Virus record (IMG/VR): IMGVR_UViG_3300042878_000174
Location: 1 to 63,168 of that record
DNA length: 63,168 nucleotides
From: a virus
Taxonomy: Duplodnaviria > Caudoviricetes
Strand: one strand, 5' to 3'
Notes under the pieces: generated by a model
The model's input: only the letters and a program-made list of their open reading frames with translations
Told to the model about the DNA's origin: nothing
The model's database searches: none
Made by a program: the position numbers and the translations under genes
Shown: positions 1-63,168 of the stretch, one piece after another
Position numbering within the stretch: position 1 is the stretch's first letter
Layout: the number at the start of each line of letters is the position of its first letter

Positions 1-506
1 GAACTAGAAAAATCACCAGCAGAGAACAATGTGCCAGTGGTTGAATCTTTAGTTGCGCTACCGCCAATGTTGATAAAGCAACCCGCTACAGTACCCGTGC
101 TGGTCATGGAGAATGACACGGCAGAAGATGTAGCCTTGCTAGAAGCGGCGGCAGAAGCAAATGAAGGCGTAGGACGGTTGCCAGAATATGCAGGAGCGTT
201 AGTGCCACCCACTTCTAACCAGCCTGCGTGGGATGCTTGTGTATCAGCAACGTTAGCAGAACCCACACCCTTCAAGCCCATCACAACTGCGCCAGCGGCT
301 GAGTTGCCAAGGATAGTGTCCAAGGTCAAGTTCTTACCAACAGTTGTTACCAAGTTTTGAATAGGTTCGTCCCACTTGATAAAGCCATCAATGCTGTAGC
401 AGATAGCATGGTATGTACCGTGGATAGCCATCTCGTCAGAAGGCATGGTGTTGTATTTTGTAATTGCTGCTACTTGATCGGTAGCGGTGATTTTGTCCAA
501 GCTCAT
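1..506 (-). CDS. Partial duplicate copy of the virion structural gene at 62508-63071
   Basis: ATG at 506 (MSLDKITATDQ) with AAGGAG RBS; runs off the window edge. Confidence 0.85.
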   Translation of the reverse strand, partial: MSLDKITATDQVAAITKYNTMPSDEMAIHGTYHAICYSIDGFIKWDEPIQNLVTTVGKNLTLDTILGNSAAGAVVMGLKGVGSANVADTQASHAGWLEVGGTNAPAYSGNRPTPSFASAAASSKATSSAVSFSMTSTGTVAGCFINIGGSATKDSTTGTLFSAGDFSS

Positions 507-603
507 GTGAGGCTCCTTAATTAGAAGAACGGATCAATGCTGCTGTCGCTGTGTTAGCAGGCATTGTGATGGTGAAATTGGTAGATGTTTTGTCAGACCC
601 AAA
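1..603. repeat. Terminal direct repeat, left copy (circular assembly overlap)
   Basis: Matches 62566-63168 with about 21 substitutions by manual comparison. Confidence 0.95.
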
Positions 604-930
604 GTCCAACACAGCAATGGATTTGTTACCCTGAGTAACGTTGTAGATCAAGGCACAACGAGCCGTAACAGATGCGTTAAACACCACATCGGCAAAGTCT
701 ACAAAAGCTGTATACCCAGAGGAGCTAATGGTTACGCCAGTCAAGGCCACGCCGCCTGCAACGTAGCCAGTTCCCGTAACCTCGCCTGTGGTCGTGTAAA
801 CAGTGGTTGCCTCGTTTAAATCAGCACTGGCCGTGTACAGGGCGATCTTCAGCGTATCCGTGGATAGGTTGTGGACGGCTGTATAAAGCTCTGTCTTAAA
901 GCTAGTCGTCTGGGTTTGGAGGATGCTCAT
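517..930 (-). CDS. Virion structural protein, tail-associated
   Basis: 137 aa, Thr/Ala-rich, LKIALY...GY.AGG..L pattern common in phage tail modules; within structural operon. Confidence 0.65.
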   Translation of the reverse strand: MSILQTQTTSFKTELYTAVHNLSTDTLKIALYTASADLNEATTVYTTTGEVTGTGYVAGGVALTGVTISSSGYTAFVDFADVVFNASVTARCALIYNVTQGNKSIAVLDFGSDKTSTNFTITMPANTATAALIRSSN

Positions 931-1778
931 GCTACAGGAACCCTAATCTGACCATCACGATAAGCGTCAGCACGTTGCTTGCCGTCACCCAAGTTCTTGA
1001 GAAGCGCAATAGCCTGAACGTACCGTTCTTGGTACACCTTGTACATGCCGTCTTCCGGTGCGCTCTTCATGTATGTTCCTGCCTCTGCCAGAGTGCCATA
1101 CAGCAATGCAGAGTCAAAGTTATCACCCAGCCATGTGGTCAGGGCGGTAACGATAGATTCTGGGTAATAGTAATAATGCAGTTCTGCGTAGTAATTGGCA
1201 TTAGGCGTAGGGCCAAGGATGAACGACAGTTCATTGACGTTAGCTGACTGCGGGCCAAAGATAGCGTAGTGCTTAGGCTCAGACTGATGTGCACTCAAAG
1301 GATATGCCTCGCGCACGAAGTTCACATCTTTGTTCAGGAGGTACAGGTAGTCGCCTTGGAAGATGACCGTAGTGGACACAGCCCCGCTGTTGGCTACAGT
1401 TAAAGTGATTGTTGTTCCGCTGATGCTGCGAACGATGGCGTTAGTGCCAATGTTTGTGCCTGTGACCTGCTGGCCGACCGCTATGCCAGTTGTACTGGCT
1501 ACCACGATAGTTTTAGCACCAGCCGTGCCGGTGGCCGTTGTGGAGTTGTACGGATATATAGCAAGGCTGTATACCGACAGGAAGTCTTCTGGACAGGCCA
1601 AGTACTTATTGCCGGTAGACAATACACCCGTGACATTCTTACGCAAGTTGGCAATCTGCACCGTGTTATAGATGCGTTGCTCCGCCTGCTTGATCATTGT
1701 ATTGATCGAGGTCGTGTCAAACGTGTTCTGCGTGTAGTCAACTACCGCAGCCACAAGTTGGGCGTATGTCAGTGCCAT
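927..1778 (-). CDS. Head-tail adaptor-like protein with beta-rich insertion
   Basis: YAQLVAAVVDY..IKQAEQRI N-terminus, P.HYA, GPTPN..Y..ELHYY, TWL....SALLYG.L.EA C-terminus. Confidence 0.6.
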   Translation of the reverse strand: MALTYAQLVAAVVDYTQNTFDTTSINTMIKQAEQRIYNTVQIANLRKNVTGVLSTGNKYLACPEDFLSVYSLAIYPYNSTTATGTAGAKTIVVASTTGIAVGQQVTGTNIGTNAIVRSISGTTITLTVANSGAVSTTVIFQGDYLYLLNKDVNFVREAYPLSAHQSEPKHYAIFGPQSANVNELSFILGPTPNANYYAELHYYYYPESIVTALTTWLGDNFDSALLYGTLAEAGTYMKSAPEDGMYKVYQERYVQAIALLKNLGDGKQRADAYRDGQIRVPVA

Positions 1779-1788
1779 CGTTTAAACC

Positions 1789-2052
1789 TTAAGCCATTGG
1801 GCCACGGGACATAAAGCCTTTGGTCGCTGCACCTGCACCGCGCATCTTGATGCCAGTTGTTTTAGCTGCTGGTGCAGGGCGACGATACACGTTACCTACA
1901 GCCATATTGACTGTTCCGGCATCGCTGTGGTCATCACCACTGCCGGGGTTCTCAGAAGCTTTAACGACTTTACCAGTCATTGTGTGTGGCGTAGCGTAGA
2001 CCTTGGCATCGCCAACTTCTTTACCCATCATTTTTTTGCTAAATGTAGCCAT
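1789..2052 (-). CDS. Small basic virion-associated protein
   Basis: 87 aa ending KMRGAGAATKGFMSRGPMA; tightly packed in operon. Confidence 0.7.
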   Translation of the reverse strand: MATFSKKMMGKEVGDAKVYATPHTMTGKVVKASENPGSGDDHSDAGTVNMAVGNVYRRPAPAAKTTGIKMRGAGAATKGFMSRGPMA

Positions 2053-2054
2053 GA

Positions 2055-2243
2055 TTAGCCTCGTTTCTGTGCGGCAATCTTTGCCAAGTTACGACCCATA
2101 GACAGCATATCGGCATTGGTTTTACCCTTACCTTTACCCTTGCCGCCCATCATTTCCTTTTGGTTTGGGCCGCTATTGCCCAAGTTTTTGCCTTCGGTTT
2201 TGCCCTTTTTAGCAATGCCGTCTGCTGATCGTGTGTAAGCCAT
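2055..2243 (-). CDS. Small basic protein with ADGIAKKGKT motif
   Basis: 62 aa, AAGGAG RBS followed by TTTAAAC then ATG. Confidence 0.7.
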   Translation of the reverse strand: MAYTRSADGIAKKGKTEGKNLGNSGPNQKEMMGGKGKGKGKTNADMLSMGRNLAKIAAQKRG

Positions 2244-2254
2244 GTTTAAACTCC

Positions 2255-2638
2255 TTAAGATATTGTTACTGTACCAACAAATGTCGTTGCCACCAAGTAG
2301 TTTGGTGTCAATCCTGCATCATTTAAACTGGCTCCACCAACCGGCTGCCAGCCCCACTGTATGTCTCTTGAACCACCAGACAGGTTACCGCTAACGTTTA
2401 CACCAGAGGTGACATACGTTGTATCCCTACGCGGATTGCGTAGAGCTTGCGGATCATCCACTGGAAATGTTCCAAGCATTAACTGAGGTTGATCTGGATC
2501 CCAGCATTCTGGGCACACCAACAACTGATACTGACGCTGCTTAATGACTTCAGTCTTAAGCTTCTTTAACTGATACTGCTGGCCGCACCGATCACATTCA
2601 GCAATCGCTATCTTGCCGGATGCAAATCGGTTACCCAT
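2255..2638 (-). CDS. Zinc-finger protein of the structural module
   Basis: CDRC...CPEC Cys pairs followed by DPQALRNPR. Confidence 0.7.
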   Translation of the reverse strand: MGNRFASGKIAIAECDRCGQQYQLKKLKTEVIKQRQYQLLVCPECWDPDQPQLMLGTFPVDDPQALRNPRRDTTYVTSGVNVSGNLSGGSRDIQWGWQPVGGASLNDAGLTPNYLVATTFVGTVTIS

Positions 2639-3567
2639 TACATACTCCCACCAATAAACATCTGACGGGGCACAAAGCGGATGGCCGCTTTCTCTCTGTC
2701 TTCACCGGCTGCCAGATCAAACTGCTCGTTGTATGCAGCCTTAAGCATCTCAAGGCGGGGCATTAACTCAGGCACTTTCATGGCGATGTGATACGCCAGA
2801 CCAGCCACTACACATGGCAGGAAGCGGAAATTCATGTCTGCTGTCTCTGCACCAGCGCCAGCATCCTGAACCCGGCGCAATCTCCAGTACACAAACTGGT
2901 AAGACGTGCTGTTATCAGGCGTAGGCCAGACAGTAACCGCAGGAAGCTGAGGAACAAAGACTGCCGTGCCATCTGCCTGAGAGGCAGCCGTTGTATTGTT
3001 CTGACCACGGAATACACCACCAAGGGTATTCCCTGAGATGTAGCCATAGTAGATGTCTTCACTGTTTAAACGCAGAAAACCAGATCCTGCTAACCCAACC
3101 ACCGTGTTAAGCGTGAGCGTGGTGTCCGTGGAGGAGATGGCTCCAACCAAGACCGCATCTGTTGGGTTAACTTGTCCAGAAAGCCGCTGAACCCACACTT
3201 GAATGGGACGTGCTTGCTGTAGCTTGTTCGGTATGGTCGCATAAGTAGAAACACTAATACGTGTGATTGTTAGGTCAGCCTGCGTGGAAGAGGAGTTCTG
3301 GCCTGTACGGATAACCTGCTCTAACAGATCAATCGTATCTGTAGGCAGGGCGTAGGTAGCAAGACCCGGTGTCAGGTTAATAAACCCTTGCTCCATCGTC
3401 CACATGTTGATGCCACGGTTCTGCCACTCTATGGTCATGAGGTTCATTGATCTGCGTGCTGTACGCAAGTCATAACCTGAACGCATCTCCCGACCCGCAC
3501 GCTCCCATGCTTCCTCGGCAATCTCCGTGAAATCCATATTGAAAAGCGTTGATCCGGTAGTGGTCAT
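2638..3567 (-). CDS. Tail tubular A / head-tail adaptor-like protein
   Basis: IAEEAWERAG..ARRSMNL...EWQNRGIN.WT N-terminus; WPTPD and FLPC..AGLAY C-terminus. Confidence 0.6.
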   Translation of the reverse strand: MTTTGSTLFNMDFTEIAEEAWERAGREMRSGYDLRTARRSMNLMTIEWQNRGINMWTMEQGFINLTPGLATYALPTDTIDLLEQVIRTGQNSSSTQADLTITRISVSTYATIPNKLQQARPIQVWVQRLSGQVNPTDAVLVGAISSTDTTLTLNTVVGLAGSGFLRLNSEDIYYGYISGNTLGGVFRGQNNTTAASQADGTAVFVPQLPAVTVWPTPDNSTSYQFVYWRLRRVQDAGAGAETADMNFRFLPCVVAGLAYHIAMKVPELMPRLEMLKAAYNEQFDLAAGEDREKAAIRFVPRQMFIGGSM

Positions 3568-3797
3568 CTAAATCCTGCCGTTTTCTTTGCTATTGCTTTG
3601 GGTTGGGCTACAAACTGTTTGCCAGCGGCTTTACCAGCACGCTTGGCCTTGGTTGTAGCCGCATATTCTTGTGGTGACAATGATTTAATTGCTTTCTCTG
3701 GCAAATATCTCTCACCTGTTTTACTTGACGGCTTTCCGCTCTTGGTGCGCCATTTCTGGTCGCCCCATTCTTTGAGGGATTGCTGTGGTGCTTTCAA
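3564..3797 (-). CDS. Small basic conserved phage protein
   Basis: QQSLKEW..QKWRT..GERYLP pattern; overlaps neighbours by 4 nt. Confidence 0.7.
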   Translation of the reverse strand: MKAPQQSLKEWGDQKWRTKSGKPSSKTGERYLPEKAIKSLSPQEYAATTKAKRAGKAAGKQFVAQPKAIAKKTAGFR

Positions 3798-4087
3798 TCT
3801 CTATACCCCCCACCTGCCGCCTTGTATTTTTTAGCGACAAGCTGTGCTTTCCGTGCTGACCACTGACCTGCGCCAGTACCATGCGTTGCTGCGGCTTTTA
3901 CTTGGGACACAATCCTTTTGCGAAGACCGGGCTTTGTGTAATTACCAGCCGCATTCACTTTACCGCCTTCGGCGTATTGCGTGAAGTCAGTATCATCCCG
4001 ACGAGCTTTACGCTTGCCTTTGGGCATCTTACTGGGGGAGATGGCTCCCATTCCACGGCTGGCTAACATATCAGCACATCCCACCAT
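3794..4087 (-). CDS. Small basic conserved phage protein
   Basis: YAEGG, NYTKP.LR, GQWSARKAQ...YK..GGGY; true start may be the downstream Met (MLASRG). Confidence 0.7.
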   Translation of the reverse strand: MVGCADMLASRGMGAISPSKMPKGKRKARRDDTDFTQYAEGGKVNAAGNYTKPGLRKRIVSQVKAAATHGTGAGQWSARKAQLVAKKYKAAGGGYRD

Positions 4088-4553
4088 TTTTCATGGTGAT
4101 CATAGTGCCTTTAGTTTTGCCTTTTGTGGCGCAACCATCAGCACGGCTAGACGCAGAAGAAACTTTGCCGCCACGTTTAAATGTATCACCTGCGGGATTT
4201 GTATTTTCACCAGTGTTGCGTTTAGTCTTGACGCTTTGAGCACGTTTAGCAGCATCTAAATACGATTTAGTAGCTTCTTCGTCTTCTTTTTTATTGCCTG
4301 CCAAAGTGTGATACATACTCTTAGCACCAAACTTAGCAGACTCAATAATTCCGGGGCTACCGGGTTGTGTCCCTAACAAAGCGCCACCAACAAGAGCACC
4401 TGCGGGGGCCATTGCTGCGCCCGCAGCTTTGCGACCAAGCTTACCAAATGTTGTATCTGGCTCTGGCATTTCTTTGTTGTAGGCTTTGTCAGCCGCTGCC
4501 CGCATTTTGCGGTCGGCTTGTTCTTCACGAGCTTGTTTTTCTGCGGGACTCAT
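4071..4553 (-). CDS. Putative internal head protein with GG / ADGCATKGKT tag
   Basis: C-terminus FKRGGKVSSASSRADGCATKGKTKG; AAGGA RBS. Confidence 0.7.
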   Translation of the reverse strand: MSPAEKQAREEQADRKMRAAADKAYNKEMPEPDTTFGKLGRKAAGAAMAPAGALVGGALLGTQPGSPGIIESAKFGAKSMYHTLAGNKKEDEEATKSYLDAAKRAQSVKTKRNTGENTNPAGDTFKRGGKVSSASSRADGCATKGKTKGTMITMKNGGMC

Positions 4554-4562
4554 GATATTTCC

Positions 4563-5489
4563 TTAGCAAATTTTGCAACGTGTCTTGCCTTTAGTGGCAA
4601 TACCGTCAGCACGTCTAGACGCAGATGAAACCATTCCACCGGAGGCATATTGCTTTACTGCACCACCGCGCTTCTTGGCGGTGACATCGGTAACATCAGA
4701 ATCTTTGCGGGGGCCGCTAAGTTTTTTTGTATCCATACCAATTTTTTTGGTACTTAATGCTTTCTTGGCTGCTTTTGCCGCATCGTACATTTTCTTTGCT
4801 TTGTATGCACCAAGAGCACCCAAACCTGCTACACCCGTAGCCATTAAGGCATTGCCAACGTTGCGACCAGTTTCTGAAGAATCAATTTTTTCACCTTGGG
4901 GTGCTTTAGCAGATTGGCCGGGAATCTTAGCGGCGGCAGATTTCTCTTCATCACGAGGGCCACCGTGCGTAGCAATAGGAGGGCTTGTGCCAGCATCACT
5001 ACGCATACCACGTAATGGGCCTGCGTACTGGGGAGCTTGAGGCATACCAATACGATCTTGTTCGGGCTTTGGTTTAGACGCAACAGGCGGTCTAGCAGGT
5101 AACGTAGGCTTATTCATTACCTGACGTGTAGGCTTGACGGTTTCGCTAGAGCTACGACCAGCACTTGGGCCATAGTCTGAATACATGTCGTCAGACAGAG
5201 GACGTGAAGACGCAGCAGGCATAGAAGGGGCGGATGGCATAGGTTGATTAACCGATACCGATTCACCGCGATCACGGCCACGGCCAGCACCAAAGCGGTT
5301 GTATGCTTCCGAGCCGGGCTGGTCAATGTTACCTGCGCGGATGCGTTCAAAGAAGCCTACAGGAGCTTCTTTATTTGACATCTCTAGGCCACGTTTTTTA
5401 GCAGCGGCTTCCATGGGATCCATTTCACCCATAACTTCGCCGCCACCTTCGTAGCGTTTAAACTTCTTCATTGGTTTCTTGGTAGCCAT
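4563..5489 (-). CDS. Low-complexity putative internal head protein with GG / ADGIATKGKT tag
   Basis: Pro/Ala/Lys-rich; C-terminus YASGGMVSSASRRADGIATKGKTR; AAGGAG RBS. Confidence 0.75.
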   Translation of the reverse strand: MATKKPMKKFKRYEGGGEVMGEMDPMEAAAKKRGLEMSNKEAPVGFFERIRAGNIDQPGSEAYNRFGAGRGRDRGESVSVNQPMPSAPSMPAASSRPLSDDMYSDYGPSAGRSSSETVKPTRQVMNKPTLPARPPVASKPKPEQDRIGMPQAPQYAGPLRGMRSDAGTSPPIATHGGPRDEEKSAAAKIPGQSAKAPQGEKIDSSETGRNVGNALMATGVAGLGALGAYKAKKMYDAAKAAKKALSTKKIGMDTKKLSGPRKDSDVTDVTAKKRGGAVKQYASGGMVSSASRRADGIATKGKTRCKIC

Positions 5490-5499
5490 AATTTACTCC

Positions 5500-5964
5500 T
5501 TAGCAGGCTTTGCCGCCCATGTTCATCTTAACCATTGTTGCTTTGGTTTTGCCTTTTGTAGCAATCCCGTTAGCTGATTTGCGGAATGCGCCGCCAGCAG
5601 CCAACTTAGTCATAGGCTGACCTTTGTGCAAACGGCCTTCGTGTTTATTCACAGCCTTCTGCATCATCTTTTTGTCCATCTTGACATCTTCATGAGCCAT
5701 GCCGCCTTTTTTCATCTTGCCAACGCCATCAGCAGCAAAGTCAGGAACCATTTTCCCGCCCTTGTTGACCATGTTTAAACCGCCTGATGCGTATCCACCC
5801 ATGTTCATCTTTTTCATATCACCACCTTTAGAAAATTTACGGCCTTTGTCAGCCGCTGAAAAATCTTTCCCCACAGAGGTGGGAACGCCTGCTTTCTTAG
5901 CAAAAGATGGGTTATTAGCCACCGCTGCCATGAAATTATGTTGAGCTTTACTCTTACTTGGCAT
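5500..5964 (-). CDS. Basic putative internal head protein with seven xxxGG repeats
   Basis: MPSKSKAQHNFMAAVA N-terminus; FSKGG, MNMGG x2, YASGG, VNKGG, MKKGG, LAAGG; ANGIATKGKT. Confidence 0.75.
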   Translation of the reverse strand: MPSKSKAQHNFMAAVANNPSFAKKAGVPTSVGKDFSAADKGRKFSKGGDMKKMNMGGYASGGLNMVNKGGKMVPDFAADGVGKMKKGGMAHEDVKMDKKMMQKAVNKHEGRLHKGQPMTKLAAGGAFRKSANGIATKGKTKATMVKMNMGGKAC

Positions 5965-6212
5965 TATCGTCCCGCTTGAATAAGCTGGTCAATCTTTGCT
6001 TCAAGCTTGTTAAAGCGTTGGTCAATGTGGTTTGTAATGCGATCCACTTCTGCTTGAGTAACGTTATCACGGGCAACCTCCTCGCGTGTTTTGTTCAACA
6101 GAATACTGATACGAGCCAGCTCCCTGAACTTTTCATTCATCATGTAGCCTAGCAGTCCAATCACTAAGGACAGGACGGCAGACCAAGCGGTGTTTAGATC
6201 TAACAATTCCAA
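5964..6212 (-). CDS. Small membrane-anchored coiled-coil protein
   Basis: N-terminal hydrophobic helix (AWSAVLSLVIGLLGYMM) then LNKTREE..R coiled coil. Confidence 0.7.
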   Translation of the reverse strand: MELLDLNTAWSAVLSLVIGLLGYMMNEKFRELARISILLNKTREEVARDNVTQAEVDRITNHIDQRFNKLEAKIDQLIQAGR

Positions 6213-6445
6213 GCCCTCAATGCTTTATTGATCCGTGAGTTCGGGTCGTTTGCTGTCTTGGCGGAGGTTAGCTTCTTCTTCATGCCACTCATCCTTGCAC
6301 AGAAAGAGTCGCGCCGTGAGCCGCCTTCCGGCTGGGGAGGTTTCAAGTTCATACCTTGCGCTTTCGCGGAGGCCCGACCCTTGGCGTTCAAGCCGCCCTT
6401 CTCGGACTTGCCTTCTTTCCTCTGCCATGCTGGACTCTTAGCCAT
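6200..6445 (-). CDS. Small basic conserved phage protein
   Basis: MAKSPAWQRKEGK..GGLNAKGRAS...RRDSFCARM...SRINKALRAWNC; start reassigned to ATG at 6445. Confidence 0.75.
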   Translation of the reverse strand: MAKSPAWQRKEGKSEKGGLNAKGRASAKAQGMNLKPPQPEGGSRRDSFCARMSGMKKKLTSAKTANDPNSRINKALRAWNC

Positions 6446-6959
6446 AATAAATCTGCGCTGAATCAATAGCAGTCATCAGTGCATAAATACCTTGAGTAGC
6501 TAACACACCTTCGCCCGGAATAACGGGTGCATTACTAAAAGTATCAGTGCCGTCTATTTCGTAAGTCATCAGCCACCGACCACCGCCACTTACATACGAA
6601 GCCGCAGTAGAAGTAATTGTTCCGGTGTTAATGTCTGTTAGCGTAAATGTATCCGCGCCTGTGCGAGTGATAGTGTAATTTCCATCAGTTGCTGATTGAC
6701 TTGTATTGCTGTCAAAGTGAATACCAACAACAGCGCCTGTAGACAAGCCGTGAGCAGTCTTTGTCACCGTCACAGTTGTTCCAGAGCGGGCATAGGTAAC
6801 ACTAGCCGTTACAGGTACAGAAGCGGTATCAAACAACACTAGAGTGCCATCCGTGCCAGAACCAAAAAACGAAATGCCTTTAACGCGATTTCGTCCAAGA
6901 ACAAAAAAACCACTTTGGTTTAAATGCCCTTGCTTAACGTCTGTTTGCATCATAATCAA
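6438..6959 (-). CDS. Virion structural protein
   Basis: Thr-rich beta domain (T.T.T.TAHGL..G), ends YYG; AAAGGAG RBS. Confidence 0.7.
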   Translation of the reverse strand: MIMMQTDVKQGHLNQSGFFVLGRNRVKGISFFGSGTDGTLVLFDTASVPVTASVTYARSGTTVTVTKTAHGLSTGAVVGIHFDSNTSQSATDGNYTITRTGADTFTLTDINTGTITSTAASYVSGGGRWLMTYEIDGTDTFSNAPVIPGEGVLATQGIYALMTAIDSAQIYYG

Positions 6960-6967
6960 TCTCCTTT

Positions 6968-6990
6968 AAAAAAGGGGCCGAAGCCCCTTG
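6968..6990 (-). terminator. Rho-independent terminator
   Basis: Minus strand AAGGGGC-TTCG-GCCCC-TTTTTT just after the 6997-7530 stop. Confidence 0.8.
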
Positions 6991-6996
6991 GGTTGA

Positions 6997-7530
6997 TTAG
7001 GCAGTACGGGTGAACACGTAGGCCGTTGCGCTGGAGAACATGATAGTGAAACGGGCAAGGCCAGTTGCACCTGATGCAATTGTCAAGTCACCAAAGCTGC
7101 CTGCTGTATCAGCAGCAGCGCTAGACAAAATACCGTTGGTTGCAACAGCCATAGTGACTGTGCTTGCGCCAGCGGTGTTGTCAACGTACAACTCCAACAC
7201 AGTACCGCGAGTAGCGCCAATAGCCGCGCCAAGGGCTGTGCCTGTAGGCAATGTGATGGTTGTAGCGGCGGCTGACGTAGAAGTGATGTAGCCAGTTGCA
7301 ACTTCTGCTGCGGTGGCTGTAGCCGTTGCGTTGATAGCGGCTGTTGTTGGGTGGTTTTGATCTGTAAAAACCAGATTTGTGGCCGTTACAGTTGTAGCGG
7401 CCAAAGTAGTCACGCTAGTAGCTGTGCCAAACGTAGCGTCAACGGTGACTGCGCCAGTAGTGGCACTGATAGAAATGTCTTGAAAGCCATTTACGGAACG
7501 AACTGGGCCATTGAACGTGGTATTTGCCAT
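6997..7530 (-). CDS. Capsid decoration / minor structural protein
   Basis: MANTTFNGPVRS.NGF N-terminus; Ala/Thr-rich; directly downstream of major capsid gene. Confidence 0.7.
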   Translation of the reverse strand: MANTTFNGPVRSVNGFQDISISATTGAVTVDATFGTATSVTTLAATTVTATNLVFTDQNHPTTAAINATATATAAEVATGYITSTSAAATTITLPTGTALGAAIGATRGTVLELYVDNTAGASTVTMAVATNGILSSAAADTAGSFGDLTIASGATGLARFTIMFSSATAYVFTRTA

Positions 7531-7537
7531 GATGTGT

Positions 7538-7612
7538 CCTTACATACAAGTTAAGTGCATTGATCTGTATGTCGTCAGCCGGGACTGTTCAATGCACCGG
7601 ATAAGCCCGGAT
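7538..7612 (-). ncRNA. Structured pseudoknotted RNA element, probably the Mu-gpT-DE motif
   Basis: Crossing stems 7555-63/7589-97, 7543-48/7566-71 and 7579-83/7606-10; lies downstream of a Mu-gpT-like capsid gene; family name is by context and recall, not a search. Confidence 0.55.
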
Positions 7613-7619
7613 TACCATG

Positions 7620-7648
7620 TTTATACCACTGTGTTTAAACCAATGCAA
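7620..7648 (-). promoter_or_regulatory. Sigma70-like promoter with GTTTAAAC in the spacer
   Basis: TTGCAT-17 bp-TATAAA with extended TG on the minus strand. Confidence 0.6.
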
Positions 7649-7649
7649 C

Positions 7650-7673
7650 AAAAAAGGGGCCGAAGCCCCTTTC
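7650..7673 (-). terminator. Rho-independent terminator after major capsid gene
   Basis: Minus strand AAAGGGGC-TTCG-GCCCC-TTTTTT; core identical to the terminator at 6968. Confidence 0.85.
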
Positions 7674-7688
7674 TTTTTTTGATGCCTA

Positions 7689-8597
7689 TTAGGCTCCGGG
7701 TGAACCGAAGATGCCCAAAGGATCAGATACGCCGAAGCTGTAACGCTCACGGGCTTTGTAACGGACGTTGCCGGTATCAAAGTCACCGTCCATGCCGGTA
7801 GACATGGGAGTACGTACAAAGTGCTTCAAACCGTTAGGCACATCTGTACACAGGAACCAAGCATTGGTGTCTGTCAGGTAGTGGTTAACTGTATAACCTT
7901 CAGGGATTGAACCGTTATTCTTCAATGCGTTAATGTCATTGTCGGCTGTAGAAACACGGAGTTCGGTTTCAAGCAAACGTGTAGACACGAACATCAAAGC
8001 AGGAGGAACAATCAACTTTCTAGGTTTAGCAGCAATCAGCAAACCACGCTCGTCTGTCCAAGCAGCGATCTGAATAACGGCATTCTCAAGAGAAGTCTCA
8101 TTCAAGTCGGAAGGAGTAGCGGGAGTGTTGCTGTTAACGCCACCAGACACCAAGGGGTGAGCAGTGTTACACAGGGTAACGCCGTCGCCATATGTTGGGC
8201 CACCTGTGAAGGCGTTGTTCAACACAAAAGCGGCTTTAACCTGCTTGGTGTAAGCCATACCACGGGCCAAAGCCTTGGTATAACGTGAAGACAAGCTGTC
8301 ATACAAGTTATCTTCCACAGCTTCCTCTGTGATGGAGAAGCCCATCGCAATGGTTTCGTGGGTGTAACGTGCAGTGAATGCTTCCTGTGCATTGTCATAA
8401 GCGATGGCAGCGCCCTCGTTTTTGACTGGTGCAGCAGCAAAGCCTGACAGTTTTGTCTCTTCTTCAAAAGAACGCTCAGAAGTCTCTGTTTCGTAGATCT
8501 CTTTGTGCTCTTCGCCGTACTTAGTGTACTCAAGACCAAACAAAGCATTCAGACCGGGGAGCAACTCTTTAAGTAGTTGTGCGCGTGAAATAGCCAT
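7689..8597 (-). CDS. Major capsid protein, Mu gpT-like family
   Basis: MAISRAQLLKELLPGLNALFGLEY start, LIVPPAL, RYKARERYSFG..DP.G.FGSPGA end; strong RBS and terminator. Confidence 0.88.
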   Translation of the reverse strand: MAISRAQLLKELLPGLNALFGLEYTKYGEEHKEIYETETSERSFEEETKLSGFAAAPVKNEGAAIAYDNAQEAFTARYTHETIAMGFSITEEAVEDNLYDSLSSRYTKALARGMAYTKQVKAAFVLNNAFTGGPTYGDGVTLCNTAHPLVSGGVNSNTPATPSDLNETSLENAVIQIAAWTDERGLLIAAKPRKLIVPPALMFVSTRLLETELRVSTADNDINALKNNGSIPEGYTVNHYLTDTNAWFLCTDVPNGLKHFVRTPMSTGMDGDFDTGNVRYKARERYSFGVSDPLGIFGSPGA

Positions 8598-8608
8598 GAT
8601 TTAGCTCC

Positions 8609-9211
8609 TTAGATGCCAACGGCGTTAGTGAAAGCGGAAGCGCCGGGATTGAACTTAACAAACACTTCAGTGTAAGTATCAGTCAATGGTGAAGCGAAAC
8701 CGATGATCTTAAACGCAGCGGCAGTCGTTACAACTGTGCTCTCCAAAGCGCTGGTAGAGTTACCTGTACGGGTAGAACCTGTAGAAGTAGACTGAACAGC
8801 AGCAAAGAAGGTGTTTGCGCCAAGAGCGGCTTGAGTAACTTGGCCATCCAATTGAGCTTGGAAAGTCACGTTAGGATCAGTGATAACGTATGCAGTTACC
8901 ACGCCGGTTGTGCCGGAGGGGTAGTACTGGCCGTAAATCTGCTGACCTTGTGCGTTGATGTATGAAGCACCAACAAAAACGCCCCAAGCACCAAGACTAG
9001 AACCACCAAGGTTGTTAGTAGTTAAGTCTTCGCCGTTGGCGGTACACAAAGCGATATAACCGTTAGCATTGATGAGAACAGCTTGTCCATAAAACAAGTT
9101 AGAACCAAGACCTGCTGGGTCAATCAGATACTGACTCGTAGCGCCAGCATAAGGCATGCCGTCGTTACGATTGATGGGACGTAGCCCATAGGGAGCATTG
9201 GTAGTTGACAT
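8609..9211 (-). CDS. Capsid-associated (cement/decoration-like) protein
   Basis: NAPYGLRP N-terminus, V..DP...F..Q; immediately upstream of the capsid gene. Confidence 0.65.
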   Translation of the reverse strand: MSTTNAPYGLRPINRNDGMPYAGATSQYLIDPAGLGSNLFYGQAVLINANGYIALCTANGEDLTTNNLGGSSLGAWGVFVGASYINAQGQQIYGQYYPSGTTGVVTAYVITDPNVTFQAQLDGQVTQAALGANTFFAAVQSTSTGSTRTGNSTSALESTVVTTAAAFKIIGFASPLTDTYTEVFVKFNPGASAFTNAVGI

Positions 9212-9232
9212 TTAAGTCTCCAAAAAATTTAA

Positions 9233-9688
9233 TTACCGTCTTCCGAAAGTTACCTCAGAGCTTCGTTCTCTGAACAAAGGCATCTTAGGATGGCTTTCGC
9301 GCATGTAGGTGTTGTCCACTGACTGCATCTGCCCGTCGGAAATTTTCCGGTAGTGGGCGTTCCGCTGGTCAACAAACTCAGTCGGGGTCTTGCAAAGCAA
9401 CAGTCCACCAATTTCAATTCCATCTGGAAAACGACCGTTAGGGTTGCTTAACAGTTGGAGTTTGGGTTGATCTGCGGCTTTAACAGGCTCCCAACCTTCG
9501 CGTAATTTTGAAGAAATGTTTGACGGATCAGGATTGTTTAGAGTAGCAAGGCGAATCCACCTGAATGCCCAACCAGCTTCTGGTTCGGGATCTGGCAGCA
9601 ACGAAGCGGGCATCCATTTCGAAGGACGCTCAAAACTTGCACGGGACTCTGTAGCTCTTTTTTCACGAATTTGTTCAGCCATTTTCAT
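9233..9688 (-). CDS. Conserved head-module protein
   Basis: FRWIR...D..N...KLREGWEPV...GGLLLCK.P pattern; between scaffold and capsid genes. Confidence 0.7.
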   Translation of the reverse strand: MKMAEQIREKRATESRASFERPSKWMPASLLPDPEPEAGWAFRWIRLATLNNPDPSNISSKLREGWEPVKAADQPKLQLLSNPNGRFPDGIEIGGLLLCKTPTEFVDQRNAHYRKISDGQMQSVDNTYMRESHPKMPLFRERSSEVTFGRR

Positions 9689-10646
9689 TCCTTCTTAATA
9701 TTGCGACCTCACGAGCATAGCGTTCCAAAGGAAGGCCTAGCCGCTTGGCAATAGCCACTTCCGAGGCAGACAATGTGATCTTTTTAGGGGCCACACTGCG
9801 TGTCGCAGAAGCAACAACGTTTGATTTCCTACGCTGCGTCGTATCAGCGGGTTCACCAGATTCAAACTTATCTGGAAACACTTGACGCAATCTACCGTTG
9901 ATGCGTCTGTAGTATTCGTCACTCTGAGGATCCATGCCCTCATCGTTAACCAGCTTTTCATGCACCGCCAGAGCGAATCCGGTCATTTCCTTGTCAGTAC
10001 CAAACCATTTATTGGTTTTTTGCCATTCAACAGCTTTGGTATCAACGCGGGGTGCTTGCTGATATTCGGGTTGTACAACAGTTTTTTCCTCTTGTAAAGG
10101 GGCAGGCTTAAAATTGTTTACACGCTCCGCTTTCATCTTCGCGGTGGTCATATCTTCCTGAGCCTGCACTAGAGCATCTGCGTCACCTGACTCATATGCA
10201 GCTTTGTACCGGTCTTTGGCTTCCTTGACCTCTTGTGCAACAACCCTCTTAGCCTGCTCCAGTAAAGCGCTTTGACTGGTATGTACGTTGTTCTTCAGTT
10301 TCTGATTTTCTTCATAAACTGCTTGAGCAATGCGAATTGCCTCTTCTTTCTCGCGTATCGCGGCCTCTTTGGCCCTGCGTTCGTCGTGATAACCCTTGGT
10401 AAATTCACGAAGTTTGTTGCGATCCTTTTGAGAATAAGCGGCTAACTCTTCATCTGTTGGCTCTTGCGGAGGAGTTTCCATGGGCGTTCTGCCCTTGTCC
10501 TCATCCGGTGTGTCATCGACAACCTCTATCTCAGGTTCTTCTTTGACTTCTTCAGGCTCAGGCTCTACGACCTTGCTGCCTAAACGGCTCTGTTTTGCCT
10601 CGATTTCATCGGGAAACTCAAATTCTGTTTTTTCCATTTCAGCCAT
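9675..10646 (-). CDS. Putative capsid scaffolding protein
   Basis: Acidic N-terminus, long coiled coil, C-terminal LSASEVAIAKRLGL..E.YA; located between portal and capsid. Confidence 0.65.
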   Translation of the reverse strand: MAEMEKTEFEFPDEIEAKQSRLGSKVVEPEPEEVKEEPEIEVVDDTPDEDKGRTPMETPPQEPTDEELAAYSQKDRNKLREFTKGYHDERRAKEAAIREKEEAIRIAQAVYEENQKLKNNVHTSQSALLEQAKRVVAQEVKEAKDRYKAAYESGDADALVQAQEDMTTAKMKAERVNNFKPAPLQEEKTVVQPEYQQAPRVDTKAVEWQKTNKWFGTDKEMTGFALAVHEKLVNDEGMDPQSDEYYRRINGRLRQVFPDKFESGEPADTTQRRKSNVVASATRSVAPKKITLSASEVAIAKRLGLPLERYAREVAILRRNENG

Positions 10647-10655
10647 GGTTTCTCC

Positions 10656-11060
10656 TTAGTAAGGACGTTGAATGCCGCGAGGATCTTGGACTACCGCTTC
10701 TACGCTGTCGTCGTTGATCAAACGCCACTCAGTACCATGAATCTTCATCCTTGTACCGCTGTTAGGGCGGGTAATGATGAAGTCTCCGACCTTGCATGAC
10801 GCTCCTGACGGGAATCGTTTCTCGTCTTTAAACGCATCTGGGCCGATTTTTGCCACAAACAACACGGGAGAAAGAATCTCTTCGTGGTGCATCATGGTTG
10901 CGGATTTTAAAATTCCGCTATCACCCATCTCTTCTTCTGCTCTCGGAAGCATACAAAGGAGGTGATATGTTGCGGGATCGGGCACTTGTTTGGCCTTTTC
11001 CTCACCAGATTTGTTGAGCACGCCCGACAAATCAACTGCACTGACATCGTATTCAGTCAT
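10656..11060 (-). CDS. groES: Co-chaperonin GroES-like protein
   Basis: P..YHLL..PR.EE...SGIL...VAKIGPDA...KVGD.I...SGT...G.E.RLINDD.V.AVV; start reassigned to ATG at 11060. Confidence 0.8.
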   Translation of the reverse strand: MTEYDVSAVDLSGVLNKSGEEKAKQVPDPATYHLLCMLPRAEEEMGDSGILKSATMMHHEEILSPVLFVAKIGPDAFKDEKRFPSGASCKVGDFIITRPNSGTRMKIHGTEWRLINDDSVEAVVQDPRGIQRPY

Positions 11061-11253
11061 CTTCATATCTTTCAAGTTTTCGAACAAGGTCAACAATTAA
11101 AGTCTGTGCGTACAGTAGACCCCGAATTTGGCCGCACATCTCTCGATAGGCTGGGTAGTCATTAGCTGCCCCGCCCCCAAGACTTTCGAGAAGGGTTTTC
11201 TCCTTCTCCCGAAGATCAGATAAAAGATATTTAAAAGCCTGATCTCCATCCAT
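11053..11253 (-). CDS. Small conserved protein downstream of portal
   Basis: DY..YR..CG.I.GL pattern; GAGGT RBS. Confidence 0.7.
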   Translation of the reverse strand: MDGDQAFKYLLSDLREKEKTLLESLGGGAANDYPAYREMCGQIRGLLYAQTLIVDLVRKLERYEDD

Positions 11254-11255
11254 GA

Positions 11256-13637
11256 TTAGCTACCTCGTTTAAACAGGTCAACTTGAACCTTTTGGTTGTT
11301 TTGTTTTTCCTGAGCTTGCATACGAGCCATATCAAGTTGAGCCTGCGTGTCGATCCGCTTGTTCTCAAGTTCGAGTTTGGCCTTCCCAAGTTCAATATCG
11401 GCGGCAATCTTCTGCGCCTTGGTCTGTGCTTCCTGACCCTTAAGCTGGAGTTCAGCTTGTTGCATCTGCACCATAGGATCTTGTGCTTGTTGCTGGGCTT
11501 GCTGTTGTTGCTGGTTAGCTTGGTTAAGCTGTAGCAACTGAGCGGAGCCTTGGGCAACCAGACGGGACAACTGCACTTCCACGTCTTCTGGTAGTTTGGA
11601 GTCTGGAGCGGGCAGAGGTACACCGACCTGCTCCTCAACTTTCTTGCGGTACAAGAATGCCAAGTGCTCTGCAATGTGAGCCATCACTGCGGCTTGGATC
11701 TTCTGTGCCATTGGGTTCTGGCCAATCTGGGCTGCAATCATTGGATCCTGCATGAACGCAGTGTGCGCTGCAATGTGCGCTTCTTGATCCTGATAGATGA
11801 ATGCTTTAGTTGGCTTTCCGTTGAGGAATGCCATGTTCTCACTGATCGGATCTTTAGGCGTTTGGTCATCTGCGCCGGGGATCAGTTTGTCTGCGTTTTT
11901 GACACCTAGAACCTCAATCATCTGGCGGTGCAGCAAAGGCAGGTCATAGATCTGCGGAGCACCCTGAGCCAACTGGATCACAGCCTGATACTGCATGATC
12001 CTTTGAGCCATCGTGGAACTATTAGGATCTGATACAGGAATGACCTCGACCATGTCGTAGTCAGATTGTTTTACCTGACGGTCGTTGCCTTGTGGGTCGT
12101 ACTCATACTCAGCGGGAGAGTAGTCCCTGATGATGCCTTTGAGCAGTTTAAACTCTTGCTTCATTGAATAATGAACACGGGCCTGCACTGCGCCCATGGT
12201 CTTCAATGTTCTCTCAAGTAACGCTAAAGTTGTACCGACCGGAGCGTTGGCGCTCATGTCAGAGATCTTCATGTCTGAGATAGAACCCAGACGGCGGCCT
12301 TCTTCTGTGATCCTATCTAGAAGAGTTAACAAAGTGCCACTTGGCTCTTTGTAAGGCAGCATCATAATGTTATCTTTGATGACACCGCTTGGAACATCAA
12401 CGTCCCTGAACTCACCCGGTTGGATAGGTGTGTCGTCGCCTTTGATACGAGCACCACGTGCTTTCAAGCCGCCGGGCAAGTTAGCTAACGTACCTGCGTC
12501 CACCAGTTGACGGATCAAAGATGTACCTGCACGGGCGTAACCACCAATGATGTGGATTAGACCCATACCGTAGAAACCAAAGCCGGGGATGTAGCAGTAG
12601 TCTACAAAGTGCTGCCGTTTGGTCTTCTTAGCATCGTCTTCTAGGTAGTTACGGCGGATGGCAAGAATCTTGTTTGTGCCACGATCAATCGTGATGACAT
12701 AAGGTAGGCCGATGCCTGTCTCTTCGCCTTCAGAATCTGTATCTTCAAAACCTTCTAAGTCCCAATATGCGTGGACTTCCAAGAGTTGGTAGCGGTCGTC
12801 GTCTGTGGCTTTGTAACCTTGTTGGTCGGCCTTCTTCTTCTCAATGTCTGAGAGATGCTGGACAGGCTCACCTAAGTCTATATCCCGATAGAAACCGCTC
12901 ACCTGTAGGCGACGCATTTCATTCTTGGTCTTACGCATCACATGGGTCACACGTTCTGCGTTTTGGAGATTAGAAGCACCGTACGGGACAATCATGTCTT
13001 CGGCAGGAATAAACACTGCGACTTGACGCTCCATAGCTGGGTCGTAGTAAACCTTCTTAAATGCTGCGCCTGACAGACCTAAGGAGTACAGCATCCGCTC
13101 ATGTTCTGGGCGGTACTCAGGCATTTCTTCCGTAAGTTTGAAGTTCATGTCAGCCTGCACACGCTCGGCTGCTTCTTCTTTCAGGCGGTCAATCGCACCG
13201 ATGATCTCTGTCTTAACAGGGCCAGCGGCAGGGAAGGTTTCCATGATGGATTCGGATTGGAACCGAATCGCAGCTTCCGTCAGGACTGTAGAGTAAACAC
13301 CGCAGGCTCCATTCCATGGCTCTGTACGCTCTTCATAATTAACGCCTAGGACTTCCAAGCCTTTGACAAAGCTTTCTGCCCAGTCTTTGCGGGAGGCTAT
13401 GTCAGCTTCTACGAGTTCTACAAGCTCAGAGGCAATCTTGCCTAAAGCACCGTCGTCAAGGATTTCTGCAAGGTTGTCATCAAATTCGCTGTCGTATTCT
13501 GATTCCGGTTCTAGAATAATCTCAACGCTTTCCTCTTCAATGATGAGGGGATCGTCTAATTCAACGTCCACGCCGATGTCTTCGAGGAGGTCTGAAAGAC
13601 CCATAGGTGCTTGGCTGATTGCTTTGTCGATACTCAT
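11256..13637 (-). CDS. Portal protein
   Basis: 793 aa directly after TerL; F..NLAE, GFGFYG.GL, LVDAGTLANLPGG, Gln-rich coiled-coil barrel as in P22-type portals. Confidence 0.85.
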   Translation of the reverse strand: MSIDKAISQAPMGLSDLLEDIGVDVELDDPLIIEEESVEIILEPESEYDSEFDDNLAEILDDGALGKIASELVELVEADIASRKDWAESFVKGLEVLGVNYEERTEPWNGACGVYSTVLTEAAIRFQSESIMETFPAAGPVKTEIIGAIDRLKEEAAERVQADMNFKLTEEMPEYRPEHERMLYSLGLSGAAFKKVYYDPAMERQVAVFIPAEDMIVPYGASNLQNAERVTHVMRKTKNEMRRLQVSGFYRDIDLGEPVQHLSDIEKKKADQQGYKATDDDRYQLLEVHAYWDLEGFEDTDSEGEETGIGLPYVITIDRGTNKILAIRRNYLEDDAKKTKRQHFVDYCYIPGFGFYGMGLIHIIGGYARAGTSLIRQLVDAGTLANLPGGLKARGARIKGDDTPIQPGEFRDVDVPSGVIKDNIMMLPYKEPSGTLLTLLDRITEEGRRLGSISDMKISDMSANAPVGTTLALLERTLKTMGAVQARVHYSMKQEFKLLKGIIRDYSPAEYEYDPQGNDRQVKQSDYDMVEVIPVSDPNSSTMAQRIMQYQAVIQLAQGAPQIYDLPLLHRQMIEVLGVKNADKLIPGADDQTPKDPISENMAFLNGKPTKAFIYQDQEAHIAAHTAFMQDPMIAAQIGQNPMAQKIQAAVMAHIAEHLAFLYRKKVEEQVGVPLPAPDSKLPEDVEVQLSRLVAQGSAQLLQLNQANQQQQQAQQQAQDPMVQMQQAELQLKGQEAQTKAQKIAADIELGKAKLELENKRIDTQAQLDMARMQAQEKQNNQKVQVDLFKRGS

Positions 13638-13645
13638 TTGAGTCC

Positions 13646-15142
13646 TTAATAATATTCCATGCGTCTGCGATATACAGGTTCATCTGGCTCATCAGAATCG
13701 ATGGAAATGAACCCGCCTTGACGGAATCTCATCAAAGCTTGGCTGGAGGAGTCAACAAGGTCGTCATGATCGCCATTGGGGAAGGAGGCCAGTTCATCCA
13801 TCACTTCTTCAGCCCAACGAGTCTCTGGACACCAGACAACACCTGAAGCAAACAGATCGGAGATTGCGTTTACACGCGAGATCTTATCGTTTCCTTTGCC
13901 CGGTGTAAACTCAGAAAGCGGAATGCCCATCTTACGCATCTCATAGATGAGCGGAGCACCTGCGGCTCTCTTCTCCACGATCAATGTATCTGGCTCCCAT
14001 TCTTGATAAAGCTCCAAAGCCATTTTCTTAAGCTCTGGAAACTCCATGCGTTGTTTAAACGCATCTAGCAGGATGATGTTTGGCCTCATGTCACCGGATT
14101 TGTTAGGGTGTTGGAAGACACCCCATGTAGTGCAGGCAGAATAGTCTGCGCGGTTGTTCTTTTCAAAGGCCGTGTCCCAGCTTTGGATGATGTAATCGCA
14201 CTGCGGGGGTGTATCTTTGTCCCAGATAGACCATTGTTCCCGCTTAATGATTGCGCCTTCTTCGGATGTGGGGTTCTGTTGGTACTGAGCCTCCCATTTA
14301 GCGACTGGTAGTTCAGCTTTTAGCGCTTCTAGCGCTGTTTTTGACCAAAAAGCTGGCCATAAAGGCGTTCCAGACGGCATGATTGCCGGAAAATCAATGA
14401 TTTCCCACTGATCTACGCCATCTTTCCCTGCGTTTTTGAGAATCTGGCCGGTCAAGTCACGTTTCGACCACCTAGTCATCACAATAATGATGGCTCCACC
14501 CGGCTGTAAACGCTGGCGAGGGCCAGATGTGAACCACTCATAGACATTATCAAACACCGCAGGGTTGCCTTGCTTGGCTTCCTGCTCCGAATGAGGGTCG
14601 TCAATGATTAAAAGATCGGCTCCTTTACCTGTGACAGCACCCCCAACGCCAATAGCGAAGTAATCACCACCCACGTGAGTATTCCAGCGACCGGCGGCCT
14701 TTGAATCGCTCGATAGCTTTGTATCAAATACCTTCTGATAGTTCTCTGAAGAGACAAGATTCCTAACCTTTCGTCCAAAGCCTGTAGCAAGTTCTGCGGT
14801 GTGTGCAGTCTGAATGATCTTCTTCTCAGGAAACTTACCCAAGAACCACGACGGGAGCAGATAAGAAGCAAACTCAGACTTTGTATGCCGGGGCGGCATG
14901 TTGATGATCAGGCGCTTGAGATCACCACGGGCAACCCTTTCAAAGGCATCGGCCATTATGGCGTGGTGTTTGCCAGAGATGAAGATAGGCCACATCTGCT
15001 GAACAAAGAACAAATAGGATTCTTTGCATCTCTCAACCCGATCAAACTCTAGGAGCTTCTGAACCTTGGCTCTTTCTGCGGGAGGGGCAGTGTCGGCAAG
15101 CGTCAAATAAAGCTCAATCTCTTTGCGGGTCAGTAGGCTCAT
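13646..15142 (-). CDS. terL: Terminase large subunit
   Basis: Walker A MPPRHTKS, Walker B LLIIDDP, MTRW coupling motif, nuclease SWDTA and HDDLVDS. Confidence 0.95.
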   Translation of the reverse strand: MSLLTRKEIELYLTLADTAPPAERAKVQKLLEFDRVERCKESYLFFVQQMWPIFISGKHHAIMADAFERVARGDLKRLIINMPPRHTKSEFASYLLPSWFLGKFPEKKIIQTAHTAELATGFGRKVRNLVSSENYQKVFDTKLSSDSKAAGRWNTHVGGDYFAIGVGGAVTGKGADLLIIDDPHSEQEAKQGNPAVFDNVYEWFTSGPRQRLQPGGAIIIVMTRWSKRDLTGQILKNAGKDGVDQWEIIDFPAIMPSGTPLWPAFWSKTALEALKAELPVAKWEAQYQQNPTSEEGAIIKREQWSIWDKDTPPQCDYIIQSWDTAFEKNNRADYSACTTWGVFQHPNKSGDMRPNIILLDAFKQRMEFPELKKMALELYQEWEPDTLIVEKRAAGAPLIYEMRKMGIPLSEFTPGKGNDKISRVNAISDLFASGVVWCPETRWAEEVMDELASFPNGDHDDLVDSSSQALMRFRQGGFISIDSDEPDEPVYRRRMEYY

Positions 15143-15369
15143 AACGCAGCCATTTCTTTAACAGACTTATCCACCAGCTTAATGGAATGGAACTTGTACG
15201 GACGAACCGTTAGGTGGCCATCCTCTTTAAGGCGATGAATGATGCGATGCACATTCGACTTAGAACTCAATCCAATTCCTTTGGCAATAACTTCATAGGA
15301 CGGAGGCACGCCATGGAGCCGAATATACGCCCGAATGAAATCTAGTACTAATTGCCTATGCTCGGTCAT
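15139..15369 (-). CDS. LexA-type winged-HTH DNA-binding protein lacking the peptidase domain
   Basis: VLDFIR.Y...G.PPSY..IA..IGLSS.SNVH..I..L...G.L; 76 aa from ATG at 15369. Confidence 0.8.
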   Translation of the reverse strand: MTEHRQLVLDFIRAYIRLHGVPPSYEVIAKGIGLSSKSNVHRIIHRLKEDGHLTVRPYKFHSIKLVDKSVKEMAAL

Positions 15370-15419
15370 TGATGTGAGTTTAAACGATAATGAGAACGTT
15401 CGCAAGTGTTTAAACGAAA

Positions 15420-15592
15420 ATATATATAGGGTGGGGGGTTTGGATTTGGATTGGATAGGGGGGGGTGTTCTGTGGGAGATGTATGGAAGAGTGGAATAGA
15501 GCGTAATAGACGGGCGGGTGGTCAGCGGCTACAGCGGGGGGTGCGGGGGCGGTGGGTGACGCACGTCCACGCACATCAAACGGGTGGGGCAT
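15420..15592 (+). other. Strongly G-skewed intergenic tract, candidate packaging / genome-end region
   Basis: Several G4-G9 runs between TerS 3' end and the LexA/TerL genes; flanked by GTTTAAAC at 15378, 15408 and 15609. Confidence 0.45.
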
Positions 15593-15594
15593 CA

Positions 15595-16242
15595 TCACGT
15601 CACGCGCTGTTTAAACGCGGTGGCTTGCACGTCTTGCACCGATGACCGATCCCCCTTGAGTAGACGCAAGTGGCTTGCAAGTTCACGCTTGAGTTGGTCA
15701 GCAGTGACAGGCGCTTTGTCTTGAACATCACTAGGTGTAAACAGGCCACAGGCTTTACCCATTAGTTCCAGTGCTTTAAGTTGTGTGCTTGGTTGACTGT
15801 CTTTACTGAGTGCAAGCAAGCCCTTGAGCACATACCTTTTAGATGCAACCATGTCATCTACCAAGTGCTCTATGGTTTCCCCCCAAGCTTCTTTGAGCAG
15901 TGCTTGAACCCTTGGATCACGCATCAGCTTGTTGGCATTGGCTGATATAGATGCATCGCTCCCTGTCGAGTTTTTGAAGCCCTCACGGTAGCTTTGCCTG
16001 AGGCTTTGCCCTCTTATAACCCCTTGCACGAATGCCATCGCAGATGGCGACAACGGCAAGCTTCTTTTGTGCTCCCCTGCTACTGGTAGTCCGTCTCTCC
16101 GCTTCCTAGGCTTAGGTGCATTCTTAGCTAGAGCATCAGCCAACTGTTTCGCTTCGCTCATGGGTTCTGCGCTCTGATCCTCCCATTGCCCCTCGGCCTC
16201 GGCCAAGGCCTCTCGATACTCAGCCTTTGTAGTCTTACTCAT
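15595..16242 (-). CDS. terS: Terminase small subunit
   Basis: AFVQGV..G.SLRQSY..GF...ANANKLMRDPRVQA HTH and LKALELMGK; upstream of TerL; GGAGG RBS before ATG at 16242. Confidence 0.7.
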   Translation of the reverse strand: MSKTTKAEYREALAEAEGQWEDQSAEPMSEAKQLADALAKNAPKPRKRRDGLPVAGEHKRSLPLSPSAMAFVQGVIRGQSLRQSYREGFKNSTGSDASISANANKLMRDPRVQALLKEAWGETIEHLVDDMVASKRYVLKGLLALSKDSQPSTQLKALELMGKACGLFTPSDVQDKAPVTADQLKRELASHLRLLKGDRSSVQDVQATAFKQRVT

Positions 16243-16326
16243 AAACACCGCCTCCATTTTGTGACTGACCAGTTCAATAAATGCTCACTTAGTCCACGTT
16301 ATGAACTGTTCGTATTATGCAACAAG

Positions 16327-16436
16327 TTATCCACAAAGTTATTCATTTTGGTGCACTAAGGGTTTTCCCACGTTATCCACACCAGCCCGAAAGTTATCCA
16401 CACAAAAAGTGGCCAAAACAGGGGTAGTTATCCACA
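16327..16436 (+). promoter_or_regulatory. Cluster of four perfect DnaA boxes
   Basis: TTATCCACA at 16327, 16373, 16394 and 16428, same orientation, each preceded by G. Confidence 0.85.
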
Positions 16437-16707
16437 AAATCAGGGTTTACCCTATGGCCTCTAGAATCGATTTTAAGGCCTCTCTGAGCGTCCGTTTTCC
16501 GAAGTGGCTACCCAGCCCTTGACCCCCTCAAAAAAAACGCACCTAGACGTTTTGTTGTTTTTAAACCACGGCCAAAAACAGGCCAAAAAATGACCGTTGG
16601 CACGCATCATGCTACGCGCACGCGCACGCCTGATTTCTTTTTTGATGGCCTAGAAAACCATGCCAATCCAATAACCCCACAACTTAGTCAAGTAAATATT
16701 GCCATGC

Positions 16708-16737
16708 TTGTGTAAACAATATCAATGCCCCTAAAAT
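16708..16737 (+). promoter_or_regulatory. Candidate early sigma70 promoter
   Basis: TTGTGT-18 bp-TAAAAT followed by hairpin CATGCC-N6-GGCATG, upstream of the first early gene. Confidence 0.45.
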
Positions 16738-16781
16738 GCACACATGCCAAATTCGGCATGCAACCTAAAGGTGCTTACATC

Positions 16782-17369
16782 ATGCTTATTCATACTGAGA
16801 GAGAAACCTACTTACAGAGTGCAGTCGAGGAGTTACGCCCCTCATTCTCAGCCAACGGCCACACACTGCCATTGGCAATTCGCGTGTCATGCGCTCTGCC
16901 CTCTAATGCTAAACGCTCAGGGGCAATTGGCGAGTGTTGGGCTGACACCCGCTCAAGTGACGGCCACTATGAAATTTTCATCAGCCCCACACTGGACAAC
17001 CCCGCACGTGTTTTTGACGTGCTCATTCATGAACTCTGCCACACGGCCAAGGGGTGCATGAACCACGGTGTTAACTTCCAAAAACTGGCTGAGGCCATGC
17101 TCTTGATTCCCGCCTCGAACACTTGGAAGGCGACTGTCGGTGCACCCACTTTCATGGCCGCTTATGGGTCAATCATCGAGGGCTTAGGCGACTACCCTCA
17201 TGCCGCCCTTGACATGTCATCGCGCAAGACGCAAGGCACTCGCATGTTGAAGGCCTCTTGCCCCTCATGTTCCTACACTGTTCGCCTGACGGCCAAGTGG
17301 GCATTCGACTCATACGGCAACCCCCGCCTACCCATCTGCCCCTGTGGCGATACCTTAGCCCTCGTTTAA
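16782..17369 (+). CDS. SprT-like zinc metalloprotease with C-terminal zinc ribbon
   Basis: VLIHELCH...NHG..F; CPSC...CPC; start reassigned to ATG at 16782 after AAAGGT. Confidence 0.75.
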   Translation: MLIHTERETYLQSAVEELRPSFSANGHTLPLAIRVSCALPSNAKRSGAIGECWADTRSSDGHYEIFISPTLDNPARVFDVLIHELCHTAKGCMNHGVNFQKLAEAMLLIPASNTWKATVGAPTFMAAYGSIIEGLGDYPHAALDMSSRKTQGTRMLKASCPSCSYTVRLTAKWAFDSYGNPRLPICPCGDTLALV

Positions 17370-17388
17370 ACATAGGAGAGTCAACATC

Positions 17389-18810
17389 ATGGCAACTGCA
17401 AATCAAACCCTCAAGCTTCAAATTGCACGTATCAAAAACACCGTGCTCAATGGGGCAATGCTCCAGTTCAAAGGCCGTCCCATGGCCAACAAAACCGAAG
17501 CCATGGAGGCACTGGCTGAAATGGTTATCGCGGGTAGCATCACCCTTGAAATGATTCAAGCCGCCCCTGAGACGGCCATCAGCGCGACTGAGTCAGTCGA
17601 TGCCTCTATGGTGCAAGCCGTGGGGAGTGTGGCATCACGTGCCGAGCAAGTGGCACTCGATGCCCTAAAGCTTGGCATCAAGGCCGAGGCCATGGCCGGA
17701 AACCTTGAGAGCGTGATCACTGAATTGCGCGATGACCTCAAGGCCATGGGCAAGCAAGCCGCCAAGGGCATCGATGCCGCCTCGATCCAAGCGCAAGTGA
17801 CCAAGGCCGTGGCCGATGCATTCAAGCCCTTTAATGAGGCCGTGCAAGCCACTGGCTCACATGCGACAGTCGCGGCCATGGCATCGGTGCATGTCATCGA
17901 TCGCAAGCCCTGTCTTGACGTGTTCGGCATTGATCTGCGCGACATGAAGGGCGACCCCATGATGGTTGACATTTACAACGCACCCGATGCCCCGCCTGTA
18001 GATCCTCACTTTGTGTGGACTGAGGGCATTTTGCGTCACTTCATTTTGTCTCAAGACACTGGCGAAAACACGTTCATGGGAGGCGATAAAGGCACTGGTA
18101 AAAGTCAAAGTGCCGCCCAGTGGGCAAGCCGCACAGGCCGCCCCTACGTGCGCTATAACTTTCACAAGCAAACCACTGCCGACGATTACGCGGGTGCTCA
18201 GGCCTTGGAAAATGGTTCGAGTGTGTTTAAACGTGGCGACTTTTTACAGGCATACGTCAGCCCCGCGACCGTGATTCTGCTCGATGAAATTAGCTTTGCG
18301 AATGCGGGAAACCTTGCCACATTGAACGGCTTTTTGGAGGCCGATGCCGTGGTGAACTATGGCGGCATGACGCATCGCAAGGCACAAGGTGTCATGATTT
18401 TTGGGGCTGATAACACATTCGGCAATGGCGATGAAACAGGCCGTTATGCGGGGACAACCCCCATGAACTCGGCAACCCTCGATCGCTTTAGCCGCATTGT
18501 GCCGTTTACTTTCATGCCCCTTGACTTGGAAACCAAGGCCGTGGTCAATCGCACTGGATGCGATCCTCGCCTCGCTGAACACGTGCTCAAGGCCATCAAT
18601 GTGGCGAGGGCTAAGGCGAAGACAGGCGACATTGTAGAAGCCCCCTCGATTCGCTCTGTAATGTCATTCATTCGAGCCGTCAAGGTAATGACCGTAGATG
18701 AGGCTTGGAAGACAACCGTGGCCGCACGTCAGCCCTCTGAGTCAGCCCCAGTGCTTGAGTCGATAAAGCTTTCATGCATCGATTCCAAGCTGATCAGCAC
18801 TTTAATTTAA
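17389..18810 (+). CDS. MoxR/CbbQ/CobS-type AAA+ ATPase
   Basis: Walker A GDKGTGKS, Walker B ILLDE, ADNT.G.G...GRY.G, NSATLDRF, PSIR. Confidence 0.88.
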   Translation: MATANQTLKLQIARIKNTVLNGAMLQFKGRPMANKTEAMEALAEMVIAGSITLEMIQAAPETAISATESVDASMVQAVGSVASRAEQVALDALKLGIKAEAMAGNLESVITELRDDLKAMGKQAAKGIDAASIQAQVTKAVADAFKPFNEAVQATGSHATVAAMASVHVIDRKPCLDVFGIDLRDMKGDPMMVDIYNAPDAPPVDPHFVWTEGILRHFILSQDTGENTFMGGDKGTGKSQSAAQWASRTGRPYVRYNFHKQTTADDYAGAQALENGSSVFKRGDFLQAYVSPATVILLDEISFANAGNLATLNGFLEADAVVNYGGMTHRKAQGVMIFGADNTFGNGDETGRYAGTTPMNSATLDRFSRIVPFTFMPLDLETKAVVNRTGCDPRLAEHVLKAINVARAKAKTGDIVEAPSIRSVMSFIRAVKVMTVDEAWKTTVAARQPSESAPVLESIKLSCIDSKLISTLI

Positions 18811-18825
18811 TAGGAGCGTTTAAAC

Positions 18826-19908
18826 ATGAAGAACACTTATTTTGGTTGGGAGTTCCGCCCTGCCGTTGAATTATTCGGGCACAAGGTTTGTGCCGCTTTG
18901 ACACTGCCCTCAGTGACCATCGAATGGTGCGAAGGCACTCAAACTGCCGCCATCAGTTCCAAGGGCAAGATTCGCCTCGCCAACGTGCGCGATGACGCGA
19001 TCATGACTCGCAAAGACCTCGCCAAGTATGTTGGCTTTGTGATCCATGAATTACTGCATCGCAAGTACACCAACTTCAACGTGCGTGCCAATAGCCAATA
19101 CGTTGACGCACTGCACAACGCGATCGAAGACGCTTGGATCGAGTCCACTGCCATCAAGGCGGGACTCACAGGCAACATTGCTGAACTGCTCGGCACTCTC
19201 ATCGATGACATGGCAACGCAAGCCCTTGACCACGTTCAAAGCGATGGCAACAAAATCGACTGGTCAGATCCCGCGCAATACCCCTTTGTGCTTGCAGTGT
19301 ATGCACGTCCCCACGCGACAGTGCAAGTGCCCATGGCCAAGGGCTTGAAGCCCATCTTTGAAGAGGCCGTGAGACGGACTGCCCTGTGCTCTAGTTCATT
19401 CGATACCTTGGCCGTGGCCGTGTGGGTGTATGAGCGTTTAAACATGCTAGACCAAGAGCAACCCCCTCAGCCGCCTGTTAACCCTGAGCCGCCCCCACGT
19501 GGCAAGCCCAGTGACAAGCCCAAGGGCAAAGACGTAGGTCAGCCCTGTGATGATGGCGAACCCGCTGAAGGCGAAGAGGGCGAAGATCAAGGCCAAGGCG
19601 GCACTGGTGAGGGTGAGGGCGAAGACGGCCAAGGCGATGGCGACGACCAAGGCCAAGGCGACAAGGGCAAGGGCGATGCCGAGGGCGAAGGCTCAGGAGA
19701 CGGCCAAGGCGAGGCTGAGGGCGACGATCAAGGCGAGGGCGGGGGTGGGATAGCACGTCCCCCAGTGCGCGTGAATGCGGCCAACGTAGAGCCTCAGAAC
19801 CGCGCCCCTAAGGGCACTGAGTCCACAGGCACTTACTCTGCACAATTCCGCTTGGCACGTGATGCGTACCACGTGGGCGACTCTCCTAAATTTAACTTGA
19901 AAGGCTGA
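18826..19908 (+). CDS. CobT-N-like HExxH domain protein with Gly/Asp/Glu-rich tail
   Basis: FVIHELLH..YT...HNAIEDAWIE followed by a long GEGEDQG acidic region. Confidence 0.8.
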   Translation: MKNTYFGWEFRPAVELFGHKVCAALTLPSVTIEWCEGTQTAAISSKGKIRLANVRDDAIMTRKDLAKYVGFVIHELLHRKYTNFNVRANSQYVDALHNAIEDAWIESTAIKAGLTGNIAELLGTLIDDMATQALDHVQSDGNKIDWSDPAQYPFVLAVYARPHATVQVPMAKGLKPIFEEAVRRTALCSSSFDTLAVAVWVYERLNMLDQEQPPQPPVNPEPPPRGKPSDKPKGKDVGQPCDDGEPAEGEEGEDQGQGGTGEGEGEDGQGDGDDQGQGDKGKGDAEGEGSGDGQGEAEGDDQGEGGGGIARPPVRVNAANVEPQNRAPKGTESTGTYSAQFRLARDAYHVGDSPKFNLKG

Positions 19909-19910
19909 TC

Positions 19911-20597
19911 ATGATTCCCGCCAAATTACGTTATGAAGTTAAGCGTTTGTTTGAGAACACCGCGACCGAATCATTCGAGCGCAACCTTAAGTCAGGCCGT
20001 TTAAACGTTCGGGCACTGACCAAGCATTCCATCAGCCCCAATCTGTTTCAGCGCAGATATGAGGAAGAGGGAATCGACTCTGCCGTGGTCATTCTGCTTG
20101 ACGTGTCCGGCTCGATGTATGACGGCATCAGGGGCAAGGCCGGACAACCCCGCACAACCCGCATGGCATCAGCCGCCCCTACGTGCGCGGCTCTGCTTGA
20201 AACCCTGAGCGCGGCTCAAGTGGCGACTGCCCTTGTGACATTCGACGATTACACGTCAGTGCTTAAGCCTTGGAACATGAATCACAAAAAGGCGATCACC
20301 CTCTTGGAGTCCATCGATGGCATGGGCGGCTCAGATGACGCGACCGCCCTCGCGCACGTGCACAACATGCTCTACAGGCGGCCTGAGCAGAGGCGGCTCT
20401 GCTTTGTGCTGACGGACGGCCAAGGCGACATACGTCAGGCCAAGGCTCAAGTGGCATCAGCCGCCCGACTAGGGGTGACAACGATCGGCATCGGCATCAA
20501 TGCTGACGTGTCGCACGTCTACCCGAACCACGTGCAGATCGACTCGCTCGATGACCTAGGCCGAGTCACATTCACCAAGCTTAAGCTTGCCGCCTGA
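19911..20597 (+). CDS. von Willebrand A (MIDAS) domain protein, CobT-C-like
   Basis: SGRLN..AL, VVILLDVSGSM, FVLTDG, IGIGI; GAAAGG RBS. Confidence 0.88.
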   Translation: MIPAKLRYEVKRLFENTATESFERNLKSGRLNVRALTKHSISPNLFQRRYEEEGIDSAVVILLDVSGSMYDGIRGKAGQPRTTRMASAAPTCAALLETLSAAQVATALVTFDDYTSVLKPWNMNHKKAITLLESIDGMGGSDDATALAHVHNMLYRRPEQRRLCFVLTDGQGDIRQAKAQVASAARLGVTTIGIGINADVSHVYPNHVQIDSLDDLGRVTFTKLKLAA

Positions 20598-20614
20598 GGG
20601 GGGCTTACCCCTCA
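20595..20614 (+). other. GC-rich hairpin without U-tract after vWA gene
   Basis: TGAGGGG-GGCTTA-CCCCTCA. Confidence 0.4.
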
Positions 20615-20658
20615 TGACCGTAGTAGAAGATAAGCGTTTAAACACTAGGAGAGAAACC

Positions 20659-20886
20659 ATGGACGGATTAGACAATCATTACTCTGCGCTTTGGGTTGCC
20701 AATGAGCAGAGCGCACGACCGCGCCTCAAGACTTACACCGTGTCAGTGGCCGTTGAAGGCTACGTGGACGTGGTTATTGATGCCGCTAGTAGGGAAGAGG
20801 CCGAAGCCTCAGCCCTCGACAAGGTAGAGGTACAGGGCATGCTTGTAACTGAATTAACAGTAACTGACGTGGAGCAATGGACATGA
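20659..20886 (+). CDS. Small early protein, DpnD/PcfM-like
   Basis: KTYTVSV.......IDAASREEA; AGGAG RBS before ATG at 20659. Confidence 0.65.
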   Translation: MDGLDNHYSALWVANEQSARPRLKTYTVSVAVEGYVDVVIDAASREEAEASALDKVEVQGMLVTELTVTDVEQWT

Positions 20887-21065
20887 AAACCTACAAAGTG
20901 ATTGCCTCGCTGACAACGTACTTTTTTGAGTACGTAGAGGCTGAGAGCGAAGAACAAGCTTATGACATCGCCAAAGACATGGACGGAGGCGCGTTCATCC
21001 CTGTAGACCAAGGCGTGGGGGGTGACTGGTCTATTGATTCAGTTTATGAGGTGACCAATGACTGA
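20883..21065 (+). CDS. Small early protein, DpnD/PcfM-like
   Basis: MKTYKV........VEAESEEQA; ATGA overlap with previous gene. Confidence 0.7.
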   Translation: MKTYKVIASLTTYFFEYVEAESEEQAYDIAKDMDGGAFIPVDQGVGGDWSIDSVYEVTND

Positions 21066-21252
21066 CGCACAAAAAATTAAATGGCTGACCACGGCCTTAC
21101 GTGATCTTGCCATGTCGGCTGATCGATATATTGATGACGGCTCATGGATTGATCACTTGTACAACGATATTCAAGAGGCAAAAAATGCTCTTGCTTATAT
21201 GCAAAAAAACAAAGGGGGGAAGAATGATGCACACACGATGGCAAAAGCTTGA
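21058..21252 (+). CDS. Hypothetical early protein
   Basis: GAGGTG RBS; overlapping operon packing. Confidence 0.6.
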   Translation: MTDAQKIKWLTTALRDLAMSADRYIDDGSWIDHLYNDIQEAKNALAYMQKNKGGKNDAHTMAKA

Positions 21253-21316
21253 GCGAGTACTGCTCTTGGTGGGACTTATTGTCCTGATGCTTGACCTATT
21301 CTATTGGAGGCCATGA
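21224..21316 (+). CDS. 30-aa single-TM early peptide
   Basis: MMHTRWQKLERVLLLVGLIVLMLDLFYWRP; G-rich RBS; ATGA overlap with next gene. Confidence 0.6.
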   Translation: MMHTRWQKLERVLLLVGLIVLMLDLFYWRP

Positions 21317-21579
21317 TGTTTAAACATATTACATCGCACCCTTGGACTGTTGGCCGTCGAGGCCTCAAGACCAGTAACTCAGTTTGGGGATATGAGGGCG
21401 ACCATGGCATTCCGATCGTGGCCGACTGCTTCAGCAAGGGCACTCCCATAGCGACTCAGAGGGCGAATGCCCGACTGATAGCGATCGCCCCTCAAATGTT
21501 CGAGATCATTCAGAAGATGCACGGCAACGCTGAGGCCATGGCCTTGGTGGCTTACATGGAGAAAAGCCATGAAGATTAG
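21313..21579 (+). CDS. Conserved phage early protein (ANARLIA.AP motif)
   Basis: HITSHPW...ANARLIAIAP; GGAGG RBS. Confidence 0.7.
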   Translation: MMFKHITSHPWTVGRRGLKTSNSVWGYEGDHGIPIVADCFSKGTPIATQRANARLIAIAPQMFEIIQKMHGNAEAMALVAYMEKSHED

Positions 21580-21808
21580 AACCCCAAAAGACCAAGACTT
21601 TGAACGCATTTACAAGGCCTATGCGGGGCTGATTGAATGGATCGGAGGCAATGACGTAGACGGACAGGAAACCCTTGGCCTACTTGTCAAAGCCTCGGTG
21701 GCCTTGGCCGTGTCGAATGATGTCTCAAAAGAGGACATGTTGGAGGTGGTGGGTGTTACGTATGAAATGGAACGCATGATGCGTCCCCCATCAGGCGAAG
21801 TGCATTGA
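21569..21808 (+). CDS. Hypothetical early protein
   Basis: GGAG RBS; overlaps neighbours. Confidence 0.65.
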   Translation: MKIRTPKDQDFERIYKAYAGLIEWIGGNDVDGQETLGLLVKASVALAVSNDVSKEDMLEVVGVTYEMERMMRPPSGEVH

Positions 21809-22050
21809 TGTTCAAGGTCAAAGCAATAACCCATCATGCACCCGATTTTCTCAAAGCCGCTTACAAACACGGAAACATAATAGATCTTATGAATCATGAA
21901 CGCTTCATAGAAATTGGCGAGGCCTACATCACGTTTGCCGCGCCTAAAAGTTTCCGAGTTTATAAGATGGGACAACATCGAGTGCCCCGATATTGTGGTC
22001 AATACGATTCAATCATGCGTGCAGCTTTTTATGCACGTTTAAACAGGTGA
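21805..22050 (+). CDS. Hypothetical early protein
   Basis: Last ORF before the terminator; overlaps previous stop. Confidence 0.55.
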   Translation: MMFKVKAITHHAPDFLKAAYKHGNIIDLMNHERFIEIGEAYITFAAPKSFRVYKMGQHRVPRYCGQYDSIMRAAFYARLNR

Positions 22051-22094
22051 CGCTGTCGCTGCTGTCCGCTGCTGGCTGCTGTGGACGTTTAAAC

Positions 22095-22120
22095 AGGGGG
22101 CATTTAGCCCCCTTTTTTTT
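22095..22120 (+). terminator. Rho-independent terminator ending the early operon
   Basis: AGGGGGC-ATTTA-GCCCCCT followed by a T run, at a convergent junction. Confidence 0.85.
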
Positions 22121-22508
22121 ACCAAATTAAATCGTCTAACAAGTTTATAAACATGGGGGTACGCTCACCCACATAAGCCCCTCGGATATTGAACTCGTAA
22201 TACTCTGCGGCCTCGTCCCGATCCATGCCGTCCCGCTCACATAGAACATCAATGATCTTAGATATATCGTAGACCACGGCCTCACGCATACCAATGCGCT
22301 CAGAAATGCCAACGATTGCCGCATCAAACTCAGGCTCTGACAGAAATAATAATTCCCCATCCCCGTATTGATTAAAATGTTCACGTATGTTTAAACGATA
22401 GTCCTGAAGTTGAGCTGGAGCTTCAGGAGTGTTTAAACGCTTTGAGCTGGCCAGCTCACCTGCAAGCTCACCAGATGAGCCACCCTTGTTTAAACGATTA
22501 GAAGGCAT
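22119..22508 (-). CDS. Conserved phage hypothetical protein
   Basis: FDAAIVG......AVVYD..K....L...DGM...EA.EY.EFNI.GAYVGE.TP.F; the first ~40 codons coincide with DNA palindromes, so the start is uncertain. Confidence 0.7.
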   Translation of the reverse strand: MPSNRLNKGGSSGELAGELASSKRLNTPEAPAQLQDYRLNIREHFNQYGDGELLFLSEPEFDAAIVGISERIGMREAVVYDISKIIDVLCERDGMDRDEAAEYYEFNIRGAYVGERTPMFINLLDDLIW

Positions 22509-24180
22509 CTAGATTCTCCGAGTAAGTTCCTGCCGTTTTGTTGTAAAGCATTGTTGTTTCCCCTTGTGTACCCACCCACCGATAGCGACATTTCCACACT
22601 GCAATTTCTACGTGGTGCTCTTTGCGATGGACAGTCAATCCGCAGTCGGTCTTTGCCCACCACGCCATCGATCCCGCAATCGACATTCCGTCGGGGCGAG
22701 GTTGCTCCATTCCGTGTCGGGTCACCTTAGATGGGTGAGCGATGAACCAAGTATGAACGTCATGTGCCTTGCAGAACTTCTGAACCCTCGTCAGCATATC
22801 GCTGATGGCCGCAGTCTCTGTGCCGTCGCCCTTGGGTAACTCTATGTAGTTATATGGGTCAATGACTAAGCCTCTAACACCCATGCGCTTGACTGCCGCA
22901 CGTGCCCTCTCAAGTATCGAGTCCAACGTGCTTGGCTCTTCTCCGTTCGTATCGATGAACAAGAAATGATCCTTAACGAATTTAAACGCTATGTCTTTGT
23001 CCTGTTCCGTCATTCTGTCTTTGCCTTCAAAGAACCTACGCTTGGTGTAGATCTCCATGAGCCTACTGATATGGATCTCAGGCTGATTCTCAAATGAACA
23101 CACTGCGAACTTCCACTGATGATCACGTGCAAGGTTGACCATGATCTGATCAATGAAGTTGGACTTACCCGATGAAGGGTAGCCCGTTACAACAGTGAGT
23201 TGTGCCGGTGCGACTGTGTAAACGCTATCGACCGACGAGTACCCTGTTGAGAACCCCTTGCCCGTGCCCTTTGTATAAAGATCGTTTAAACGATCAAAGT
23301 ACGTCCCAGCATCGCTGATTCCTGAGATCGGATACGCAGCGGCAGAGTCTATGACTTTAAACACCTCACCAGTCCGTGCCGGGTCGTCAAGATGTACCTC
23401 GTTTAAATCCTTCTTGGCAAACTTGGCCAGCCGACATTTCTCTTTGCCGATCCTTCGGGCTAGTTCTTCTGCGAGTGCTTGCCCTGCGTTGTCCTGATCC
23501 GTGGCTAAGACTACGTAGGGTGCGGCATCAATGATCTCTCTTGCGTTCCATACATAGGCAAACTTCTTATCCTCGGACGGCAAGACCTTACCATCAGCCA
23601 CCTTGATCGGAGCACCCGATGGCACACTCACTACGTTCTCGATGCCTAGTTCGAGGAGGGTCAAGCAGTCTATCTCCCCCTCTACAATGATTAAAGGCTC
23701 ACCCTTCTTGACCATATCAATGCCAAAGAAGTCATGAGCACCGCCTGAGTCTTGGGTAAAGTCTTTGTCGGGGAATGATCGGTACTTGGCCGCGACCAAT
23801 GCACCGTTGCGGAAGTAAGGAAAGCCAATTGCATCTGCGCTTCGACCTAACTTACCAAAATACTTCTCTGATGCAAACAGCTTCATCTTGTCTGCTGTCT
23901 GTTGTGAAATGCCCCGCTGCTGTAACCAGTCGTAGTGTAAACGCTCTAGTTTGTTTGAAACAATCGTTGGGTTGGGAACTGCTGACAATTTTCTCTCCTG
24001 TTGTGGTTGTACTGAGCCGCTTGTCTGGCAATGATGGCAGTGGAACACGACCGCCCCGTCTTCTTTGCGGGTTAAGGTCATGTCCTTTGAGTTAGCCTTC
24101 TTGCGTTCTGTCGAGCAATAAGGGCAAGCTACCCTCGTTGACTCGTTGAAGTGGAATTGATCCACAAAAGCAGGAGTCAT
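22498..24180 (-). CDS. T7 gp4/Twinkle-like primase-helicase
   Basis: CPYC..CHHC zinc finger, TOPRIM IVEGEID and DQDNAG, Walker A GYPSSGKS, VIDPYN, AHP.K. Confidence 0.92.
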   Translation of the reverse strand: MTPAFVDQFHFNESTRVACPYCSTERKKANSKDMTLTRKEDGAVVFHCHHCQTSGSVQPQQERKLSAVPNPTIVSNKLERLHYDWLQQRGISQQTADKMKLFASEKYFGKLGRSADAIGFPYFRNGALVAAKYRSFPDKDFTQDSGGAHDFFGIDMVKKGEPLIIVEGEIDCLTLLELGIENVVSVPSGAPIKVADGKVLPSEDKKFAYVWNAREIIDAAPYVVLATDQDNAGQALAEELARRIGKEKCRLAKFAKKDLNEVHLDDPARTGEVFKVIDSAAAYPISGISDAGTYFDRLNDLYTKGTGKGFSTGYSSVDSVYTVAPAQLTVVTGYPSSGKSNFIDQIMVNLARDHQWKFAVCSFENQPEIHISRLMEIYTKRRFFEGKDRMTEQDKDIAFKFVKDHFLFIDTNGEEPSTLDSILERARAAVKRMGVRGLVIDPYNYIELPKGDGTETAAISDMLTRVQKFCKAHDVHTWFIAHPSKVTRHGMEQPRPDGMSIAGSMAWWAKTDCGLTVHRKEHHVEIAVWKCRYRWVGTQGETTMLYNKTAGTYSENLDAF

Positions 24181-24428
24181 TTCATGCTGCCGTCTGGGTT
24201 ACGTTTAAACGAACGGTTGGCCGCAGCCGGTTTCGCTCGTAAGTTGCTGATGACCGTTGTCCCACCCTTGCTCAAAGGTTTTTTGTGGTCAACGTCTTTG
24301 CCATCTCCCTTGTGCACCACACCTTTTGCTTCAAGCATTCTGCGGGCTTTGTTTCTCTGCGCTCTTTTCTTCTTGACGGCCTCAGTGCCATCGTAGTTAG
24401 CGTATTCCTGTTTGTAATCCCTAGTCAT
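24177..24428 (-). CDS. Small HNH endonuclease-like protein
   Basis: RDYK.EY...KDVDHKKPLSKGG....NLR.....NRS. Confidence 0.8.
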   Translation of the reverse strand: MTRDYKQEYANYDGTEAVKKKRAQRNKARRMLEAKGVVHKGDGKDVDHKKPLSKGGTTVISNLRAKPAAANRSFKRNPDGSMK

Positions 24429-24747
24429 TTTTAATCACTTTCATCACTCGTTGCGATCTACCTGATGCGGCCTTACGCCTTTCGCCAGTGTCGGCAATGA
24501 AACCTTTGCGTATCAAAGGAGCAAACCGAGGTGATATGGTTTGAACACCGTGATGGGGAAAATGTCTCATGACTTCGTCGGACGTACAGCCATTTGGATA
24601 CTTGGCAATGACCTCGTAGACCATTGCTTCAAGCTGAGTTGAGTCTACAGAATTGGCCGCGCTTACGCTAGTGTCCGGATCAGTATTTCGCACCATCTCT
24701 TGCGGTGCTGTACCAAATATTCTGTCAAATAATGATTTTTGTTCCAT
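24421..24747 (-). CDS. Winged-helix DNA-binding protein
   Basis: R.TDP.TS..AA; G.T.DE....ISPR...L...G.I..TGERR...SGRSQRV; AGGAG RBS. Confidence 0.7.
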   Translation of the reverse strand: MEQKSLFDRIFGTAPQEMVRNTDPDTSVSAANSVDSTQLEAMVYEVIAKYPNGCTSDEVMRHFPHHGVQTISPRFAPLIRKGFIADTGERRKAASGRSQRVMKVIKND

Positions 24748-24768
24748 GCTTCTCTCCTATGTTGAAAA

Positions 24769-24972
24769 TTAAAGTTCTAATTCAATTTGCTCAGGTGCGG
24801 TGTAGTTCTCTATTGGTACTCCTTTGTCTAGTTGGTTAATAATATCTTCCTGTGTGGCGACTCGTATTGTCATAATCCCTAATGACACATGCGCTATCGC
24901 TTGTCTGCGGTTGGATGCACGAATCAGCCTGACCTGATCTCCTACGCCTATCGTGTAAACACGTTGCTTCAT
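24769..24972 (-). CDS. Hypothetical protein
   Basis: RLIRA....QAIAHV...RVATQED pattern; GGGGA RBS. Confidence 0.65.
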   Translation of the reverse strand: MKQRVYTIGVGDQVRLIRASNRRQAIAHVSLGIMTIRVATQEDIINQLDKGVPIENYTAPEQIELEL

Positions 24973-24974
24973 GC

Positions 24975-25208
24975 TTATCCCCTTGCTCGGATGCGCTCTG
25001 CAAGGAGTGCCGCATCAACACGCCTATGGTTAGAGACACGATCATCCCGCGCTCTTGCTTCACAAATCATTGCACACTCCTCACGCTCTTGCTCAATGGC
25101 TAATTTAACCAAAGCCACTAAATGTGGCGTTGATACAGTCCACGTTGTGTAATGCTTGTTCTCTTGGATCACTTTGTGCAGTGCCTCTAGAATTTCATCT
25201 TGTTTCAT
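24975..25208 (-). CDS. Hypothetical protein (ERE.CA.IC...IRARG family)
   Basis: EQEREECAMICE...AERIRARG; AGGAG RBS. Confidence 0.7.
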   Translation of the reverse strand: MKQDEILEALHKVIQENKHYTTWTVSTPHLVALVKLAIEQEREECAMICEARARDDRVSNHRRVDAALLAERIRARG

Positions 25209-25500
25209 GTTCTCTCCTTACATATTTTTTTACGAACGTTGGTATGTCCTTGTAGTAATACCATACGTATTTGCCCTTAACACACCATTTACATTTAGAC
25301 ACCGCCACAATGAATTTTCGGTTGACTAGCAAGCCATGCTCATCCTGATCAACCTGACATCCTTGCTCCAATAATGCAATCTCCAGTTCCATTCTGCGTT
25401 GTGGATTACTGTTGAACACATCACTGTCTGCGGTGCGGTCTAGTTCAGCCTGTATCCCTGCTTTTAATGCTTTAATCCTTGCCTCGGTGTCCATATACAC
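25195..25500 (-). CDS. Hypothetical protein, first gene of the replication operon
   Basis: GGGAG RBS lies inside the leader stem; overlaps next gene. Confidence 0.6.
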   Translation of the reverse strand: MYMDTEARIKALKAGIQAELDRTADSDVFNSNPQRRMELEIALLEQGCQVDQDEHGLLVNRKFIVAVSKCKWCVKGKYVWYYYKDIPTFVKKYVRREHETR

Positions 25501-25960
25501 GCCTGTACTCCCTGTTATAAGCCTCTAGCTTTCCCCTTTGGTGAATGTTTGAACAAAGCACAGCCTTACCGTGGTCATAACCAAAGTTCGCACTGTGCTG
25601 TGATTTCCCCTTCGGAGCCATGTCATCACCTCGCACTAACCCAGACTATTTCAACCACCGCGCTCTAGGTTTCGCCCACGCTCCCTGCTTTGGCTTGCTC
25701 GTGTAACAGGGTATTTAACAGGCGACCACCGACGTACCGCATCGCTTGCGAGTTGTCGTAGGAGGGGGTGAGACTAGGACTGCTTCACATAAAGCAGTGT
25801 GTTTCAAAACGAAAGGAAGTCACAATGGCGCTAACCCATTGCACAGTCCTAGTCTCAAAATGACAAAAGCCGTTACAACTGCCCTCGGTAGGAACCCAAA
25901 GGTAAAGACCAAGGGCGAGAGCATGTGTAACGGCTTTAAATCATTGCTTCCTACGGCAAC
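25500..25960 (-). ncRNA. Long multi-domain structured leader / ncRNA
   Basis: No credible ORF; long stems GAGACTAGGACTG/CAGTCCTAGTCTC, AAAGCCGTTACA/TGTAACGGCTTT, CCCTGTTA/TAACAGGG, AGCACAG/CTGTGCT. Confidence 0.65.
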
Positions 25961-25966
25961 GATTGA

Positions 25967-25997
25967 ATTATAAGCACAACTAATTGGGTTGTGTCAA
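25967..25997 (-). promoter_or_regulatory. Consensus sigma70 promoter with 19-bp spacer containing a dyad
   Basis: TTGACA (25997-92), TATAAT (25972-67), CACAAC-N7-GTTGTG between them. Confidence 0.7.
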
Positions 25998-26019
25998 GCG
26001 GTATCAAAAATATTTTTTA

Positions 26020-26183
26020 AGGTACGTCTCGGCGGGTTTTAGGTACGTCTCGGCGGGTGCGTTTAAACATCAGCAGGTGAACCCGGCGGAGCATTTTGGT
26101 GCGTTTAAACACCAACCAGCAAACCCGGCAGGCCGAAATTCTTCGGAAAAGCCGAAAACGGAACTGACAAAACTGACGAAACT
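26020..26183. repeat. Phased direct repeats, candidate replication origin
   Basis: AGGTACGTCTCGGCGGGT at 26020 and 26041; GGTGCGTTTAAACA at 26056 and 26098; AACCCGGC at 26080 and 26122; AACTGAC at a ~9-10 bp interval near 26162. Confidence 0.65.
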
Positions 26184-26231
26184 CCTTATAATCAAGGTTC
26201 TCTCTCCTCTCAGCAGTTGCCTTTGTTGAGA

Positions 26232-26669
26232 TTAGCCCCGTCTGGTTCGCTTGACGGGGCCTTTTTTTGGCGCTACCTCAGGGATCTTTTCAATGATCAT
26301 CTCTGTGCGGGGGTTCTCAGGGTCTAGCCCCCAGTAGCAATGCCTCTCTTTAACCTGACGATCGTTCTCATATATAAGACCCTGCATCAGGTCTAGGATC
26401 AGGCTCTCATCCAAGTCGGGTCGCCTTGAGGCGTAATAAATATGCAGAGTAATCCGCAGATCCCCTGTCATTAGTGTAGCTAACGGCTTGCACTGTTGTT
26501 TAAAAACATCAGAGTAACTTAATGCTTTCTTAGACTTAATCAGTCTAGACATACCACCGAAGCGTACAACCCTCCTCGAATTTGCTTTCGAAGCTGGCTC
26601 ACCAAAAATAATTTGTGATAGCACTTGCAATTCTGATGTAACATCACTATCATTGTAGTTCGGATTCAT
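26232..26669 (-). CDS. rusA: RusA-like Holliday junction resolvase
   Basis: GEPASKANSR, RRPDLD, ILDLMQG.IYENDRQV, D.ENPR.E; start reassigned to ATG at 26669. Confidence 0.85.
   Translation of the reverse strand: MNPNYNDSDVTSELQVLSQIIFGEPASKANSRRVVRFGGMSRLIKSKKALSYSDVFKQQCKPLATLMTGDLRITLHIYYASRRPDLDESLILDLMQGLIYENDRQVKERHCYWGLDPENPRTEMIIEKIPEVAPKKGPVKRTRRG
26625..26653 (+). promoter_or_regulatory. Sigma70-like promoter for the recombination operon with spacer palindrome
   Basis: TTGCAA-17 bp-TATCAT; TGATGT-A-ACATCA at 26634-46. Confidence 0.6.
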
Positions 26670-26688
26670 AAACAACCTTGGAGAGAAG

Positions 26689-27567
26689 ATGAAGATAACC
26701 AACAAACAGAATCTGCCCGCACCCATAGTGGCTTTAGTCTCACGTAACTACTACAGTAAAGGCGCTTCACAGTATAGCGTTACTGAGTTAATGTCGCCAC
26801 CAAAGATTAGAAGGTTACGCGAACAGTACGATTCAGAGATGGAGATTGACGTGACTAAGCTGATCGCATCTCAGCTAGGCACATTCATGCACGGCAAGCT
26901 TGAGGCCAAAGAGTGTGAGGGCTACACCAACGAGGAACGCATCTTTACGGAAGTCGATGGCGTGGTGATCAGCGGAGCGATTGATCTGCAACAACAAGTC
27001 GAGGGCGGGGTAGTGATCATTGATTACAAGTTTGTCAAGGCTTGGTCAGTGATGCAAGCTATGGCACGTAACAAAGATGACTGGGAGATTCAACTAAACA
27101 TCTACAAGTGGCTTGTGGAGTCGGTCAAACGTGTGCCAGTCAAGGGCTTGCAGATCTGCGCGATCATCAAAGACTACACGCCCCACTCTGCTCAGGACAA
27201 CTATCCCGAAGCTGAGGCCGTGATGATTGACATCCCAATGTGGGACTCTGTAACCACAGAGGCCTACGTCCGTAAGCGTTTAGAGATGCACCGCAATGCC
27301 AAGGTGAATCATGAGTTTGGTGAGGAGCTACAGGCTTGCACCGATGAGGAAAGATGGATGAGCGAAACCGTCTTTGCTGTAAAGAGAGAAGGACGCAAGT
27401 CTGCGATCCGTTTATTTCAAACCATAGAAGAAGCCACAGAGTTGGCAGAAAAGGAAAAAGGCTATGTCGAAACCCGCCAAGGAGAACCCAAGCGCTGCAC
27501 AGGAGATTTCTGTGGAGTCAGCAAGTGGTGTAAACAGTACCAAGGAGAAATCAATGTCACCGCATGA
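26689..27567 (+). CDS. PD-(D/E)XK RecB/Cas4-like exonuclease
   Basis: YSVTEL, GT..H, E.RI, SGAIDL, IIDYK, QLNIY, C-terminal RC...FC....WC.QY. Confidence 0.85.
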   Translation: MKITNKQNLPAPIVALVSRNYYSKGASQYSVTELMSPPKIRRLREQYDSEMEIDVTKLIASQLGTFMHGKLEAKECEGYTNEERIFTEVDGVVISGAIDLQQQVEGGVVIIDYKFVKAWSVMQAMARNKDDWEIQLNIYKWLVESVKRVPVKGLQICAIIKDYTPHSAQDNYPEAEAVMIDIPMWDSVTTEAYVRKRLEMHRNAKVNHEFGEELQACTDEERWMSETVFAVKREGRKSAIRLFQTIEEATELAEKEKGYVETRQGEPKRCTGDFCGVSKWCKQYQGEINVTA

Positions 27568-28243
27568 TTTACTTAAGCTTAACGTCAACGAGCACACCGA
27601 AAAGAAGAATGGCCTTACGTACCTTTCATGGGCGTGGGCATGGGCTGAGGCTCTTAAGGCCGACTCCACTGCATCATTCATTGTCCACACGTTCGCTGAC
27701 AAACCTTACATGGATGTCAACGGCACAGGCATGGTATGGGTCACCGTCACTATGTTTGGCCAAGGCCGTACATGCATGTTGCCAGTGATGAACCACCGTA
27801 ACCAACCTATCCAAAGCCCTGACGCTTTCCAAGTCAACACGGCCATCATGCGTTGCATGACCAAAGCGCTTGCCTTGCATGGACTTGGCCTGTACATCTA
27901 TTCGGGAGACGATCTTCCGCAGTCAGACGATGCCCCTACCACCATGGGCGAATTGACTAAAAAGGAAGATGGGCCGAAGTACGAAAAGATCATTGCCAAG
28001 ACTGCGCCTAAGAAGACGATTCAGCCCACTACATGGGATCCGTCTGATGAGAGCCGTAAGTTGTTTACCGAAGGAATGATTGAGTGGACGACCCACTGCA
28101 CCACAGTAGCAGGTTTAAACAGCTACTGGAAGAGCAATGAACTTCAGCTTGATTCGCTGAAGGAAACGCACCCTCCTCTGTACGAGGAGATCTTAAGCCG
28201 CTTCAAAACCTTGAAGCTACAACTAACTGAGGAAACAAAATGA
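27554..28243 (+). CDS. sak: Sak (Rad52-like, DUF1071) single-strand annealing protein
   Basis: NVNEHTEKKNGLTYLSWAWAW, LPVMNHRN, NTAIMRCMTKALALHGLGLYIYSGDDLP; AAGGAG RBS before ATG at 27554. Confidence 0.88.
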   Translation: MSPHDLLKLNVNEHTEKKNGLTYLSWAWAWAEALKADSTASFIVHTFADKPYMDVNGTGMVWVTVTMFGQGRTCMLPVMNHRNQPIQSPDAFQVNTAIMRCMTKALALHGLGLYIYSGDDLPQSDDAPTTMGELTKKEDGPKYEKIIAKTAPKKTIQPTTWDPSDESRKLFTEGMIEWTTHCTTVAGLNSYWKSNELQLDSLKETHPPLYEEILSRFKTLKLQLTEETK

Positions 28244-28557
28244 GTACATACGCAAAGAAACCTTTCGAGACACGCCCCGATTCGGGAAATCTGTTTGCCG
28301 AGCCAGTCAAGAAGACTACCCTGTCTCCTGACTACTCAGGCACGATCGCCCTTAACTTGAAGGACATGACGGCCATCAAGACCGAGAACGGCCTGACCAT
28401 CATCAAGCTATCCGGTTGGAAGAACGTCAGCCCAACCAGTGGCAAGACCTACTTGGCCTTGAAAGTAAACCGCTTTGTTCCCGAAGAGCAAGGCAGTCCC
28501 CGCCATGAGAACCAAGCCCAACAATTCCCTGTCGATGACAACGAAGTCCCATTCTAA
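28240..28557 (+). CDS. Putative ssDNA-binding protein
   Basis: SG.LF, PDYSG, LSGW, acidic C-terminal DDNEVPF; follows Sak. Confidence 0.65.
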   Translation: MSTYAKKPFETRPDSGNLFAEPVKKTTLSPDYSGTIALNLKDMTAIKTENGLTIIKLSGWKNVSPTSGKTYLALKVNRFVPEEQGSPRHENQAQQFPVDDNEVPF

Positions 28558-28566
28558 GGAGAGATC

Positions 28567-28938
28567 ATGATTAACAAAGCAAAACAAATACGAGAGTTTA
28601 AAGAAGCCAATCCTTCTGCACCCATCAATAAAATTGCGGATGCATGTAACGCAACGGTTGCTTATGTGTACCAAGTGTTGCATAAGGTAAAAGTTAAAAA
28701 GGCAAAGCCGGTAGCTACACCACCCACTGCCGGTCAAGACGTGCTGCGTAAAGAGATCACTCGTTTAAACAACGAGATTGATAAATGGAAAAATGCTGCT
28801 GAGTTTCAAGAGCGTCGAGCCAATGAATGTTTGAAGCACAACCGAGAACTGAAGCTTCACCACAACGGCCTTGAGTATGTGATCTCTTACCTTGAGTCAC
28901 GCCTTGGTATCAAAGAACAAGATGGCACTACAGTTTGA
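28567..28938 (+). CDS. HTH plus coiled-coil protein
   Basis: KAKQIRE...NP......IADA......YVYQV; AAGGAG RBS. Confidence 0.65.
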   Translation: MINKAKQIREFKEANPSAPINKIADACNATVAYVYQVLHKVKVKKAKPVATPPTAGQDVLRKEITRLNNEIDKWKNAAEFQERRANECLKHNRELKLHHNGLEYVISYLESRLGIKEQDGTTV

Positions 28939-29314
28939 AGCCCGTAAGGTAGCGCTCAAGCAAGACCGCACAGGTTTTATCTTGACGCTTGCTCTGCACC
29001 CTGACGAAGTACCGGAAGAGATTCTGCGTGACTTTGTTGGGGCGAGGTATGCCTGTGCGGTGGTTCGCATCCAAGATGATGAGTCACCCACGCCATACGA
29101 CAACCGAGTTCAAAAGGCCGGAATGCTTTGCCGTGACCCTGACTTCCAAGAGTTCTTGTCATGCGACAACGAGATAGACGCAACCCACTTGCTGTCTAAA
29201 CGCTGTGGTATTGAATCAAGAACGGAGCTTCATGGCAATGTAGAAGCCAAAGCTAAGTTTGATTTACTCATCCGTTCATACGAGAAAACGAAGGTAATTG
29301 ATGACCCATTTTAA
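28922..29314 (+). CDS. Conserved phage hypothetical protein
   Basis: FEA.KVALKQDRTG, LRDFVGARY, AGMLCRD..F, GI.SR.EL. Confidence 0.7.
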   Translation: MALQFEARKVALKQDRTGFILTLALHPDEVPEEILRDFVGARYACAVVRIQDDESPTPYDNRVQKAGMLCRDPDFQEFLSCDNEIDATHLLSKRCGIESRTELHGNVEAKAKFDLLIRSYEKTKVIDDPF

Positions 29315-29609
29315 GAAGTTTAAACCGTTCATGACGTATGTGTCGGAAGACGAACATCTACGCATGAAGAAGTTTGCAAAGCTTAAGAAGATCACGATGG
29401 CTCAAATGATTCGGGAGGCGATTGACAGTCGCCTGTCCACTGGGGATCCATACACATCAGGGTTCAACGCAGGGATTGAGAAGGCCATAGCCGTGGTCAA
29501 TCAAAACAATGCGGCCAAGATGAGGTTCCCGTCAGGCAAATCATTTGCTGAACTGATTATCGAAGAGCTTTCGGTCGAACGCAGATTAGAGGTTCCCAAT
29601 GAAACTTAG
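29301..29609 (+). CDS. Ribbon-helix-helix-like DNA-binding protein
   Basis: FMTYVS......MKKFA.....TMAQMIREAID. Confidence 0.6.
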   Translation: MTHFKKFKPFMTYVSEDEHLRMKKFAKLKKITMAQMIREAIDSRLSTGDPYTSGFNAGIEKAIAVVNQNNAAKMRFPSGKSFAELIIEELSVERRLEVPNET

Positions 29610-29814
29610 TGGATCAAGGAATCAATGCACTGGCTGTAATGAATATTTCAACAGCAACAAAGCCTTTGACAGACATCGAACCGGAGAGCATGGCAAAGAC
29701 CGAAGATGCCGCACACCAGACGAAATGATTGCCAAAGGCATGTCAAAGAACCCCGCTGGATTTTGGATTACAGAACTTATGTTGGAGAGATTTCATGAAA
29801 ACGACACCGTATAA
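29599..29814 (+). CDS. Small zinc-binding protein (FDxHR type)
   Basis: CTGC..YF....AFDRHRTG......RC; GAGGT RBS. Confidence 0.7.
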   Translation: MKLSGSRNQCTGCNEYFNSNKAFDRHRTGEHGKDRRCRTPDEMIAKGMSKNPAGFWITELMLERFHENDTV

Positions 29815-29998
29815 CACTGGCAAGGTCTTGATTGGATGCATGTATGAGCAACCGGCTCCTGAGGTCACGCCTGAGGAACTGTGGGTTCAATCCACTCTAT
29901 TAGGCAATTCACCGCATGACGAAGATTTGATTTGGACGTGTATCTGCTCAGTGGCAATCATATTGATTGTGCTCATCATGAATGTTTACACGCCATGA
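29795..29998 (+). CDS. Hypothetical protein with C-terminal TM helix
   Basis: TPYNTGKV.IG..Y motif; hydrophobic C-terminus; GGAG RBS. Confidence 0.65.
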   Translation: MKTTPYNTGKVLIGCMYEQPAPEVTPEELWVQSTLLGNSPHDEDLIWTCICSVAIILIVLIMNVYTP

Positions 29999-30201
29999 AG
30001 TCAAAAGCTGTTTTGGAGTTTGATTATCCTGACGATGAGACTCAACTGCTGTTTGCCTTGAAGGGTGTAGACATGTACGCAACACTGGCCAACATCAAGC
30101 TGGCCATTACACGTGAGTTTAAACACAAGGCAGACATGGAAGCCGCGTTGCTGCGAGTCAGAGAACTGACGGACGAAATGTTGGCCGAACTAAATAAATA
30201 A
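29995..30201 (+). CDS. Hypothetical protein
   Basis: MKSKAVLEFDYPDD; ATGA overlap. Confidence 0.65.
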   Translation: MKSKAVLEFDYPDDETQLLFALKGVDMYATLANIKLAITREFKHKADMEAALLRVRELTDEMLAELNK

Positions 30202-30213
30202 GGAGAAGAACAC

Positions 30214-30417
30214 ATGAAGCCCTTGAGTGAAACAACTGCACGAACAACCATCGGCATGATGCGTTCAATAGCAAGCCACAAACCAATTAGTCCGTTTCAT
30301 TTAATGGCGGCTGATGAGATGGAGCGTTTACTTAACGAAGTATTGGAATACAGGAAACCAAATGAAAGTCAGAATAAACAAACACCTAATCCTCGCAAGA
30401 GTGCAAGCAAACAATAG
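30214..30417 (+). CDS. Hypothetical protein
   Basis: TAAGGAG RBS; AADEMERL motif. Confidence 0.6.
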   Translation: MKPLSETTARTTIGMMRSIASHKPISPFHLMAADEMERLLNEVLEYRKPNESQNKQTPNPRKSASKQ

Positions 30418-30523
30418 GTATCGTTGGTTTGTGATGCCCATGATTAAGGCCTCAGAGCAAAAGCGGATCACCAACGAGAAGATCAAAGCAATGGTAGACA
30501 AAGCCTTTCCGGAGTTAGCATGA
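30362..30523 (+). CDS. Hypothetical protein
   Basis: AGGA RBS before ATG at 30362; stop overlaps next start. Confidence 0.5.
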   Translation: MKVRINKHLILARVQANNRYRWFVMPMIKASEQKRITNEKIKAMVDKAFPELA

Positions 30524-31722
30524 CAACCCTAGCATATTCACTCATAGACAAAGTTCGCAGCTTCATCAACCATCTGTTTAAACACTTTAGAACAACAAGT
30601 GTTAAGCCTGAAGTTCCACCCAAAGTTTTACCTGAGGTTCAACCTGAGGTTAAGTTTGAGGCTCCTGTAGCAGTGGAGCCACGTCAGCCCCGCAAATACG
30701 ACAAAGAAAAGAAACAGGATTTCTCAGACCTACTGGATCGACTGGAACACACATTTAATAATGTAAAGCTTCCAACCATGAGCGGATCTTGGATCCCAAA
30801 GGATTCAGTTGTTGGCCTAAAGAAGCTTGGTGTCCATGTGCCAAATCCATTCTTAGTGTCGTGGGATGATGAGACTAAAGTGGTGGATGTAACTAAGCCG
30901 CTACCGGCAATCATGTGCATCTCTGCATCGTGCGAAGAAACTATAAATACTAAGAAAAAATTCTTTGCAAAATTTGTATTTGCTATCAAAATGAAAAAGC
31001 TACCTTGGCACGTATCACAGGCATCTGGTGTTCCGTACCAATTTGGAATGTCTTTTGATTACCGTGGCAAGTTATTGTGGGTCAATATGTACATTACCGT
31101 CAACAAAAAGACGGGGGTCATAAGTTTCTGCGATGAACTAAGAACCATAGCGCATACAGTTCCGGCAAAAAATCCAAACTCCCGCAAGGCAAACGGCCAA
31201 TCATCCGTTTTTTATAAAAAATCTTGGAGTCCGGCAGAGTATCTGGAAGATGAAGAGAGATCAATTCAGGAGTGCAAAGTTATTGCTCAGAACTATTTTG
31301 TTGCGGCACACGACTGGTGGTCAGAGCGAGAAAACCGTTGGAATGTTATTGTCAAAAAGAACGGTGATCGCGTAACCTTTGGCGTAAACAATGACCAGAC
31401 CCCGTATTATTTCAAGGACAGAGACAAGAGCATCCGGACACCATCAGGCCAAGCCAAAAAGATTGTGCATTACGTCAAGGAGCATGAACGAAAGTATGGC
31501 GACAAAACAACGGTAGTTAAAGAACACATCCGTGGTTTACAGGAGTTTGAGTGGGCAGGCTATGAATGCCACGTTGTTTCACCAAGGCTTCAAGCGGGCA
31601 CGGCGGCAACGTTTACGGCGGCATCAACAATGCTTGAGGATGATCAAGAGACAAGCGAACTCATTTACCTTAGCAAGCTTGGGAAAATATTGGCAGATAA
31701 CGAAGAAAGGCAGGCAGCATGA
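30520..31722 (+). CDS. Hypothetical 400-aa protein
   Basis: Long ORF with GGAG RBS; HYVKEH.R.....VKEHIRG motif near the C-terminus. Confidence 0.75.
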   Translation: MTTLAYSLIDKVRSFINHLFKHFRTTSVKPEVPPKVLPEVQPEVKFEAPVAVEPRQPRKYDKEKKQDFSDLLDRLEHTFNNVKLPTMSGSWIPKDSVVGLKKLGVHVPNPFLVSWDDETKVVDVTKPLPAIMCISASCEETINTKKKFFAKFVFAIKMKKLPWHVSQASGVPYQFGMSFDYRGKLLWVNMYITVNKKTGVISFCDELRTIAHTVPAKNPNSRKANGQSSVFYKKSWSPAEYLEDEERSIQECKVIAQNYFVAAHDWWSERENRWNVIVKKNGDRVTFGVNNDQTPYYFKDRDKSIRTPSGQAKKIVHYVKEHERKYGDKTTVVKEHIRGLQEFEWAGYECHVVSPRLQAGTAATFTAASTMLEDDQETSELIYLSKLGKILADNEERQAA

Positions 31723-31928
31723 TTGAAGAGCGTTTAAACATATGGGAGCGTGCGCTGGGATGGCGCAAGCGGCAGATGATCATGAAGCAACTGGATCCTG
31801 TAAGCAATCAGATTAGGAACAACACCTTGGAAGAGGTGGCTAAGGAGTTTGAGGCTATGAAAAACGGTGGCGACACTACGTCAAGCTTTGCCGCTTATGT
31901 AAGGAGTATGAAGCGTGCCCAGACCTAA
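31719..31928 (+). CDS. Hypothetical protein
   Basis: RNNTLEEVAKEF....GDT..SFAAYVR.MK; ATGA overlap. Confidence 0.65.
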   Translation: MIEERLNIWERALGWRKRQMIMKQLDPVSNQIRNNTLEEVAKEFEAMKNGGDTTSSFAAYVRSMKRAQT

Positions 31929-32103
31929 GCCACCTATGCCACTTAAGCCACGTAACATGCGTATGTCTGACCTTGAGTGGTTGATGTTTCAAGAACTGGG
32001 CGGGGCTGACTGGCTCCGCAAATTTGTAAAGACCAAAGCAAAGTTCCCGGCACAGCACTACATGTTTAAACTAAAGGAAGAAGATGATAAACAGAGCAGA
32101 TGA
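31915..32103 (+). CDS. Small putative DNA-binding protein
   Basis: MPRPKPP.PL..R.MRMSD.EW......GGA.WLR; AAGGAG RBS. Confidence 0.6.
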   Translation: MPRPKPPMPLKPRNMRMSDLEWLMFQELGGADWLRKFVKTKAKFPAQHYMFKLKEEDDKQSR

Positions 32104-32314
32104 TTACCAAGTTGATGGCGACCATTACAAAACCATGGATATGCAACCATGGGAGGTCATGGAGTCAGTCCTAACACCTGAGGAGTTCGTGGGCTTCCTT
32201 AAGGGCAACGTCATCAAGTACGCCATGAGAGCCGGACGCAAGGAGGGTACTGACGACGCAGAGAAAGCCCGTCACTACGCCAAGAAGCTGGCAGAGTTTC
32301 AGGCATTCCTATGA
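32084..32314 (+). CDS. DUF3310 / SaV-like protein
   Basis: QV.GDHY....QPW......GFLKGNVIKY..R.G.K...D.EKA.HY. Confidence 0.8.
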   Translation: MINRADDYQVDGDHYKTMDMQPWEVMESVLTPEEFVGFLKGNVIKYAMRAGRKEGTDDAEKARHYAKKLAEFQAFL

Positions 32315-32520
32315 ACGAGTGTAAACAGGAGTACTGCGATTTTGTTGGCAGCAAGGCGTTCGAAGACGACGGAGGCTGGAGCTACGAGGTTTGGCAGGCA
32401 GCCCAGCAGGCTGCGTTTAAACGACTAGCTGAACGATTCCGCAGCTACGGCAACATCGACTACACCGGCAAAGAGATTGCTCAGTACATTGAATTTATAA
32501 GTAAACAAGATGTACCGTAA
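32311..32520 (+). CDS. Hypothetical protein
   Basis: ATGA overlap; YEVWQAA motif. Confidence 0.6.
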   Translation: MNECKQEYCDFVGSKAFEDDGGWSYEVWQAAQQAAFKRLAERFRSYGNIDYTGKEIAQYIEFISKQDVP

Positions 32521-32803
32521 CAGGAAACTGCTTGACCTTGTACGAGACTGCCCTTGTCAGAGGTGCGGGGCTGAGGATGGGACGGTTGTAGCCGCCCATT
32601 CTAACCAACAACGCGATGGCAAGGGCATGGGCATCAAGGCTCACGACTACCGGATCGCGGCCTTGTGCCACACATGCCATATGCTCATAGACCAAGGCAA
32701 AGACTTTGGCAAGCAGGCTAGGTTTGATGCGTGGGATGAAGCCCATCGAAAGACCATTGGATGGCTATTCGAGGCGGGTCATCTCACATTACATTCGCCC
32801 TGA
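32510..32803 (+). CDS. DUF1364/YbcO-like His-Me (HNH-like) protein
   Basis: YRNRKLL....CQ.CG...TVVAAH.N...GKGMGIKA.D...A.LC..CH..ID. Confidence 0.75.
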   Translation: MYRNRKLLDLVRDCPCQRCGAEDGTVVAAHSNQQRDGKGMGIKAHDYRIAALCHTCHMLIDQGKDFGKQARFDAWDEAHRKTIGWLFEAGHLTLHSP

Positions 32804-35800
32804 TCATGTTGATGTTGGCGGTTAAGGCGTTCTGAGCTTGGTTGATTCTCAGAAGAGCCTCTCGCTTGGCATCGGCATCCATCCTAGAGCTACGGATCAG
32901 GACTTGCATCTGACGGAACTCTTTCATGGTCTTCTCTAGGTCAAGGATGTAATCCTTGTTTGCAAGCATCCTGATGTTGTCTTGCATGTACTTGTTACGT
33001 TCCTCAAAGTCCATCGTGCGCTCAAGTAAGCTGGATGTTCGTACAGCTTCATCCGTGGCGTTTTTGAGGTTGTAGTAGCTGGTGACCGTACCTCTGGCCT
33101 CTGGATCCAACGCAAAGCGTTTGATGAGTGGCAACTGCTCAAAGCGTTTAGACGCAACAGGCGTGTCGGTGTTCATGTTTATAACACCATCCAAGGCGCT
33201 GACCATGTACATACCCATCGTACCCGTGTAGCCACCGATCAAGTGGTCGATCTTCATAGGCGACATGCCCAAGGTAGAACCTAAGGTAGCGGCAAGCGAT
33301 GAGGTTCCGGGGCCAACTTGGAACTCCGGGGCAACACCCTCAAGACCTTGGCCAACAATAGGTCTGCGTGTAAACAGGGAGAAGTTAGTCTCTGTCTCCA
33401 CGAACGGCTTGATGGCCTGCGGCAAGTAGTCAATGGCCAGTGTCGAACGCAGATTCCGAATCATGGATTCCATGAAGTCTTTGTTCGTATCCTCACCCAA
33501 GGTCAAAGCCATGAGCCTCTCAGGTATGACTTTGAAGATCACACCGATCTCAAACGGGATAGGGATCTTAATACCCAAGGATGGGATCAGCCAGTTGTTA
33601 TCTTTGGTTTCCTGTTCCTGACGCTTGTATTCTTCATCGTCATGGGTGAGAGTCCAGTACATGGCTGACAGGGCGGCCATGGTCAAGCCACGGACAATGA
33701 AAGCCTTCTGCACTGACTTTTCTCTATCCGTAGGCTTTTCCCCATACATAAGCTGACGGAAGGTCGGGCTGATACCAGCGCGGTACAGAACGTCCAGACC
33801 TTGCATACGGGCGTTTAAGAAAGGGATGGCCGCTGTCATGATACGCACCACAGCAGAACTTCCCTTGCGGTTAAAGTTCATTACCTCAAGCGCACGGTGC
33901 AAAGCCTCTGCCTCGTTCTTGGTTTCTGCGAGGGTGCGTTTATACACCTCAATCCTCGTGGCAGCGTCAGATGCGGTTGTGCCTTTCTCTAAGGCATCCC
34001 ACAAAGCCCTAGGCGCAGACATGGGGTTGAGCATACGTTGGAACGTAGACTTACCCTCGTACTTCTTCTTAAGCTCACGTTCAAACGCCTCAGCGCTTGT
34101 CTCGATGTTCTGTGAAAACTCGTAGCCGCCCAAGATACCAGCGTTTAAAAGCGCCTCGTACTCTGGCGATGTGTTAGCCATGGCCTTGCCAAAGTTCCTA
34201 ACAGTATCTGCGATTGGAGTCATCTTGACTCCGCTCGTTACGTATGCCGCCATGGAGTCTCGAACCATGTTAGCCAACATAAATCCGGGATCCTTAGTAA
34301 CCATGTTCCTTAGGAAGTTGGCCGGGCCAGACAACAGACCGATGAACGGCAAGTCAGGCATGTTTAAACTCTTAACAGCCTCGATAAACATGTGGTCTGC
34401 TACCTGATAGGTAACGACTTGGCCTTTTTCCAACACCTGAACTGTGTCGAGTCCCGCCTTAGATTTGGGTGGCAACTTCTCAGCCATATCGATCTGCATG
34501 GCTACGTTAATTGCACGTTGCGCCGCCACGTTCTTCATGCCCATCTGGATGGAAGACTGCGTGTTACGTACAACAGTTTCTAAGAAATCGGCTAGAGGTG
34601 CTTTGTCTGTGCCTTCGCCAAGCTTTTTAGGTTTCTTAACACCAGAGATAGACTGGAACAAGTTTGGCCCGATGGTCTTCTCGCCTTCCATCTGACGATA
34701 GAAAGGAATGTAGTCGGAGTATTCAGTGAACCTTGCCTTGTCGCCCTCGGACAGAACTCCTGTGTCTACCAAGAACTGAACCAGTCCATTGTTAAACGTT
34801 GTCCATTCTTCTTGGATCTGACGGAACTCAGGATGGTCTTTCTCCAACTGCTGGGCTTTCCTCAAATCCTCATCCGTAAAGATGTCTGGCCTGCCCTGTT
34901 CGTTTAAACGAGAACCACGCTGTGCAGCAGCCCAGAACTGGTAAAGCTGGTAGATGTATGGATCGTTGTATTTTGACAACGGAGCAAAGATAGCCACTGG
35001 GCCTTTAATCTTGCCATTGTCGTTGAAAGCTTTAGTCACGCCATTGGCATACACAGGAATACCACCGTTGCGGTCGTGTACACCCAAGACAGATGCGGTA
35101 ACCCCTGCGGCCAAGTCAGACTGCAAGGCTCCCGCTTCAGCACTAACATCAGCCATCAAAGCCACGCCACCCATCCGCTTGGCTAACTCTTTATCGTACT
35201 CAGCAAGGCGCTGGTATCTGTTTAAAGCTTGCTGACGCAGTACAGAGAAGGAGTCTCCGCTGAACGCTTTAGTGATGCGATCGGCAAAACCCTTCTCTTC
35301 GCGGGTGGTGGTTGTTGCGTTTACACGATTAACAGTTGCCGGGTCAGTGGACTCACGCAGGCTGTAGCGCACATCAGGGTTGTACTTGCTGTATGCGCCC
35401 GTATTGTCTGTGGCAGACTTAATTTGCGTTGACTCAAATGGCACATACGAGTTGCCTGCGCCTTCCATTTCGTTGCTGTAAACAAGCCCGTCATAACCAG
35501 CTTTTTGGAGAATCTTGACAAGGGCTGCACCAATTTCTGGTTCGCTGCTGTACTTGTCCCTAAATGAGTCGTACTTCTCCACGCTGATCAAGTCCATATC
35601 CATCATCTGATCTGCTAGATGATCAGGCGCATACGATGCCATGTGGCTTACTTCTAACGGGTTTTGGATTGACAGGTAGTAGTCACCCATCGTTGGTGAG
35701 CGCGAGTCAAAGTCGTACTGAGTACCCCTGAATTCAGCTTGCTCTTTAGTTCCAAAATGAAAGCCCATGCTAGATAAGTCTGTCTTGTACTTCTTGTCAA

Positions 35801-38800
35801 AGACAGTGGGTTTGGCTTTGGAAATGTGGCTAACAACTAAAGGCTTGCCATCTGCATCCACAATCTTGCTGTCACCAAACCATTCTTTAAACTCAGCCGT
35901 ATCGGGTGCTTCACGTAAGCTATAACGAATGTCGGGATTGCCGCTTCCATATGTACCTACGTTGCCTATAGAAGATTTAACTTGTGAGGATTCAAAAGCA
36001 ACCCAATGCCTGCCATCTTTAAAGCCATCGTAGTTTCCAGCTTTCAGGATGCGCTGCATGGCATCGCCATCACCGTTTAAAGCATCAGCACTAGGCAATC
36101 TACCATCCGTAAAGAATGGAACTTTAGTTTTAGCCCATTCTGCCGCACGCTCATTACTCATGTGCTGATTAGATGCAATCATCTCTTGGAGGTACGCATC
36201 CTTCATGGCGGGGGTGACACGGCTTTCACCAGCAATGTAAGGCCGCTTGATGTTTAAATACACAGGAAGAACTTGTGAACCTTCTTGGTATTGTCTGGTC
36301 TTTCTGTCTGCGGCATAGTCAGATGCTTCATCTGCGTATGGAGTAAAGTAATAACCAGCTACATTACCCGCCCTGTTCTTACGCTCAACTTTGCCGGTAA
36401 ATGCATTACCTTTGAAATCTGGTGAGCCATGATAAACAACAAGCGGTTTACCATCTTCATCTACCACCTTGCTGCCGCTGAACCACTGTTTAAACTCAGG
36501 GGTATTAGGAGCTTCACGCAGGCTTAGTCTTTCGTTTGATTTAACTGACGGCTTTTTAGGTTCGGCAGTTTTGCGGGCTTTGTTGAGGAATGCATTGCCT
36601 GCACTGGCAAAAGATCTAGGCAAACTAGATGCGCCTTCGCCACCATATTGTTTCTTACCTGAGGCAGAGACTTCGCTTAAGTAGTCACTCAAGCCGTCCA
36701 TGTCTCTGGTGTCCAGCACAAACTTAGATGTCATGTAGTCATCAGAGATGGCGTACTGAGCGGATGGAACAAAATCACGCAGTTCTGCAAGGTCAGATCT
36801 GTTGTCAAACACAGCATCAAAGTAGCGTTGTTCATCCTCTGTCAAAGAAACTTGACGTAAGCTGAACCGTGGTTTCTTAGAGAATGTGACTGGCTGACCT
36901 TGGTTGCCTTTTAGCTTCTCTTGGTTGGGGATAACCAATGTATCGCCATCACGCTCAGGATCGTAATCAAGGAAGAAACCATTGTGCTTCTCTGCCGCAT
37001 CCTCAGGCTTGGTGGTGTTGTCTTTGTTAGTCAGGCCAATGATCAAGCCGTCACCGCCCTCTTTGACTGGGTCAAGGAAGCGGGCATCGTACTCATCACC
37101 ATTCCACACCTCAAACGTTTTGCCAGTTCTTTCGTCCTTAACAAACTTAGGCATGGATGAGCGGCTTGTAAACGCCATAGCCACATTGCGACCGCTAGGC
37201 AGAATCTTGTCTACCATGCGATCCCAGTTAGAGAACTTGTTAAAGATCGTCTTGTTACCAACAACCTGAGATGCACCAGTTGAGCTATAGGTCAAATGAT
37301 GGTTAGGTGCAATTGGCTTGGTATCTAGCTTTGTGTAGTCGTAGAAGGTCACATCAGGGAACATGTTGATGATGTTCTCAAACGTGCTGGGGTTGAAGTC
37401 AGAGGTAACGTTTAAACGAATAGCCGGGTGGTAATCCAAATCTCGTGCTGCTTTGCGGAATGATTCAATCTGCTTGATCATGGCAATAGCAAATGCCTCA
37501 GGGTTTACCACTAGAGCTTCAGTCTTTAAGTACTGAGACAGGCGTGGGCCTGAGCGCCACTGGCCTTCGCCACCGTACAGTAAGTTCTGCCCAGAGGTTT
37601 CTCCAAGGCACAAGTCCTCGCAGATGCCTGACTGAGGGCACGTGGTAGCACGTTGCTCATCGTTAATCTTCTGAGCAGACGCAAAGCCAAGTCCTGTAGA
37701 CATGACCTTCTTGCCGTTGTAAGTAAGGCCGTATTCACCGATGTTGGTTTTCTCCAACTTGGAGTTAGCACCAAACAAGCGGCTGATGTTGTGCTCTGCA
37801 CGGAGCACATCCTTAGCGTTGCGTGCCATGATGCGACGATCTGCCGCAGAAGAGTTAGCCCACTTAGTGGCCGCATCATTCACTGCGGTCGTGACTTGCT
37901 TCAGAGTGCGGTCAGGATGCAGGCCTTTGGTACGCGGCGCATTGAGTGTAAACAGCTTGGTCTGAGCCATCTTCTTCTCAAACGCTTTGCCTTCTGCGAT
38001 TGGGATAAAGAAGTCTTTCCGGCCATCTGGGTACTCTTCCAGTATATGGATCACAGATGGATCCACTTGAAGCAATACGTTTGCACCACCCACAGGCTGA
38101 TCAATCATACCGGGCTTGTTTTCAATAGCCGCTGAACTAGATTCGTTGGTCAAGTAGATGCGGTTGGCTGTAGGCGAGTGACCCTTGAGCTTACGGGTTG
38201 CCGCAAGATCTCTGGCAGACTCGTTGGTCGTTGGGTAGTACAACGTCACTGTGCCGTTAGCGTTTAAAGGCAGACCTGTAATTGGGTCGTTCTTTAATGT
38301 CTCGTCTTTGCTCAGTTTCTTCTGATCATAGGGTTGCTTTATGGAGAAGCGTGTGTTGTCGCCATCCAGCGGAACGTTGATCTGACCCTCAGAGGTATAC
38401 GGATCAATTCCAAACTTCATGGAGTACTTGACCGCATCCTCTTTAACTTTGTCGTTAGCCTTCCATGCGCTTGGCTTTTGGGACAGTTCGCCACGTTCAA
38501 TCTTGCCAAATACATCTTCGTAAGTCTGGAAGCCAGCACCGCTCAGTGCATTACGCAGCGCAGTGAAGAAGTCGTTTAAACGTTTAAGCAGCGCAGCCAG
38601 CATTCCTGCTGGTGGCTTGTTGTTGGCAAAGTCGGCAAATGCTTCAGCAATGGCTTCTTCTGTAACCTTGGCCATGTCATTGTTGTAGATGTCAACATAA
38701 GCGTCATAGGCAGACATGCGCTCACCCTTGTGCTCGACAATCTTTTTCTTCAGATACTTGTCAGTCCACTCGCTCTTCGCCATGCGCTCAAGCGCATTCC

Positions 38801-41711
38801 ACTGCTGAGGCGTAAAGAAATTCAAATCCTTCAGGGCGTGCAAAGCCTCATGGCGCAAGATACGCACTGGTTCTTTTTCTTCCAAGGCAATCTTAATCAG
38901 GCTCTCGTTGTAGGAGCCTTCTGAGTCCAGCTTCTCAACAAGGTTTAGCTTGACATTACCAAGGCCAAACTTTTCGAGGATGGGTTTGAGTTGGGCTTCG
39001 ACAGCCGCCATCTTCTCTTTGAGGCCGGGTGTCTCTTTGGCCGCTTCAGCCTTTGCCTTGGCGGCTTTGGCTTCAGTTTCAATGCCTTCCAGAACCTCAG
39101 ACACAGGCTTGCCTTCTGTAGGTTTGGGTGCAGTTCTGCGTTCCAGTTCAGCCTGAGCCTTCTTACCTACTGCCCGACGGCCTTGTTGCTGAGTCAACTC
39201 TTGCAGTTGCTTCTCATCCATGTCGGCCAAGATGCCTTCTTCAGCCGCCTGACGGGATGGATATGTAGCACGTGCCTGACCCTGTTCAAACACGGTATAG
39301 CCTTTACGGCCAATAGCTTTAGTGCCTGTTGGCTTGACTGCAAGCGCAGTAACCTTAGGATCAAACTTCTTGATCTCTTCTGTCAGGGCGGCAATCTTTG
39401 CCTGTGTGTCTTCAACCAACTTGGCGTGCTTACCGGCGGCCTTTTGGTAACCAGTCGTCTGACCTTTGCCTTGAGCCTCCATGGTGGTTAAACGCTTCTG
39501 GCTGGCTTCGATGGCGTTGTTCAACTGCGTGATTTGATTCTCACGAGCGTTAGCCATACCAGCGCGGGTACGCTCAAAGCTGTCCTTCTTGGCGTTGGCT
39601 TCTTCGATGGTGTTAGCTTTAAACAGTACTTCGTCACCGGCCAGCACGTCGTATCCTGCTGGGGCTTCACCCTCTTTAAACGCACCTTCACGGATGTCAA
39701 ATCCTTCGGGCAGCGTGGCGGAGGTGGCGGGGGCAGCGATGGCATCTGTTGTAATCTGCCTAACGTTTAAACCACGCTTGGCCGCAGCAGCGCGTGCAGC
39801 AGTTCTAGATGTGTAGGTAGACGGAAGGGCAGTTCCCGTCTTGGGATCATAGATCTCATAGCGAGGAGTCTTGATCAAGTCAACGTCACCATTCTTAATG
39901 GCCGTATCAAGGATAGCTCCCGCATGGGAATCTTCTGTAAGGTTCGTGTATTCCTTGATAGTCTTGATGACCTCTTTAGGATCTACAGGAACGCCTAGTT
40001 CTGCCAGTAGAACATCCACACCCTTGATGGCTTTGTCGTATTGCTTCTCATCAAACCGGCGTGCGTTTGTGCCTTCGGGCAGGATGTTTAAACCTTCCGA
40101 CGCGGGCAGGCTGTTTAATGATTTAAACGCAGCATGTAGCTGCGGCTGTGACATCTGCTCCAGTGCGCTTGCACCAGTCGTTCTGGCTAAGAAGTCTTTG
40201 AAGCCTTTAGTACTAGTATCTACGTTCTTCAGCTTGGCTTGATTCAGGATGTCTTGTGCGGTGTACTTTTCACCGGCATAACCAGACTTGGCGGTGATAA
40301 GTTCATCCAACAAGCCTTGCTCGGCCTTAGGGTTAACCCCCGGCATAGCATCCACAAAGTCCTCAATCGAGTACTCCTTGAGCTTGGGAAGTCCAGCTTG
40401 CTTGCGGTAGTCATCAATCTGTTTGTAGATGTCAAAGGGGACTTCGCTCTTGCGGATGTTGCCTAAAGGATTCTTAAGCGGGTCTGTCTGTACTTCTTCA
40501 ACGGGGATTTCCTCAGACGGCGCAGGCAAAGCAATAGCCTGCTGTTGCTCCATTTGCTGACGGATTTGATCGGTCTGTTTCTGAAGAACAGCACGCTCGG
40601 CTTCTGCCTTTTGTGTCGCAGCTTGTATTTGTGCGTCAGCTTCGGCTTGTTTTCTAGCTTGTTCATCGGCTAATGTCTGTTTGTATTGACGTTGCAGATT
40701 AGACATCTGCGCGGGGGAGACAGCAAGACCTAAGACTGATCCAACCAAAGCGTCGTGTGCAACTGTACCGGCCAGACCTTCGGTTAAATCTTTCTCTACA
40801 CCAGATTGGTTCAAAGCGATGTTAGTGCCAACTTGTCCTACCGCAGCTTGTACAGCTTCAGGTGCGGCTTCACCCAACATAGTCAAGCCAATTGCTTGCT
40901 TGTAGCTTGGCGCATCCAGAGAAGGCGCTCCCACGCCCTTGCTAACCTTCTTAGCCGCATTAGCGATTACTTGCTCGACACCGAACATACCCTCTAATGC
41001 GCCTGCACCGCCAGCCAATAATTGGCGGGGTAAGTTTTCTCCTGAATATGCAGATGCCTCAAGCGCTCTCTGTTCTGCAATAGCAGGGTCTAAACCTTTG
41101 GCAAGCAAAGCTTCTTTCACTGCCTCGTAGTCTTGGCCCTTCTGACCACCAACGCCCATCAATCCACCGATACCAGTTGCACCACGTGCACCGGCCAATG
41201 CTCTAGCACCAAAGCCTGCGCCTGCGGCTACTTGACCACCGGGCAACAGACCCGCAGCAATGATTGGTGCGCTGCCAAGCAATGCGTTTACAGTGCCCTG
41301 TACGGGAGCCTGTGTAAACCTACGTATGCCAGTGCCAACCTCGTTAGCCAAACCAGTACCTTGAGCGCGGTTCTCAAGTTCGGCTTGAATAGCTAATTCT
41401 TCCTGACGGGCAGGAGTCAGGTTTTCTTGTGCATATTGTTGGATAGATCCCAAGCCTTTGGAGACTGGGTTATCTACACCTGCAATGTTTGTAAGTGCCT
41501 GTACGCCACCGGCCAGTGCACCTAGGCCGCCTAGACCAATGTCTTTGATGGTACTGGGAGCACGTGGGGTTTCTTCCAGTTCCTTGGAAGTCAAACCCGC
41601 CATAGGGTTCTGGCGCAGTAACTCTGCTTCTACTTGGCGCTGAGTTGCCCCGTCTGGGCCTTGAACTTCGTATGTGCGGCCATCAGGGGCAGTAATTCTA
41701 TACAGTGCCAT
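32784..41711 (-). CDS. Large polyvalent (ejected virion) protein: HExxH peptidase, gp88-like domain, two ART-like domains, LPD38-like C-terminus
   Basis: HEALH; CPQSGICEDLC/RLNVTSD/FYDYTK; two FK.WF..SK.VD.DGKPLVV(Y/S)H...YL.I..P...YDG...Q(V/I)KS units; PFLNARMQG and IPIPFEIG C-terminal motifs. Confidence 0.85.
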   Translation of the reverse strand: MALYRITAPDGRTYEVQGPDGATQRQVEAELLRQNPMAGLTSKELEETPRAPSTIKDIGLGGLGALAGGVQALTNIAGVDNPVSKGLGSIQQYAQENLTPARQEELAIQAELENRAQGTGLANEVGTGIRRFTQAPVQGTVNALLGSAPIIAAGLLPGGQVAAGAGFGARALAGARGATGIGGLMGVGGQKGQDYEAVKEALLAKGLDPAIAEQRALEASAYSGENLPRQLLAGGAGALEGMFGVEQVIANAAKKVSKGVGAPSLDAPSYKQAIGLTMLGEAAPEAVQAAVGQVGTNIALNQSGVEKDLTEGLAGTVAHDALVGSVLGLAVSPAQMSNLQRQYKQTLADEQARKQAEADAQIQAATQKAEAERAVLQKQTDQIRQQMEQQQAIALPAPSEEIPVEEVQTDPLKNPLGNIRKSEVPFDIYKQIDDYRKQAGLPKLKEYSIEDFVDAMPGVNPKAEQGLLDELITAKSGYAGEKYTAQDILNQAKLKNVDTSTKGFKDFLARTTGASALEQMSQPQLHAAFKSLNSLPASEGLNILPEGTNARRFDEKQYDKAIKGVDVLLAELGVPVDPKEVIKTIKEYTNLTEDSHAGAILDTAIKNGDVDLIKTPRYEIYDPKTGTALPSTYTSRTAARAAAAKRGLNVRQITTDAIAAPATSATLPEGFDIREGAFKEGEAPAGYDVLAGDEVLFKANTIEEANAKKDSFERTRAGMANARENQITQLNNAIEASQKRLTTMEAQGKGQTTGYQKAAGKHAKLVEDTQAKIAALTEEIKKFDPKVTALAVKPTGTKAIGRKGYTVFEQGQARATYPSRQAAEEGILADMDEKQLQELTQQQGRRAVGKKAQAELERRTAPKPTEGKPVSEVLEGIETEAKAAKAKAEAAKETPGLKEKMAAVEAQLKPILEKFGLGNVKLNLVEKLDSEGSYNESLIKIALEEKEPVRILRHEALHALKDLNFFTPQQWNALERMAKSEWTDKYLKKKIVEHKGERMSAYDAYVDIYNNDMAKVTEEAIAEAFADFANNKPPAGMLAALLKRLNDFFTALRNALSGAGFQTYEDVFGKIERGELSQKPSAWKANDKVKEDAVKYSMKFGIDPYTSEGQINVPLDGDNTRFSIKQPYDQKKLSKDETLKNDPITGLPLNANGTVTLYYPTTNESARDLAATRKLKGHSPTANRIYLTNESSSAAIENKPGMIDQPVGGANVLLQVDPSVIHILEEYPDGRKDFFIPIAEGKAFEKKMAQTKLFTLNAPRTKGLHPDRTLKQVTTAVNDAATKWANSSAADRRIMARNAKDVLRAEHNISRLFGANSKLEKTNIGEYGLTYNGKKVMSTGLGFASAQKINDEQRATTCPQSGICEDLCLGETSGQNLLYGGEGQWRSGPRLSQYLKTEALVVNPEAFAIAMIKQIESFRKAARDLDYHPAIRLNVTSDFNPSTFENIINMFPDVTFYDYTKLDTKPIAPNHHLTYSSTGASQVVGNKTIFNKFSNWDRMVDKILPSGRNVAMAFTSRSSMPKFVKDERTGKTFEVWNGDEYDARFLDPVKEGGDGLIIGLTNKDNTTKPEDAAEKHNGFFLDYDPERDGDTLVIPNQEKLKGNQGQPVTFSKKPRFSLRQVSLTEDEQRYFDAVFDNRSDLAELRDFVPSAQYAISDDYMTSKFVLDTRDMDGLSDYLSEVSASGKKQYGGEGASSLPRSFASAGNAFLNKARKTAEPKKPSVKSNERLSLREAPNTPEFKQWFSGSKVVDEDGKPLVVYHGSPDFKGNAFTGKVERKNRAGNVAGYYFTPYADEASDYAADRKTRQYQEGSQVLPVYLNIKRPYIAGESRVTPAMKDAYLQEMIASNQHMSNERAAEWAKTKVPFFTDGRLPSADALNGDGDAMQRILKAGNYDGFKDGRHWVAFESSQVKSSIGNVGTYGSGNPDIRYSLREAPDTAEFKEWFGDSKIVDADGKPLVVSHISKAKPTVFDKKYKTDLSSMGFHFGTKEQAEFRGTQYDFDSRSPTMGDYYLSIQNPLEVSHMASYAPDHLADQMMDMDLISVEKYDSFRDKYSSEPEIGAALVKILQKAGYDGLVYSNEMEGAGNSYVPFESTQIKSATDNTGAYSKYNPDVRYSLRESTDPATVNRVNATTTTREEKGFADRITKAFSGDSFSVLRQQALNRYQRLAEYDKELAKRMGGVALMADVSAEAGALQSDLAAGVTASVLGVHDRNGGIPVYANGVTKAFNDNGKIKGPVAIFAPLSKYNDPYIYQLYQFWAAAQRGSRLNEQGRPDIFTDEDLRKAQQLEKDHPEFRQIQEEWTTFNNGLVQFLVDTGVLSEGDKARFTEYSDYIPFYRQMEGEKTIGPNLFQSISGVKKPKKLGEGTDKAPLADFLETVVRNTQSSIQMGMKNVAAQRAINVAMQIDMAEKLPPKSKAGLDTVQVLEKGQVVTYQVADHMFIEAVKSLNMPDLPFIGLLSGPANFLRNMVTKDPGFMLANMVRDSMAAYVTSGVKMTPIADTVRNFGKAMANTSPEYEALLNAGILGGYEFSQNIETSAEAFERELKKKYEGKSTFQRMLNPMSAPRALWDALEKGTTASDAATRIEVYKRTLAETKNEAEALHRALEVMNFNRKGSSAVVRIMTAAIPFLNARMQGLDVLYRAGISPTFRQLMYGEKPTDREKSVQKAFIVRGLTMAALSAMYWTLTHDDEEYKRQEQETKDNNWLIPSLGIKIPIPFEIGVIFKVIPERLMALTLGEDTNKDFMESMIRNLRSTLAIDYLPQAIKPFVETETNFSLFTRRPIVGQGLEGVAPEFQVGPGTSSLAATLGSTLGMSPMKIDHLIGGYTGTMGMYMVSALDGVINMNTDTPVASKRFEQLPLIKRFALDPEARGTVTSYYNLKNATDEAVRTSSLLERTMDFEERNKYMQDNIRMLANKDYILDLEKTMKEFRQMQVLIRSSRMDADAKREALLRINQAQNALTANINMIRANVM

Positions 41712-41719
41712 GTTTAAAC

Positions 41720-43504
41720 TTATGTAGGATTAACAGGTTTAAATGTACCAAATCCGGGGCTAGGTGTGTTGACATCTTGCGTACCAGATTTACCAGTAAG
41801 CAATCTTTGATCAGCCATAAAGCGCTCAATAACCTTATTGCGCTGTGTAACCAAAGCTTTTTCTTCAGCAGATCCGGGCTTGAGCACGCTCAATTGTTGG
41901 TCAATCATCTTAGTCTTCTCAGCCAAAGCGTCAGCAACCGCTTTAGCTTGACGCTGTGCGGCACTTTGATACTGACCACCAGCAATCAAAGCTGCGGCAC
42001 GATCAGATGCTTCGTTGAAAGTCATGCCCTGATTCTGGCGCATGATCTCTTGAGCAACTTGAATAATCTGCGGTGAACGAGCGGCAGTGGCAGCTTGGAT
42101 ACTGTTGCCACGGGCTTGTTCTTTAAGCTTGGCAATGTCCATCTCGTTGGAAAACTTCTTCTGCTCCAATTCCAAACCAATCTTTTCTGCATCTTGCTTA
42201 TGTTTAAACGCAGCTTCAAAGTCACCACGCGCTTCAGCACGACGGGCAGCTTCAAGTTCAGCACGCATCTTAGCCATGCCCATCTCTTGCTCACGACGCA
42301 TCTTGGCTTGTGCATCGGCACGCTCAAATGCAGCCGCTTCAGAAGCGCCAGCAGATTTACCAAAGCCACCTAACAAAGCACCCAGACCTTTTTGACCACG
42401 GGTAGATTCGCCTGCGGCAATTAAAGCTTGGAAAAAGTCAGAACGTGTACGAGCTTTTTCTTGCTCTGATACACGGCCACGGTCGGCTTCATCTTGTTGA
42501 GCCATCTTATTAAGCAACGCCTCAAACCCAGCCCCAGCCATGCCGGGGTTAGCTTGTTTAAACTCAGCCAATTTTTTGCTGTAAGCCTCTGGGTCAGGTG
42601 CTGTAAACGATGGAGCACCGGGCATCTTGATACCGGCAGGGATACCACCACCGGTTCCGGGCATAGGTGGCATAGGAGGTGCGGGAGGAGCGGCTACAGA
42701 TGCAATGCCAGAAGCGCCTGCGTTTTGACGCAACAAGCGGGCAGTCTCTGCGGCACTTTGATCATTAGGGCTTGTAGGAACATTAGGCGCACGGCTTTGT
42801 TGGCCGCGCCTTAATTCATCCATGGCAGGCGTAGCCGTGCTTGTGTCAATCATGGAGCCAAGATAAGGGATCTCTTTACCAGATAAAGCACGGGCTGGGC
42901 GGATTAACGCAGTGTCAACTGCACCAGCTAAACCACGAGGAATTAGGGTGGCAACGTCATATCCTGCCGCACTCATTTTGTCAATAATTTCTGAAACGGC
43001 TGCACGATCGCCTTTGAGTTGAGCACGTGCCAGTTCTTCTTTGGCTTTGTCTTCAACCACATCGCCGTTGGCAAAAGCAACAACACCGCCACCGCCTGCG
43101 AATTTAAACATGTCATTGGTTGGCAGGGAAGTCAATCCACCCGCAGCCATCTGGGGCATCTCTGGCATCTCTTCCTCTTGCTGAGGAGGCTGAGGTGTAC
43201 CTTCTGGTACTGGTTGAGGCTGACCCATCAGGCTTTGCTGAAGTTGCTCATTAGACTGCGCTTGACGGGCAGCACCGGCCTGCATGAGGTCGGTAGCCTG
43301 TCCTGTAATCTCTTTCTCAAGCTTGTCTTTGACTGTGCCTTCAGGAGGTGTTCCTGTCCTTGCAGACTGCTCCATCTGCTTGCGGCGGTTTAGTTCACCC
43401 AAAGCCAAATAGGGAGGAACTTGTGGGTTCTTCCCGTTAGCGTATTCCATGATTGCCCTCATGGGCATATCCTTGAGGTGCTCTTGTACTTGGATCAGAT
43501 TCAT
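41720..43504 (-). CDS. Putative internal virion / DNA ejection protein
   Basis: Ala/Gln-rich helical protein with MAAGGL and FAGGGGVVAF; sits between other ejection genes. Confidence 0.65.
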   Translation of the reverse strand: MNLIQVQEHLKDMPMRAIMEYANGKNPQVPPYLALGELNRRKQMEQSARTGTPPEGTVKDKLEKEITGQATDLMQAGAARQAQSNEQLQQSLMGQPQPVPEGTPQPPQQEEEMPEMPQMAAGGLTSLPTNDMFKFAGGGGVVAFANGDVVEDKAKEELARAQLKGDRAAVSEIIDKMSAAGYDVATLIPRGLAGAVDTALIRPARALSGKEIPYLGSMIDTSTATPAMDELRRGQQSRAPNVPTSPNDQSAAETARLLRQNAGASGIASVAAPPAPPMPPMPGTGGGIPAGIKMPGAPSFTAPDPEAYSKKLAEFKQANPGMAGAGFEALLNKMAQQDEADRGRVSEQEKARTRSDFFQALIAAGESTRGQKGLGALLGGFGKSAGASEAAAFERADAQAKMRREQEMGMAKMRAELEAARRAEARGDFEAAFKHKQDAEKIGLELEQKKFSNEMDIAKLKEQARGNSIQAATAARSPQIIQVAQEIMRQNQGMTFNEASDRAAALIAGGQYQSAAQRQAKAVADALAEKTKMIDQQLSVLKPGSAEEKALVTQRNKVIERFMADQRLLTGKSGTQDVNTPSPGFGTFKPVNPT

Positions 43505-43513
43505 AGTGAACCC

Positions 43514-44422
43514 TTAGGTCAAATTAAATTTCTTGAGGGAGTCCATGATGGATCCCATACCGCCAACGGAGGACACTAACGAGCCTAAACCGCTCATCTG
43601 GGCAGGTGTAGAGCTAACAGTGGAAATAGGCAGGCCTTGAAGCATGGACTGCAAGTACTGCGTCTTCTTCATTGGATCATCACGTTGTGCGAGGAATTCG
43701 TTGTAGTCTGCGCTGATACCTTGTTGCTCAATGCCACGCTGTTGACCACCAGCCTCAGACATCATGTCAGCCAAAGTCTTGGCTTGACCTTGCTCCACAT
43801 TAAACTGACCCATGGCTTTGTCGTAGGCACTTGCGTACCCAGTACCAATAGCTTTGTTCTGCTCTTGGAGCAGATTGCGGTTAGCCTCAGACTCCATGAT
43901 GGCCTGACGGCCACCACCATAACCACCGGATTGGGTCATCTTGGCTAGACCGGGCTGAAGGTTGATTTCAGACTGACGGCGCAGTTCGGCCAACTGAGGC
44001 TGAAGGACTGCATCTAAGTATGGGTTCATGTACTGCGAGGCAACGCCAGTCTGGCCGCTTGACTGGCCGCCCATGGGAGCGCCCATGCCGCCCATAGGAG
44101 CGCCAGCACCTGTACCAATAGGCTGAGTGTTATAGATGCCGGGAGTCATGCCGGGAGGCTGATACGCACCTGTAGAGCTAAAAGACTGACCAAGCTGACC
44201 GGGGAAGGACAGGTTACCCAAGCCTTGAAAGACTTTAGATTGCAGGCCAGACTCAGCCGCAGTCTGTGGGCCACCGTACACAGCATAAGGCTGATCGGCA
44301 ATAGCTTGGGCTTTGCCAAGCATATCCGTTACATACGGGCCTGCCCATTCAGAAAGAGTCTGTTGGTTAGACCCGCCTGTTGAGGGCATGGAGAAAGTAG
44401 AAGCTGGTGTAGGAGCGGCCAT
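43514..44422 (-). CDS. Putative DNA transfer (pilot) protein
   Basis: PYV..ML..AQ, YMNPY...V, GGYGGGRQAI.E, G.QQR...Q....Y..F pattern. Confidence 0.65.
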   Translation of the reverse strand: MAAPTPASTFSMPSTGGSNQQTLSEWAGPYVTDMLGKAQAIADQPYAVYGGPQTAAESGLQSKVFQGLGNLSFPGQLGQSFSSTGAYQPPGMTPGIYNTQPIGTGAGAPMGGMGAPMGGQSSGQTGVASQYMNPYLDAVLQPQLAELRRQSEINLQPGLAKMTQSGGYGGGRQAIMESEANRNLLQEQNKAIGTGYASAYDKAMGQFNVEQGQAKTLADMMSEAGGQQRGIEQQGISADYNEFLAQRDDPMKKTQYLQSMLQGLPISTVSSTPAQMSGLGSLVSSVGGMGSIMDSLKKFNLT

Positions 44423-44431
44423 GTTTAAACC

Positions 44432-45382
44432 TTATGCTGGTAAATGTTTGTCAGCCTTGGAATTGGCTGCAACGTTCTTTAAAGTCTTGCCACGAGCTTT
44501 TTGGATACGATCCATCATGGCATATAGTTTACGTGCTCCTGCGTCTGTAGATCCATTACCGATCTCAGAAACAATACGGGCTGGGATGACAAACTCGCCA
44601 TCGGCCAGACGGGCTGGTTGGTTCTTCCCAATCATCGCAGGGATGTCATCAGACACACCATCGCCCGGCCCTTTAAGGAGGCGACCGCCATCGGAGTAGC
44701 TACCCAAAGACCCTAGCCCACCCTGAGCCATACCGCCTTGAGCGTATCCGGGTTCTATGATGGGATTGGCTTGTACGGGTGCGGGAGCCTCTACAACCGG
44801 AGCGGCTGCCGGGGCAGCAGCCTGAGGCGTGTAAACCATAGGTGAGAAGTACGTTACGCCACCTGAGCCGGGGCGACGTGCCATGCCTGCGTTTGGCCCC
44901 ATAGCCGCTTGATAGCGAGATTGAATATCTGCCAAAGGAGTTTGAGTTACGTCAGCAATTTGCTGCGGTGCAACACCAAACTCATTCATAGAACGAGCAA
45001 TCATTGAGTCGTTTAAACCGGGTCTTTTAAGATAATTTAAAACTTCTTCGTTAGACGGTGCTGGGCCACGGTTTACTGTGCTGACCGGAGGAGCGTACTG
45101 TGTACGTGAAGCTGTGTACTTTGGTATGCTTCCTTGGTATCCCTTGAAGCCACCACCGCCAGAACCACCCATAGAATTGAGCAAAGCGCCCAAACCGCCA
45201 AGACTTGCAATCTGCGCCATGGATCCAGATTTGCCGGACAAGATTCCGCCAATAGAACTAAGGATACCGGGGTCGTAATTTATATCCGACAGGATTTGGG
45301 AGTTAGATGGAGATGCCCCCAAGTCATTGTAGGCAAACGCATCGTTCCTAGGATCCGCAAAAAAATCGTATTCTTCACCCAT
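44432..45382 (-). CDS. Virion protein with GPGDG.SD.IPA...LADGEFV C-terminal domain
   Basis: YAQGG/YSDGG precede GPGDGVSDDIPAMI....ARLADGEFVIPA..V...GNGS..AGA..L. Confidence 0.7.
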   Translation of the reverse strand: MGEEYDFFADPRNDAFAYNDLGASPSNSQILSDINYDPGILSSIGGILSGKSGSMAQIASLGGLGALLNSMGGSGGGGFKGYQGSIPKYTASRTQYAPPVSTVNRGPAPSNEEVLNYLKRPGLNDSMIARSMNEFGVAPQQIADVTQTPLADIQSRYQAAMGPNAGMARRPGSGGVTYFSPMVYTPQAAAPAAAPVVEAPAPVQANPIIEPGYAQGGMAQGGLGSLGSYSDGGRLLKGPGDGVSDDIPAMIGKNQPARLADGEFVIPARIVSEIGNGSTDAGARKLYAMMDRIQKARGKTLKNVAANSKADKHLPA

Positions 45383-45383
45383 A

Positions 45384-48300
45384 TTAGCCTCTTGCTTGAA
45401 TAATTTGCATTAACTCTTCTTGCGTCATATTGTTGTTGCCAGAAGACATGATTTGTTGTAACAGCGCAGATATATCATTTTCGCTGTCTTTTGCCTCTTG
45501 TGCAACAGGAATTGCTGGAAGAGGCGCTTCTGCTCCCGCCTTGGTAACACTTAACTCATTGTATGGAGCCATCATTAAGTCGCCTGTCGGGGCAACTTGC
45601 TGCTTCTGACCGCCAAAGTCTTTGCCGTAATAGAACACACTTGCCAGCGGAGCCACCATAGACTCGCCTCCACCACCGCTTTGTGGCATCTGCATTGGAG
45701 TTGATGCCGTTTTCTTGGTTGGAGGCTTTTTGGTTGTAGGTGGCTGTGTTACCGGCGTAACTGGTGTAACTTCTGGAGTTGTTGTAATTGGCGTAGTTGG
45801 CGTTAAAACGCTTGGTGGCGTATATGTTCCGGGAATACTAACTCCACCCACATTGATTGAGTCAGGCGTAGAAACGTTAACGTTAGTGTTAATGTTTGGC
45901 GTAACTTGTGGCGTAACTTGAGGTGTTACCTCTGGCGTAACTTGGGGGGTTACTTGCGGAGTCACTTGTGGGGTAACTTGCGGCGTGACCTGAGGCGTGA
46001 CCTGAGGCGTGACTTGCGGGGTCACTTGTGGAGTTACTTGAGGTGTAACTTGGGGCGTGACTTGTGGGGTAACCTGAGGAGTAACCTGAGGAGTAACCTG
46101 CGGCGTTACCTGAGGCGTTACCTGAGGCGTTACCTCTGGTGTGACTTGTGGGGTAACTGCTGGTGTAGTAGCTGGAGTGCTTGCTACAGTTGTCGCTGTA
46201 TTAGTTGCAGGATTTACAACGACAGAACTTCCCACTGTAACATCGCCAGCAACATTAACTATACTAGTACCAGTTGGACTTGTAACTATAGCTTGTCCAG
46301 TAGAAGCATCAATTGCCAAAACAGTGGATGTTTGATTAGCCTCTGTAGCAGCGGTGCTTGTTGCGCTTGCCGGTGTGGTTCCTACAGTACTGGTGGTAGT
46401 AGATCCTGTTGTAGCTTGAGATGGCCCAGTCGCAGTTGTGGCAGTTGTTGCAGGTGTAGTGGTGGCAGTTGTTGCCGCATTATTATTTGCAATTTGTGTT
46501 GCTAAAGAAATAGCAGTTTGATCTGTAACTTTTAATCCCAAATCCGCCATAACAGCTTGAGCTTCTGCCGCAGTCATGGGTGTGGTTGCTACATTTGAAG
46601 AAGTCGCGGGCGTGCTGGTTGAAGTTGTTGTTGAGCCTGTGGTGGGCAGAGAACTGACAGGAGTACTGCTTGTAGTCGTGCCTGCATTTAAAGTAGTCTT
46701 GCTTTGCTCTGGGCTTAAAATATTGTTGATGTAAGACGATAAATTAGCATCTTGAGCGTTTGTAGTGTTTCCAGAAATTACTTGTTCAACTGTAAGCTGT
46801 GCACCATTTGGAGCAGTGGCAACAATAACATTTGAATTGGTTAAATTGCTGGGTAGCAAATTGCCTACTACGTCACTACCAAAACCAATATTATTACCAT
46901 ACATCATTGATGCACCAACAGTGATGTTGCTACCGTTATCTGATGTTGCAATTGGTATGCTTGTATTGACTGAAGACAAATCAATATTACTGCCACCGTT
47001 CAACACTTGTTGGACAGTGACTGGATTGCCTGAATAATCTCTTCCAATAACTGCCGCTGTGTCTACAACCGTACCGGGTGTACTAAATGCAGTCTGTACT
47101 GTGCCACCAATAAAGCTTTCAAAAATACCATTGGAAAGTGCAGCCCCTACCGACGCAGTGTTTGGATTTGTAACATATGCGGTTGTGTAGTTTTGTGCTG
47201 CTCCTGCAACAAAATTGGTTACAACGCCAACCGCAGAACTAGTTGCATAACCCTTACCAATATTTGCAAGAGTTTTATCAGCCATACTTTTCATAAGCGG
47301 AGCAACAATTGCTTTATCCGCAAGGAAGTCTGGCCCCATCTCAAATAACGTATTTAAACTCGCAGTAACGTATGATTTATCTCTGGCTGTTTGTTCTGAA
47401 TCACCTTGTGCTTTAGCTTTTTGATAAGCTTCTTTTCCTGATGAGCCAAATGTTTCAAGAAAAGAGCCGGTAAGGCTGGCAGTGCCTTGAATAATTCTTG
47501 CACCAGTAACGCCTAAAGAAGCGCCCCCAGTCAGCATAGCAGCGCCAACTTGAACAACAAGGTCGGGTATTTCTTCGACAGCTTCAGTGCCAAAGAAATC
47601 AAAAAACCCTACAGGATTTTTAACAACGGCAGATCCAACAGTTTTTAGTTTATCGTAAAACCCTTGCGTTTCAGACTGTTCAACAGCTTGCAAAATCCTA
47701 TCTTTTTGTACATCTATACCGTAGCCGTCTTTACTTTTTGCAATTTCTTCAAGTTCTTTTCCAATTCTTGTAGCGGCATTTTCATAATTAAAATCACCTG
47801 TTAATTGGGCATAAGTATTACCGACATTGGAAATAAAACTGCCTGCACCCCTAATAGTAGTGCCTAATGCTTGAGCACCTATGGCGCTTATATTGTCCAT
47901 AGCTGAACGTTCGCCCGCTTCCATCAATCTTTGCGTTTCAGCTTTAGACTCATTTGGTGCGTTACCTAAAACTAAGGTATTGTTAAGAGCAGCTAAACGT
48001 TTAGTTTCTGCGGCATTTTGATTTGGAGCGCCAGCAACAATCCTTGCCAACTCGTCGGTTTGCGCTGCAACCGTGTTAGATGCGTTGGTTGTTGTAGAAA
48101 GATTAGATGCGTTTAAAGCATTTATTGCTTGGTCTGCTGCGGTGATGTTTAAATCAGGACGTTCTGCTGCTGTAGCAGTGCTGTACTGTTTGCCGTTATA
48201 TGTAAACGTTTGGTTAGGGCCAAGCGCTGTACGGGCTGCGGCATAGGCGGCATTAAAATTAGGTGCGTTTTGAATGTCTTGAAGCGCAGTGTCTCTTTGA

Positions 48301-50636
48301 GTAGTGGCCAATGCTGCGTTTACATCAGCATTAGATGTGCCCAATGTGTAAGTTTTGCCATCAAAGGTGAAGGTCGTGCCGGTTGGATTACGTGACCTAG
48401 CTAAAGCAGCAGCTTGTGTTACATCGTCAGCTTCTGCATTACCAATAACTGTATTGTTTGCCGCAGCGTTAGCCGCTACAGCGGCATCTACACCGGCAAA
48501 TTCACCACCGGCTAGATTAGATGTTGTGGTGGCGGCAAGATTGTCAGCCGCAACAATTCTTTCTAAATCGGCAATTGTTGTAGCGGCGTTATTGTTGTCA
48601 ATGGTGTACGTGCCACCACCAAACGTAAATGTATTTGACCCTGCATTTGAAGCGGCGTTGGCGGCTGCATTTATATCAGTTGCCCCAGAACCGTCAAAAG
48701 TTAAAGATTGGGTAAGTTGATTGGAAATCTGAGTGTCAGTATCGTCGGCAGTATTTGCATCTGCAAATGATGCTGCGCCTGAATTATTTACCAAGCCAGC
48801 ATTTTGCAACTGAGTTGTAATGTCTTTATTTCCACCCGTAGCATTATTTACAACGGCATTACCAGCGGCAATGGCTGTGCTAACAGCTATCTTATCTATC
48901 GTCTGGCCTGACAATGCACCCGTTACGGCGGTGGTAACAAGGTTTTTATTGGTATTAGATAAGTCTGAAAACCCGTCAATACTACCTAGCACTGTATTGA
49001 CTACACCGCTTAAACCGCCTGATGTTGCGCCTGCAAGCGCTGCGTCAACAATGTCATTACCTGTTACTGCGGCTGTAACACCCGCCACTGTGGCTTTATT
49101 AAAAGAATTGGTTAAGGTATTTGTAATGTCTGCTGACAACCCAAGATCTTTAATGAAAGAGCCACCTTCTTTCATAAAGTCCATGCCCGGAATTTGTGCT
49201 CCTACATAGCTCACTGCGGCATTCTTAATTGCGTCGCCAATGTCGTTGCCGCTTAAAACGCTGATAGCCAAGTTAGCCGCAATCTGTTGCGGTATAGATA
49301 GACCACCCGTAGCAATTGCAAGACCAATTTGTCCAATTGGCCCTAGATCCTGCATCAAGATTGCAAGGTCATTAGATGTGGCTTGCGTTGTATAGAAAAT
49401 AGGAGTTCCGTCTGCTCCAAACTGCACTCGGTAGCCGGTGTTGCCTTTGCCCTCAAACGTGCCACCAAAAGCATTGCCTGTCTGGCGTTCGCCATATGTA
49501 CTGGCAACTTCTTGCCCAGTCAGTTTATTGCCAAATACTTCTTGCTTGCCTACAGGCGCAACATAGACAGTTTGGTCACTTCCGCTTTCACCGCCATAAA
49601 CAGTTTCAGTTTTAACCAAATTAGGATCAACCGGCTTGCCATCTTGGTCTGTATAACCAACAATTTTTTGAGAAAAGATAGGGCCATTTTCATCATAGCC
49701 CCCAGTATCAAACGTTTCAAAAACAGGTTGTACAGTAGCATCAACAGTTTTAGTTACCTTGCCAAACTGGTTAATGTCTGTAGCACCAGTATCGGCAATG
49801 ATCCGGGCCATATCCCTTGCATTTGCCTCGGCGGAGCCTTTGCCCTCGCCCTTCCACTTACTACTTACGCCTTGGGCTAAGATTTGCTGCGTAATTTTTT
49901 CTACGGCGGCAGCTTTGTCCATTGGCGCGGCGGTAGTTGCGGTAGCTTGAGTGGTTGCGGCTGGCAACGATGCAATACCTGCGGGTTGAGTGACAGCGGC
50001 AGGCGCTGCTGGCAAACTACTGTAGGCGGCATTAACTTGAGCGGCACTAATTCCCATGCCCGCTGCTGCTGCCGTAATGTCAGCTTTACTGGCATTAGGA
50101 TCATTTTTAAGCGCATCAACTAATGCTTGGTTAACTTCCGCCTGCGTATACGTTTTGGCTACGGGGGCCGCTGGCAAAGATGCAATCCCCGCAGGCTCAC
50201 TTACCGTCACTGGAGGCGGAGGTGGAGTAGGTGGAGGAGGCGGAGGTGGTGGCTCCGGTGGTGGCGGCGGAGGGGGTGGAGGCGGAGGGGGTGGTTCAGC
50301 AACAGTTACTGAAGAAGCCGCACGACCTTCATTTGCCCCATAGTTGGTGTAGTGAAAATCAGCAAACTCTTGAGGAGTCATACCATAGCTATTGTCTTGG
50401 TATGCGTTAGCAACGTCTTGGTTAGCATCAAAATATGCAGGAGCTGATACAACAGCCGGAGGTTCTACGCCTGCGTTACCAAAATAACCACCAATATCAG
50501 CAACAGAAAAACCTGTGGCTCTGGATAGGTCGGCCATTGACACGCCAGCAAGAGCCGCAGCCTCTGCAATAGCCGCAGGGTTGTCTATGTTTGCTTCTAC
50601 ATAAGCGCGTATTTCTGCGTCTGAAAACCTTGCCAT
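45384..50636 (-). CDS. Large low-complexity virion protein with poly-Pro and VTPQ repeats
   Basis: About 1750 aa from ATG at 50636; YFDANQDV..HY..YG.NEGR unit, three TFT(F/Y)xGxxY repeats, 22 VTPx units. Confidence 0.75.
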   Translation of the reverse strand: MARFSDAEIRAYVEANIDNPAAIAEAAALAGVSMADLSRATGFSVADIGGYFGNAGVEPPAVVSAPAYFDANQDVANAYQDNSYGMTPQEFADFHYTNYGANEGRAASSVTVAEPPPPPPPPPPPPPEPPPPPPPPTPPPPPVTVSEPAGIASLPAAPVAKTYTQAEVNQALVDALKNDPNASKADITAAAAGMGISAAQVNAAYSSLPAAPAAVTQPAGIASLPAATTQATATTAAPMDKAAAVEKITQQILAQGVSSKWKGEGKGSAEANARDMARIIADTGATDINQFGKVTKTVDATVQPVFETFDTGGYDENGPIFSQKIVGYTDQDGKPVDPNLVKTETVYGGESGSDQTVYVAPVGKQEVFGNKLTGQEVASTYGERQTGNAFGGTFEGKGNTGYRVQFGADGTPIFYTTQATSNDLAILMQDLGPIGQIGLAIATGGLSIPQQIAANLAISVLSGNDIGDAIKNAAVSYVGAQIPGMDFMKEGGSFIKDLGLSADITNTLTNSFNKATVAGVTAAVTGNDIVDAALAGATSGGLSGVVNTVLGSIDGFSDLSNTNKNLVTTAVTGALSGQTIDKIAVSTAIAAGNAVVNNATGGNKDITTQLQNAGLVNNSGAASFADANTADDTDTQISNQLTQSLTFDGSGATDINAAANAASNAGSNTFTFGGGTYTIDNNNAATTIADLERIVAADNLAATTTSNLAGGEFAGVDAAVAANAAANNTVIGNAEADDVTQAAALARSRNPTGTTFTFDGKTYTLGTSNADVNAALATTQRDTALQDIQNAPNFNAAYAAARTALGPNQTFTYNGKQYSTATAAERPDLNITAADQAINALNASNLSTTTNASNTVAAQTDELARIVAGAPNQNAAETKRLAALNNTLVLGNAPNESKAETQRLMEAGERSAMDNISAIGAQALGTTIRGAGSFISNVGNTYAQLTGDFNYENAATRIGKELEEIAKSKDGYGIDVQKDRILQAVEQSETQGFYDKLKTVGSAVVKNPVGFFDFFGTEAVEEIPDLVVQVGAAMLTGGASLGVTGARIIQGTASLTGSFLETFGSSGKEAYQKAKAQGDSEQTARDKSYVTASLNTLFEMGPDFLADKAIVAPLMKSMADKTLANIGKGYATSSAVGVVTNFVAGAAQNYTTAYVTNPNTASVGAALSNGIFESFIGGTVQTAFSTPGTVVDTAAVIGRDYSGNPVTVQQVLNGGSNIDLSSVNTSIPIATSDNGSNITVGASMMYGNNIGFGSDVVGNLLPSNLTNSNVIVATAPNGAQLTVEQVISGNTTNAQDANLSSYINNILSPEQSKTTLNAGTTTSSTPVSSLPTTGSTTTSTSTPATSSNVATTPMTAAEAQAVMADLGLKVTDQTAISLATQIANNNAATTATTTPATTATTATGPSQATTGSTTTSTVGTTPASATSTAATEANQTSTVLAIDASTGQAIVTSPTGTSIVNVAGDVTVGSSVVVNPATNTATTVASTPATTPAVTPQVTPEVTPQVTPQVTPQVTPQVTPQVTPQVTPQVTPQVTPQVTPQVTPQVTPQVTPQVTPQVTPQVTPQVTPEVTPQVTPQVTPNINTNVNVSTPDSINVGGVSIPGTYTPPSVLTPTTPITTTPEVTPVTPVTQPPTTKKPPTKKTASTPMQMPQSGGGGESMVAPLASVFYYGKDFGGQKQQVAPTGDLMMAPYNELSVTKAGAEAPLPAIPVAQEAKDSENDISALLQQIMSSGNNNMTQEELMQIIQARG
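45894..46157 (-). repeat. 22 x 12-bp coding tandem repeat (VTPQ/VTPE/VTPN)
   Basis: 264 bp of 12-bp period with diversified third codon positions. Confidence 0.9.
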
Positions 50637-50983
50637 TATCCAACCTTCCAATTTGTTCCGTCAGAATATACAGGCACAGCCACTGCGCCGCCAGTCACCA
50701 CGGTTGCCCCAAATGTTGGGCCTAAAGCATCTGTTACAAAAGCTCTTGCACCTTTGCCTGAAGTGACTGCGCTTGGCAGCGTAGCCACGGTGTAATTAGT
50801 TAAAGGAGGCACTATGCCAGAAGCCATCAACTGAGTAGTTAACGCATCAATCCTGTTGAAGTACAGACGCAAGATGTTTAGCATCTGGTCAAAATACACA
50901 CGGTTGTACGCGTCCGGAGGTAGCGGCAAGTTAGGTGCGGCTACCTTGTTAAGCTCAAACTCTGACGTAATTATGTAGGTCAT
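50636..50983 (-). CDS. Tail-associated protein
   Basis: APNLP..P..Y...Y.DQ..NILRLYFN; YTVATLPSA...GARAFVTDA...VYSDGTNW. Confidence 0.7.
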   Translation of the reverse strand: MTYIITSEFELNKVAAPNLPLPPDAYNRVYFDQMLNILRLYFNRIDALTTQLMASGIVPPLTNYTVATLPSAVTSGKGARAFVTDALGPTFGATVVTGGAVAVPVYSDGTNWKVG

Positions 50984-53064
50984 CGTCTGCCGTCCGGTCT
51001 AATGTCAATACGGGTAGCACCCAACTGCCAAGCTGTTCCTAGATTGTCTGAGCTAACTTTGAGAATTAACTGCCTGCCCCGCACACGAGTATTAATCTGG
51101 CCTGTAAAGCCCTCAGTCACTACGTATTGAGCGCCGGTTAATTTGTCTACATCTTTATTTACCGCAGTACCTGTGCCAGAGCCTGAGTTCTGCATTGGGT
51201 ACAAAGTGTACGTAACCTGCGGAGTTGGAGATGCGCTTGATCCAGAGAACGTCAAGTCAGGCAACATTCTCCAAACAAATCCAAAGTGTTCACCGTCCTC
51301 AATGTCAAACTCTGCGGATGAGATGTAAGCCTCAATGCCTGCTGGCGTACCTGTTTCGTTATTGTCTAAACCAAACTCCTGATCAACCAAGTTATAGCTG
51401 TATGTTGCGGCTATTGGATAATTACGCAGACCAGAGTCAAGCCATGCCGTTCGCGCCATCGTGCCGTAGTACCAGACCTTTTCAAGGTAGTTGTACACCA
51501 CATAACGATCAACAGTCAAACTATTGGCAGAGCAATAGAACCACCAAATTTCGTTAAACCCTTCGTTAGTACTTGCAAAAACCTGTTGATTCTGGTCAAG
51601 GTTAATGTCTTGATAAATATACCGGCGAAGATCACAAGGTAAAGTCTGCAAGCGTCCATCGTACAGATAGAACTTATCAACGCCCATCCAATACACCACA
51701 CCAGAGGCTTGGGCCGCTGCGTTCTGACCAAGGATAGATATGTTATCTCCCATCAACTGACTAGACCAAACCACTGGCGGGCCAATGTATTGGAGTGAAT
51801 AGATAGCTGAATCAGTCCAAACCAAAATCTCTTGGCGGGTCTGGATGGCAGTTACGATGCTTGAGCCGTGAGATAACGTAACGCTACCAGCCTGATTGGT
51901 TGCGGCTGGTGTCCAGTTAACCACAGACTCTTGATCTGACCAGCGAACAAGCATAGGGCTTTGGGCTGTAGCACCATAGTCATTACAGCCAAACGCAAAC
52001 ACAAATCTACTTACGTCAGATACAAAGATAAAGTTTTGAATAATGGGGCAGTCTGATGCACCAGATAAATTAACAATGTTTACACCGCTAGGCATGATGT
52101 AATGAACGCCAGACTGCGATCCAGAGGTATTGATGGCCGCACCGCCGGGTGTAGCGGATAGGTTAAATGTTGTACCGGTGGAGTTCTTTACGTAATAAAT
52201 AGTGCCAACTACGAGGCCAGTAGGTAACGCAGACGGAAAGCCTTCGTTAGTCAAAATCACGGGCAGATTATTTGCCAATGAGATTGCTGTAGTGACAACC
52301 GCAGGAGAGCCTATGGTGACCGTAAATGATGCTGGTGACAGACCAAACGAAGCATCCCAGTAGTAAATAGGGCCGCCACGGAAACCATATATTAAGTCTT
52401 CACCAAAGTTATTCTGACTCCACAGACGCAAAGCAGCGTTACTTGTACCGCTAAAGCCCCAAGTGCCAGACCCCCAAGAACCTGCGCCCCATCCTGTTTG
52501 CGGGGTTTCGTAAGCTACGCCAGTGTTAATCTGGTAGACAGCAGACACTGTAGTGCCGCCGCCGGTTGCAGTAGATGAAGCCGCAGAAGCCGCTGTAATG
52601 TTGTAAGTATCTGCGTCAATTAGAGTAATCTGATATTCATTGTTTAGGTTTAAACCACCAACAGTAGCTACATTGCTAAAGCTTACAAAGTCTCCATTAG
52701 CCGCGCCATGCGCTGAATCAGTGACTAAAACCGTGGTGCTTGTATTGGTGGTAGTAAAAGGATTGCTTAGTACAGCTGCCGCACGGATTGGCGTAATGTC
52801 GTAATAATCGCCACCATTCTCAAGGTAAAACTTAAGGTTAGTACCTACACCAATTAGGTTCAAATTCTCAAGCGTAATCCAGTTCCACAAAGAACGGCAT
52901 ACACCTTGAAAATAAGACACTGAAATACGTGCCCAGCCACCGATCTTTTCAGGCGTACCTTGGCGAAACCGCACTTTGTCGGACTCATACCAACCGTTCT
53001 CGTTGGCATAACGGGTGTTCTCCCGGTTAATGCCCGGCTTCAATATAAGTTTTTTAAGCGCCAT
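50980..53064 (-). CDS. Tail nozzle / stabilization protein (tail tubular B or P22 gp10-like)
   Basis: KPGIN...W...DKVRFR.G.PEKIGGW, VRWSDQE, TNQAG, beta-propeller-like body, R.RGRQ...W.LG..RIDI.PDGRR end. Confidence 0.7.
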   Translation of the reverse strand: MALKKLILKPGINRENTRYANENGWYESDKVRFRQGTPEKIGGWARISVSYFQGVCRSLWNWITLENLNLIGVGTNLKFYLENGGDYYDITPIRAAAVLSNPFTTTNTSTTVLVTDSAHGAANGDFVSFSNVATVGGLNLNNEYQITLIDADTYNITAASAASSTATGGGTTVSAVYQINTGVAYETPQTGWGAGSWGSGTWGFSGTSNAALRLWSQNNFGEDLIYGFRGGPIYYWDASFGLSPASFTVTIGSPAVVTTAISLANNLPVILTNEGFPSALPTGLVVGTIYYVKNSTGTTFNLSATPGGAAINTSGSQSGVHYIMPSGVNIVNLSGASDCPIIQNFIFVSDVSRFVFAFGCNDYGATAQSPMLVRWSDQESVVNWTPAATNQAGSVTLSHGSSIVTAIQTRQEILVWTDSAIYSLQYIGPPVVWSSQLMGDNISILGQNAAAQASGVVYWMGVDKFYLYDGRLQTLPCDLRRYIYQDINLDQNQQVFASTNEGFNEIWWFYCSANSLTVDRYVVYNYLEKVWYYGTMARTAWLDSGLRNYPIAATYSYNLVDQEFGLDNNETGTPAGIEAYISSAEFDIEDGEHFGFVWRMLPDLTFSGSSASPTPQVTYTLYPMQNSGSGTGTAVNKDVDKLTGAQYVVTEGFTGQINTRVRGRQLILKVSSDNLGTAWQLGATRIDIRPDGRR

Positions 53065-53073
53065 GAGCCACCT

Positions 53074-53511
53074 TTATTTACTGGCAACGCCTTTGGTCTT
53101 CTCAAAAGAACGCATACCGGCAATGCCCAAGATGCCTGATAATATCACCCAAAGTTGGTCTGCGTCTAGTACTGGCGGGGGATCCATACCAAGAGGAACC
53201 CAGCCCATAGCTTGCAAATATTTCCAGCACCACTGGAACAGTGGATACAGCAAAAACTGATAGCCCATAGCAGCTACACCGATCCACCCAATGGCAGGTC
53301 GCCAGCCTGAAACAAACACACTGGATGATGCAGCTTCAATCTTGTTAACCTCTATCTGGGCTAGGTCTGTGGCTTGGTCGATGCGCTTCTCTTCAAGATC
53401 AAGCTTACGCTGCTCAATCTCCATTTCCATGCGTTCTTTGTCGGTAGTGACCAGATCACCAGCAACTTTACCAACAGCTTCAATAATTGATCCAACGGCA
53501 AGCAAGCTCAT
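53074..53511 (-). CDS. 3TM-type holin (GTA-like family)
   Basis: D.ERM..E, QIEVNK.EA.S.S.FVSGWRPAIGW, GILGIAGMRSFEK; directly after endolysin; start reassigned to 53511. Confidence 0.8.
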   Translation of the reverse strand: MSLLAVGSIIEAVGKVAGDLVTTDKERMEMEIEQRKLDLEEKRIDQATDLAQIEVNKIEAASSSVFVSGWRPAIGWIGVAAMGYQFLLYPLFQWCWKYLQAMGWVPLGMDPPPVLDADQLWVILSGILGIAGMRSFEKTKGVASK

Positions 53512-54023
53512 TTCAAACCTTTCAATGTGCGGTTTAGCCAACCTTTGAGGAACTTGACCTGCACGGGGTTCTTATTGCATATCTCAACGTAACGGGCAAT
53601 CTTAGCCAAGGCATACTGCTCCTTAAACCGCTGGCCATCAGGAATCTGGTTGAGTCGCTCAATGGTCTTTGCCCCGATACCGCCGTCAGGGGTAGCCCCA
53701 ACCACAAGCTGGGCCAGCTTTACAGCCATGCCCATACCTGCGTTTACGCCAAAGTTAAAGATGGTGTTTGCTACGTCTTGGTTTGAAATCTCATTACCAC
53801 GCATTTTGTCCCAAAACTCTGTACGGTAGAACTCACGCACCATAGGTGTTAAAGAGCCGCCAAACTCTTTCTTGTCCACCAGCGCCCAACCGGGCCACTG
53901 AGGGTTTTTGTTCCTAGCAATACCAGCGTAGGTCATACCGCCCGTGTCGCCGGGTACTTCGTGGAGGACGTAGCCGCCCTCGTCTTGCATCATGAGTTCA
54001 AAGGCTGGTTCAAACTGCGCCAT
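53508..54023 (-). CDS. Endolysin, glycoside hydrolase family 108 with PG-binding C-terminus
   Basis: EGGYV....D.GG.T..GI, FY...FW, F.FGVN.G, DG.IG.KT, F.KGW.NR. Confidence 0.88.
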   Translation of the reverse strand: MAQFEPAFELMMQDEGGYVLHEVPGDTGGMTYAGIARNKNPQWPGWALVDKKEFGGSLTPMVREFYRTEFWDKMRGNEISNQDVANTIFNFGVNAGMGMAVKLAQLVVGATPDGGIGAKTIERLNQIPDGQRFKEQYALAKIARYVEICNKNPVQVKFLKGWLNRTLKGLK

Positions 54024-54304
54024 TATTTGTCCTTTGGTTTAGTGTCTTCATTCTGCATGAGTTTGATACCAGACAGGAACCCAATCATGCCGCCGATAAG
54101 AGTAGAAAAAGCGGGTGAAATCATTTTGAAAATCTCGGCGTTGTCCACTTCCTTGGCCCACAGACCCAACATAAAGGCGGTTACCATGGCCAATACGGAG
54201 ATGCACAGGGTGGTGCTGACCATCAAGGTTACCCACAGCGTCAACTTTTCTTTTGTTTCCATCTGCGGCTTCCTGACTGGTCTGACTATTGGTTTCTTGG
54301 TCAT
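54023..54304 (-). CDS. Two-TM membrane protein of the lysis region
   Basis: Two hydrophobic helices; DNAEIF..ISPAF.T.IGG.IG.LSG. Confidence 0.7.
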   Translation of the reverse strand: MTKKPIVRPVRKPQMETKEKLTLWVTLMVSTTLCISVLAMVTAFMLGLWAKEVDNAEIFKMISPAFSTLIGGMIGFLSGIKLMQNEDTKPKDK

Positions 54305-54540
54305 ACGTATTTGTCAAAATATCTTGTGCTATTAAATATTTCCAACTCAATTGTTCGTTGCCGCGCCCGTTTGTTGTACAACTCAATTTCAAGTGCGTCA
54401 ACTGCCTTCTCTATCTTTTTGGCTTCTAACGCCAGTTTGTATTCATACTCAAGTCGCTCGGCTCTTTTCTCATGGGCTATTGCTCGTACATCGTAGGGAC
54501 TGGGATGCACAAACGGAAACCATTTGTGAAGCTGAATCAT
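54301..54540 (-). CDS. Hypothetical protein
   Basis: ATGA overlaps on both sides; coiled-coil character. Confidence 0.6.
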   Translation of the reverse strand: MIQLHKWFPFVHPSPYDVRAIAHEKRAERLEYEYKLALEAKKIEKAVDALEIELYNKRARQRTIELEIFNSTRYFDKYV

Positions 54541-54824
54541 TTCTTTTCACGTTTAATCGCTTCTTCATAACCACGCAAAATTAAAGATCGGGCTTCTGCC
54601 GAATCTGCTGTACCCGCCCACATAGGCAGGTTGTTCCAAATAACCACATAATCTTCGGATTTGCAATACTGTGCGTTGTTCTTTAGCCAAGCGATCATTT
54701 GCTGATGGCGCTCGGATGGGTTGTGAATTGTGTAGCCAATTCCATAGAACTCGCGCACATGGCAACCATTCTTGGCTACGGCCCCAACTAGCCCCAACAG
54801 CAGTAACAGTATGAGCCAACGCAT
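54537..54824 (-). CDS. Signal-peptide-bearing protein
   Basis: MRWLILLLLLGLVGAVA; H.P.ERH...WL...C....IWNNL..WAGTADS. Confidence 0.65.
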   Translation of the reverse strand: MRWLILLLLLGLVGAVAKNGCHVREFYGIGYTIHNPSERHQQMIAWLKNNAQYCKSEDYVVIWNNLPMWAGTADSAEARSLILRGYEEAIKREKK

Positions 54825-54827
54825 TCA

Positions 54828-54920
54828 TCACACCAAAGTCCATGCAATTATGTACGTGCCAAAGATGACAAAGGCCACTAGACAGGCTGCGGCAATGAAT
54901 GCTTCAGCCCAGTCCCACAT
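54828..54920 (-). CDS. 30-aa hydrophobic peptide (not in ORF track)
   Basis: MWDWAEAFIAAACLVAFVIFGTYIIAWTLV; GGAG RBS; fills the gap between genes exactly. Confidence 0.55.
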   Translation of the reverse strand: MWDWAEAFIAAACLVAFVIFGTYIIAWTLV

Positions 54921-54922
54921 GG

Positions 54923-56566
54923 TTAGCTCCACTTGATGATTACGATGCCAGAGCCGCCGTTAGCGCCTTTGTAAGTGGGGTTAGGTGTTGTACCTGAACC
55001 GCCTCCACCTCCACCACCAGTGTTTGTCGATCCAGAAGTCGGCAAAACAGTATTCCCAGTACCGCCTGATCCGCCACCACCTAAACCACCTGCGGATGTC
55101 ACACCGTCTTTACCACCTCCACCGCCGCCTGCGTAATAGATAGATGTTCCTGTAATGGAAGAAGCTAGACCAACACCTCCGGGGGATATAGCACCCTCAA
55201 CATTACTAGCGCCAATAGCGCCTGCACCACCACCGCCAGAGCCGTATTGGATGCTACTAGTATCACCACCAGCAAATCCTTGACCTGCTGGTGAAGCCGC
55301 ACCTCCAACATTATTGTTCTTACTTGCGCCACCACCCGAACCACCAGCCGATCCGTTAGTGGTGCTTCGCGATGCGCCGCCGCCCCCGCCCGTAGAAGTG
55401 ATAGAACTGAAGGAAGAGTCTGTCCCATTAGCTCCATTTAAAGTTTCAAGAGTAGAACCCAAACCACCCGCACCTACAGAAATAATGTAAGTAGTACCAG
55501 CAGTTACTGAGAATCCTGTGGCTGTCTTATAACCACCCGCACCGCCACCACCGCCGTAGTATCCCGCACCGCCACCACCACCACCAGCAACTACCAAGTA
55601 TTGAACCTGTGTTGCGCCAACAGGGGCTGTCCATGTGTTGGACGAGAAAAATACAATTGTGTTTGCACCAAGCAAATCTGTTGGCGTAGTAGGTGCCAAT
55701 GTGCCTGAAGATGTAAACGTATGAACGACATGACCAGCGGCATAAGCTACTGTGCCACCAGTAAAATATTGAATTGAGCCGGGGTAGCGAAGAATGACTA
55801 TGCCTGAACCGCCTGCGGCACCAGTAGCTGTGGAAGTTACGTTTTCAGATGCTCCGCCACCACCGCCGCCTGTGTTTGCAGTTCCAGCGGTTGCGTCTGT
55901 AGTAGTAGACTTAGCGCCACGACCACCACCACCCGCACCACCATAAGATATTGGGGATGTGCCTTCCACGCCCATGCCACCACCACCAGCATAAGTAGTT
56001 ACGGTTCCAGAGATGGCTGACGCAATGCCCGATCCACCGTTGCCACCAAAATAGCCTAGACCCGCAGACCCAGCTCCACCGCCGCCGCCGTAAATACTTC
56101 CGCCGTTATTTCCCTGTCCTGATATGCCTATGCCACCGCCAACACCGCCAGCATATTCACTACCGCCGCCACCAGAACCGCCATTACCGCCAACACCATA
56201 GGCGGCGCTTATTTGTTTGCCGCCACCACCGTAACCACCTCCAGTGGCAACAATACGCCCCGTGTATGCAAGAGAGGTTGTGGAATCAAAAACGGAGTTG
56301 AAGCCGGGGTTGCCGTATATACCTGCACCAACCGCCGCTCCACCACCACCTACAGTAACAAAGTAAGAAGCGCCAAGAGTGATGCCTGCATAGCCTTGAA
56401 GCAAGCCGCCTGCGCCCCCACCACCGCCATAGAATCCACCACCGCCTGAACCACCACCAGCAACTACCAAATACTCAATGACAGACGGAGGAATGCCTGT
56501 CCAATTCAGGTTTTTGACCGCCTGACTGACTTGACTCAGTGTCCACATTCCGCTGTATGTTGGCAT
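54923..56566 (-). CDS. Glycine-rich tail fibre-like protein with two Gly-rich domains
   Basis: Two YLVVAGGG...GGSGIVI units. Confidence 0.75.
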   Translation of the reverse strand: MPTYSGMWTLSQVSQAVKNLNWTGIPPSVIEYLVVAGGGSGGGGFYGGGGGAGGLLQGYAGITLGASYFVTVGGGGAAVGAGIYGNPGFNSVFDSTTSLAYTGRIVATGGGYGGGGKQISAAYGVGGNGGSGGGGSEYAGGVGGGIGISGQGNNGGSIYGGGGGAGSAGLGYFGGNGGSGIASAISGTVTTYAGGGGMGVEGTSPISYGGAGGGGRGAKSTTTDATAGTANTGGGGGGASENVTSTATGAAGGSGIVILRYPGSIQYFTGGTVAYAAGHVVHTFTSSGTLAPTTPTDLLGANTIVFFSSNTWTAPVGATQVQYLVVAGGGGGGAGYYGGGGGAGGYKTATGFSVTAGTTYIISVGAGGLGSTLETLNGANGTDSSFSSITSTGGGGGASRSTTNGSAGGSGGGASKNNNVGGAASPAGQGFAGGDTSSIQYGSGGGGAGAIGASNVEGAISPGGVGLASSITGTSIYYAGGGGGGKDGVTSAGGLGGGGSGGTGNTVLPTSGSTNTGGGGGGGSGTTPNPTYKGANGGSGIVIIKWS

Positions 56567-56578
56567 CTCTTGCTCCGA

Positions 56579-56953
56579 TTAAGCTGGTGTTTCTGGTGTT
56601 GGAAGTGTTATTTCAACCCAAGAAGTTGTTTCTTCGTTCCATTGGAAGAACTTGCCTTCCTCAACAGGCATAGGTGTGGGAGGACTCCAATGACAAGTGT
56701 CTTCATTCAAAGTCCAAGACGCAAACGGCTTGGGGGGAATAAACGCATCACGACCTGAGTCGTATGTGTAACCAATACCAGCGTAGTTTTTACGCAGGGG
56801 TGTGCCGCCTAGACGGTGTACGCCGCCAGAGGTGTTGTAACTTGTCTGAACCCAAGATGCTGGGTCGCCCCAGTGACCAAGGTTTAAAACGTCCTGCTCG
56901 ATGACGATGACTTGCGTCACTACACCGTTCTCTACTTTTGCGAAATGGCTCAT
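56579..56953 (-). CDS. Conserved protein accompanying Gly-rich fibres (possible assembly factor)
   Basis: MSHFAKV...V.QVIV, W.QTSYNT, RKNYAGIGY.YD..RDAFIPPKPF.SW. Confidence 0.7.
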   Translation of the reverse strand: MSHFAKVENGVVTQVIVIEQDVLNLGHWGDPASWVQTSYNTSGGVHRLGGTPLRKNYAGIGYTYDSGRDAFIPPKPFASWTLNEDTCHWSPPTPMPVEEGKFFQWNEETTSWVEITLPTPETPA

Positions 56954-56962
56954 AGTTGCTCC

Positions 56963-58060
56963 TTAGAAAATGATTGAACCAGAAGAAGTCCAAGTGTAAA
57001 TTTGATAACCGTCACTATAGTTTACTTGAGGGGAACCTGTCACCAAAGCTGGCGCAGAATTGATTTGTGGGTAACGAACAATAACGATGCCAGAAGCGCC
57101 ATTACCACCAGCATTGCTACTGTTACCGCCACCACCGCCGCCAGAACCTGTGTTAGCGGTTGCTGATAAACCAACAGAATTATTACCACCATTGCCACCA
57201 CCAGCGCACCCTAAACCAGCACCCGATGTTTGCGCACCTGCGCCACCGCCACCAGCATAAAAAACTCTTGCGCCTGTAATGGTTGAACAGAGTCCTGCGC
57301 CGCCGTTACCAGAAAAAGGAGTAGGCGAGTTGCTAGAAGTGCCTTGCGACCCTGCACCACCTCCTCCACCACCTCCAGCCAAAACTAATGGTATTCCACC
57401 ATCGTTACCTTGACCTGCTGTGCCTAATCCATAAGATGATTGTGTGTTTCCACCGCCGCCTGAACCACCGCTTAACGATGCTTGAGACTCGGCATAGTAA
57501 GCGCCTCGACCGCCGCCAGTTGCGGTAATACCGCTAAATACAGAGTTTGAGCCGCTTGTTCCAGAAGCACTAACGCCAGCACCACCAGCGCCAATAGTCA
57601 CAGTTAAAGCAGAGCCTGCGGCAACAAGGTATTGTGAAGCAGTAAGCAAACCTCCTGCACCGCCACCTCCGCCTCCGCCATTACCAGCACCGCCAGAACC
57701 ACCACCAGCGACTACCAAGTACTCAACCGTATTAGGAGCGCCAGCATAGGGATTAAATGCGCGTTGGGTTACGGCAGTGTGAGTACCAGAACCTGAACTA
57801 TTTGTGAACGTGACAGCAGACCCGCCAAGCGTTGTGGAGAATTGGCAAGTGTTTGTGCTTGTGCTGATAACGTAGTATGTTGTATTTGTAGACAAGCCTG
57901 TAGGCAAAGTGCCAGTGGTCGTGAATTGCACAGCCTGACCCACAGCAGGCGTTGCCGTTGTTGAAGTAAAGGTAAAAGTCGGTGAAGTTACAGCCGTGAA
58001 CGTACCAATCGACACATTGGTGTTCTGCCCTGCAATAAAACCACCTAATCTATTACTCAT
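56963..58060 (-). CDS. Glycine-rich tail fibre-like protein
   Basis: TTGTLPTGL...TTYYV insertion plus VEYLVVAGGG...SGIVIVRYP unit. Confidence 0.75.
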   Translation of the reverse strand: MSNRLGGFIAGQNTNVSIGTFTAVTSPTFTFTSTTATPAVGQAVQFTTTGTLPTGLSTNTTYYVISTSTNTCQFSTTLGGSAVTFTNSSGSGTHTAVTQRAFNPYAGAPNTVEYLVVAGGGSGGAGNGGGGGGGAGGLLTASQYLVAAGSALTVTIGAGGAGVSASGTSGSNSVFSGITATGGGRGAYYAESQASLSGGSGGGGNTQSSYGLGTAGQGNDGGIPLVLAGGGGGGGAGSQGTSSNSPTPFSGNGGAGLCSTITGARVFYAGGGGAGAQTSGAGLGCAGGGNGGNNSVGLSATANTGSGGGGGGNSSNAGGNGASGIVIVRYPQINSAPALVTGSPQVNYSDGYQIYTWTSSGSIIF

Positions 58061-58069
58061 GTCTATTCC

Positions 58070-59578
58070 TTAGAAGGTGATTGAACCACTGGTTGTCCAA
58101 GTGTACACACGGTTTTTGTAGCCTGCACCAGTAACAAATGGAGACTCTTGGTTCCAAAGTGGCTGTGTTCCCGAAGACGTAAAAAACGCATAAGCGTTTG
58201 AAGAAGCGTCCAAGTAGGGAGCGCCAGATGCTGTATTCATCAAAAGTGCAGTTCCTGTAACATTTGCAAGAGGGCCTGTTGGAACGGTAAACCCAGCCAA
58301 TGAATAAACAACCGTGTTGGTTAATCTTAAATTAGAGACGTAGCCGGGAAATTGATAAGTAGCGGTGTAACCACAAACTTGTAAAAAACCTGTTGCAAAC
58401 AGAACGTCAGTAAAAGCTACCGACCCTTGCAAAACGCCGTTTATAAACCCATAAATCGTTGACCCAGACCTTATCAAGCAATAATGAAACCATGTATTTA
58501 TTGCTGGCGCTCCACCTGAAATGGCGATTTGTCTTTCTACACCTGTTGTTGAACTATTGACAACAAAATTTCCAGTGTACAAACCAACATAATTTGCACC
58601 AGTAGCTGTACCCGCAAACAATCTGTAACTTGATGTGGTTGAATAATTCATCCAGCACTCTAGTGTGAAATCTCCAGACTGCGAAGGCGCGGTAGTTTGA
58701 GACTGTAGAGTACCTGCGCCATTTGGGTATAAGCTACCCGACCCACTTGTAGTTGCAGTTGCATTGACTGTTGTTGCCGCCGCATATACGTCTGGGTATG
58801 AAACAATGACAATGCCAGAGCCGCCTGTGCCGCCAGTAGCAGTAGCACCACCTACCCCTCCGCCACCACCACCACCGCCTGTGTTTGGAGATCCGTTAGT
58901 ACCTGTATAAGGTGCTGTGCCCGCATTACCAGCACCACCTCCGCCAGCACCACCAGTGCATTGCCCCCCATAGCGACCACCACCACCGCCACCGCCAGCA
59001 TAAGCGGTTAAAGTACCAGAAATAGCTGACGCAATACCTGCGCCCCCAACTCCGGGCACTGCTGTGCCGCCAGTCCATGTACTAAGACCTACAGTGCCAG
59101 CACCGCCGCCGCCAGAACCAGTCCAGTTATTATTGTCACCACCAAACCCGCCAGCGTTACCTTGACCACTAATGTTGTTTCCATTAAACGTAGCAAATGT
59201 TCCGCCGCCGCCGCCTGACCCGCCAGAGCCACCTTCAGAAACAGTTCCCAATGATGAAGGCCCACCAGTACCGCCTCCAGTAGTGCTGATTAAACCAAAA
59301 ACAGAGCTTTGCCCAGCAGCAGGGTTGGTGTAGCTTCCGCCGGTATAAATTCCACCAGCACCGCCACCGCCAACAGTAACTAATAAAGTTTGTTCATTTG
59401 GCACAGGGTCAGTGCCTGTAAGTAAACCACCAGCACCGCCACCGCCACTATTAGCCGAACCGCCACCACCTCCACCAGCAACAACTAAGTATTCAACTGC
59501 GGGAGTTTTTTGAGCAGGCCATCCACCTTGTTGAACAGCTTGCATGACCTGTTTGAGATTAAATAAACCGTTTGCCAT
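58070..59578 (-). CDS. Glycine-rich fibre with LamG/concanavalin-like domain
   Basis: Gly-rich unit followed by GDFTLECW, W.H...RSG.....FING, GY.SNLR. Confidence 0.78.
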   Translation of the reverse strand: MANGLFNLKQVMQAVQQGGWPAQKTPAVEYLVVAGGGGGGSANSGGGGAGGLLTGTDPVPNEQTLLVTVGGGGAGGIYTGGSYTNPAAGQSSVFGLISTTGGGTGGPSSLGTVSEGGSGGSGGGGGTFATFNGNNISGQGNAGGFGGDNNNWTGSGGGGAGTVGLSTWTGGTAVPGVGGAGIASAISGTLTAYAGGGGGGGRYGGQCTGGAGGGGAGNAGTAPYTGTNGSPNTGGGGGGGGVGGATATGGTGGSGIVIVSYPDVYAAATTVNATATTSGSGSLYPNGAGTLQSQTTAPSQSGDFTLECWMNYSTTSSYRLFAGTATGANYVGLYTGNFVVNSSTTGVERQIAISGGAPAINTWFHYCLIRSGSTIYGFINGVLQGSVAFTDVLFATGFLQVCGYTATYQFPGYVSNLRLTNTVVYSLAGFTVPTGPLANVTGTALLMNTASGAPYLDASSNAYAFFTSSGTQPLWNQESPFVTGAGYKNRVYTWTTSGSITF

Positions 59579-59584
59579 AAAACC

Positions 59585-60493
59585 TCAGAATGTGATAGTG
59601 CCAGAGGCAACAAATTTGTACACGCGCCATGCGCCTGCAACGTACATTTCAGGCCCACCTGTTGTTGATGTAGCTGGGGCTTGGTATGAAGGGTAGCGGA
59701 TGATGACTATGCCAGAACCGCCTGCGGCTCCGACTTTAGAAGAAGCGAAGTTTCCAGAACCACCGCCACCTCCACCGGTGTTGGGAACACCGCTTGTAGC
59801 TTGAAAACGTATTGCGCCAGAACCAGTGCCGCTTCCGCCATTTCCGCCACCACCACCGCCACCTATAGTTTTAAACCCAAGGTTATTTGGATCATAAACC
59901 CCACCAGCACCACCACCAGCGTATTGAATCGGTGATCCTGTTATTGATGAAACAGCCCCTGTTCCTCCTGAATAGCCAAATGGAGTAGTATTTTCAGAAG
60001 TTCCAACGCTTCCAGCGCCACCACCACCACCGCCCCAATACAAAGTCCCACTAAATCCATTAGTAAATGATGCGCCATCGTTTCCTTGACCGAGGGTTTT
60101 TGCTCCACCAGCAAACCATCCTGCGCCACCGCCAGACCCGCCTGCGCCGCCGGGCGTTGTACCCGCAGAACCGCCTCCTCCGCCATAACCGCCACCAATA
60201 GCCGTAATGTTGCCAAAAACTGAACTAGCACCTTGAACAGCCGCTACCGAAGTGTTTGGCGCACCAGCGCCTCCAGCACCAACAGTAACAGTAATAGAAG
60301 TACCCATAGCCACGGGATAACCTTGAGCAGTCAAAAAGCCACCTGCGCCACCTCCACCACCGCAACCAGAGTTATAGTTTTCCGATCCACCACCACCCCC
60401 GCCAGCCACGACAAGGTACTCCACCGCTGTGACAGGTGAATTGATGCCGTCAAGCCCGACAGAAAGAATGCCGCCAACTCTATCAAGAGACAT
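59585..60493 (-). CDS. Glycine-rich tail fibre-like protein
   Basis: VEYLVVAGGG...GGSGIVIIRYP...YKF..SGTITF. Confidence 0.75.
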   Translation of the reverse strand: MSLDRVGGILSVGLDGINSPVTAVEYLVVAGGGGGGSENYNSGCGGGGGAGGFLTAQGYPVAMGTSITVTVGAGGAGAPNTSVAAVQGASSVFGNITAIGGGYGGGGGSAGTTPGGAGGSGGGAGWFAGGAKTLGQGNDGASFTNGFSGTLYWGGGGGGAGSVGTSENTTPFGYSGGTGAVSSITGSPIQYAGGGAGGVYDPNNLGFKTIGGGGGGGNGGSGTGSGAIRFQATSGVPNTGGGGGGSGNFASSKVGAAGGSGIVIIRYPSYQAPATSTTGGPEMYVAGAWRVYKFVASGTITF

Positions 60494-60505
60494 ATCAGCC
60501 TCCCT

Positions 60506-60904
60506 TTACGCTATGAGTTCGTAGCTGATGCTGTAAGTAATGCCGCTGGCTGTGCCGGATGTAACAGTGATTGATGTGCCTTCCATCAGATACAAAGCTG
60601 ATGTTTTATCCACAACAATTAAAGATGCACCAACAGGCACAGACACTGTAGAAGCAATCGGGAAGGCCGTTCCGCTAGATGGAGCAGAGCCTTGAGATTG
60701 AGCGCCGTTAGTGTAGATAGACACAGTTGTATTTACTGCCGCAGAGCCGCTGACGTTAGCAGCCACGATCTGGTTGATCTTCATCACTTGACCGCTAGAA
60801 GCAGCATTAGGAAGAAGAACCACGGCAGATGTACCGCCGGGTGTTAGATAGGTAGTTACACCGTAAATCGTGGTTGAACTGCCAGCAATATTTGGATTTG
60901 CCAT
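60506..60904 (-). CDS. Virion structural protein
   Basis: MANPNI...IYG.T, N.ASSG.V.KIN, VP..ASL.V.DK...YL.E, SYE end. Confidence 0.7.
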   Translation of the reverse strand: MANPNIAGSSTTIYGVTTYLTPGGTSAVVLLPNAASSGQVMKINQIVAANVSGSAAVNTTVSIYTNGAQSQGSAPSSGTAFPIASTVSVPVGASLIVVDKTSALYLMEGTSITVTSGTASGITYSISYELIA

Positions 60905-60913
60905 GATGTTTCC

Positions 60914-61720
60914 TTAAAAGCCAAAGACGAGAGCCATTGCCACTGCTTGACCGCGAGTAGCGCCAGTAGCGGCTGGGGTTGTTGATGCCCAAGTTGTACC
61001 ATTAGATGTCAACACATTACCAGCAGTACTGGGGGCAACAAAAGTTGGTGTTGAAGTGCCGTTACCCAGAATGACGTTGTTAGCAGTCAGCGTGGTTAGA
61101 CCTGTACCGCCTTGGTCTACACCAAGAGTTCCAGTAGACACCAAGTTCTTACTGCCGTTTGTAAATACAGGCTTGCTGGCTGTCAGTGAAGAATCAATGA
61201 TGTCATTGGCTGTCAGCGTTGTACCGTCAAAAGTCAAGTTAGCAGAAGCACCAAAAGCGCCAGAGCTATTAAACTGAACCTGAGTATTGGAGCCAGCCGC
61301 AGAGCCACCGCCCACATTAACAAAGTTAGTACCGTCCCAAGCCACAATAGCCCGTGTACCAGCCGCTACAGTAACGCCTGTACCAGTCACACCTTGAATG
61401 GTAATTGACTGAGTACTGGATGTTTTGTTAATCACCACATAAGTTTTAGACTGTGCAGGGACTGTGATTGTGCGGGTAACTGTACCGCCAGCAGTCCATA
61501 GGATCACTGCGTACTGAGAGCTATTGGCTGTCAGACCTGTACTTGCGTATGTGCCTTCAGTAACAGTCAGCGTAATGTCTGCATCCGCAGAAATTGTTTG
61601 AGTTCCAGCAACGGCAACATCCACAATCTGCGAGATGGCGTTATTGATGGTGTCACCCCACTGACCGGACAGCGTACCTGTTGCCGGAAGGGTTAGACCT
61701 ATAAGGGATGTCTTTGCCAT
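60914..61720 (-). CDS. Tail fibre proximal protein
   Basis: L.LPATG..SG.WG..IN N-terminal anchor, GSNTQVQFN.SG.F, L.V.QGGTG, G.A.AMALVFG end. Confidence 0.7.
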   Translation of the reverse strand: MAKTSLIGLTLPATGTLSGQWGDTINNAISQIVDVAVAGTQTISADADITLTVTEGTYASTGLTANSSQYAVILWTAGGTVTRTITVPAQSKTYVVINKTSSTQSITIQGVTGTGVTVAAGTRAIVAWDGTNFVNVGGGSAAGSNTQVQFNSSGAFGASANLTFDGTTLTANDIIDSSLTASKPVFTNGSKNLVSTGTLGVDQGGTGLTTLTANNVILGNGTSTPTFVAPSTAGNVLTSNGTTWASTTPAATGATRGQAVAMALVFGF

Positions 61721-61729
61721 TTATTGCTC

Positions 61730-62506
61730 CTACTGAGTAGAAATTACTGTCCAACCGGGCGATTCCGTTGTATCAACAGCACCCCAGCCCGGTGTTTGCG
61801 GATTGCTGATATTTTGCCAGTTTACGCCTTGCGTGTCATCAATAATTTCCCACAAGTAACGTCCACCGTTTATTTCTGTCAATGCCATCGTATCCGACAC
61901 GCTCAAATTGTAATTTGCAATCCCGCCATTTGTCTCAACGATTACCGCAGACTCAGTTAAAAACTCTTGGTAAAACGTACCTACAGTCGTTCCTTCTTCA
62001 ATAGCCATCGACTCTACGATGGTCATAATCAGCACAGCCACCTGTGCTTCTGCTATTGCAATCGACTCCGATATATTACCCAAGAATGTAGCAACTACTT
62101 CTTCTACACTCACAATCCCTAACGAATCCGCAACACTTTCTGTGTAACTTGTCTGCGCGGCCTCGTCATCTGTAATGGTCTGGCTATCTGCCACACTGAC
62201 GTTGTAGCTGGTTATTGCCTCGTTTACATCAGCAATTGCCACAATTTCAGCAACAGTATCCGCATACGCAACCAGAACAGACTCAGCATCCGCTATTCCC
62301 GCTGTCTCACTTACCGCCACATTCAACGTGACAACGACAGTCTGAATATCCTGAATACCTGCCGTGCCGTTCCACGACCCAGAACCCCAAGTATCTTGTC
62401 CCCAAGATGAGCCGTTCGTTAATGACTCGGTGACGCTGACCTCATAGGTGGTTTCACCACCCCAGCCTAGATCGCCCCAAGCATTATCGCCCCACCCGTT
62501 TGCCAT
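61730..62506 (-). CDS. Acidic repeat virion protein with WG motifs
   Basis: GWGDNAWGDLGWGG, SWGQDTWGSGSW; periodic V.E/DS..I.D repeats; Trp-spaced C-terminus. Confidence 0.7.
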   Translation of the reverse strand: MANGWGDNAWGDLGWGGETTYEVSVTESLTNGSSWGQDTWGSGSWNGTAGIQDIQTVVVTLNVAVSETAGIADAESVLVAYADTVAEIVAIADVNEAITSYNVSVADSQTITDDEAAQTSYTESVADSLGIVSVEEVVATFLGNISESIAIAEAQVAVLIMTIVESMAIEEGTTVGTFYQEFLTESAVIVETNGGIANYNLSVSDTMALTEINGGRYLWEIIDDTQGVNWQNISNPQTPGWGAVDTTESPGWTVISTQ

Positions 62507-62507
62507 A

Positions 62508-63071
62508 TTAGGTCAATGTCAATGTGTACGTAACCGCAATCGTGTCACCATTAACAACAGCCTTAGAACTAGAAAAATCACCAGCAGAGAACAATGTGCC
62601 AGTGGTTGAATCTTTAGTTGCGCTACCGCCAATGTTGATAAAGCAACCCGCTACAGTACCTGTGCTGGTCATAGAGAATGACACGGCAGAAGATGTAGCC
62701 TTGCTAGAAGCGGCGGCAGAAGCAAATGAAGGTGTAGGACGGTTGCCAGAATATGCAGGAGCGTTAGTGCCACCCACTTCTAACCAGCCTGCGTGGGATG
62801 CTTGTGTATCTGCAACGTTAGCCGAACCCACGCCCTTTAAGCCCATCACAACTGCGCCAGCGGCTGAGTTACCAAGGATGGTATCCAAGGTCAAGTTCTT
62901 ACCAACAGTCGTTACTAAGTTCTGAATAGGTTCGTCCCACTTAACAAAACCATCAATGCTGTAGCAAACAGCATGGTATGTACCGTGGATAGCCATCTCA
63001 TCAGAAGGCATGGTGTTGTATTTTGTGATTGCTGCTACTTGGTCGGTAGCGGTGATTTTGTCCAAGCTCAT
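62508..63071 (-). CDS. Virion structural protein, tail-associated
   Basis: KW.....NLVTTVGKN..LD, GW.E....Y...R, G.LFSAGDF....V..GD...VTY. Confidence 0.75.
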   Translation of the reverse strand: MSLDKITATDQVAAITKYNTMPSDEMAIHGTYHAVCYSIDGFVKWDEPIQNLVTTVGKNLTLDTILGNSAAGAVVMGLKGVGSANVADTQASHAGWLEVGGTNAPAYSGNRPTPSFASAAASSKATSSAVSFSMTSTGTVAGCFINIGGSATKDSTTGTLFSAGDFSSSKAVVNGDTIAVTYTLTLT

Positions 63072-63168
63072 GTGAGGCTCCTTAATTAGAAGAACGGATC
63101 AATGCTGCTGTCGCTGTGTTAGCAGGCATTGTGATGGTGAAATTGGTAGATGTTTTGTCAGACCCAAA
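62566..63168. repeat. Terminal direct repeat, right copy
   Basis: Starts GAACTAGAAAAATCACC at 62566, the same as base 1; implies a unit genome of about 62,565 bp. Confidence 0.95.

Follow-up and report, generated by a model that had tools for sequence, protein, structure and literature searches.

A lake-water phage that is otherwise purged of most short palindromes keeps 49 copies of a single 8-base palindrome, GTTTAAAC, and this points to a protein that reads the word. The copies lie between 1780 and 52648 of the 63,168-nt stretch of viral DNA that was analysed as a whole (the window; Table 1). GTTTAAAC, or more fully YGTTTAAACR, would be recognised in duplex DNA by a DNA-binding protein with two-fold symmetry; selection appears to have multiplied it to near the maximum that coding sequence tolerates, and a LexA-like winged-helix protein may use the sites both as operators and for marking the whole genome. 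To this explanation in full we assign a probability of about one in three. That GTTTAAAC is under selection as a binding site for some protein is probable.

Abundance of the palindrome and selection on the DNA

A sequence-only reading of the window had counted about 49 copies against about one expected. A search of the whole window returned exactly 49, at the same coordinates, and GTTTAAAC is its commonest 8-mer. Dinucleotide-preserving shuffles (n = 100) contained 1.08 copies on average (sd 0.97, largest 4) and none of the 100 reached 49; the excess also held against Markov models, which predict 1.0 (order 0), 1.25 (order 2) and 2.8 (order 3) copies. An assembly artefact was excluded, because contigs from other runs hold the same sites and diverged relatives carry the word. 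The stretches around 15609, 17364, 18225, 22087, 22389, 22431 and 22488 match contigs of four other lake-water runs with no differences, and the same sites are present in independent lake metagenome contigs dated 2018-2023.

Synonymous codons were shuffled 1000 times within each gene, with protein, dipeptides and per-gene codon usage preserved. The shuffled sequences had a mean of 4.08 copies (sd 1.68, maximum 10), against 38 observed within called ORFs. The enrichment thus persisted under the codon- and dipeptide-preserving null that the sequence-only reading had set as its own refuting test. The word is used in 37 of the 48 contexts that can spell it without a change in the protein (F-K type 18/23, x-L-N type 19/25), and together with the shuffles this bears out the view that selection acts on the DNA and not on the protein.

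The word is read as xGT-TTA-AAC in 20 copies (mostly R-L-N or G-L-N) and as xxG-TTT-AAA-C in 18 (F-K), and 11 copies are intergenic or at gene boundaries. The proposed use of all three frames stands for these two; the V-stop frame occurs only at 17364 and 15408, where the gene's stop codon lies within the word. The claim that TTA codons are forced into GC-rich early genes was right in substance, TTAAAC encoding 32 of 78 L-N pairs and CGT-TTA-AAC 13 of 14 R-L-N triplets. The tail-gene block (45.4-63.2 kb) holds a single copy, at 52648, and the bias towards early genes follows largely from where the encoded proteins leave room for the word. Eighteen of the 49 copies lie within 45 bp of a start codon (null 6.9), five of them abutting ATG, and 11 are at gene junctions, though only ~4% of the DNA is non-coding.

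Table 1. Copies of GTTTAAAC, its asymmetric variant and associated genes in the window (G1 and G2, related genomes)
Position	Strand	Feature	Context and conservation
794..801	+	GTGTAAAC	first plus-strand copy; 9 of 15 alignable copies conserved in G1
794, 13903, 15735, 16710, 23216, 23935, 24953, 27528, 32319, 33368, 37946, 41312, 44829	+	GTGTAAAC	the 13 plus-strand copies
1780..1787	.	GTTTAAAC	intergenic, 1 nt upstream of ATG of minus-strand gene 927-1778
2244..2251	.	GTTTAAAC	abuts ATG of minus-strand gene 2055-2243
2396..2403	-	GTTTACAC on +	first opposite-strand copy of the asymmetric word
2396, 10116, 13868, 29984, 35319, 52078	-	GTTTACAC on +	the 6 opposite-strand copies
3064..3071	.	GTTTAAAC	gene 2638-3567(-), R-L-N; conserved in G1
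5456..5463	.	GTTTAAAC	gene 4563-5489(-), codon 8, F-K; conserved in G1
5773..5780	.	GTTTAAAC	gene 5500-5964(-), G-L-N
7633..7640	.	GTTTAAAC	intergenic; conserved in G1 and G2
11267..11274	.	GTTTAAAC	C-terminal end of portal gene, F-K; conserved in G1
12146..12153	.	GTTTAAAC	portal gene, F-K; conserved in G1
14053..14060	.	GTTTAAAC	large terminase gene, F-K; conserved in G2, not G1
15139..15369	-	LexA-like winged-helix gene, 76 aa	Pfam LexA_DNA_bind; candidate reader in the window's clade
15378..15385	.	GTTTAAAC	9 nt upstream of likely true start (15369) of LexA-like gene; 30-bp pair, member 1
15408..15415	.	GTTTAAAC	30-bp pair, member 2; stop codon of gene 15410-15598(-)
15595..16257	-	small terminase subunit gene	phrog_51, 1.8e-8
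15609..15616	.	GTTTAAAC	C-terminal end of small terminase gene, F-K; conserved in G1
17364..17371	.	GTTTAAAC	stop codon of SprT-like gene 16725-17369(+), upstream of ribosome site of 17389
18225..18232	.	GTTTAAAC	MoxR-type ATPase gene, F-K; conserved in G1
18818..18825	.	GTTTAAAC	intergenic, after AGGAG, abuts ATG of gene 18826-19908(+)
19436..19443	.	GTTTAAAC	gene 18826-19908, R-L-N
19999..20006	.	GTTTAAAC	VWA gene, R-L-N
20636..20643	.	GTTTAAAC	ORF 20587-20886, R-L-N, or upstream of alternative start
21318..21325	.	GTTTAAAC	gene 21304-21579, codon 4, F-K
22037..22044	.	GTTTAAAC	intergenic, 50-bp pair, member 1; conserved in G1
22087..22094	.	GTTTAAAC	intergenic, abuts terminator hairpin 22095-22113; conserved in G1
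22389..22396	.	GTTTAAAC	gene 22119-22508(-), R-L-N; three-copy array, copy 1
22431..22438	.	GTTTAAAC	array copy 2, 42 bp from copy 1, R-L-N
22488..22495	.	GTTTAAAC	array copy 3, 57 bp on, R-L-N; conserved in G1 and G2
23284..23291	.	GTTTAAAC	primase-helicase gene, R-L-N; conserved in G1 and G2
24203..24210	.	GTTTAAAC	small HNH gene, F-K; conserved in G1; same in divergent strain with differing flanks
26061..26068	.	GTTTAAAC	gene 25984-26229, F-K; 42-bp pair, member 1, in 32-nt direct repeat
26103..26110	.	GTTTAAAC	42-bp pair with 26061, member 2, 32-nt direct repeat
28113..28120	.	GTTTAAAC	Sak annealing-protein ORF 27464-28243, G-L-N; conserved in G1
28763..28770	.	GTTTAAAC	gene 28567-28938, R-L-N
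29318..29325	.	GTTTAAAC	gene 29298-29609, codon 6, F-K; conserved in G1
30117..30124	.	GTTTAAAC	gene 29932-30201, F-K; conserved in G1
30576..30583	.	GTTTAAAC	gene 30520-31722, F-K
31732..31739	.	GTTTAAAC	gene 31719-31928, codon 4, R-L-N
32064..32071	.	GTTTAAAC	intergenic, upstream of DUF3310 gene; GTTTACAC in G1
32415..32422	.	GTTTAAAC	gene 32311-32520, F-K; conserved in G1
34362..34369	.	GTTTAAAC	polyvalent protein gene (2975 aa), S-L-N; conserved in G1
34902..34909	.	GTTTAAAC	polyvalent protein gene, R-L-N; absent in G1
36488..36495	.	GTTTAAAC	polyvalent protein gene, F-K
37410..37417	.	GTTTAAAC	polyvalent protein gene, R-L-N
38574..38581	.	GTTTAAAC	polyvalent protein gene, R-L-N; conserved in G1
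39765..39772	.	GTTTAAAC	polyvalent protein gene, G-L-N; conserved in G1
40086..40093	.	GTTTAAAC	polyvalent protein gene, G-L-N; absent in G1
41712..41719	.	GTTTAAAC	fills 8-nt gap between stop of 41720-43504(-) and ATG of polyvalent protein gene
42202..42209	.	GTTTAAAC	gene 41720-43504, F-K; conserved in G1
42556..42563	.	GTTTAAAC	gene 41720-43504, F-K; CTTTAAAC in G1
44423..44430	.	GTTTAAAC	between genes, abuts ATG of 43514-44422(-); conserved in G1
45011..45018	.	GTTTAAAC	gene 44432-45382, G-L-N; conserved in G1
52648..52655	.	GTTTAAAC	gene 50980-53064, G-L-N; sole copy in tail block

Conservation, flanks and variants

Seventy-nine of 80 related IMG/VR loci carry GTTTAAAC, with 610 copies in 754 kb against 5 of a control word. 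Positional conservation, proposed earlier as a check, was found in both relatives: in aligned blocks 24 of 31 window sites are kept in G1, compared with 25% of all 8-mers, and 3 of 9 in G2, compared with 10.5%. It takes 2-4 substitutions to make a new site (TTC-AAG becoming TTT-AAA, for instance), and the sites thus seem to be subject to purifying selection plus turnover. The description of the word as a genome-wide cis-acting mark is supported.

A pyrimidine (C or T) precedes the word in 43 of the 49 window copies, and a purine (A or G) follows it in 32. Within 45 bp on either side no other position is conserved, suggesting a stand-alone 8-10 bp dyad rather than half a promoter. The many one-off variants mentioned by the sequence-only reading are real. 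Those altered at the first or last base number 27 (~7 expected), the internal variant GTGTAAAC and its complement GTTTACAC together 19 (~2 expected), and the other internal variants 20 (~21 expected).

The same word in an unrelated phage lineage

Unrelated WhiB-encoding actinophages of ~40 kb contain the same word with the same flanks, at 37-49 copies per genome (Y at -1 in 37/48, 31/42 and 32/37 copies; R at +1 in 36/48, 37/42 and 25/37). In all three genomes 3-4 copies stand beside a terminator hairpin. In B11 and B12 the array lies between the hairpin and a TTGAC-type -35 hexamer, which in B11 is followed by a 17-nt spacer and AATACT. A terminator is adjoined in the window by the pair 22037/22087. 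The clustering at start codons is specific to the window's clade: in the second lineage 2/42, 9/48 and 4/37 copies are within 45 nt of a start (nulls 6.3, 7.3 and 5.6; P = 0.99, 0.30 and 0.84).

Only a few families were found in both lineages by profile search, namely TerL (distant), an SprT-like protease, a Toprim primase domain, two small head-block proteins (g3794 and g6200) and tail-fibre pieces. The primases differ in architecture, the zinc-binding domain being present only in that of the window. The SprT-like protein was rejected as a sufficient reader, Microbacterium phage IAmGroot having it with 0 copies of GTTTAAAC. A word common to two lineages suggests that both are read by one external factor, or else that they converged independently, which is unlikely a priori.

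A LexA-like protein as candidate reader

In the window's lineage the most likely reader would be a 76-aa LexA-like winged-helix protein, whose gene lies between those of the small and large terminase subunits. It matches Pfam LexA_DNA_bind (8.3e-10 as protein, 6.4e-11 in six frames) and aligns with residues 5-69 of E. coli LexA (E 0.038), and its recognition helix is invariant across loci. Three copies of GTTTAAAC are found in the block TerS, 62-aa ORF, winged-helix gene, TerL (TerS first). The gene immediately precedes TerL in all 63 related loci having at least 400 bp upstream. Of 74 loci, 62 have at least one copy no more than 260 bp upstream of the gene's conserved core, and in 19 of those 62 there is a pair spaced 30-31 bp, at differing absolute positions. 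This is circumstantial support for the LexA-like HTH as the trans factor, as had been suggested, but the suggestion does not extend to the second lineage, in which a six-frame search gave no LexA_DNA_bind match (0/3 genomes) and the profile specific to the clade's own protein had no match. All loci bearing the gene are close relatives (TerL 83-99%), so its co-occurrence with the word is confounded by descent and is not independent evidence. In three relatives that lack the word, DSL-LC04 and 023Pt (first 50 kb of each) and MinM2 (whole 65 kb), no such gene turned up. Weak cases are L058, where no copy in 6 kb accompanies the gene, and L037, with one in 7.6 kb. Nothing ties the ART and GP88 domains, also named earlier as trans factors, to the word: MinM2 has a homologous polyvalent protein and 0 copies in its 65 kb.

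The format of the word, GT-N4-AC with a central TA, is that of the operators of winged-helix GntR/HutC regulators (PMC4494728). A GntR domain was found in 0/3 genomes of the second lineage and 0/5 overall. The LexA-like protein is put forward as reader tentatively and with doubt, because the second lineage has the identical word and flanks without it.

Were it the reader, the one or two copies preceding its own gene, often 30 bp apart, and the small arrays (2-4 copies at intervals of 30-60 bp) beside terminators or promoter-like sequences would act as operators, and intragenic copies would give this protein a means to coat or mark the phage chromosome throughout. Such marking could shut off early genes late in infection, for which the dispersed stoperators of mycobacteriophages are a proposed parallel, or could separate phage from host DNA at packaging. 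The data show the enrichment, selection at the DNA level, conservation of positions, the arrays and, within this clade, the linkage of the winged-helix gene to the word; binding, the identity of the reader and the effect are what we infer. The placement of the copies is unlike that of classic operators in that 38 of 49 are intragenic and the free contexts are nearly saturated.

Alternative explanations

YGTTTAAACR might instead be read by a host protein, or by a mobile protein of defence or restriction type that is widespread in these lakes, both lineages having accumulated sites to recruit it or soak it up; replicating phage DNA would then present thousands of sites as a sponge or decoy. This is possible, if somewhat unlikely. 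It suits the identical core and flanks in two lineages without a common DNA-binding family, and "more is better" saturation is what titration would give. Restriction has shaped both lineages. Sixteen six-base palindromes with an expectation of 4-25 have zero copies in the window, in line with the remark that phages normally deplete palindromes, and ACGT, AGCT, CCGG, GATC and GGCC are wholly absent from B11 and B13; a restriction enzyme for GTTTAAAC would, however, select against the site. A specific factor's site is expected to be rare in hosts, and the candidate host genomes, which were to be checked for the word, did not yield it at phage-like density (none among 552 sampled bacterial genomes or five MAGs; 0-54 copies per genome of 1-10 Mb, and 166 in one 6-Mb MAG). 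The lineages may share a host group, since tail-fibre domains are common to both (phmmer E 1e-11 to 1e-14) and the window's SprT-like protein is nearest to actinophage proteins (41-45%). Against this, their hosts may belong to different phyla: WhiB is encoded in 3/3 genomes of the second lineage and 0/3 of the window's clade, the window has four TTATCCACA DnaA boxes, window-like fragments were located in a Burkholderiaceae MAG, and the purged sets differ. Moreover, no host protein emerged as a candidate, and the two copies examined in a small Microbacteriaceae genome, one between rplJ and rplL and one upstream of a metal ATPase, have no regulator nearby.

A sequence-based self mark, dense in phage and rare in host, could discriminate DNA without base modification, whether for packaging, for a protective coat or for a host-chromosome-recycling nuclease. 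We consider this rather unlikely. The density contrast is large, with ~0.8-1.2 copies per kb across phage genomes (up to 3-4 in dense regions) against the bacterial counts above, and in two small Microbacteriaceae genomes no six-base palindrome expected more than twice is as under-represented as the core TTTAAA (obs/exp 0.35 and 0.19). Such a mark also agrees with the genome-wide saturation of free contexts, with the purging of restriction sites, which implies unmodified DNA that cannot carry a chemical mark, with the location of the candidate-reader gene in the terminase operon, and with PD-(D/E)XK nucleases in both lineages. With tight arrays collapsed, spacing tended to be even in the second lineage (P = 0.0006, 0.025 and 0.037) and less clearly in the window (0.06), in regions chosen after the data had been seen; G1 (P = 0.22) and G2 (0.77) show no such tendency. 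No nuclease or motor of such specificity was identified, and convergence of two lineages would require an extra assumption such as mixed-infection cross-protection or a transferred reader. The likeness to Chi for RecBCD or to the uptake sequences of competence is imperfect, as these lack symmetry and it is the host that is enriched in them.

A mutational drive linked to methylation or repair, with mismatch correction biased towards GTTTAAAC as for HIP1, would produce a hyper-abundant 8-base palindrome without selection for binding and would likewise saturate free contexts and keep sites conserved. The concentration of variants at terminal bases resembles HIP1, whose one-off variants, as Elhai is said to have reported in 2015, gather at the first and last base. 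This origin is nevertheless improbable. As the sequence-only reading had noted, no methyltransferase is recognisable (0/5 complete genomes; three main Pfam families, six-frame searches), and the window proteins that were scanned included no repair proteins. If the drive were encoded by the host, the host chromosome should be enriched, yet neither the 552 genomes nor the MAGs with phage fragments are; a near-cognate drive should deplete one-off variants, which are at or above expectation, and the word has no internal C able to deaminate.

A role in RNA or translation is very improbable, be it -1 frameshifting on slippery U-UUA-AAC, tuning of initiation or endoribonuclease cleavage. A palindrome does appear in transcripts of either strand, 20 of 38 coding copies are in X-XXY-YYZ phase, and the window's copies favour starts; but 18 coding copies are in another phase and 11 between genes, the flanks are symmetric as for duplex recognition, the arrays lie after terminators, and the second lineage shows no association with starts. 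Equally hard to credit is a recombination linker or hotspot for module exchange between related phages, despite the copies at gene junctions, the phage's Sak, PD-(D/E)XK exonuclease and RusA, and 6 of 30 window/G1 homology-block boundaries with a copy no more than 50 bp away (null 2.9, P = 0.064), since G2 boundaries show no effect (2/20, P = 0.58), homologous exchange needs more than 8-10 bp, and linkers would not be expected to conserve single intragenic copies so strongly.

An asymmetric variant of the palindrome

The asymmetric word GTGTAAAC occurs 19, 27 and 26 times in genomes of the window's clade, against 0-1 in the second lineage, and 9 of 15 alignable copies are kept in G1. Its intact half retains the R flank (A in 8 and G in 2 of the 13 copies on the plus strand). 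A clade-specific, conserved and R-flanked variant is the pattern that a half-site reader would give.

Frequency and coding context of the palindrome

The sequence-only reading had listed 49 exact copies of the 8-base palindrome GTTTAAAC. Counting over the entire record, a single contig of 63,168 bases, returned the same 49 at every coordinate and identified the word as the most frequent 8-mer of the window. In 100 dinucleotide-preserving shuffles it occurred 1.08 times on average and 4 times at most, none of the shuffles reaching 49, and Markov models of orders 0-3 predicted 1.0-2.8 copies (2.8 at order 3). It had also been proposed that selection acts on the DNA and not on the protein. ORFs were called crudely (82 ORFs, 96% coding), and synonymous codons were permuted among positions of the same amino acid inside each gene in 1000 rounds. 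The enrichment survived this protein-preserving null, with 38 coding copies against a mean of 4.08 (sd 1.68, maximum 10). Chance or composition as its source was thus ruled out by the shuffles, the Markov models and the codon null.

The core TTTAAA was found 85 times, compared with about 19-22 expected; 49 of these cores have the flanks G...C, 27 have one correct flank and 9 neither. One-off variants are biased to the outer bases: changes at positions 1 and 8 numbered 27 (about 7 expected), and internal changes other than GTGTAAAC numbered 20 (about 21 expected). The base preceding the word is C or T in 43 of the 49 copies and the base following it A or G in 32, so the fuller consensus is the 10-base palindrome YGTTTAAACR. 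GTTTAAAC is the recognition site of the rare-cutting restriction enzymes PmeI/MssI, and its core that of DraI/AhaIII. Unlike ordinary restriction sites, which phages avoid, the PmeI site is enriched about 40-fold here.

By phase, 20 copies are read as x-L-N and 18 as F-K, and 11 are intergenic or at a gene boundary (site 28113 was phased by a refined ORF call, not the crude one). TTT-AAA spells 33 of the 52 F-K pairs, TTA-AAC 32 of the 78 L-N pairs, and CGT-TTA-AAC 13 of the 14 R-L-N triplets. Where the context is neutral for the protein, the word is spelled in 18 of 23 cases of the F-K type and in 19 of 25 of the x-L-N type. Copies 17364 and 15408 supply a gene's own stop codon, and several others, among them 2244, 18818, 41712 and 44423, abut start codons; 20 of the 49 lie at most 45 bp from a gene boundary (null 8.8). 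The clustering by start codons was seen in the window only. Forty-eight copies fall within 1780-45018 and the tail-gene block holds one. Because this block offers 0 and 3 free contexts, the regional skew mostly reflects what the proteins can accommodate and not a region-specific function.

Conservation of the sites among related phages

At least 552 relatives of the window were found in IMG/VR by their large terminase (TerL), and the best 80 (83-99% identity) were fetched. The word was present in 79 of these 80 loci, with 610 copies in 754 kb as against 5 of the control word (the reversed word), and was the top 8-mer in 51 of them. The three complete genomes of the clade contain 49 (window), 46 and 39 copies, with 0 and 1 copies of the control word in the two relatives. 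Conservation of the positions, proposed earlier as a check, was evident in the aligned blocks of one complete relative, G1 (~65-84% nucleotide identity), where 24 of 31 window sites were kept against 25% of all 8-mers; reciprocally, 24 of 30 G1 sites were kept in the window. With the other, G2 (~64-76% nucleotide identity), 3 of 9 sites were kept against 10.5% of all 8-mers. Lineage-specific sites are 2-4 substitutions away from the other genome, and some of the changes are wholly synonymous, e.g. TTC-AAG versus TTT-AAA at window position 6386.

The same data dispose of an assembly or library artefact, a possibility raised by the sequence-only reading. At least half of the sampled words of the stretch 15001-25000 were present in 23 lake-water metagenome runs from 2018-2024. 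Contigs from four such runs, not flagged as possible sources, covered 7 word sites with 0 differences, and an artefact is excluded by these identical contigs together with the diverged relatives.

A second word, GTGTAAAC counted with its complement, occurs 19, 27 and 26 times in the three complete clade genomes (about 2 expected), and 9 of its 15 alignable copies are kept in G1. Since only one copy pairs with a palindrome, these are not decayed palindromes. The R flank is retained on the intact half, and the doubly changed GTGTACAC is not enriched in the same genomes (2, 0 and 0 copies). From its sequence, GTGTAAAC looks like one good half-site.

The nearest named phages by TerL were 023Pt_psg01 and DSL-LC04 (57%), the pelagiphages HTVC027P (54%) and HTVC023P (49%), and the cyanophage MinM2 (47%); no close match to the window was found in the phage collection. 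The enrichment is missing from the three relatives examined: 50 kb of 023Pt (GC 36.5%) contain 3 copies, and the word does not occur in 50 kb of DSL-LC04 or in the complete 65-kb MinM2 genome. MinM2 and the window have in common the polyvalent protein, primase-helicase, HNH, RusA and nuclease, so these genes do not bring the word. The ART and gp88-like domains, suggested earlier as trans factors, are thereby disfavoured, the polyvalent protein having its homologue in MinM2.

The same palindrome in an unrelated lineage

When IMG/VR was scanned for three copies of the word within ~120 bp, at least 119 viral stretches were obtained. Among the 119 matches listed, protein content assigned 30 to window-like phages, 51 to an unrelated group of ~40-kb WhiB-encoding phages (clade B) and 38 to fragments or others. 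With 81 of the 119 listed stretches coming from two lineages, the word is a practical signature of these phage groups in metagenomes.

The word occurs 37-49 times, and the control 0-1 times, in each of five complete clade B genomes (39.6-41.6 kb); GC is 43-45.5% in the three that were fetched (B11-B13). The copies have the same Y/R flanks, and their local density is up to 3-4.7 per kb. Both lineages spend amino-acid choices on the word. Clade B TerL is 22-26% identical to that of the window and has its nearest relatives in Streptomyces phages (49-50%). WhiB was detected in all three fetched genomes (Pfam, 9e-15) and in 34 further loci, and is absent from the window's clade. All 43 phage records matched by clade B WhiB infect Actinobacteria. 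WhiB is a marker of actinophages (PMC10202952), and clade B recalls the isolated Planktophila phages of the same paper in size, GC and gene types. Its gene set includes a glycosyltransferase, a dNMP kinase, a class-II glutamine amidotransferase, an amidoligase, a SprT-like protease, WhiB and a sigma-70 region-4 protein.

After arrays were collapsed, the spacing of the word in clade B was evener than random (P = 0.0006, 0.025 and 0.037, in regions chosen post hoc). Even spacing was not seen in G1 or G2, and the regularity is only suggestive.

Arrays and a candidate reader

Pairs or triplets of the word 30-57 bp apart occur at four places in the window. Each of the three fetched clade B genomes has 3-4 copies grouped between two genes, beside a terminator hairpin. 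The array is followed by a TTGAC-type -35 hexamer in B11 and B12, in B11 as TTGACA, a 17-nt spacer and AATACT. As a bipartite (sigma-70-type) promoter element the word was rejected: within +/-45 bp, information content stays below 0.35 bits everywhere except in the core and the bases directly flanking it, and there is no partner hexamer at a fixed distance. Matches resembling sigma-70 promoters in 15-33 kb were fewer than in shuffles (7 versus 16.2). One of the window pairs is carried, both copies together, by the second (32-nt) of two tandem direct repeats.

Features of the window and of clade B with their coordinates
Feature	Position	Strand	Remarks
LexA-like winged-helix gene	15139-15369	-	76 aa; start 15369 from alignment with relatives
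Array	15378/15408		pair, 30 bp apart
Array	22037/22087		second copy abuts the only strong terminator hairpin of the window
Array	22389/22431/22488		triplet
Array	26061/26103		pair
Tandem direct repeats	26016-26129		21 nt x2, then 32 nt x2 (42-bp spacing); inside small ORF 25984-26229
Four perfect DnaA boxes, TTATCCACA	16327-16436		one orientation, within 110 bp
Polyvalent virion protein	32784-41711	-	2975 aa; GP88, ART-PolyVal and LPD38 domains
Tail-fibre paralogue series	54923-60493	-	phrog_2295; Gly-codon-rich
Clade B gene set	L333/L334 (B13) 16086-24512; L330 (B11)

The candidate reader is a LexA-like winged-helix protein encoded between the small and large terminase genes. ORF 15139-15405 matched LexA_DNA_bind (8e-10; 6e-11 in the six-frame search), and the protein aligned end to end with the DNA-binding domain of E. 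coli LexA (E 0.038) as well as with a PHROG of transcriptional repressors. With the start at 15369, copies 15378 and 15408 are both upstream of the gene. In each of the 63 related loci with 400 bp or more of sequence upstream of TerL, the gene directly precedes TerL. In 62 of 74 loci the 260 bp upstream of the gene's conserved core include at least one copy of the word, and in 19 of those 62 a pair is spaced by 30-31 bp, at varying absolute offsets. The gene was not found in relatives without the word. As the loci are close kin, this linkage is not independent evidence, and the recognition helix is invariant among relatives, so there is no covariation signal to use.

Profiles from all 82 window ORFs were searched against six-frame ORFs of the three clade B genomes for a reader common to both lineages. 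The shared families were TerL, a SprT-like protein, the Toprim primase domain, two small head-block proteins (g3794 and g6200) and tail-fibre pieces only. The SprT-like protein is common in actinophages, and was rejected as a sufficient reader as Microbacterium phage IAmGroot has a homologue (44% identical) and 0 copies. Nor does the primase qualify as a specificity module common to both lineages: clade B is without its zinc-binding domain, and MinM2 has a close homologue and 0 copies. The 129-aa gene after the primase proved unrelated to the clade B 129-aa and sigma-like proteins. A GntR-family reader was also dismissed, PF00392 being absent from all five complete phage genomes in six-frame searches. 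For the winged-helix protein itself, the three clade B genomes had no LexA-like domain, no match to a clade-specific profile, only noise in a relaxed profile search and no small winged-helix gene upstream of TerL. The earlier nomination of the LexA-like HTH as trans factor therefore has circumstantial support in the window's clade, where its gene is linked to the word, and none in clade B (0/3).

The symmetric flanks, the stand-alone dyad, the regulatory arrays, the conservation and the saturation of free contexts argue that the word is probably recognised, as duplex DNA, by a symmetric protein. We propose that it may act as a dispersed operator or genome mark, with the LexA-like winged-helix protein as the putative reader in the window's clade; this statement as a whole is tentative, and we give it a probability of about one third. 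The occurrence in clade B leaves two options: unrelated readers may have come independently to recognise the same 10-base site, or both lineages may depend on an outside reader, supplied by the host or by a mobile factor. An outside reader would fit a word shared where the winged-helix domain is not; it is the strongest rival reading, though we consider it rather unlikely. The question is experimentally tractable, given a PmeI site, an expressible candidate of 76 aa and phages that recur in lakes over years.

Restriction sites, methylation and hosts

As the sequence-only reading noted for phages in general, palindromes are depleted: the window entirely lacks 16 six-base palindromes for each of which 4-25 copies would be expected. 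CGCG is absent from G2. Whole 41-kb clade B genomes are devoid of ACGT, AGCT, CCGG, GATC and GGCC, and of the 64 six-base palindromes clade B lacks 30-41. Six-frame searches of the five complete phage genomes for the DNA methyltransferase families PF01555, PF02086 and PF00145 gave no match (controls matched), which bears out the earlier remark that no methyltransferase is recognisable, and a phage-encoded enzyme of these families was rejected. The phages evidently survive restriction by site avoidance, which suggests that their DNA is unmodified.

One palindrome at about 40-fold or more is an anomaly against this purged background. Phage genomes are the textbook case of palindrome avoidance, yet two abundant uncultured lake lineages keep one at 40-fold or above. 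A palindrome kept amid erased restriction sites points to a strong DNA-reading function.

A search for the motif in candidate hosts, as had been advised, revealed no enrichment and no phage-like density of the word among 151 Microbacteriaceae genomes, 401 genomes of their class (seed genome G007 is in both samples) and five MAGs. Genomes of 1.2-1.7 Mb were mostly far below the control word (e.g. 1 versus 43 and 0 versus 30); in two of them the observed/expected ratios were 0.41 and 0.26 for TTAA and 0.35 and 0.19 for TTTAAA. Four-base palindromes are not purged in those small Microbacteriaceae genomes, which makes them poor candidates as clade B hosts. The highest excess, unlike that of its relatives, was in a 1.9-Mb Microbacteriaceae genome (G020; 41 copies, control 8; ~0.02 per kb). 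The two copies of another genome (G085) are in ordinary intergenic DNA. Among the matches listed, the three-copy pattern in cellular contigs consisted mostly of tandem repeats, plus two phage-like fragments. A Burkholderiaceae MAG included two window-like contigs rich in the word and a Microbacteriaceae MAG one clade B-like contig; the totals were 41 versus 45 of the control in 2.1 Mb and 6 versus 21 in 1.7 Mb, respectively, all 6 being on the phage-like contig.

The four perfect TTATCCACA boxes suggest that the window phage uses host DnaA. In high-GC Actinobacteria the DnaA box has G at its third position, which would argue against them as host of the window phage. For the two lineages, the same host group and different phyla are both possible.

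With the word rare in the sampled bacterial genomes, it could serve as a self-mark on unmodified, heavily restricted lake phages, by which a phage-directed machine tells self from host DNA. Such a machine might coat and protect the phage DNA, act as a brake on a nuclease or recognise DNA for packaging. The purge and the bacterial counts agree with such a mark, for which the unrelated lineages may have converged on, or copied, the same word; we judge it distinctly unlikely. If true, viruses would here be using a Chi- or uptake-like 'self' word for the first time. Whichever role the word has, as a self-mark, a sponge for a host factor or a network of dispersed operators, it would add a sequence-level strategy to the phage-host conflict.

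Comparison with known iterated sequences

HIP1, GCGATCGC, is the highly iterated palindrome of cyanobacterial chromosomes. Like HIP1, the window word is an 8-base palindrome tens of times above expectation, in all usable frames and between genes, its one-off variants are concentrated at the outer bases, and the mechanism of its iteration has no established explanation. Unlike HIP1, it is AT-cored and resides in phage genomes, not in a cellular chromosome; it has no cognate methyltransferase in the five phage genomes, is not enriched in the sampled bacterial genomes and coexists with an extreme purge of other palindromes. A HIP-like drive, suggested by the likenesses, is quite improbable in view of these differences. 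The word would nevertheless offer a handle on the long-unexplained HIP-type repeats. A role at the RNA level is very improbable. Judged by phase alone, 20 of the 38 coding copies have the X-XXY-YYZ phase of a U-UUA-AAC slippery site, 18 have the other phase, and 11 copies are non-coding. Equally improbable is a recombination linker, for which a marginal excess of copies at homology-block boundaries was found with G1 and was absent with G2.

Chi and the uptake sequences DUS/USS are short words present about once per kb or few kb and kept as a DNA-processing machine reads them; they are asymmetric, subject to 'more is better' selection and enriched in the host's own chromosome. The window word is short and has a similar density, but it is symmetric, without orientation and rare in all bacterial genomes searched. 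Stoperators are dozens of copies of one protein-binding site dispersed in a phage genome, proposed to silence transcription; these sites lack symmetry, follow the direction of transcription, lie mostly between genes and come from temperate phages whose repressor is known. The word resembles them in that a single site recurs dozens of times along the genome (49, 46 and 39 in the clade) and differs in being symmetric, orientation-free and coding in 38 of 49 copies, with a reader that is a candidate only. Cluster A stoperators (L5 repressor sites) are mentioned in PMC4351075.

The same source describes in Cluster O mycobacteriophages a 17-bp dyad repeat, TGTTCGGNNNCCGAACA, with more than 30 copies per genome and unknown function; many copies are intergenic or by gene ends, about one third are inside genes, and the authors recovered no stable lysogens (PMC4351075). 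The word shares with the repeat more than 30 dyad-symmetric copies genome-wide (49 in the window), many of them by gene ends. The repeat, as described there, is built 7-3-7 with a spacer and found in one cluster of close relatives, whereas the word is 8-10 bp, spacer-less and intragenic in about three quarters of its copies, saturates free codon contexts and occurs in two unrelated lineages. According to PMC4494728, operators of the GntR/HutC type are palindromic GT-N4-AC sites, rich in A/T at the centre, to which a winged-helix dimer binds, and the HutC consensus is GT-M-TA-K-AC. On direct reading both GTTTAAAC and GTGTAAAC are GT-N4-AC; by that consensus, the word differs from HutC sites at the third and sixth positions, where it has T for M and A for K, and the phage genomes differ in having no GntR domain.

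The word, real and strong, belongs with the iterated dyad words of phage and cyanobacterial genomes whose function is unexplained. It is set apart from HIP1 by being viral and AT-cored, and from the Cluster O repeat by being shorter, mostly intragenic, saturating and present in two unrelated lineages. Searches of the open-access literature and bioRxiv turned up no report of this word being enriched in phages.

Other features of the window genome

The window encodes a tailed phage with small and large terminases, a portal, a 694-aa virion protein, tail-fibre paralogues and a primase-helicase. Early genes encode the LexA-like winged-helix protein, a SprT-like protease, a MoxR ATPase, a VWA protein, HNH, RusA, a PD-(D/E)XK nuclease and Sak. 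Protein scans covered 42 of the 82 ORFs with Pfam and 7 more with PHROGs, the remaining 33 being mostly in the head and tail blocks; six-frame family searches spanned the whole genome. No DNA polymerase was recognised among the 49 ORFs scanned as proteins. Replication genes seen in 15000-33000 were a T7-gp4-like primase-helicase with a zinc-binding domain, Sak, the PD-(D/E)XK nuclease and RusA. The homologue of the polyvalent protein in MinM2 is annotated as RelA/SpoT.

The DnaA boxes lie at the junction of leftward late and rightward early genes, and only one perfect copy was found elsewhere in the window; relatives have 5-6 copies of the complementary TGTGGATA(AC). To judge from these sequences, the cluster is likely a DnaA-dependent origin. 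The second most frequent 8-mer of the window, CCACCACC (43 copies), is in the Gly-rich tail-fibre paralogues, which resemble a tail-fibre protein of the unrelated B11. Three other lake runs replace or skip 24418-24769, 21194-21316 and 20894-21019 of the window; in the replaced stretches, 350 bases were exchanged for 356 others and 121 for 118. These early-region stretches are strain-level gene cassettes.

Follow-up and report, generated by a model that had tools for sequence, protein, structure and literature searches.

Phages of the T5 type have been described as resistant to restriction unless recognition sites fall in the first-step-transfer (FST) region (PMC10644984), and T7-like phages of Marinomonas as escaping a Type I system if their leading region is without the motif (PMC12455610). 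For T5, DnaA boxes were proposed as an injection stop signal that halts entry (bioRxiv 10.1101/866236). The leading regions of conjugative plasmids are, in the accounts given of them, enriched in anti-defence genes (PMC11541004) and both GC-rich and codon-adapted, and are not consistently depleted in short palindromes (PMC13478746).

The window analysed here, 63,168 nt of DNA from lake metagenomes, is the whole ~62.6 kb genome of an uncultured phage; the two ends of the contig share a 603-nt overlap (21 mismatches) that falls within a gene, and the assembly is therefore circular in type. It contains a segment of 6.9 kb that is nearly without about a dozen short words tolerated in the remaining genome:

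15151..22020, no strand assigned: segment purged of GCWGC, GGSCC, CGSCG, CCGG/CCSGG, CCAGV, VCAGC, SCAGG, GAGCT, CAGAC, ACCTG and others

The first-pass annotation had reported no GCAGC or GCTGC between 15146 and 22021, and the counts agree: these positions are the last preceding and the next site, with 0 GCWGC in the segment versus 137 in the window (71 GCAGC, 66 GCTGC). GGSCC is likewise missing (0 versus 53 in the window) despite abundant GGCC, of which ~60-65 of the window's 251 copies lie inside. CCAG occurs 11 times in the segment (window 310), eight times as CCAGT and three times as CCAG[AC], at 15174, 16382 and 16512, while all 11 copies of CTGG (window 211) are ACTGG; the claim that between 16520 and 22070 only CCAGT/ACTGG is used holds up to 22052, from where GCTGG and GCTGC appear. 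Near neighbours of the avoided words are common in the segment (TCAGC/GCTGA 33, CCAGT/ACTGG about 16), with VCAGC, CCAGV and GGSCC at 0-3. Seven of the avoided words, pooled into a composite, give 1119 sites across the window at a mean spacing of 56 bp; only four fall between 16512 and 22021, which holds all of the genome's four longest gaps, and eight sites in 22021-22078 bear out the immediate return of the words at 22021-22080. Ala-Ala, said to be written GCCGC, has a first codon ending in C in 15 of the 20 pairs in segment ORFs (G 4, A 1, T 0), versus C 42, G 36, T 30 and A 23 in a sample of other genes. Automated counts had been named as a possible refutation, should the motifs prove to occur at background frequency; once run, they placed the motifs far below expectation. 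The GCWGC density elsewhere in the window would put 16.7 copies in the segment (Poisson P 5.5e-8), and a within-segment Markov model gives expectations of 8.2 for GCWGC (P 2.9e-4), 28.2 for GGSCC (P 5.7e-13) and 17.2 for CGSCG (P 3.5e-8), each observed 0 times.

The genes concerned are terS and an operon of + strand ORFs at 16725-22050:

15595..16257, - strand: small terminase subunit, terS (phrog_51, E 1.8e-8)
16725..17369, + strand: SprT-like Zn-metallopeptidase with a C-terminal zinc ribbon (phrog_6361, E 1.4e-34), its conserved start probably at 16782
17389..18810, + strand: MoxR/CobS-like AAA+ ATPase (PF07728, E 1e-11; phrog_249, E 8.8e-43)
18826..19908, + strand: 360-aa protein, CobT N-terminal-like by language-model features only
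19911..20597, + strand: VWA domain protein, CobT C-terminal-like (PF13519, E 4.3e-14; PF11775, E 5.8e-7)
20587..22050, + strand: run of small ORFs closing the operon, the only match being phrog_1273 for 21304-21579
22035..22094, + strand: two ACGTTTAAACAGG copies around a GCTGY repeat tract, where avoided words reappear
22095..22121, + strand: intrinsic terminator hairpin and T run, at the operon end, where the full purge stops sharply on the right

The operon is distinct in GC and codon usage (GC3 0.60 versus 0.45), and its four large ORFs have the genome's highest GC3 (0.61-0.69). Being GC-rich and codon-adapted is shared with the first-entering DNA of conjugative plasmids, whose palindromes are described as inconsistently depleted (PMC13478746), unlike the near-total depletion in this phage. 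Codon usage does not explain the purge. When synonymous codons of the ten + strand ORFs were shuffled 500 times, a procedure that controls codon usage and leaves codon-pair context outside its control, the means were 21.7 for CGSCG (observed 0), 11.9 for GCWGC (observed 1), 10.8 for GGSCC (observed 0), 10.6 for CCWGG (observed 0) and 39.0 for ACGA/TCGT (observed 11). Furthermore, all 24 word pairs examined are depleted in both orientations and the avoided words are predominantly palindromic, i.e. short, mostly palindromic words lie far under expectation on both strands, as in restriction-site avoidance. AAGGA and other Shine-Dalgarno-like words are also among the avoided set, which, together with the top GC3 of the four large ORFs, would suit a translation or codon-context effect of early genes, unrelated to restriction. 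Such an effect is contradicted by the strand symmetry of the depletion, and we consider it very improbable, with palindromic words predominating, terS purged on the opposite strand and composite sites also few in the non-coding stretch 16258-16724.

Genome-wide restriction-site avoidance, as found in phages, forms a base layer in this genome: the whole of it holds 0 CCWGG (101.6 expected), 0 GGWCC (39.7 expected) and 0 each of CYCGRG, GRGCYC, CGGCCG, GGCGCC, CTGCAG and GCCGGC. Unlike plain genome-wide avoidance, this phage has a second, regional layer on top. Fourteen words are purged from the genome outside the segment; inside it they occur 2 times in all versus 31.5 expected, and in equal-length comparisons made for this phage and relatives L005 and L010, 12-13 five-mers are absent from the segment yet present at least six times in the flanks, the reverse holding for 0-1. 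The segment obeys all genome-wide avoidances plus extra ones, and its word set is thus a superset.

The purge is under ongoing selection and is not an inherited leftover, because changed codons in 7 of 7 relatives rarely create sites. At 12-20% nucleotide divergence, these relatives' changed codons created 0-11 composite sites versus 36-55 expected (made/null mean 11/48.1, 5/36.0, 6/37.2, 2/54.5, 0/51.0, 0/51.8 and 1/48.4), and each set of 300 null draws had a minimum of 21-36. With the shuffles, the depletion in both orientations and the obedience to genome-wide avoidances, this bears out selection that acts on the DNA itself and on this region specifically, in the manner of restriction avoidance. 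The segment itself appears to be vertically inherited, judging from its identity, which follows flank identity across five relatives, and from Synechococcus phage MinM2, in which the divergent MoxR/VWA operon is syntenic, between terminase and primase; MinM2 is without a local purge despite the shared layout. These observations bear on whether the operon is a foreign cassette, taken from a phage or host with another restriction history and retaining its composition. Its distinct GC and codon usage, an ATPase only 28% identical to its best named-phage match and CGCG, undepleted in the segment but depleted elsewhere, would all be accommodated; as a sole cause, however, a foreign origin is contradicted by the changed codons in all seven relatives, and it is hardly credible given that the segment keeps all 14 genome-wide avoidances, co-diverges with its flanks and is syntenic in MinM2, that terS is purged despite ordinary codon usage, and that no close copy of the operon ATPase was found among 185,579 species genomes.

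The purge follows position, and not gene set or codon usage, because terS is purged too, a late gene that is read from the other strand and whose codon usage is ordinary (GC3 0.51); it has 2 composite sites versus 8.2 expected, a count as low in 0.002 of shuffles. Of 14 loci viewed in the wider family, eight are purged of differing sets of words at the corresponding place and two of GCWGC alone, with little or no purge in the other four. The elements beside terS, and the genes beyond the terminator, are:

15139..15405, - strand: 88-aa ORF, LexA N-terminal winged-helix-like, between terS and terL (TIGR00498, E 3.6e-10, 39.8 bits, under the 110.95 cut-off)
15409..15608, no strand assigned: non-coding element, G-rich on the + strand, with GTTTAAAC flanks at 15408 and 15609
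16323..16438, + strand: four perfect copies of the DnaA box TTATCCACA, between the divergent genes
22119..32803, no strand assigned: replication and recombination genes (primase/helicase, RusA, exonuclease, Sak annealing protein), partially depleted in the same words

Along the map, the depletion of avoided words has the form of a sawtooth, which is new in this analysis. The observed/expected ratio is 0.88 in terL and 0.86 in the portal gene, falls to 0-0.24 across 15.15-15.6 kb, with terS at 0.24 and the operon at 0-0.11, and for the two main word sets climbs to 0.34-0.61 at 22-33 kb; values of 0.57-0.78 follow at 33-42 kb and of 0.7-1.0 farther on, a rightward recovery spanning ~20-25 kb. 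Control words give the mirror image, from 1.75 down to 0.91. When the words were defined solely from the segment versus a far block, the non-defining blocks of all four complete genomes (this phage and three relatives) gave 0.17-0.65, followed by 0.48-0.71 and, immediately ahead of the break, 1.00-1.20. The 88-aa ORF, at or just beyond the left edge, has 2 composite sites versus 1.5 expected. Temporal class (early, middle, late) and map order are confounded, and the gradient tracks the former equally.

The break coincides with the G-rich element beside terS, and packaging sites usually lie beside terS in lambda and P22. Its architecture, viz. AAAATATATATA, G runs and a GAGTGGAATAGAGCGTAA-like block, is conserved in seven of nine sequences examined, the other two having no anchor under the rule applied; it has no Rfam match, and is a candidate packaging site or genome end. 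The one-directional gradient and the abrupt break fit a genome end at 15.15-15.6 kb with rightward entry, and depletion that fades one way only suggests that the segment is the first DNA into the host cell. The genome had earlier been proposed to start near 15.5 kb, with which the break agrees, although the physical end itself is something that we infer. Assembled contigs from four public runs bridge 15.4, 16.3 and 22.05 kb, the proposed end included, and in three of the four a contig spans 15.4-15.6 kb.

We think it fairly probable that 15.15-22.02 kb is a leading region like those of T5 and T7, with entry beginning at an end near 15.2-15.6 kb. It would be exposed to host restriction enzymes earliest or longest, until a protective state is reached, and selection would therefore strip from it every short word read by host restriction systems, while later-entering DNA would tolerate the same words, increasingly with distance. 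The genome end or packaging site would lie in the G-rich element at the terS/terL junction (~15.4-15.6 kb), and this end would be first out of the capsid; staged entry would run rightward via terS, the DnaA-box cluster and the SprT-like/MoxR/VWA operon, pause or slow at the 22.1 kb terminator and continue with the replication and recombination genes, the structural genes through terL coming last. The operon might have a protective role.

The FST DNA of T5-like phages is similar as a terminal segment of ~8-10% of the genome in which sites are barred while tolerated elsewhere (PMC10644984), and in having DnaA boxes inside (bioRxiv 10.1101/866236). Here, by contrast, the nearest relatives of terL are those of HTVC023P-type pelagiphages and MinM2 (46-58%), not T5, no long terminal repeat is visible in the circular-type assembly, and there is a gradient past the segment and not a pure step; nor does any PHROG match of the operon name A1/A2-type functions, as kinship with Tequintavirus would lead one to look for. 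The DnaA boxes also lie near the proposed entering end and not the far end, at a distance of ~0.75 kb from the left edge (the entering one, by the gradient); relatives have 5-6 boxes clustered at the corresponding place. Entry of the opposite, T5-like polarity, from an end at ~22.1 kb leftward to a stop at the DnaA boxes, would make sense of this cluster within the segment, T5-like injection stop regions holding ~8 such boxes (bioRxiv 10.1101/866236), and of the very sharp edge with its repeat element at 22.02-22.09 kb. Yet partial depletion extends to the right of 22.1 kb and not to the left of 15.15 kb, and the purge reaches ~1 kb beyond the boxes into terS, which leaves this polarity highly unlikely. 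The ACGTTTAAACAGG/GCTGY element is also found in relatives L002, L006 and L100.

Entry of T7 is slow and ordered, and graded exposure would fit it. In T7-like phages (Autographiviridae), motif position in the leading region sets restriction sensitivity (PMC12455610); similarly, the proposed leading region here lacks motifs present elsewhere in the genome, and the early operon is directed inwards and closed by a terminator (22095-22113), with the polarity of entry in our case inferred from the gradient. Unlike in these phages, the leading genes are SprT-like, MoxR and VWA and not an Ocr-type DNA mimic, and what is avoided are short words of Type II character instead of Type I motifs. No single-subunit or other phage RNA polymerase was found by PHROGs and/or Pfam among all ORFs of at least 500 aa (793, 560, 2975, 594, 1755, 694, 547 and 502 aa), nor a known entry motor; the 1755-aa protein has PDB matches to repeats only. 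A simple scan found no sigma-70-type promoter upstream of the operon, and the genome is without tRNAs. T5-like and T7-like phages are established cases of the principle (PMC10644984; PMC12455610), so that ‘undescribed’, as the first-pass annotation had it, is too strong.

Purge, codon-shuffle and changed-codon data would also fit if the genome entered whole and the site-free segment served as an expression cassette that outlives cleavage elsewhere and aids co-infecting or later phages. The edges at the terminator and the non-coding element are sharp, as such a cassette would have them, and a GCTG-rich tract at one edge and a single CCACCAGC at the other are loosely Chi-like; but the + strand has 20 copies of CCACCAGC, most of them within glycine-rich repeats, and the one at 15171 may therefore be due to chance. 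Since it predicts neither the 20-25 kb one-way gradient nor the abrupt terL|terS break, we regard this cassette as unlikely. The words might also be targets of the phage's own early host-DNA-destroying nuclease or nucleases, with only the DNA then in the cell having to lack them, i.e. staged entry with another selective agent. Purge and gradient fit this too and a similar idea was proposed for T5 A1 (bioRxiv 10.1101/866236), but domain searches of the operon found no nuclease domain, only SprT-like, MoxR/CobS-like and VWA/CobT-like ones, and close lineages differ in word sets, which varying host enzymes explain more easily; we therefore hold it to be improbable.

As regards the operon products of the proposed leading region, PADLOC models of defence and candidate systems returned 0 families for 10 of 10 proteins. 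The central proteins are best described, from their domain matches, as CobS/CobT-like MoxR and VWA proteins; a chelatase reading is without cut-off support, the cobaltochelatase equivalogs scoring 50.9 bits versus 558.55 (TIGR01650, the ATPase) and 26.3 versus 759.05 (TIGR01651). The 360-aa protein has no Pfam, NCBIfam or PDB sequence match, and its assignment comes from a language-model score of 0.96 and a cluster with PF06213 on 73% of members. The SprT-like protein scores 20.9 bits against PF10263, under the 25.6 cut-off, and carries HExxH as HELCH, a motif missing in 5 of 16 aligned orthologues (L024, L026, L038, L043 and L021); its model (pLDDT 86.6) has Spartan 6mdw as best fold match (E 3e-3).

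CGCG falls short of expectation outside the segment (60 versus 163.5, Markov) and not inside it (26 versus 23.1, Markov); were the present host to restrict at CGCG, one would not expect this.

The first-pass annotation had described a 6.9-kb stretch at 15151–22020 in which GCWGC, GGSCC and several extensions of CCAG/CTGG are missing, and direct counts reproduced all of its statements on word absence. In a blind 5-kb sliding scan of all 5-mers this segment ranks first in the genome (16 5-mers locally absent with at least five expected; score 417 against a baseline near 200); of the lesser peaks, those at 45–47 kb fall on a gene of low GC and the one at 55 kb on a fibre gene rich in repeats. By three yardsticks, namely the density in the rest of the genome, an in-segment Markov model and synonymous-codon shuffles, the absence is far beyond chance. 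The window holds 1119 composite sites, i.e. sites of seven avoided words taken together, only 4 of which lie within 16512–22021, and the four longest gaps of the genome all fall there. The depletion is word-specific, TCAGC/GCTGA (33), CCAGT/ACTGG (16) and GGCC (60) being plentiful while their one-letter neighbours are absent. In each of the 24 word pairs examined the two orientations are both depleted, so that the effect is on DNA and not on mRNA.

A Markov test identifies GGSCC, CGSCG, GCWGC, GAGCT and CAGAC as strictly segment-only words, and pooling of 12 related segments adds CCGG, ACAGC, ACCTG and CCAGC to those avoided. Fourteen words that are avoided genome-wide total 2 occurrences in the segment against 31.5 expected, so that the avoidance seen there is a superset of the genome-wide avoidance. 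CGCG shows the opposite trend, with 60 against 163.5 expected in the rest of the genome and 26 against 23.1 in the segment (16001–22000); in several other lineages it is instead the segment that lacks CGCG. Avoidance across the whole genome is extreme for CCWGG (0; 101.6 expected), GGWCC (0; 39.7) and GGYRCC (2; 54), and CYCGRG, GRGCYC, CGGCCG, GGCGCC, CTGCAG, GCCGGC, GGTCTC and GGTACC all have zero counts in the window, as would be expected if the host had many restriction systems.

The genome is that of a tailed phage, encoding a large terminase, portal, head genes, small terminase, primase/helicase, RusA and a Sak annealing protein; one further product weakly matches a DNA ejection protein. 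The record is 63,168 nt long, all of it covered by the window, and has a unique length of ~62,565 nt, its first 603 nt (1–603) being repeated as its last 603 nt (62566–63168) with 21 mismatches. As this overlap lies inside an ORF, which it cuts, the assembly is circular in type and its start arbitrary; the mismatches suggest that the circle was closed by the assembler on a second strain. A tRNA search of the phage found none. Two long genes lie to the right of the segment:

32784–41711, minus strand: polyvalent protein of 2975 aa with ART-PolyVal (ADP-ribosyltransferase), LPD38 and GP88 domains
45384–50651, minus strand: ORF of 1755 aa with no family match, GC3 0.32, the lowest in the genome

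The first of these products is probably delivered together with the DNA; in the second, residues 1500–1597 form a repeat region resembling only NANP-type repeats. The nearest named relatives by terL, at 46–58% identity, are 023Pt_psg01, DSL-LC04, the pelagiphages HTVC027P and HTVC023P, and the Synechococcus phage MinM2 with its Planktothrix twins. A nucleotide search of named phages with the segment gave no match, and no relatives of the operon ATPase were found in species genomes. Near-identical DNA is present in lake-water metagenomes of 2018–2024, but several of these could be the sample from which the record came, and they are not independent evidence.

A search with the ATPase brought up 16 IMG/VR relatives (79–99% identity), and every one of them has this bare stretch between the same edges. 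For the seven relatives alignable over the segment (80–88% nucleotide identity), only those codons that differ from the window were redrawn, 300 times, with the segment's own codon usage; 36–55 composite sites were expected and 0–11 are present, below the minimum of the 300 draws in 7/7 relatives. As judged from these alignments, the purge is kept by selection and is not an accidental inheritance. A foreign cassette as sole cause fails: the sequence identity of segment and flanks covaries along the alignment, and MinM2 also carries a divergent operon (MoxR ATPase and VWA protein) between terminase and primase, both of which indicate that the module is old and vertically inherited.

Selection against these words is graded along the map. 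When the observed sites of each gene are set against its own codon shuffles, which leave codon-pair context uncontrolled, the ratio drops abruptly at 15.15–15.6 kb and recovers slowly rightward, a pattern referred to here as the sawtooth:

Observed/expected sites by gene or block, going right from 15.6 kb
terS: 0.24
Operon genes: 0.00–0.11; last small ORF 0.40
22.1–26.7 kb: 0.34 (palindromic set), 0.58 (CWG set)
26.7–32.8 kb: 0.61, 0.36
Polyvalent protein gene: 0.57, 0.78
All later blocks: 0.70–1.00
terL, directly left of the break: 0.88

For a third set of words the profile is a plain step (0.00–0.06 inside, 0.80–1.12 outside). Control words, which take the place of the avoided ones, run in the opposite sense and fall from 1.75 to 0.91. 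In a non-circular repeat on the window and three complete relatives, words were defined only from the segment versus a far 20-kb block; the non-defining blocks gave 0.17–0.65 in the first 4.7 kb after the segment, 0.48–0.71 in the next 6 kb and 1.00–1.20 in the 4.5 kb just before the break, and the pattern was present in 4/4 genomes, two of them from other lineages. A one-sided discontinuity with slow recovery opposite is what ordered entry from an end at the break would be expected to leave; it is not expected from a cassette, from a transcription unit or from an effect symmetric about an origin. The reading is limited in that map order is confounded with temporal class. The interpretation put forward in the first-pass annotation is partly supported: regional selection against restriction-type words is shown, the sawtooth speaks indirectly for the entry end and polarity, and staged entry and a role of the operon are inferred. 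We consider it more likely than not that the segment is the leading region, i.e. the first-entering DNA. No prior description of a genome-wide word-avoidance sawtooth was found in a literature search, which was not exhaustive.

The left edge of the purge lies ~1 kb to the left of the operon, and two features occur in this part of the genome:

15409–15608: conserved non-coding tract of 200 nt, G-rich on the plus strand and bracketed by the palindrome GTTTAAAC, with terS on one side and, on the other, a small LexA-N-like ORF that lies upstream of terL
16323–16438: 116-nt cluster of four perfect DnaA boxes separating terS from the operon; the window has only one more, at 60606

The extra purged kilobase is terS, which has 2 sites against 8.2 expected although it is a late gene, runs on the opposite strand and has unremarkable codon usage (GC3 0.51). 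Composite density was pooled over 14 of the 17 close sequences, the other three having no DnaA-box cluster by the rule used; per 250 nt it is 4–6 in terL and portal, ~0.5 at 750 nt left of the first DnaA box and 0–0.3 over the next 5.5 kb. Clusters of 5–6 DnaA boxes stand at the same place in relatives; such boxes could serve as an origin, bind a regulator or, in the manner of T5, form a signal that holds the DNA. The break itself falls on the G-rich tract, which contains a AAAATATATATA head and a GAGTGGAATAGAGCGTAA-like block and gave no match in an Rfam search. Its architecture is recognisable in seven of the nine sequences examined, the other two being without an anchor by the rule used; the seven include L050 and L066, loci of the wider family reached by a distant ATPase query. 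By analogy with lambda and P22, if packaging started from a site next to terS and ran in the direction of the terminase genes, the segment would be the last DNA packaged and the first ejected.

Contigs of four of the 24 public runs found were placed on the genome and gave no molecule ends; one of the four assemblies breaks at the element, its X7 contigs meeting at 15408–15427. Contig ends of relatives were rejected as a genome end, as they scatter by our own arithmetic from the coordinates. A Chi-site explanation of both edges was also dropped: a single copy of CCACCAGC, which is complementary to the Chi word of E. coli, lies at the left edge (15171), and this word is common in glycine-rich repeats, nearly all of its 20 plus-strand copies lying in glycine-rich fibre genes (53876–60105).

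Two more distant ATPase queries brought in 87 further loci, of which 14 with long flanks were viewed. They share a common architecture of DnaA-box cluster, GC-richer plus-strand operon and GTTTAAAC motifs. Eight of the 14 have a bare stretch at the same place with different word sets (some tolerate VCAGC and SCAGG, two are without GGCC, and three are without GCWGC across the whole locus), two purge GCWGC only, and four show little or no purge; MinM2, a distant syntenic phage, has no local purge. Where flanks were long enough for an equal-length comparison (16 of 22 loci), segment-only absences outnumber flank-only absences in 15 of 16, the exception being L056 (2 against 7), and for the lineages of higher GC a number of the words missing from the segment alone are simply AT-rich.

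The operon stands at the head of the purged segment, a position conserved across the phage family, and its products are:

16725–17369, plus strand: SprT-like metallopeptidase carrying HELCH, with a zinc ribbon at its C terminus
In the segment, plus strand: MoxR/CobS-like AAA+ ATPase
In the segment, plus strand: 360-aa protein, CobT-N-like by language-model features only
In the segment, plus strand: VWA protein
In the segment: small ORFs

The model of the SprT-like protein (pLDDT 86.6) has the Spartan protease as its best fold match, at a weak E of 3e-3. HExxH is missing in 5 of 16 aligned orthologues, whose lineages are still purged, and this argues weakly against the protease as the protective agent. 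Several lineages (loci L023, L024, L026, L038, L043, L035 and L021) have HExxH replaced (AMLCH, SQLCR) and the zinc ribbon kept. NCBIfam scores of the operon proteins are far below cobaltochelatase cut-offs, a PADLOC search with them gave no matches, nor did PDB sequence searches with terL, the SprT-like protein and the 360-aa protein, and a sigma-70-type promoter scan before the operon found no site. That the operon acts in anti-defence or in entry is a guess made reasonable by its position alone. The more specific proposal, that the SprT-like/MoxR (CobS-like)/split CobT-like VWA operon is an early function making later-entering phage DNA insensitive to Type II restriction, we regard as improbable; if true, widespread phage ‘cobS/cobT’ genes would be anti-restriction or DNA-entry genes and not cobalamin genes, and the sawtooth would be a general readout of entry polarity and host restriction repertoire in uncultured phages.

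Better-studied phages offer parallels. According to PMC10644984, T5-like phages withstand restriction systems of Types I, II and III if the first-step-transfer region is without recognition sites, the protective function being an activity with no gene assigned. In the phage described here, SprT-like, MoxR and VWA are candidate genes for such unexplained protection of later-entering DNA. The T5-like injection stop region has about eight DnaA boxes, as stated in bioRxiv 10.1101/866236, and Marinomonas T7-family phages escape a Type I system if the leading, first-injected region lacks the motif, despite motifs elsewhere (PMC12455610). Plasmid leading regions are described in PMC13478746 as GC-rich and codon-adapted, with palindromes not consistently depleted. 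The principle is the same as in T5-like and T7-like phages; the phage family here is unrelated and uncultured, and its multi-word purge is unusually complete and accompanied by a genome-wide gradient.

Sequence by itself yields a signal with internal replication: an almost complete regional purge, with a one-directional gradient, in four of four genomes. It points to an entry end, a polarity and a leading operon in an uncultured freshwater phage family. To our knowledge, first-entering DNA and the survival of restriction in the meantime are known experimentally for very few model phages. If physical mapping confirms the reading, such a scan could assign the entry polarity of metagenomic phages and list the restriction specificities of their hosts.

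The right edge of the purge is sharp, the first avoided word being back at 22021, 30 nt ahead of the last stop codon; after it come a GCTGY repeat between two copies of GTTTAAAC and, at 22095–22113, a strong terminator. The sole Rfam match in 15000–22300 is the Brucella sRNA CI337 at 22090–22172, which is sub-threshold (21 bits against a gathering score of 229). GTTTAAAC itself has 49 copies in 63 kb against ~1 expected (e.g. at 1780, 17364, 18818, 22037, 22087, 41712 and 44423), with five in 22037–22488 and none beyond 52648; many copies are placed precisely so as to separate a stop codon or Shine-Dalgarno sequence from the ATG that follows, and the palindrome is present in all related loci viewed.
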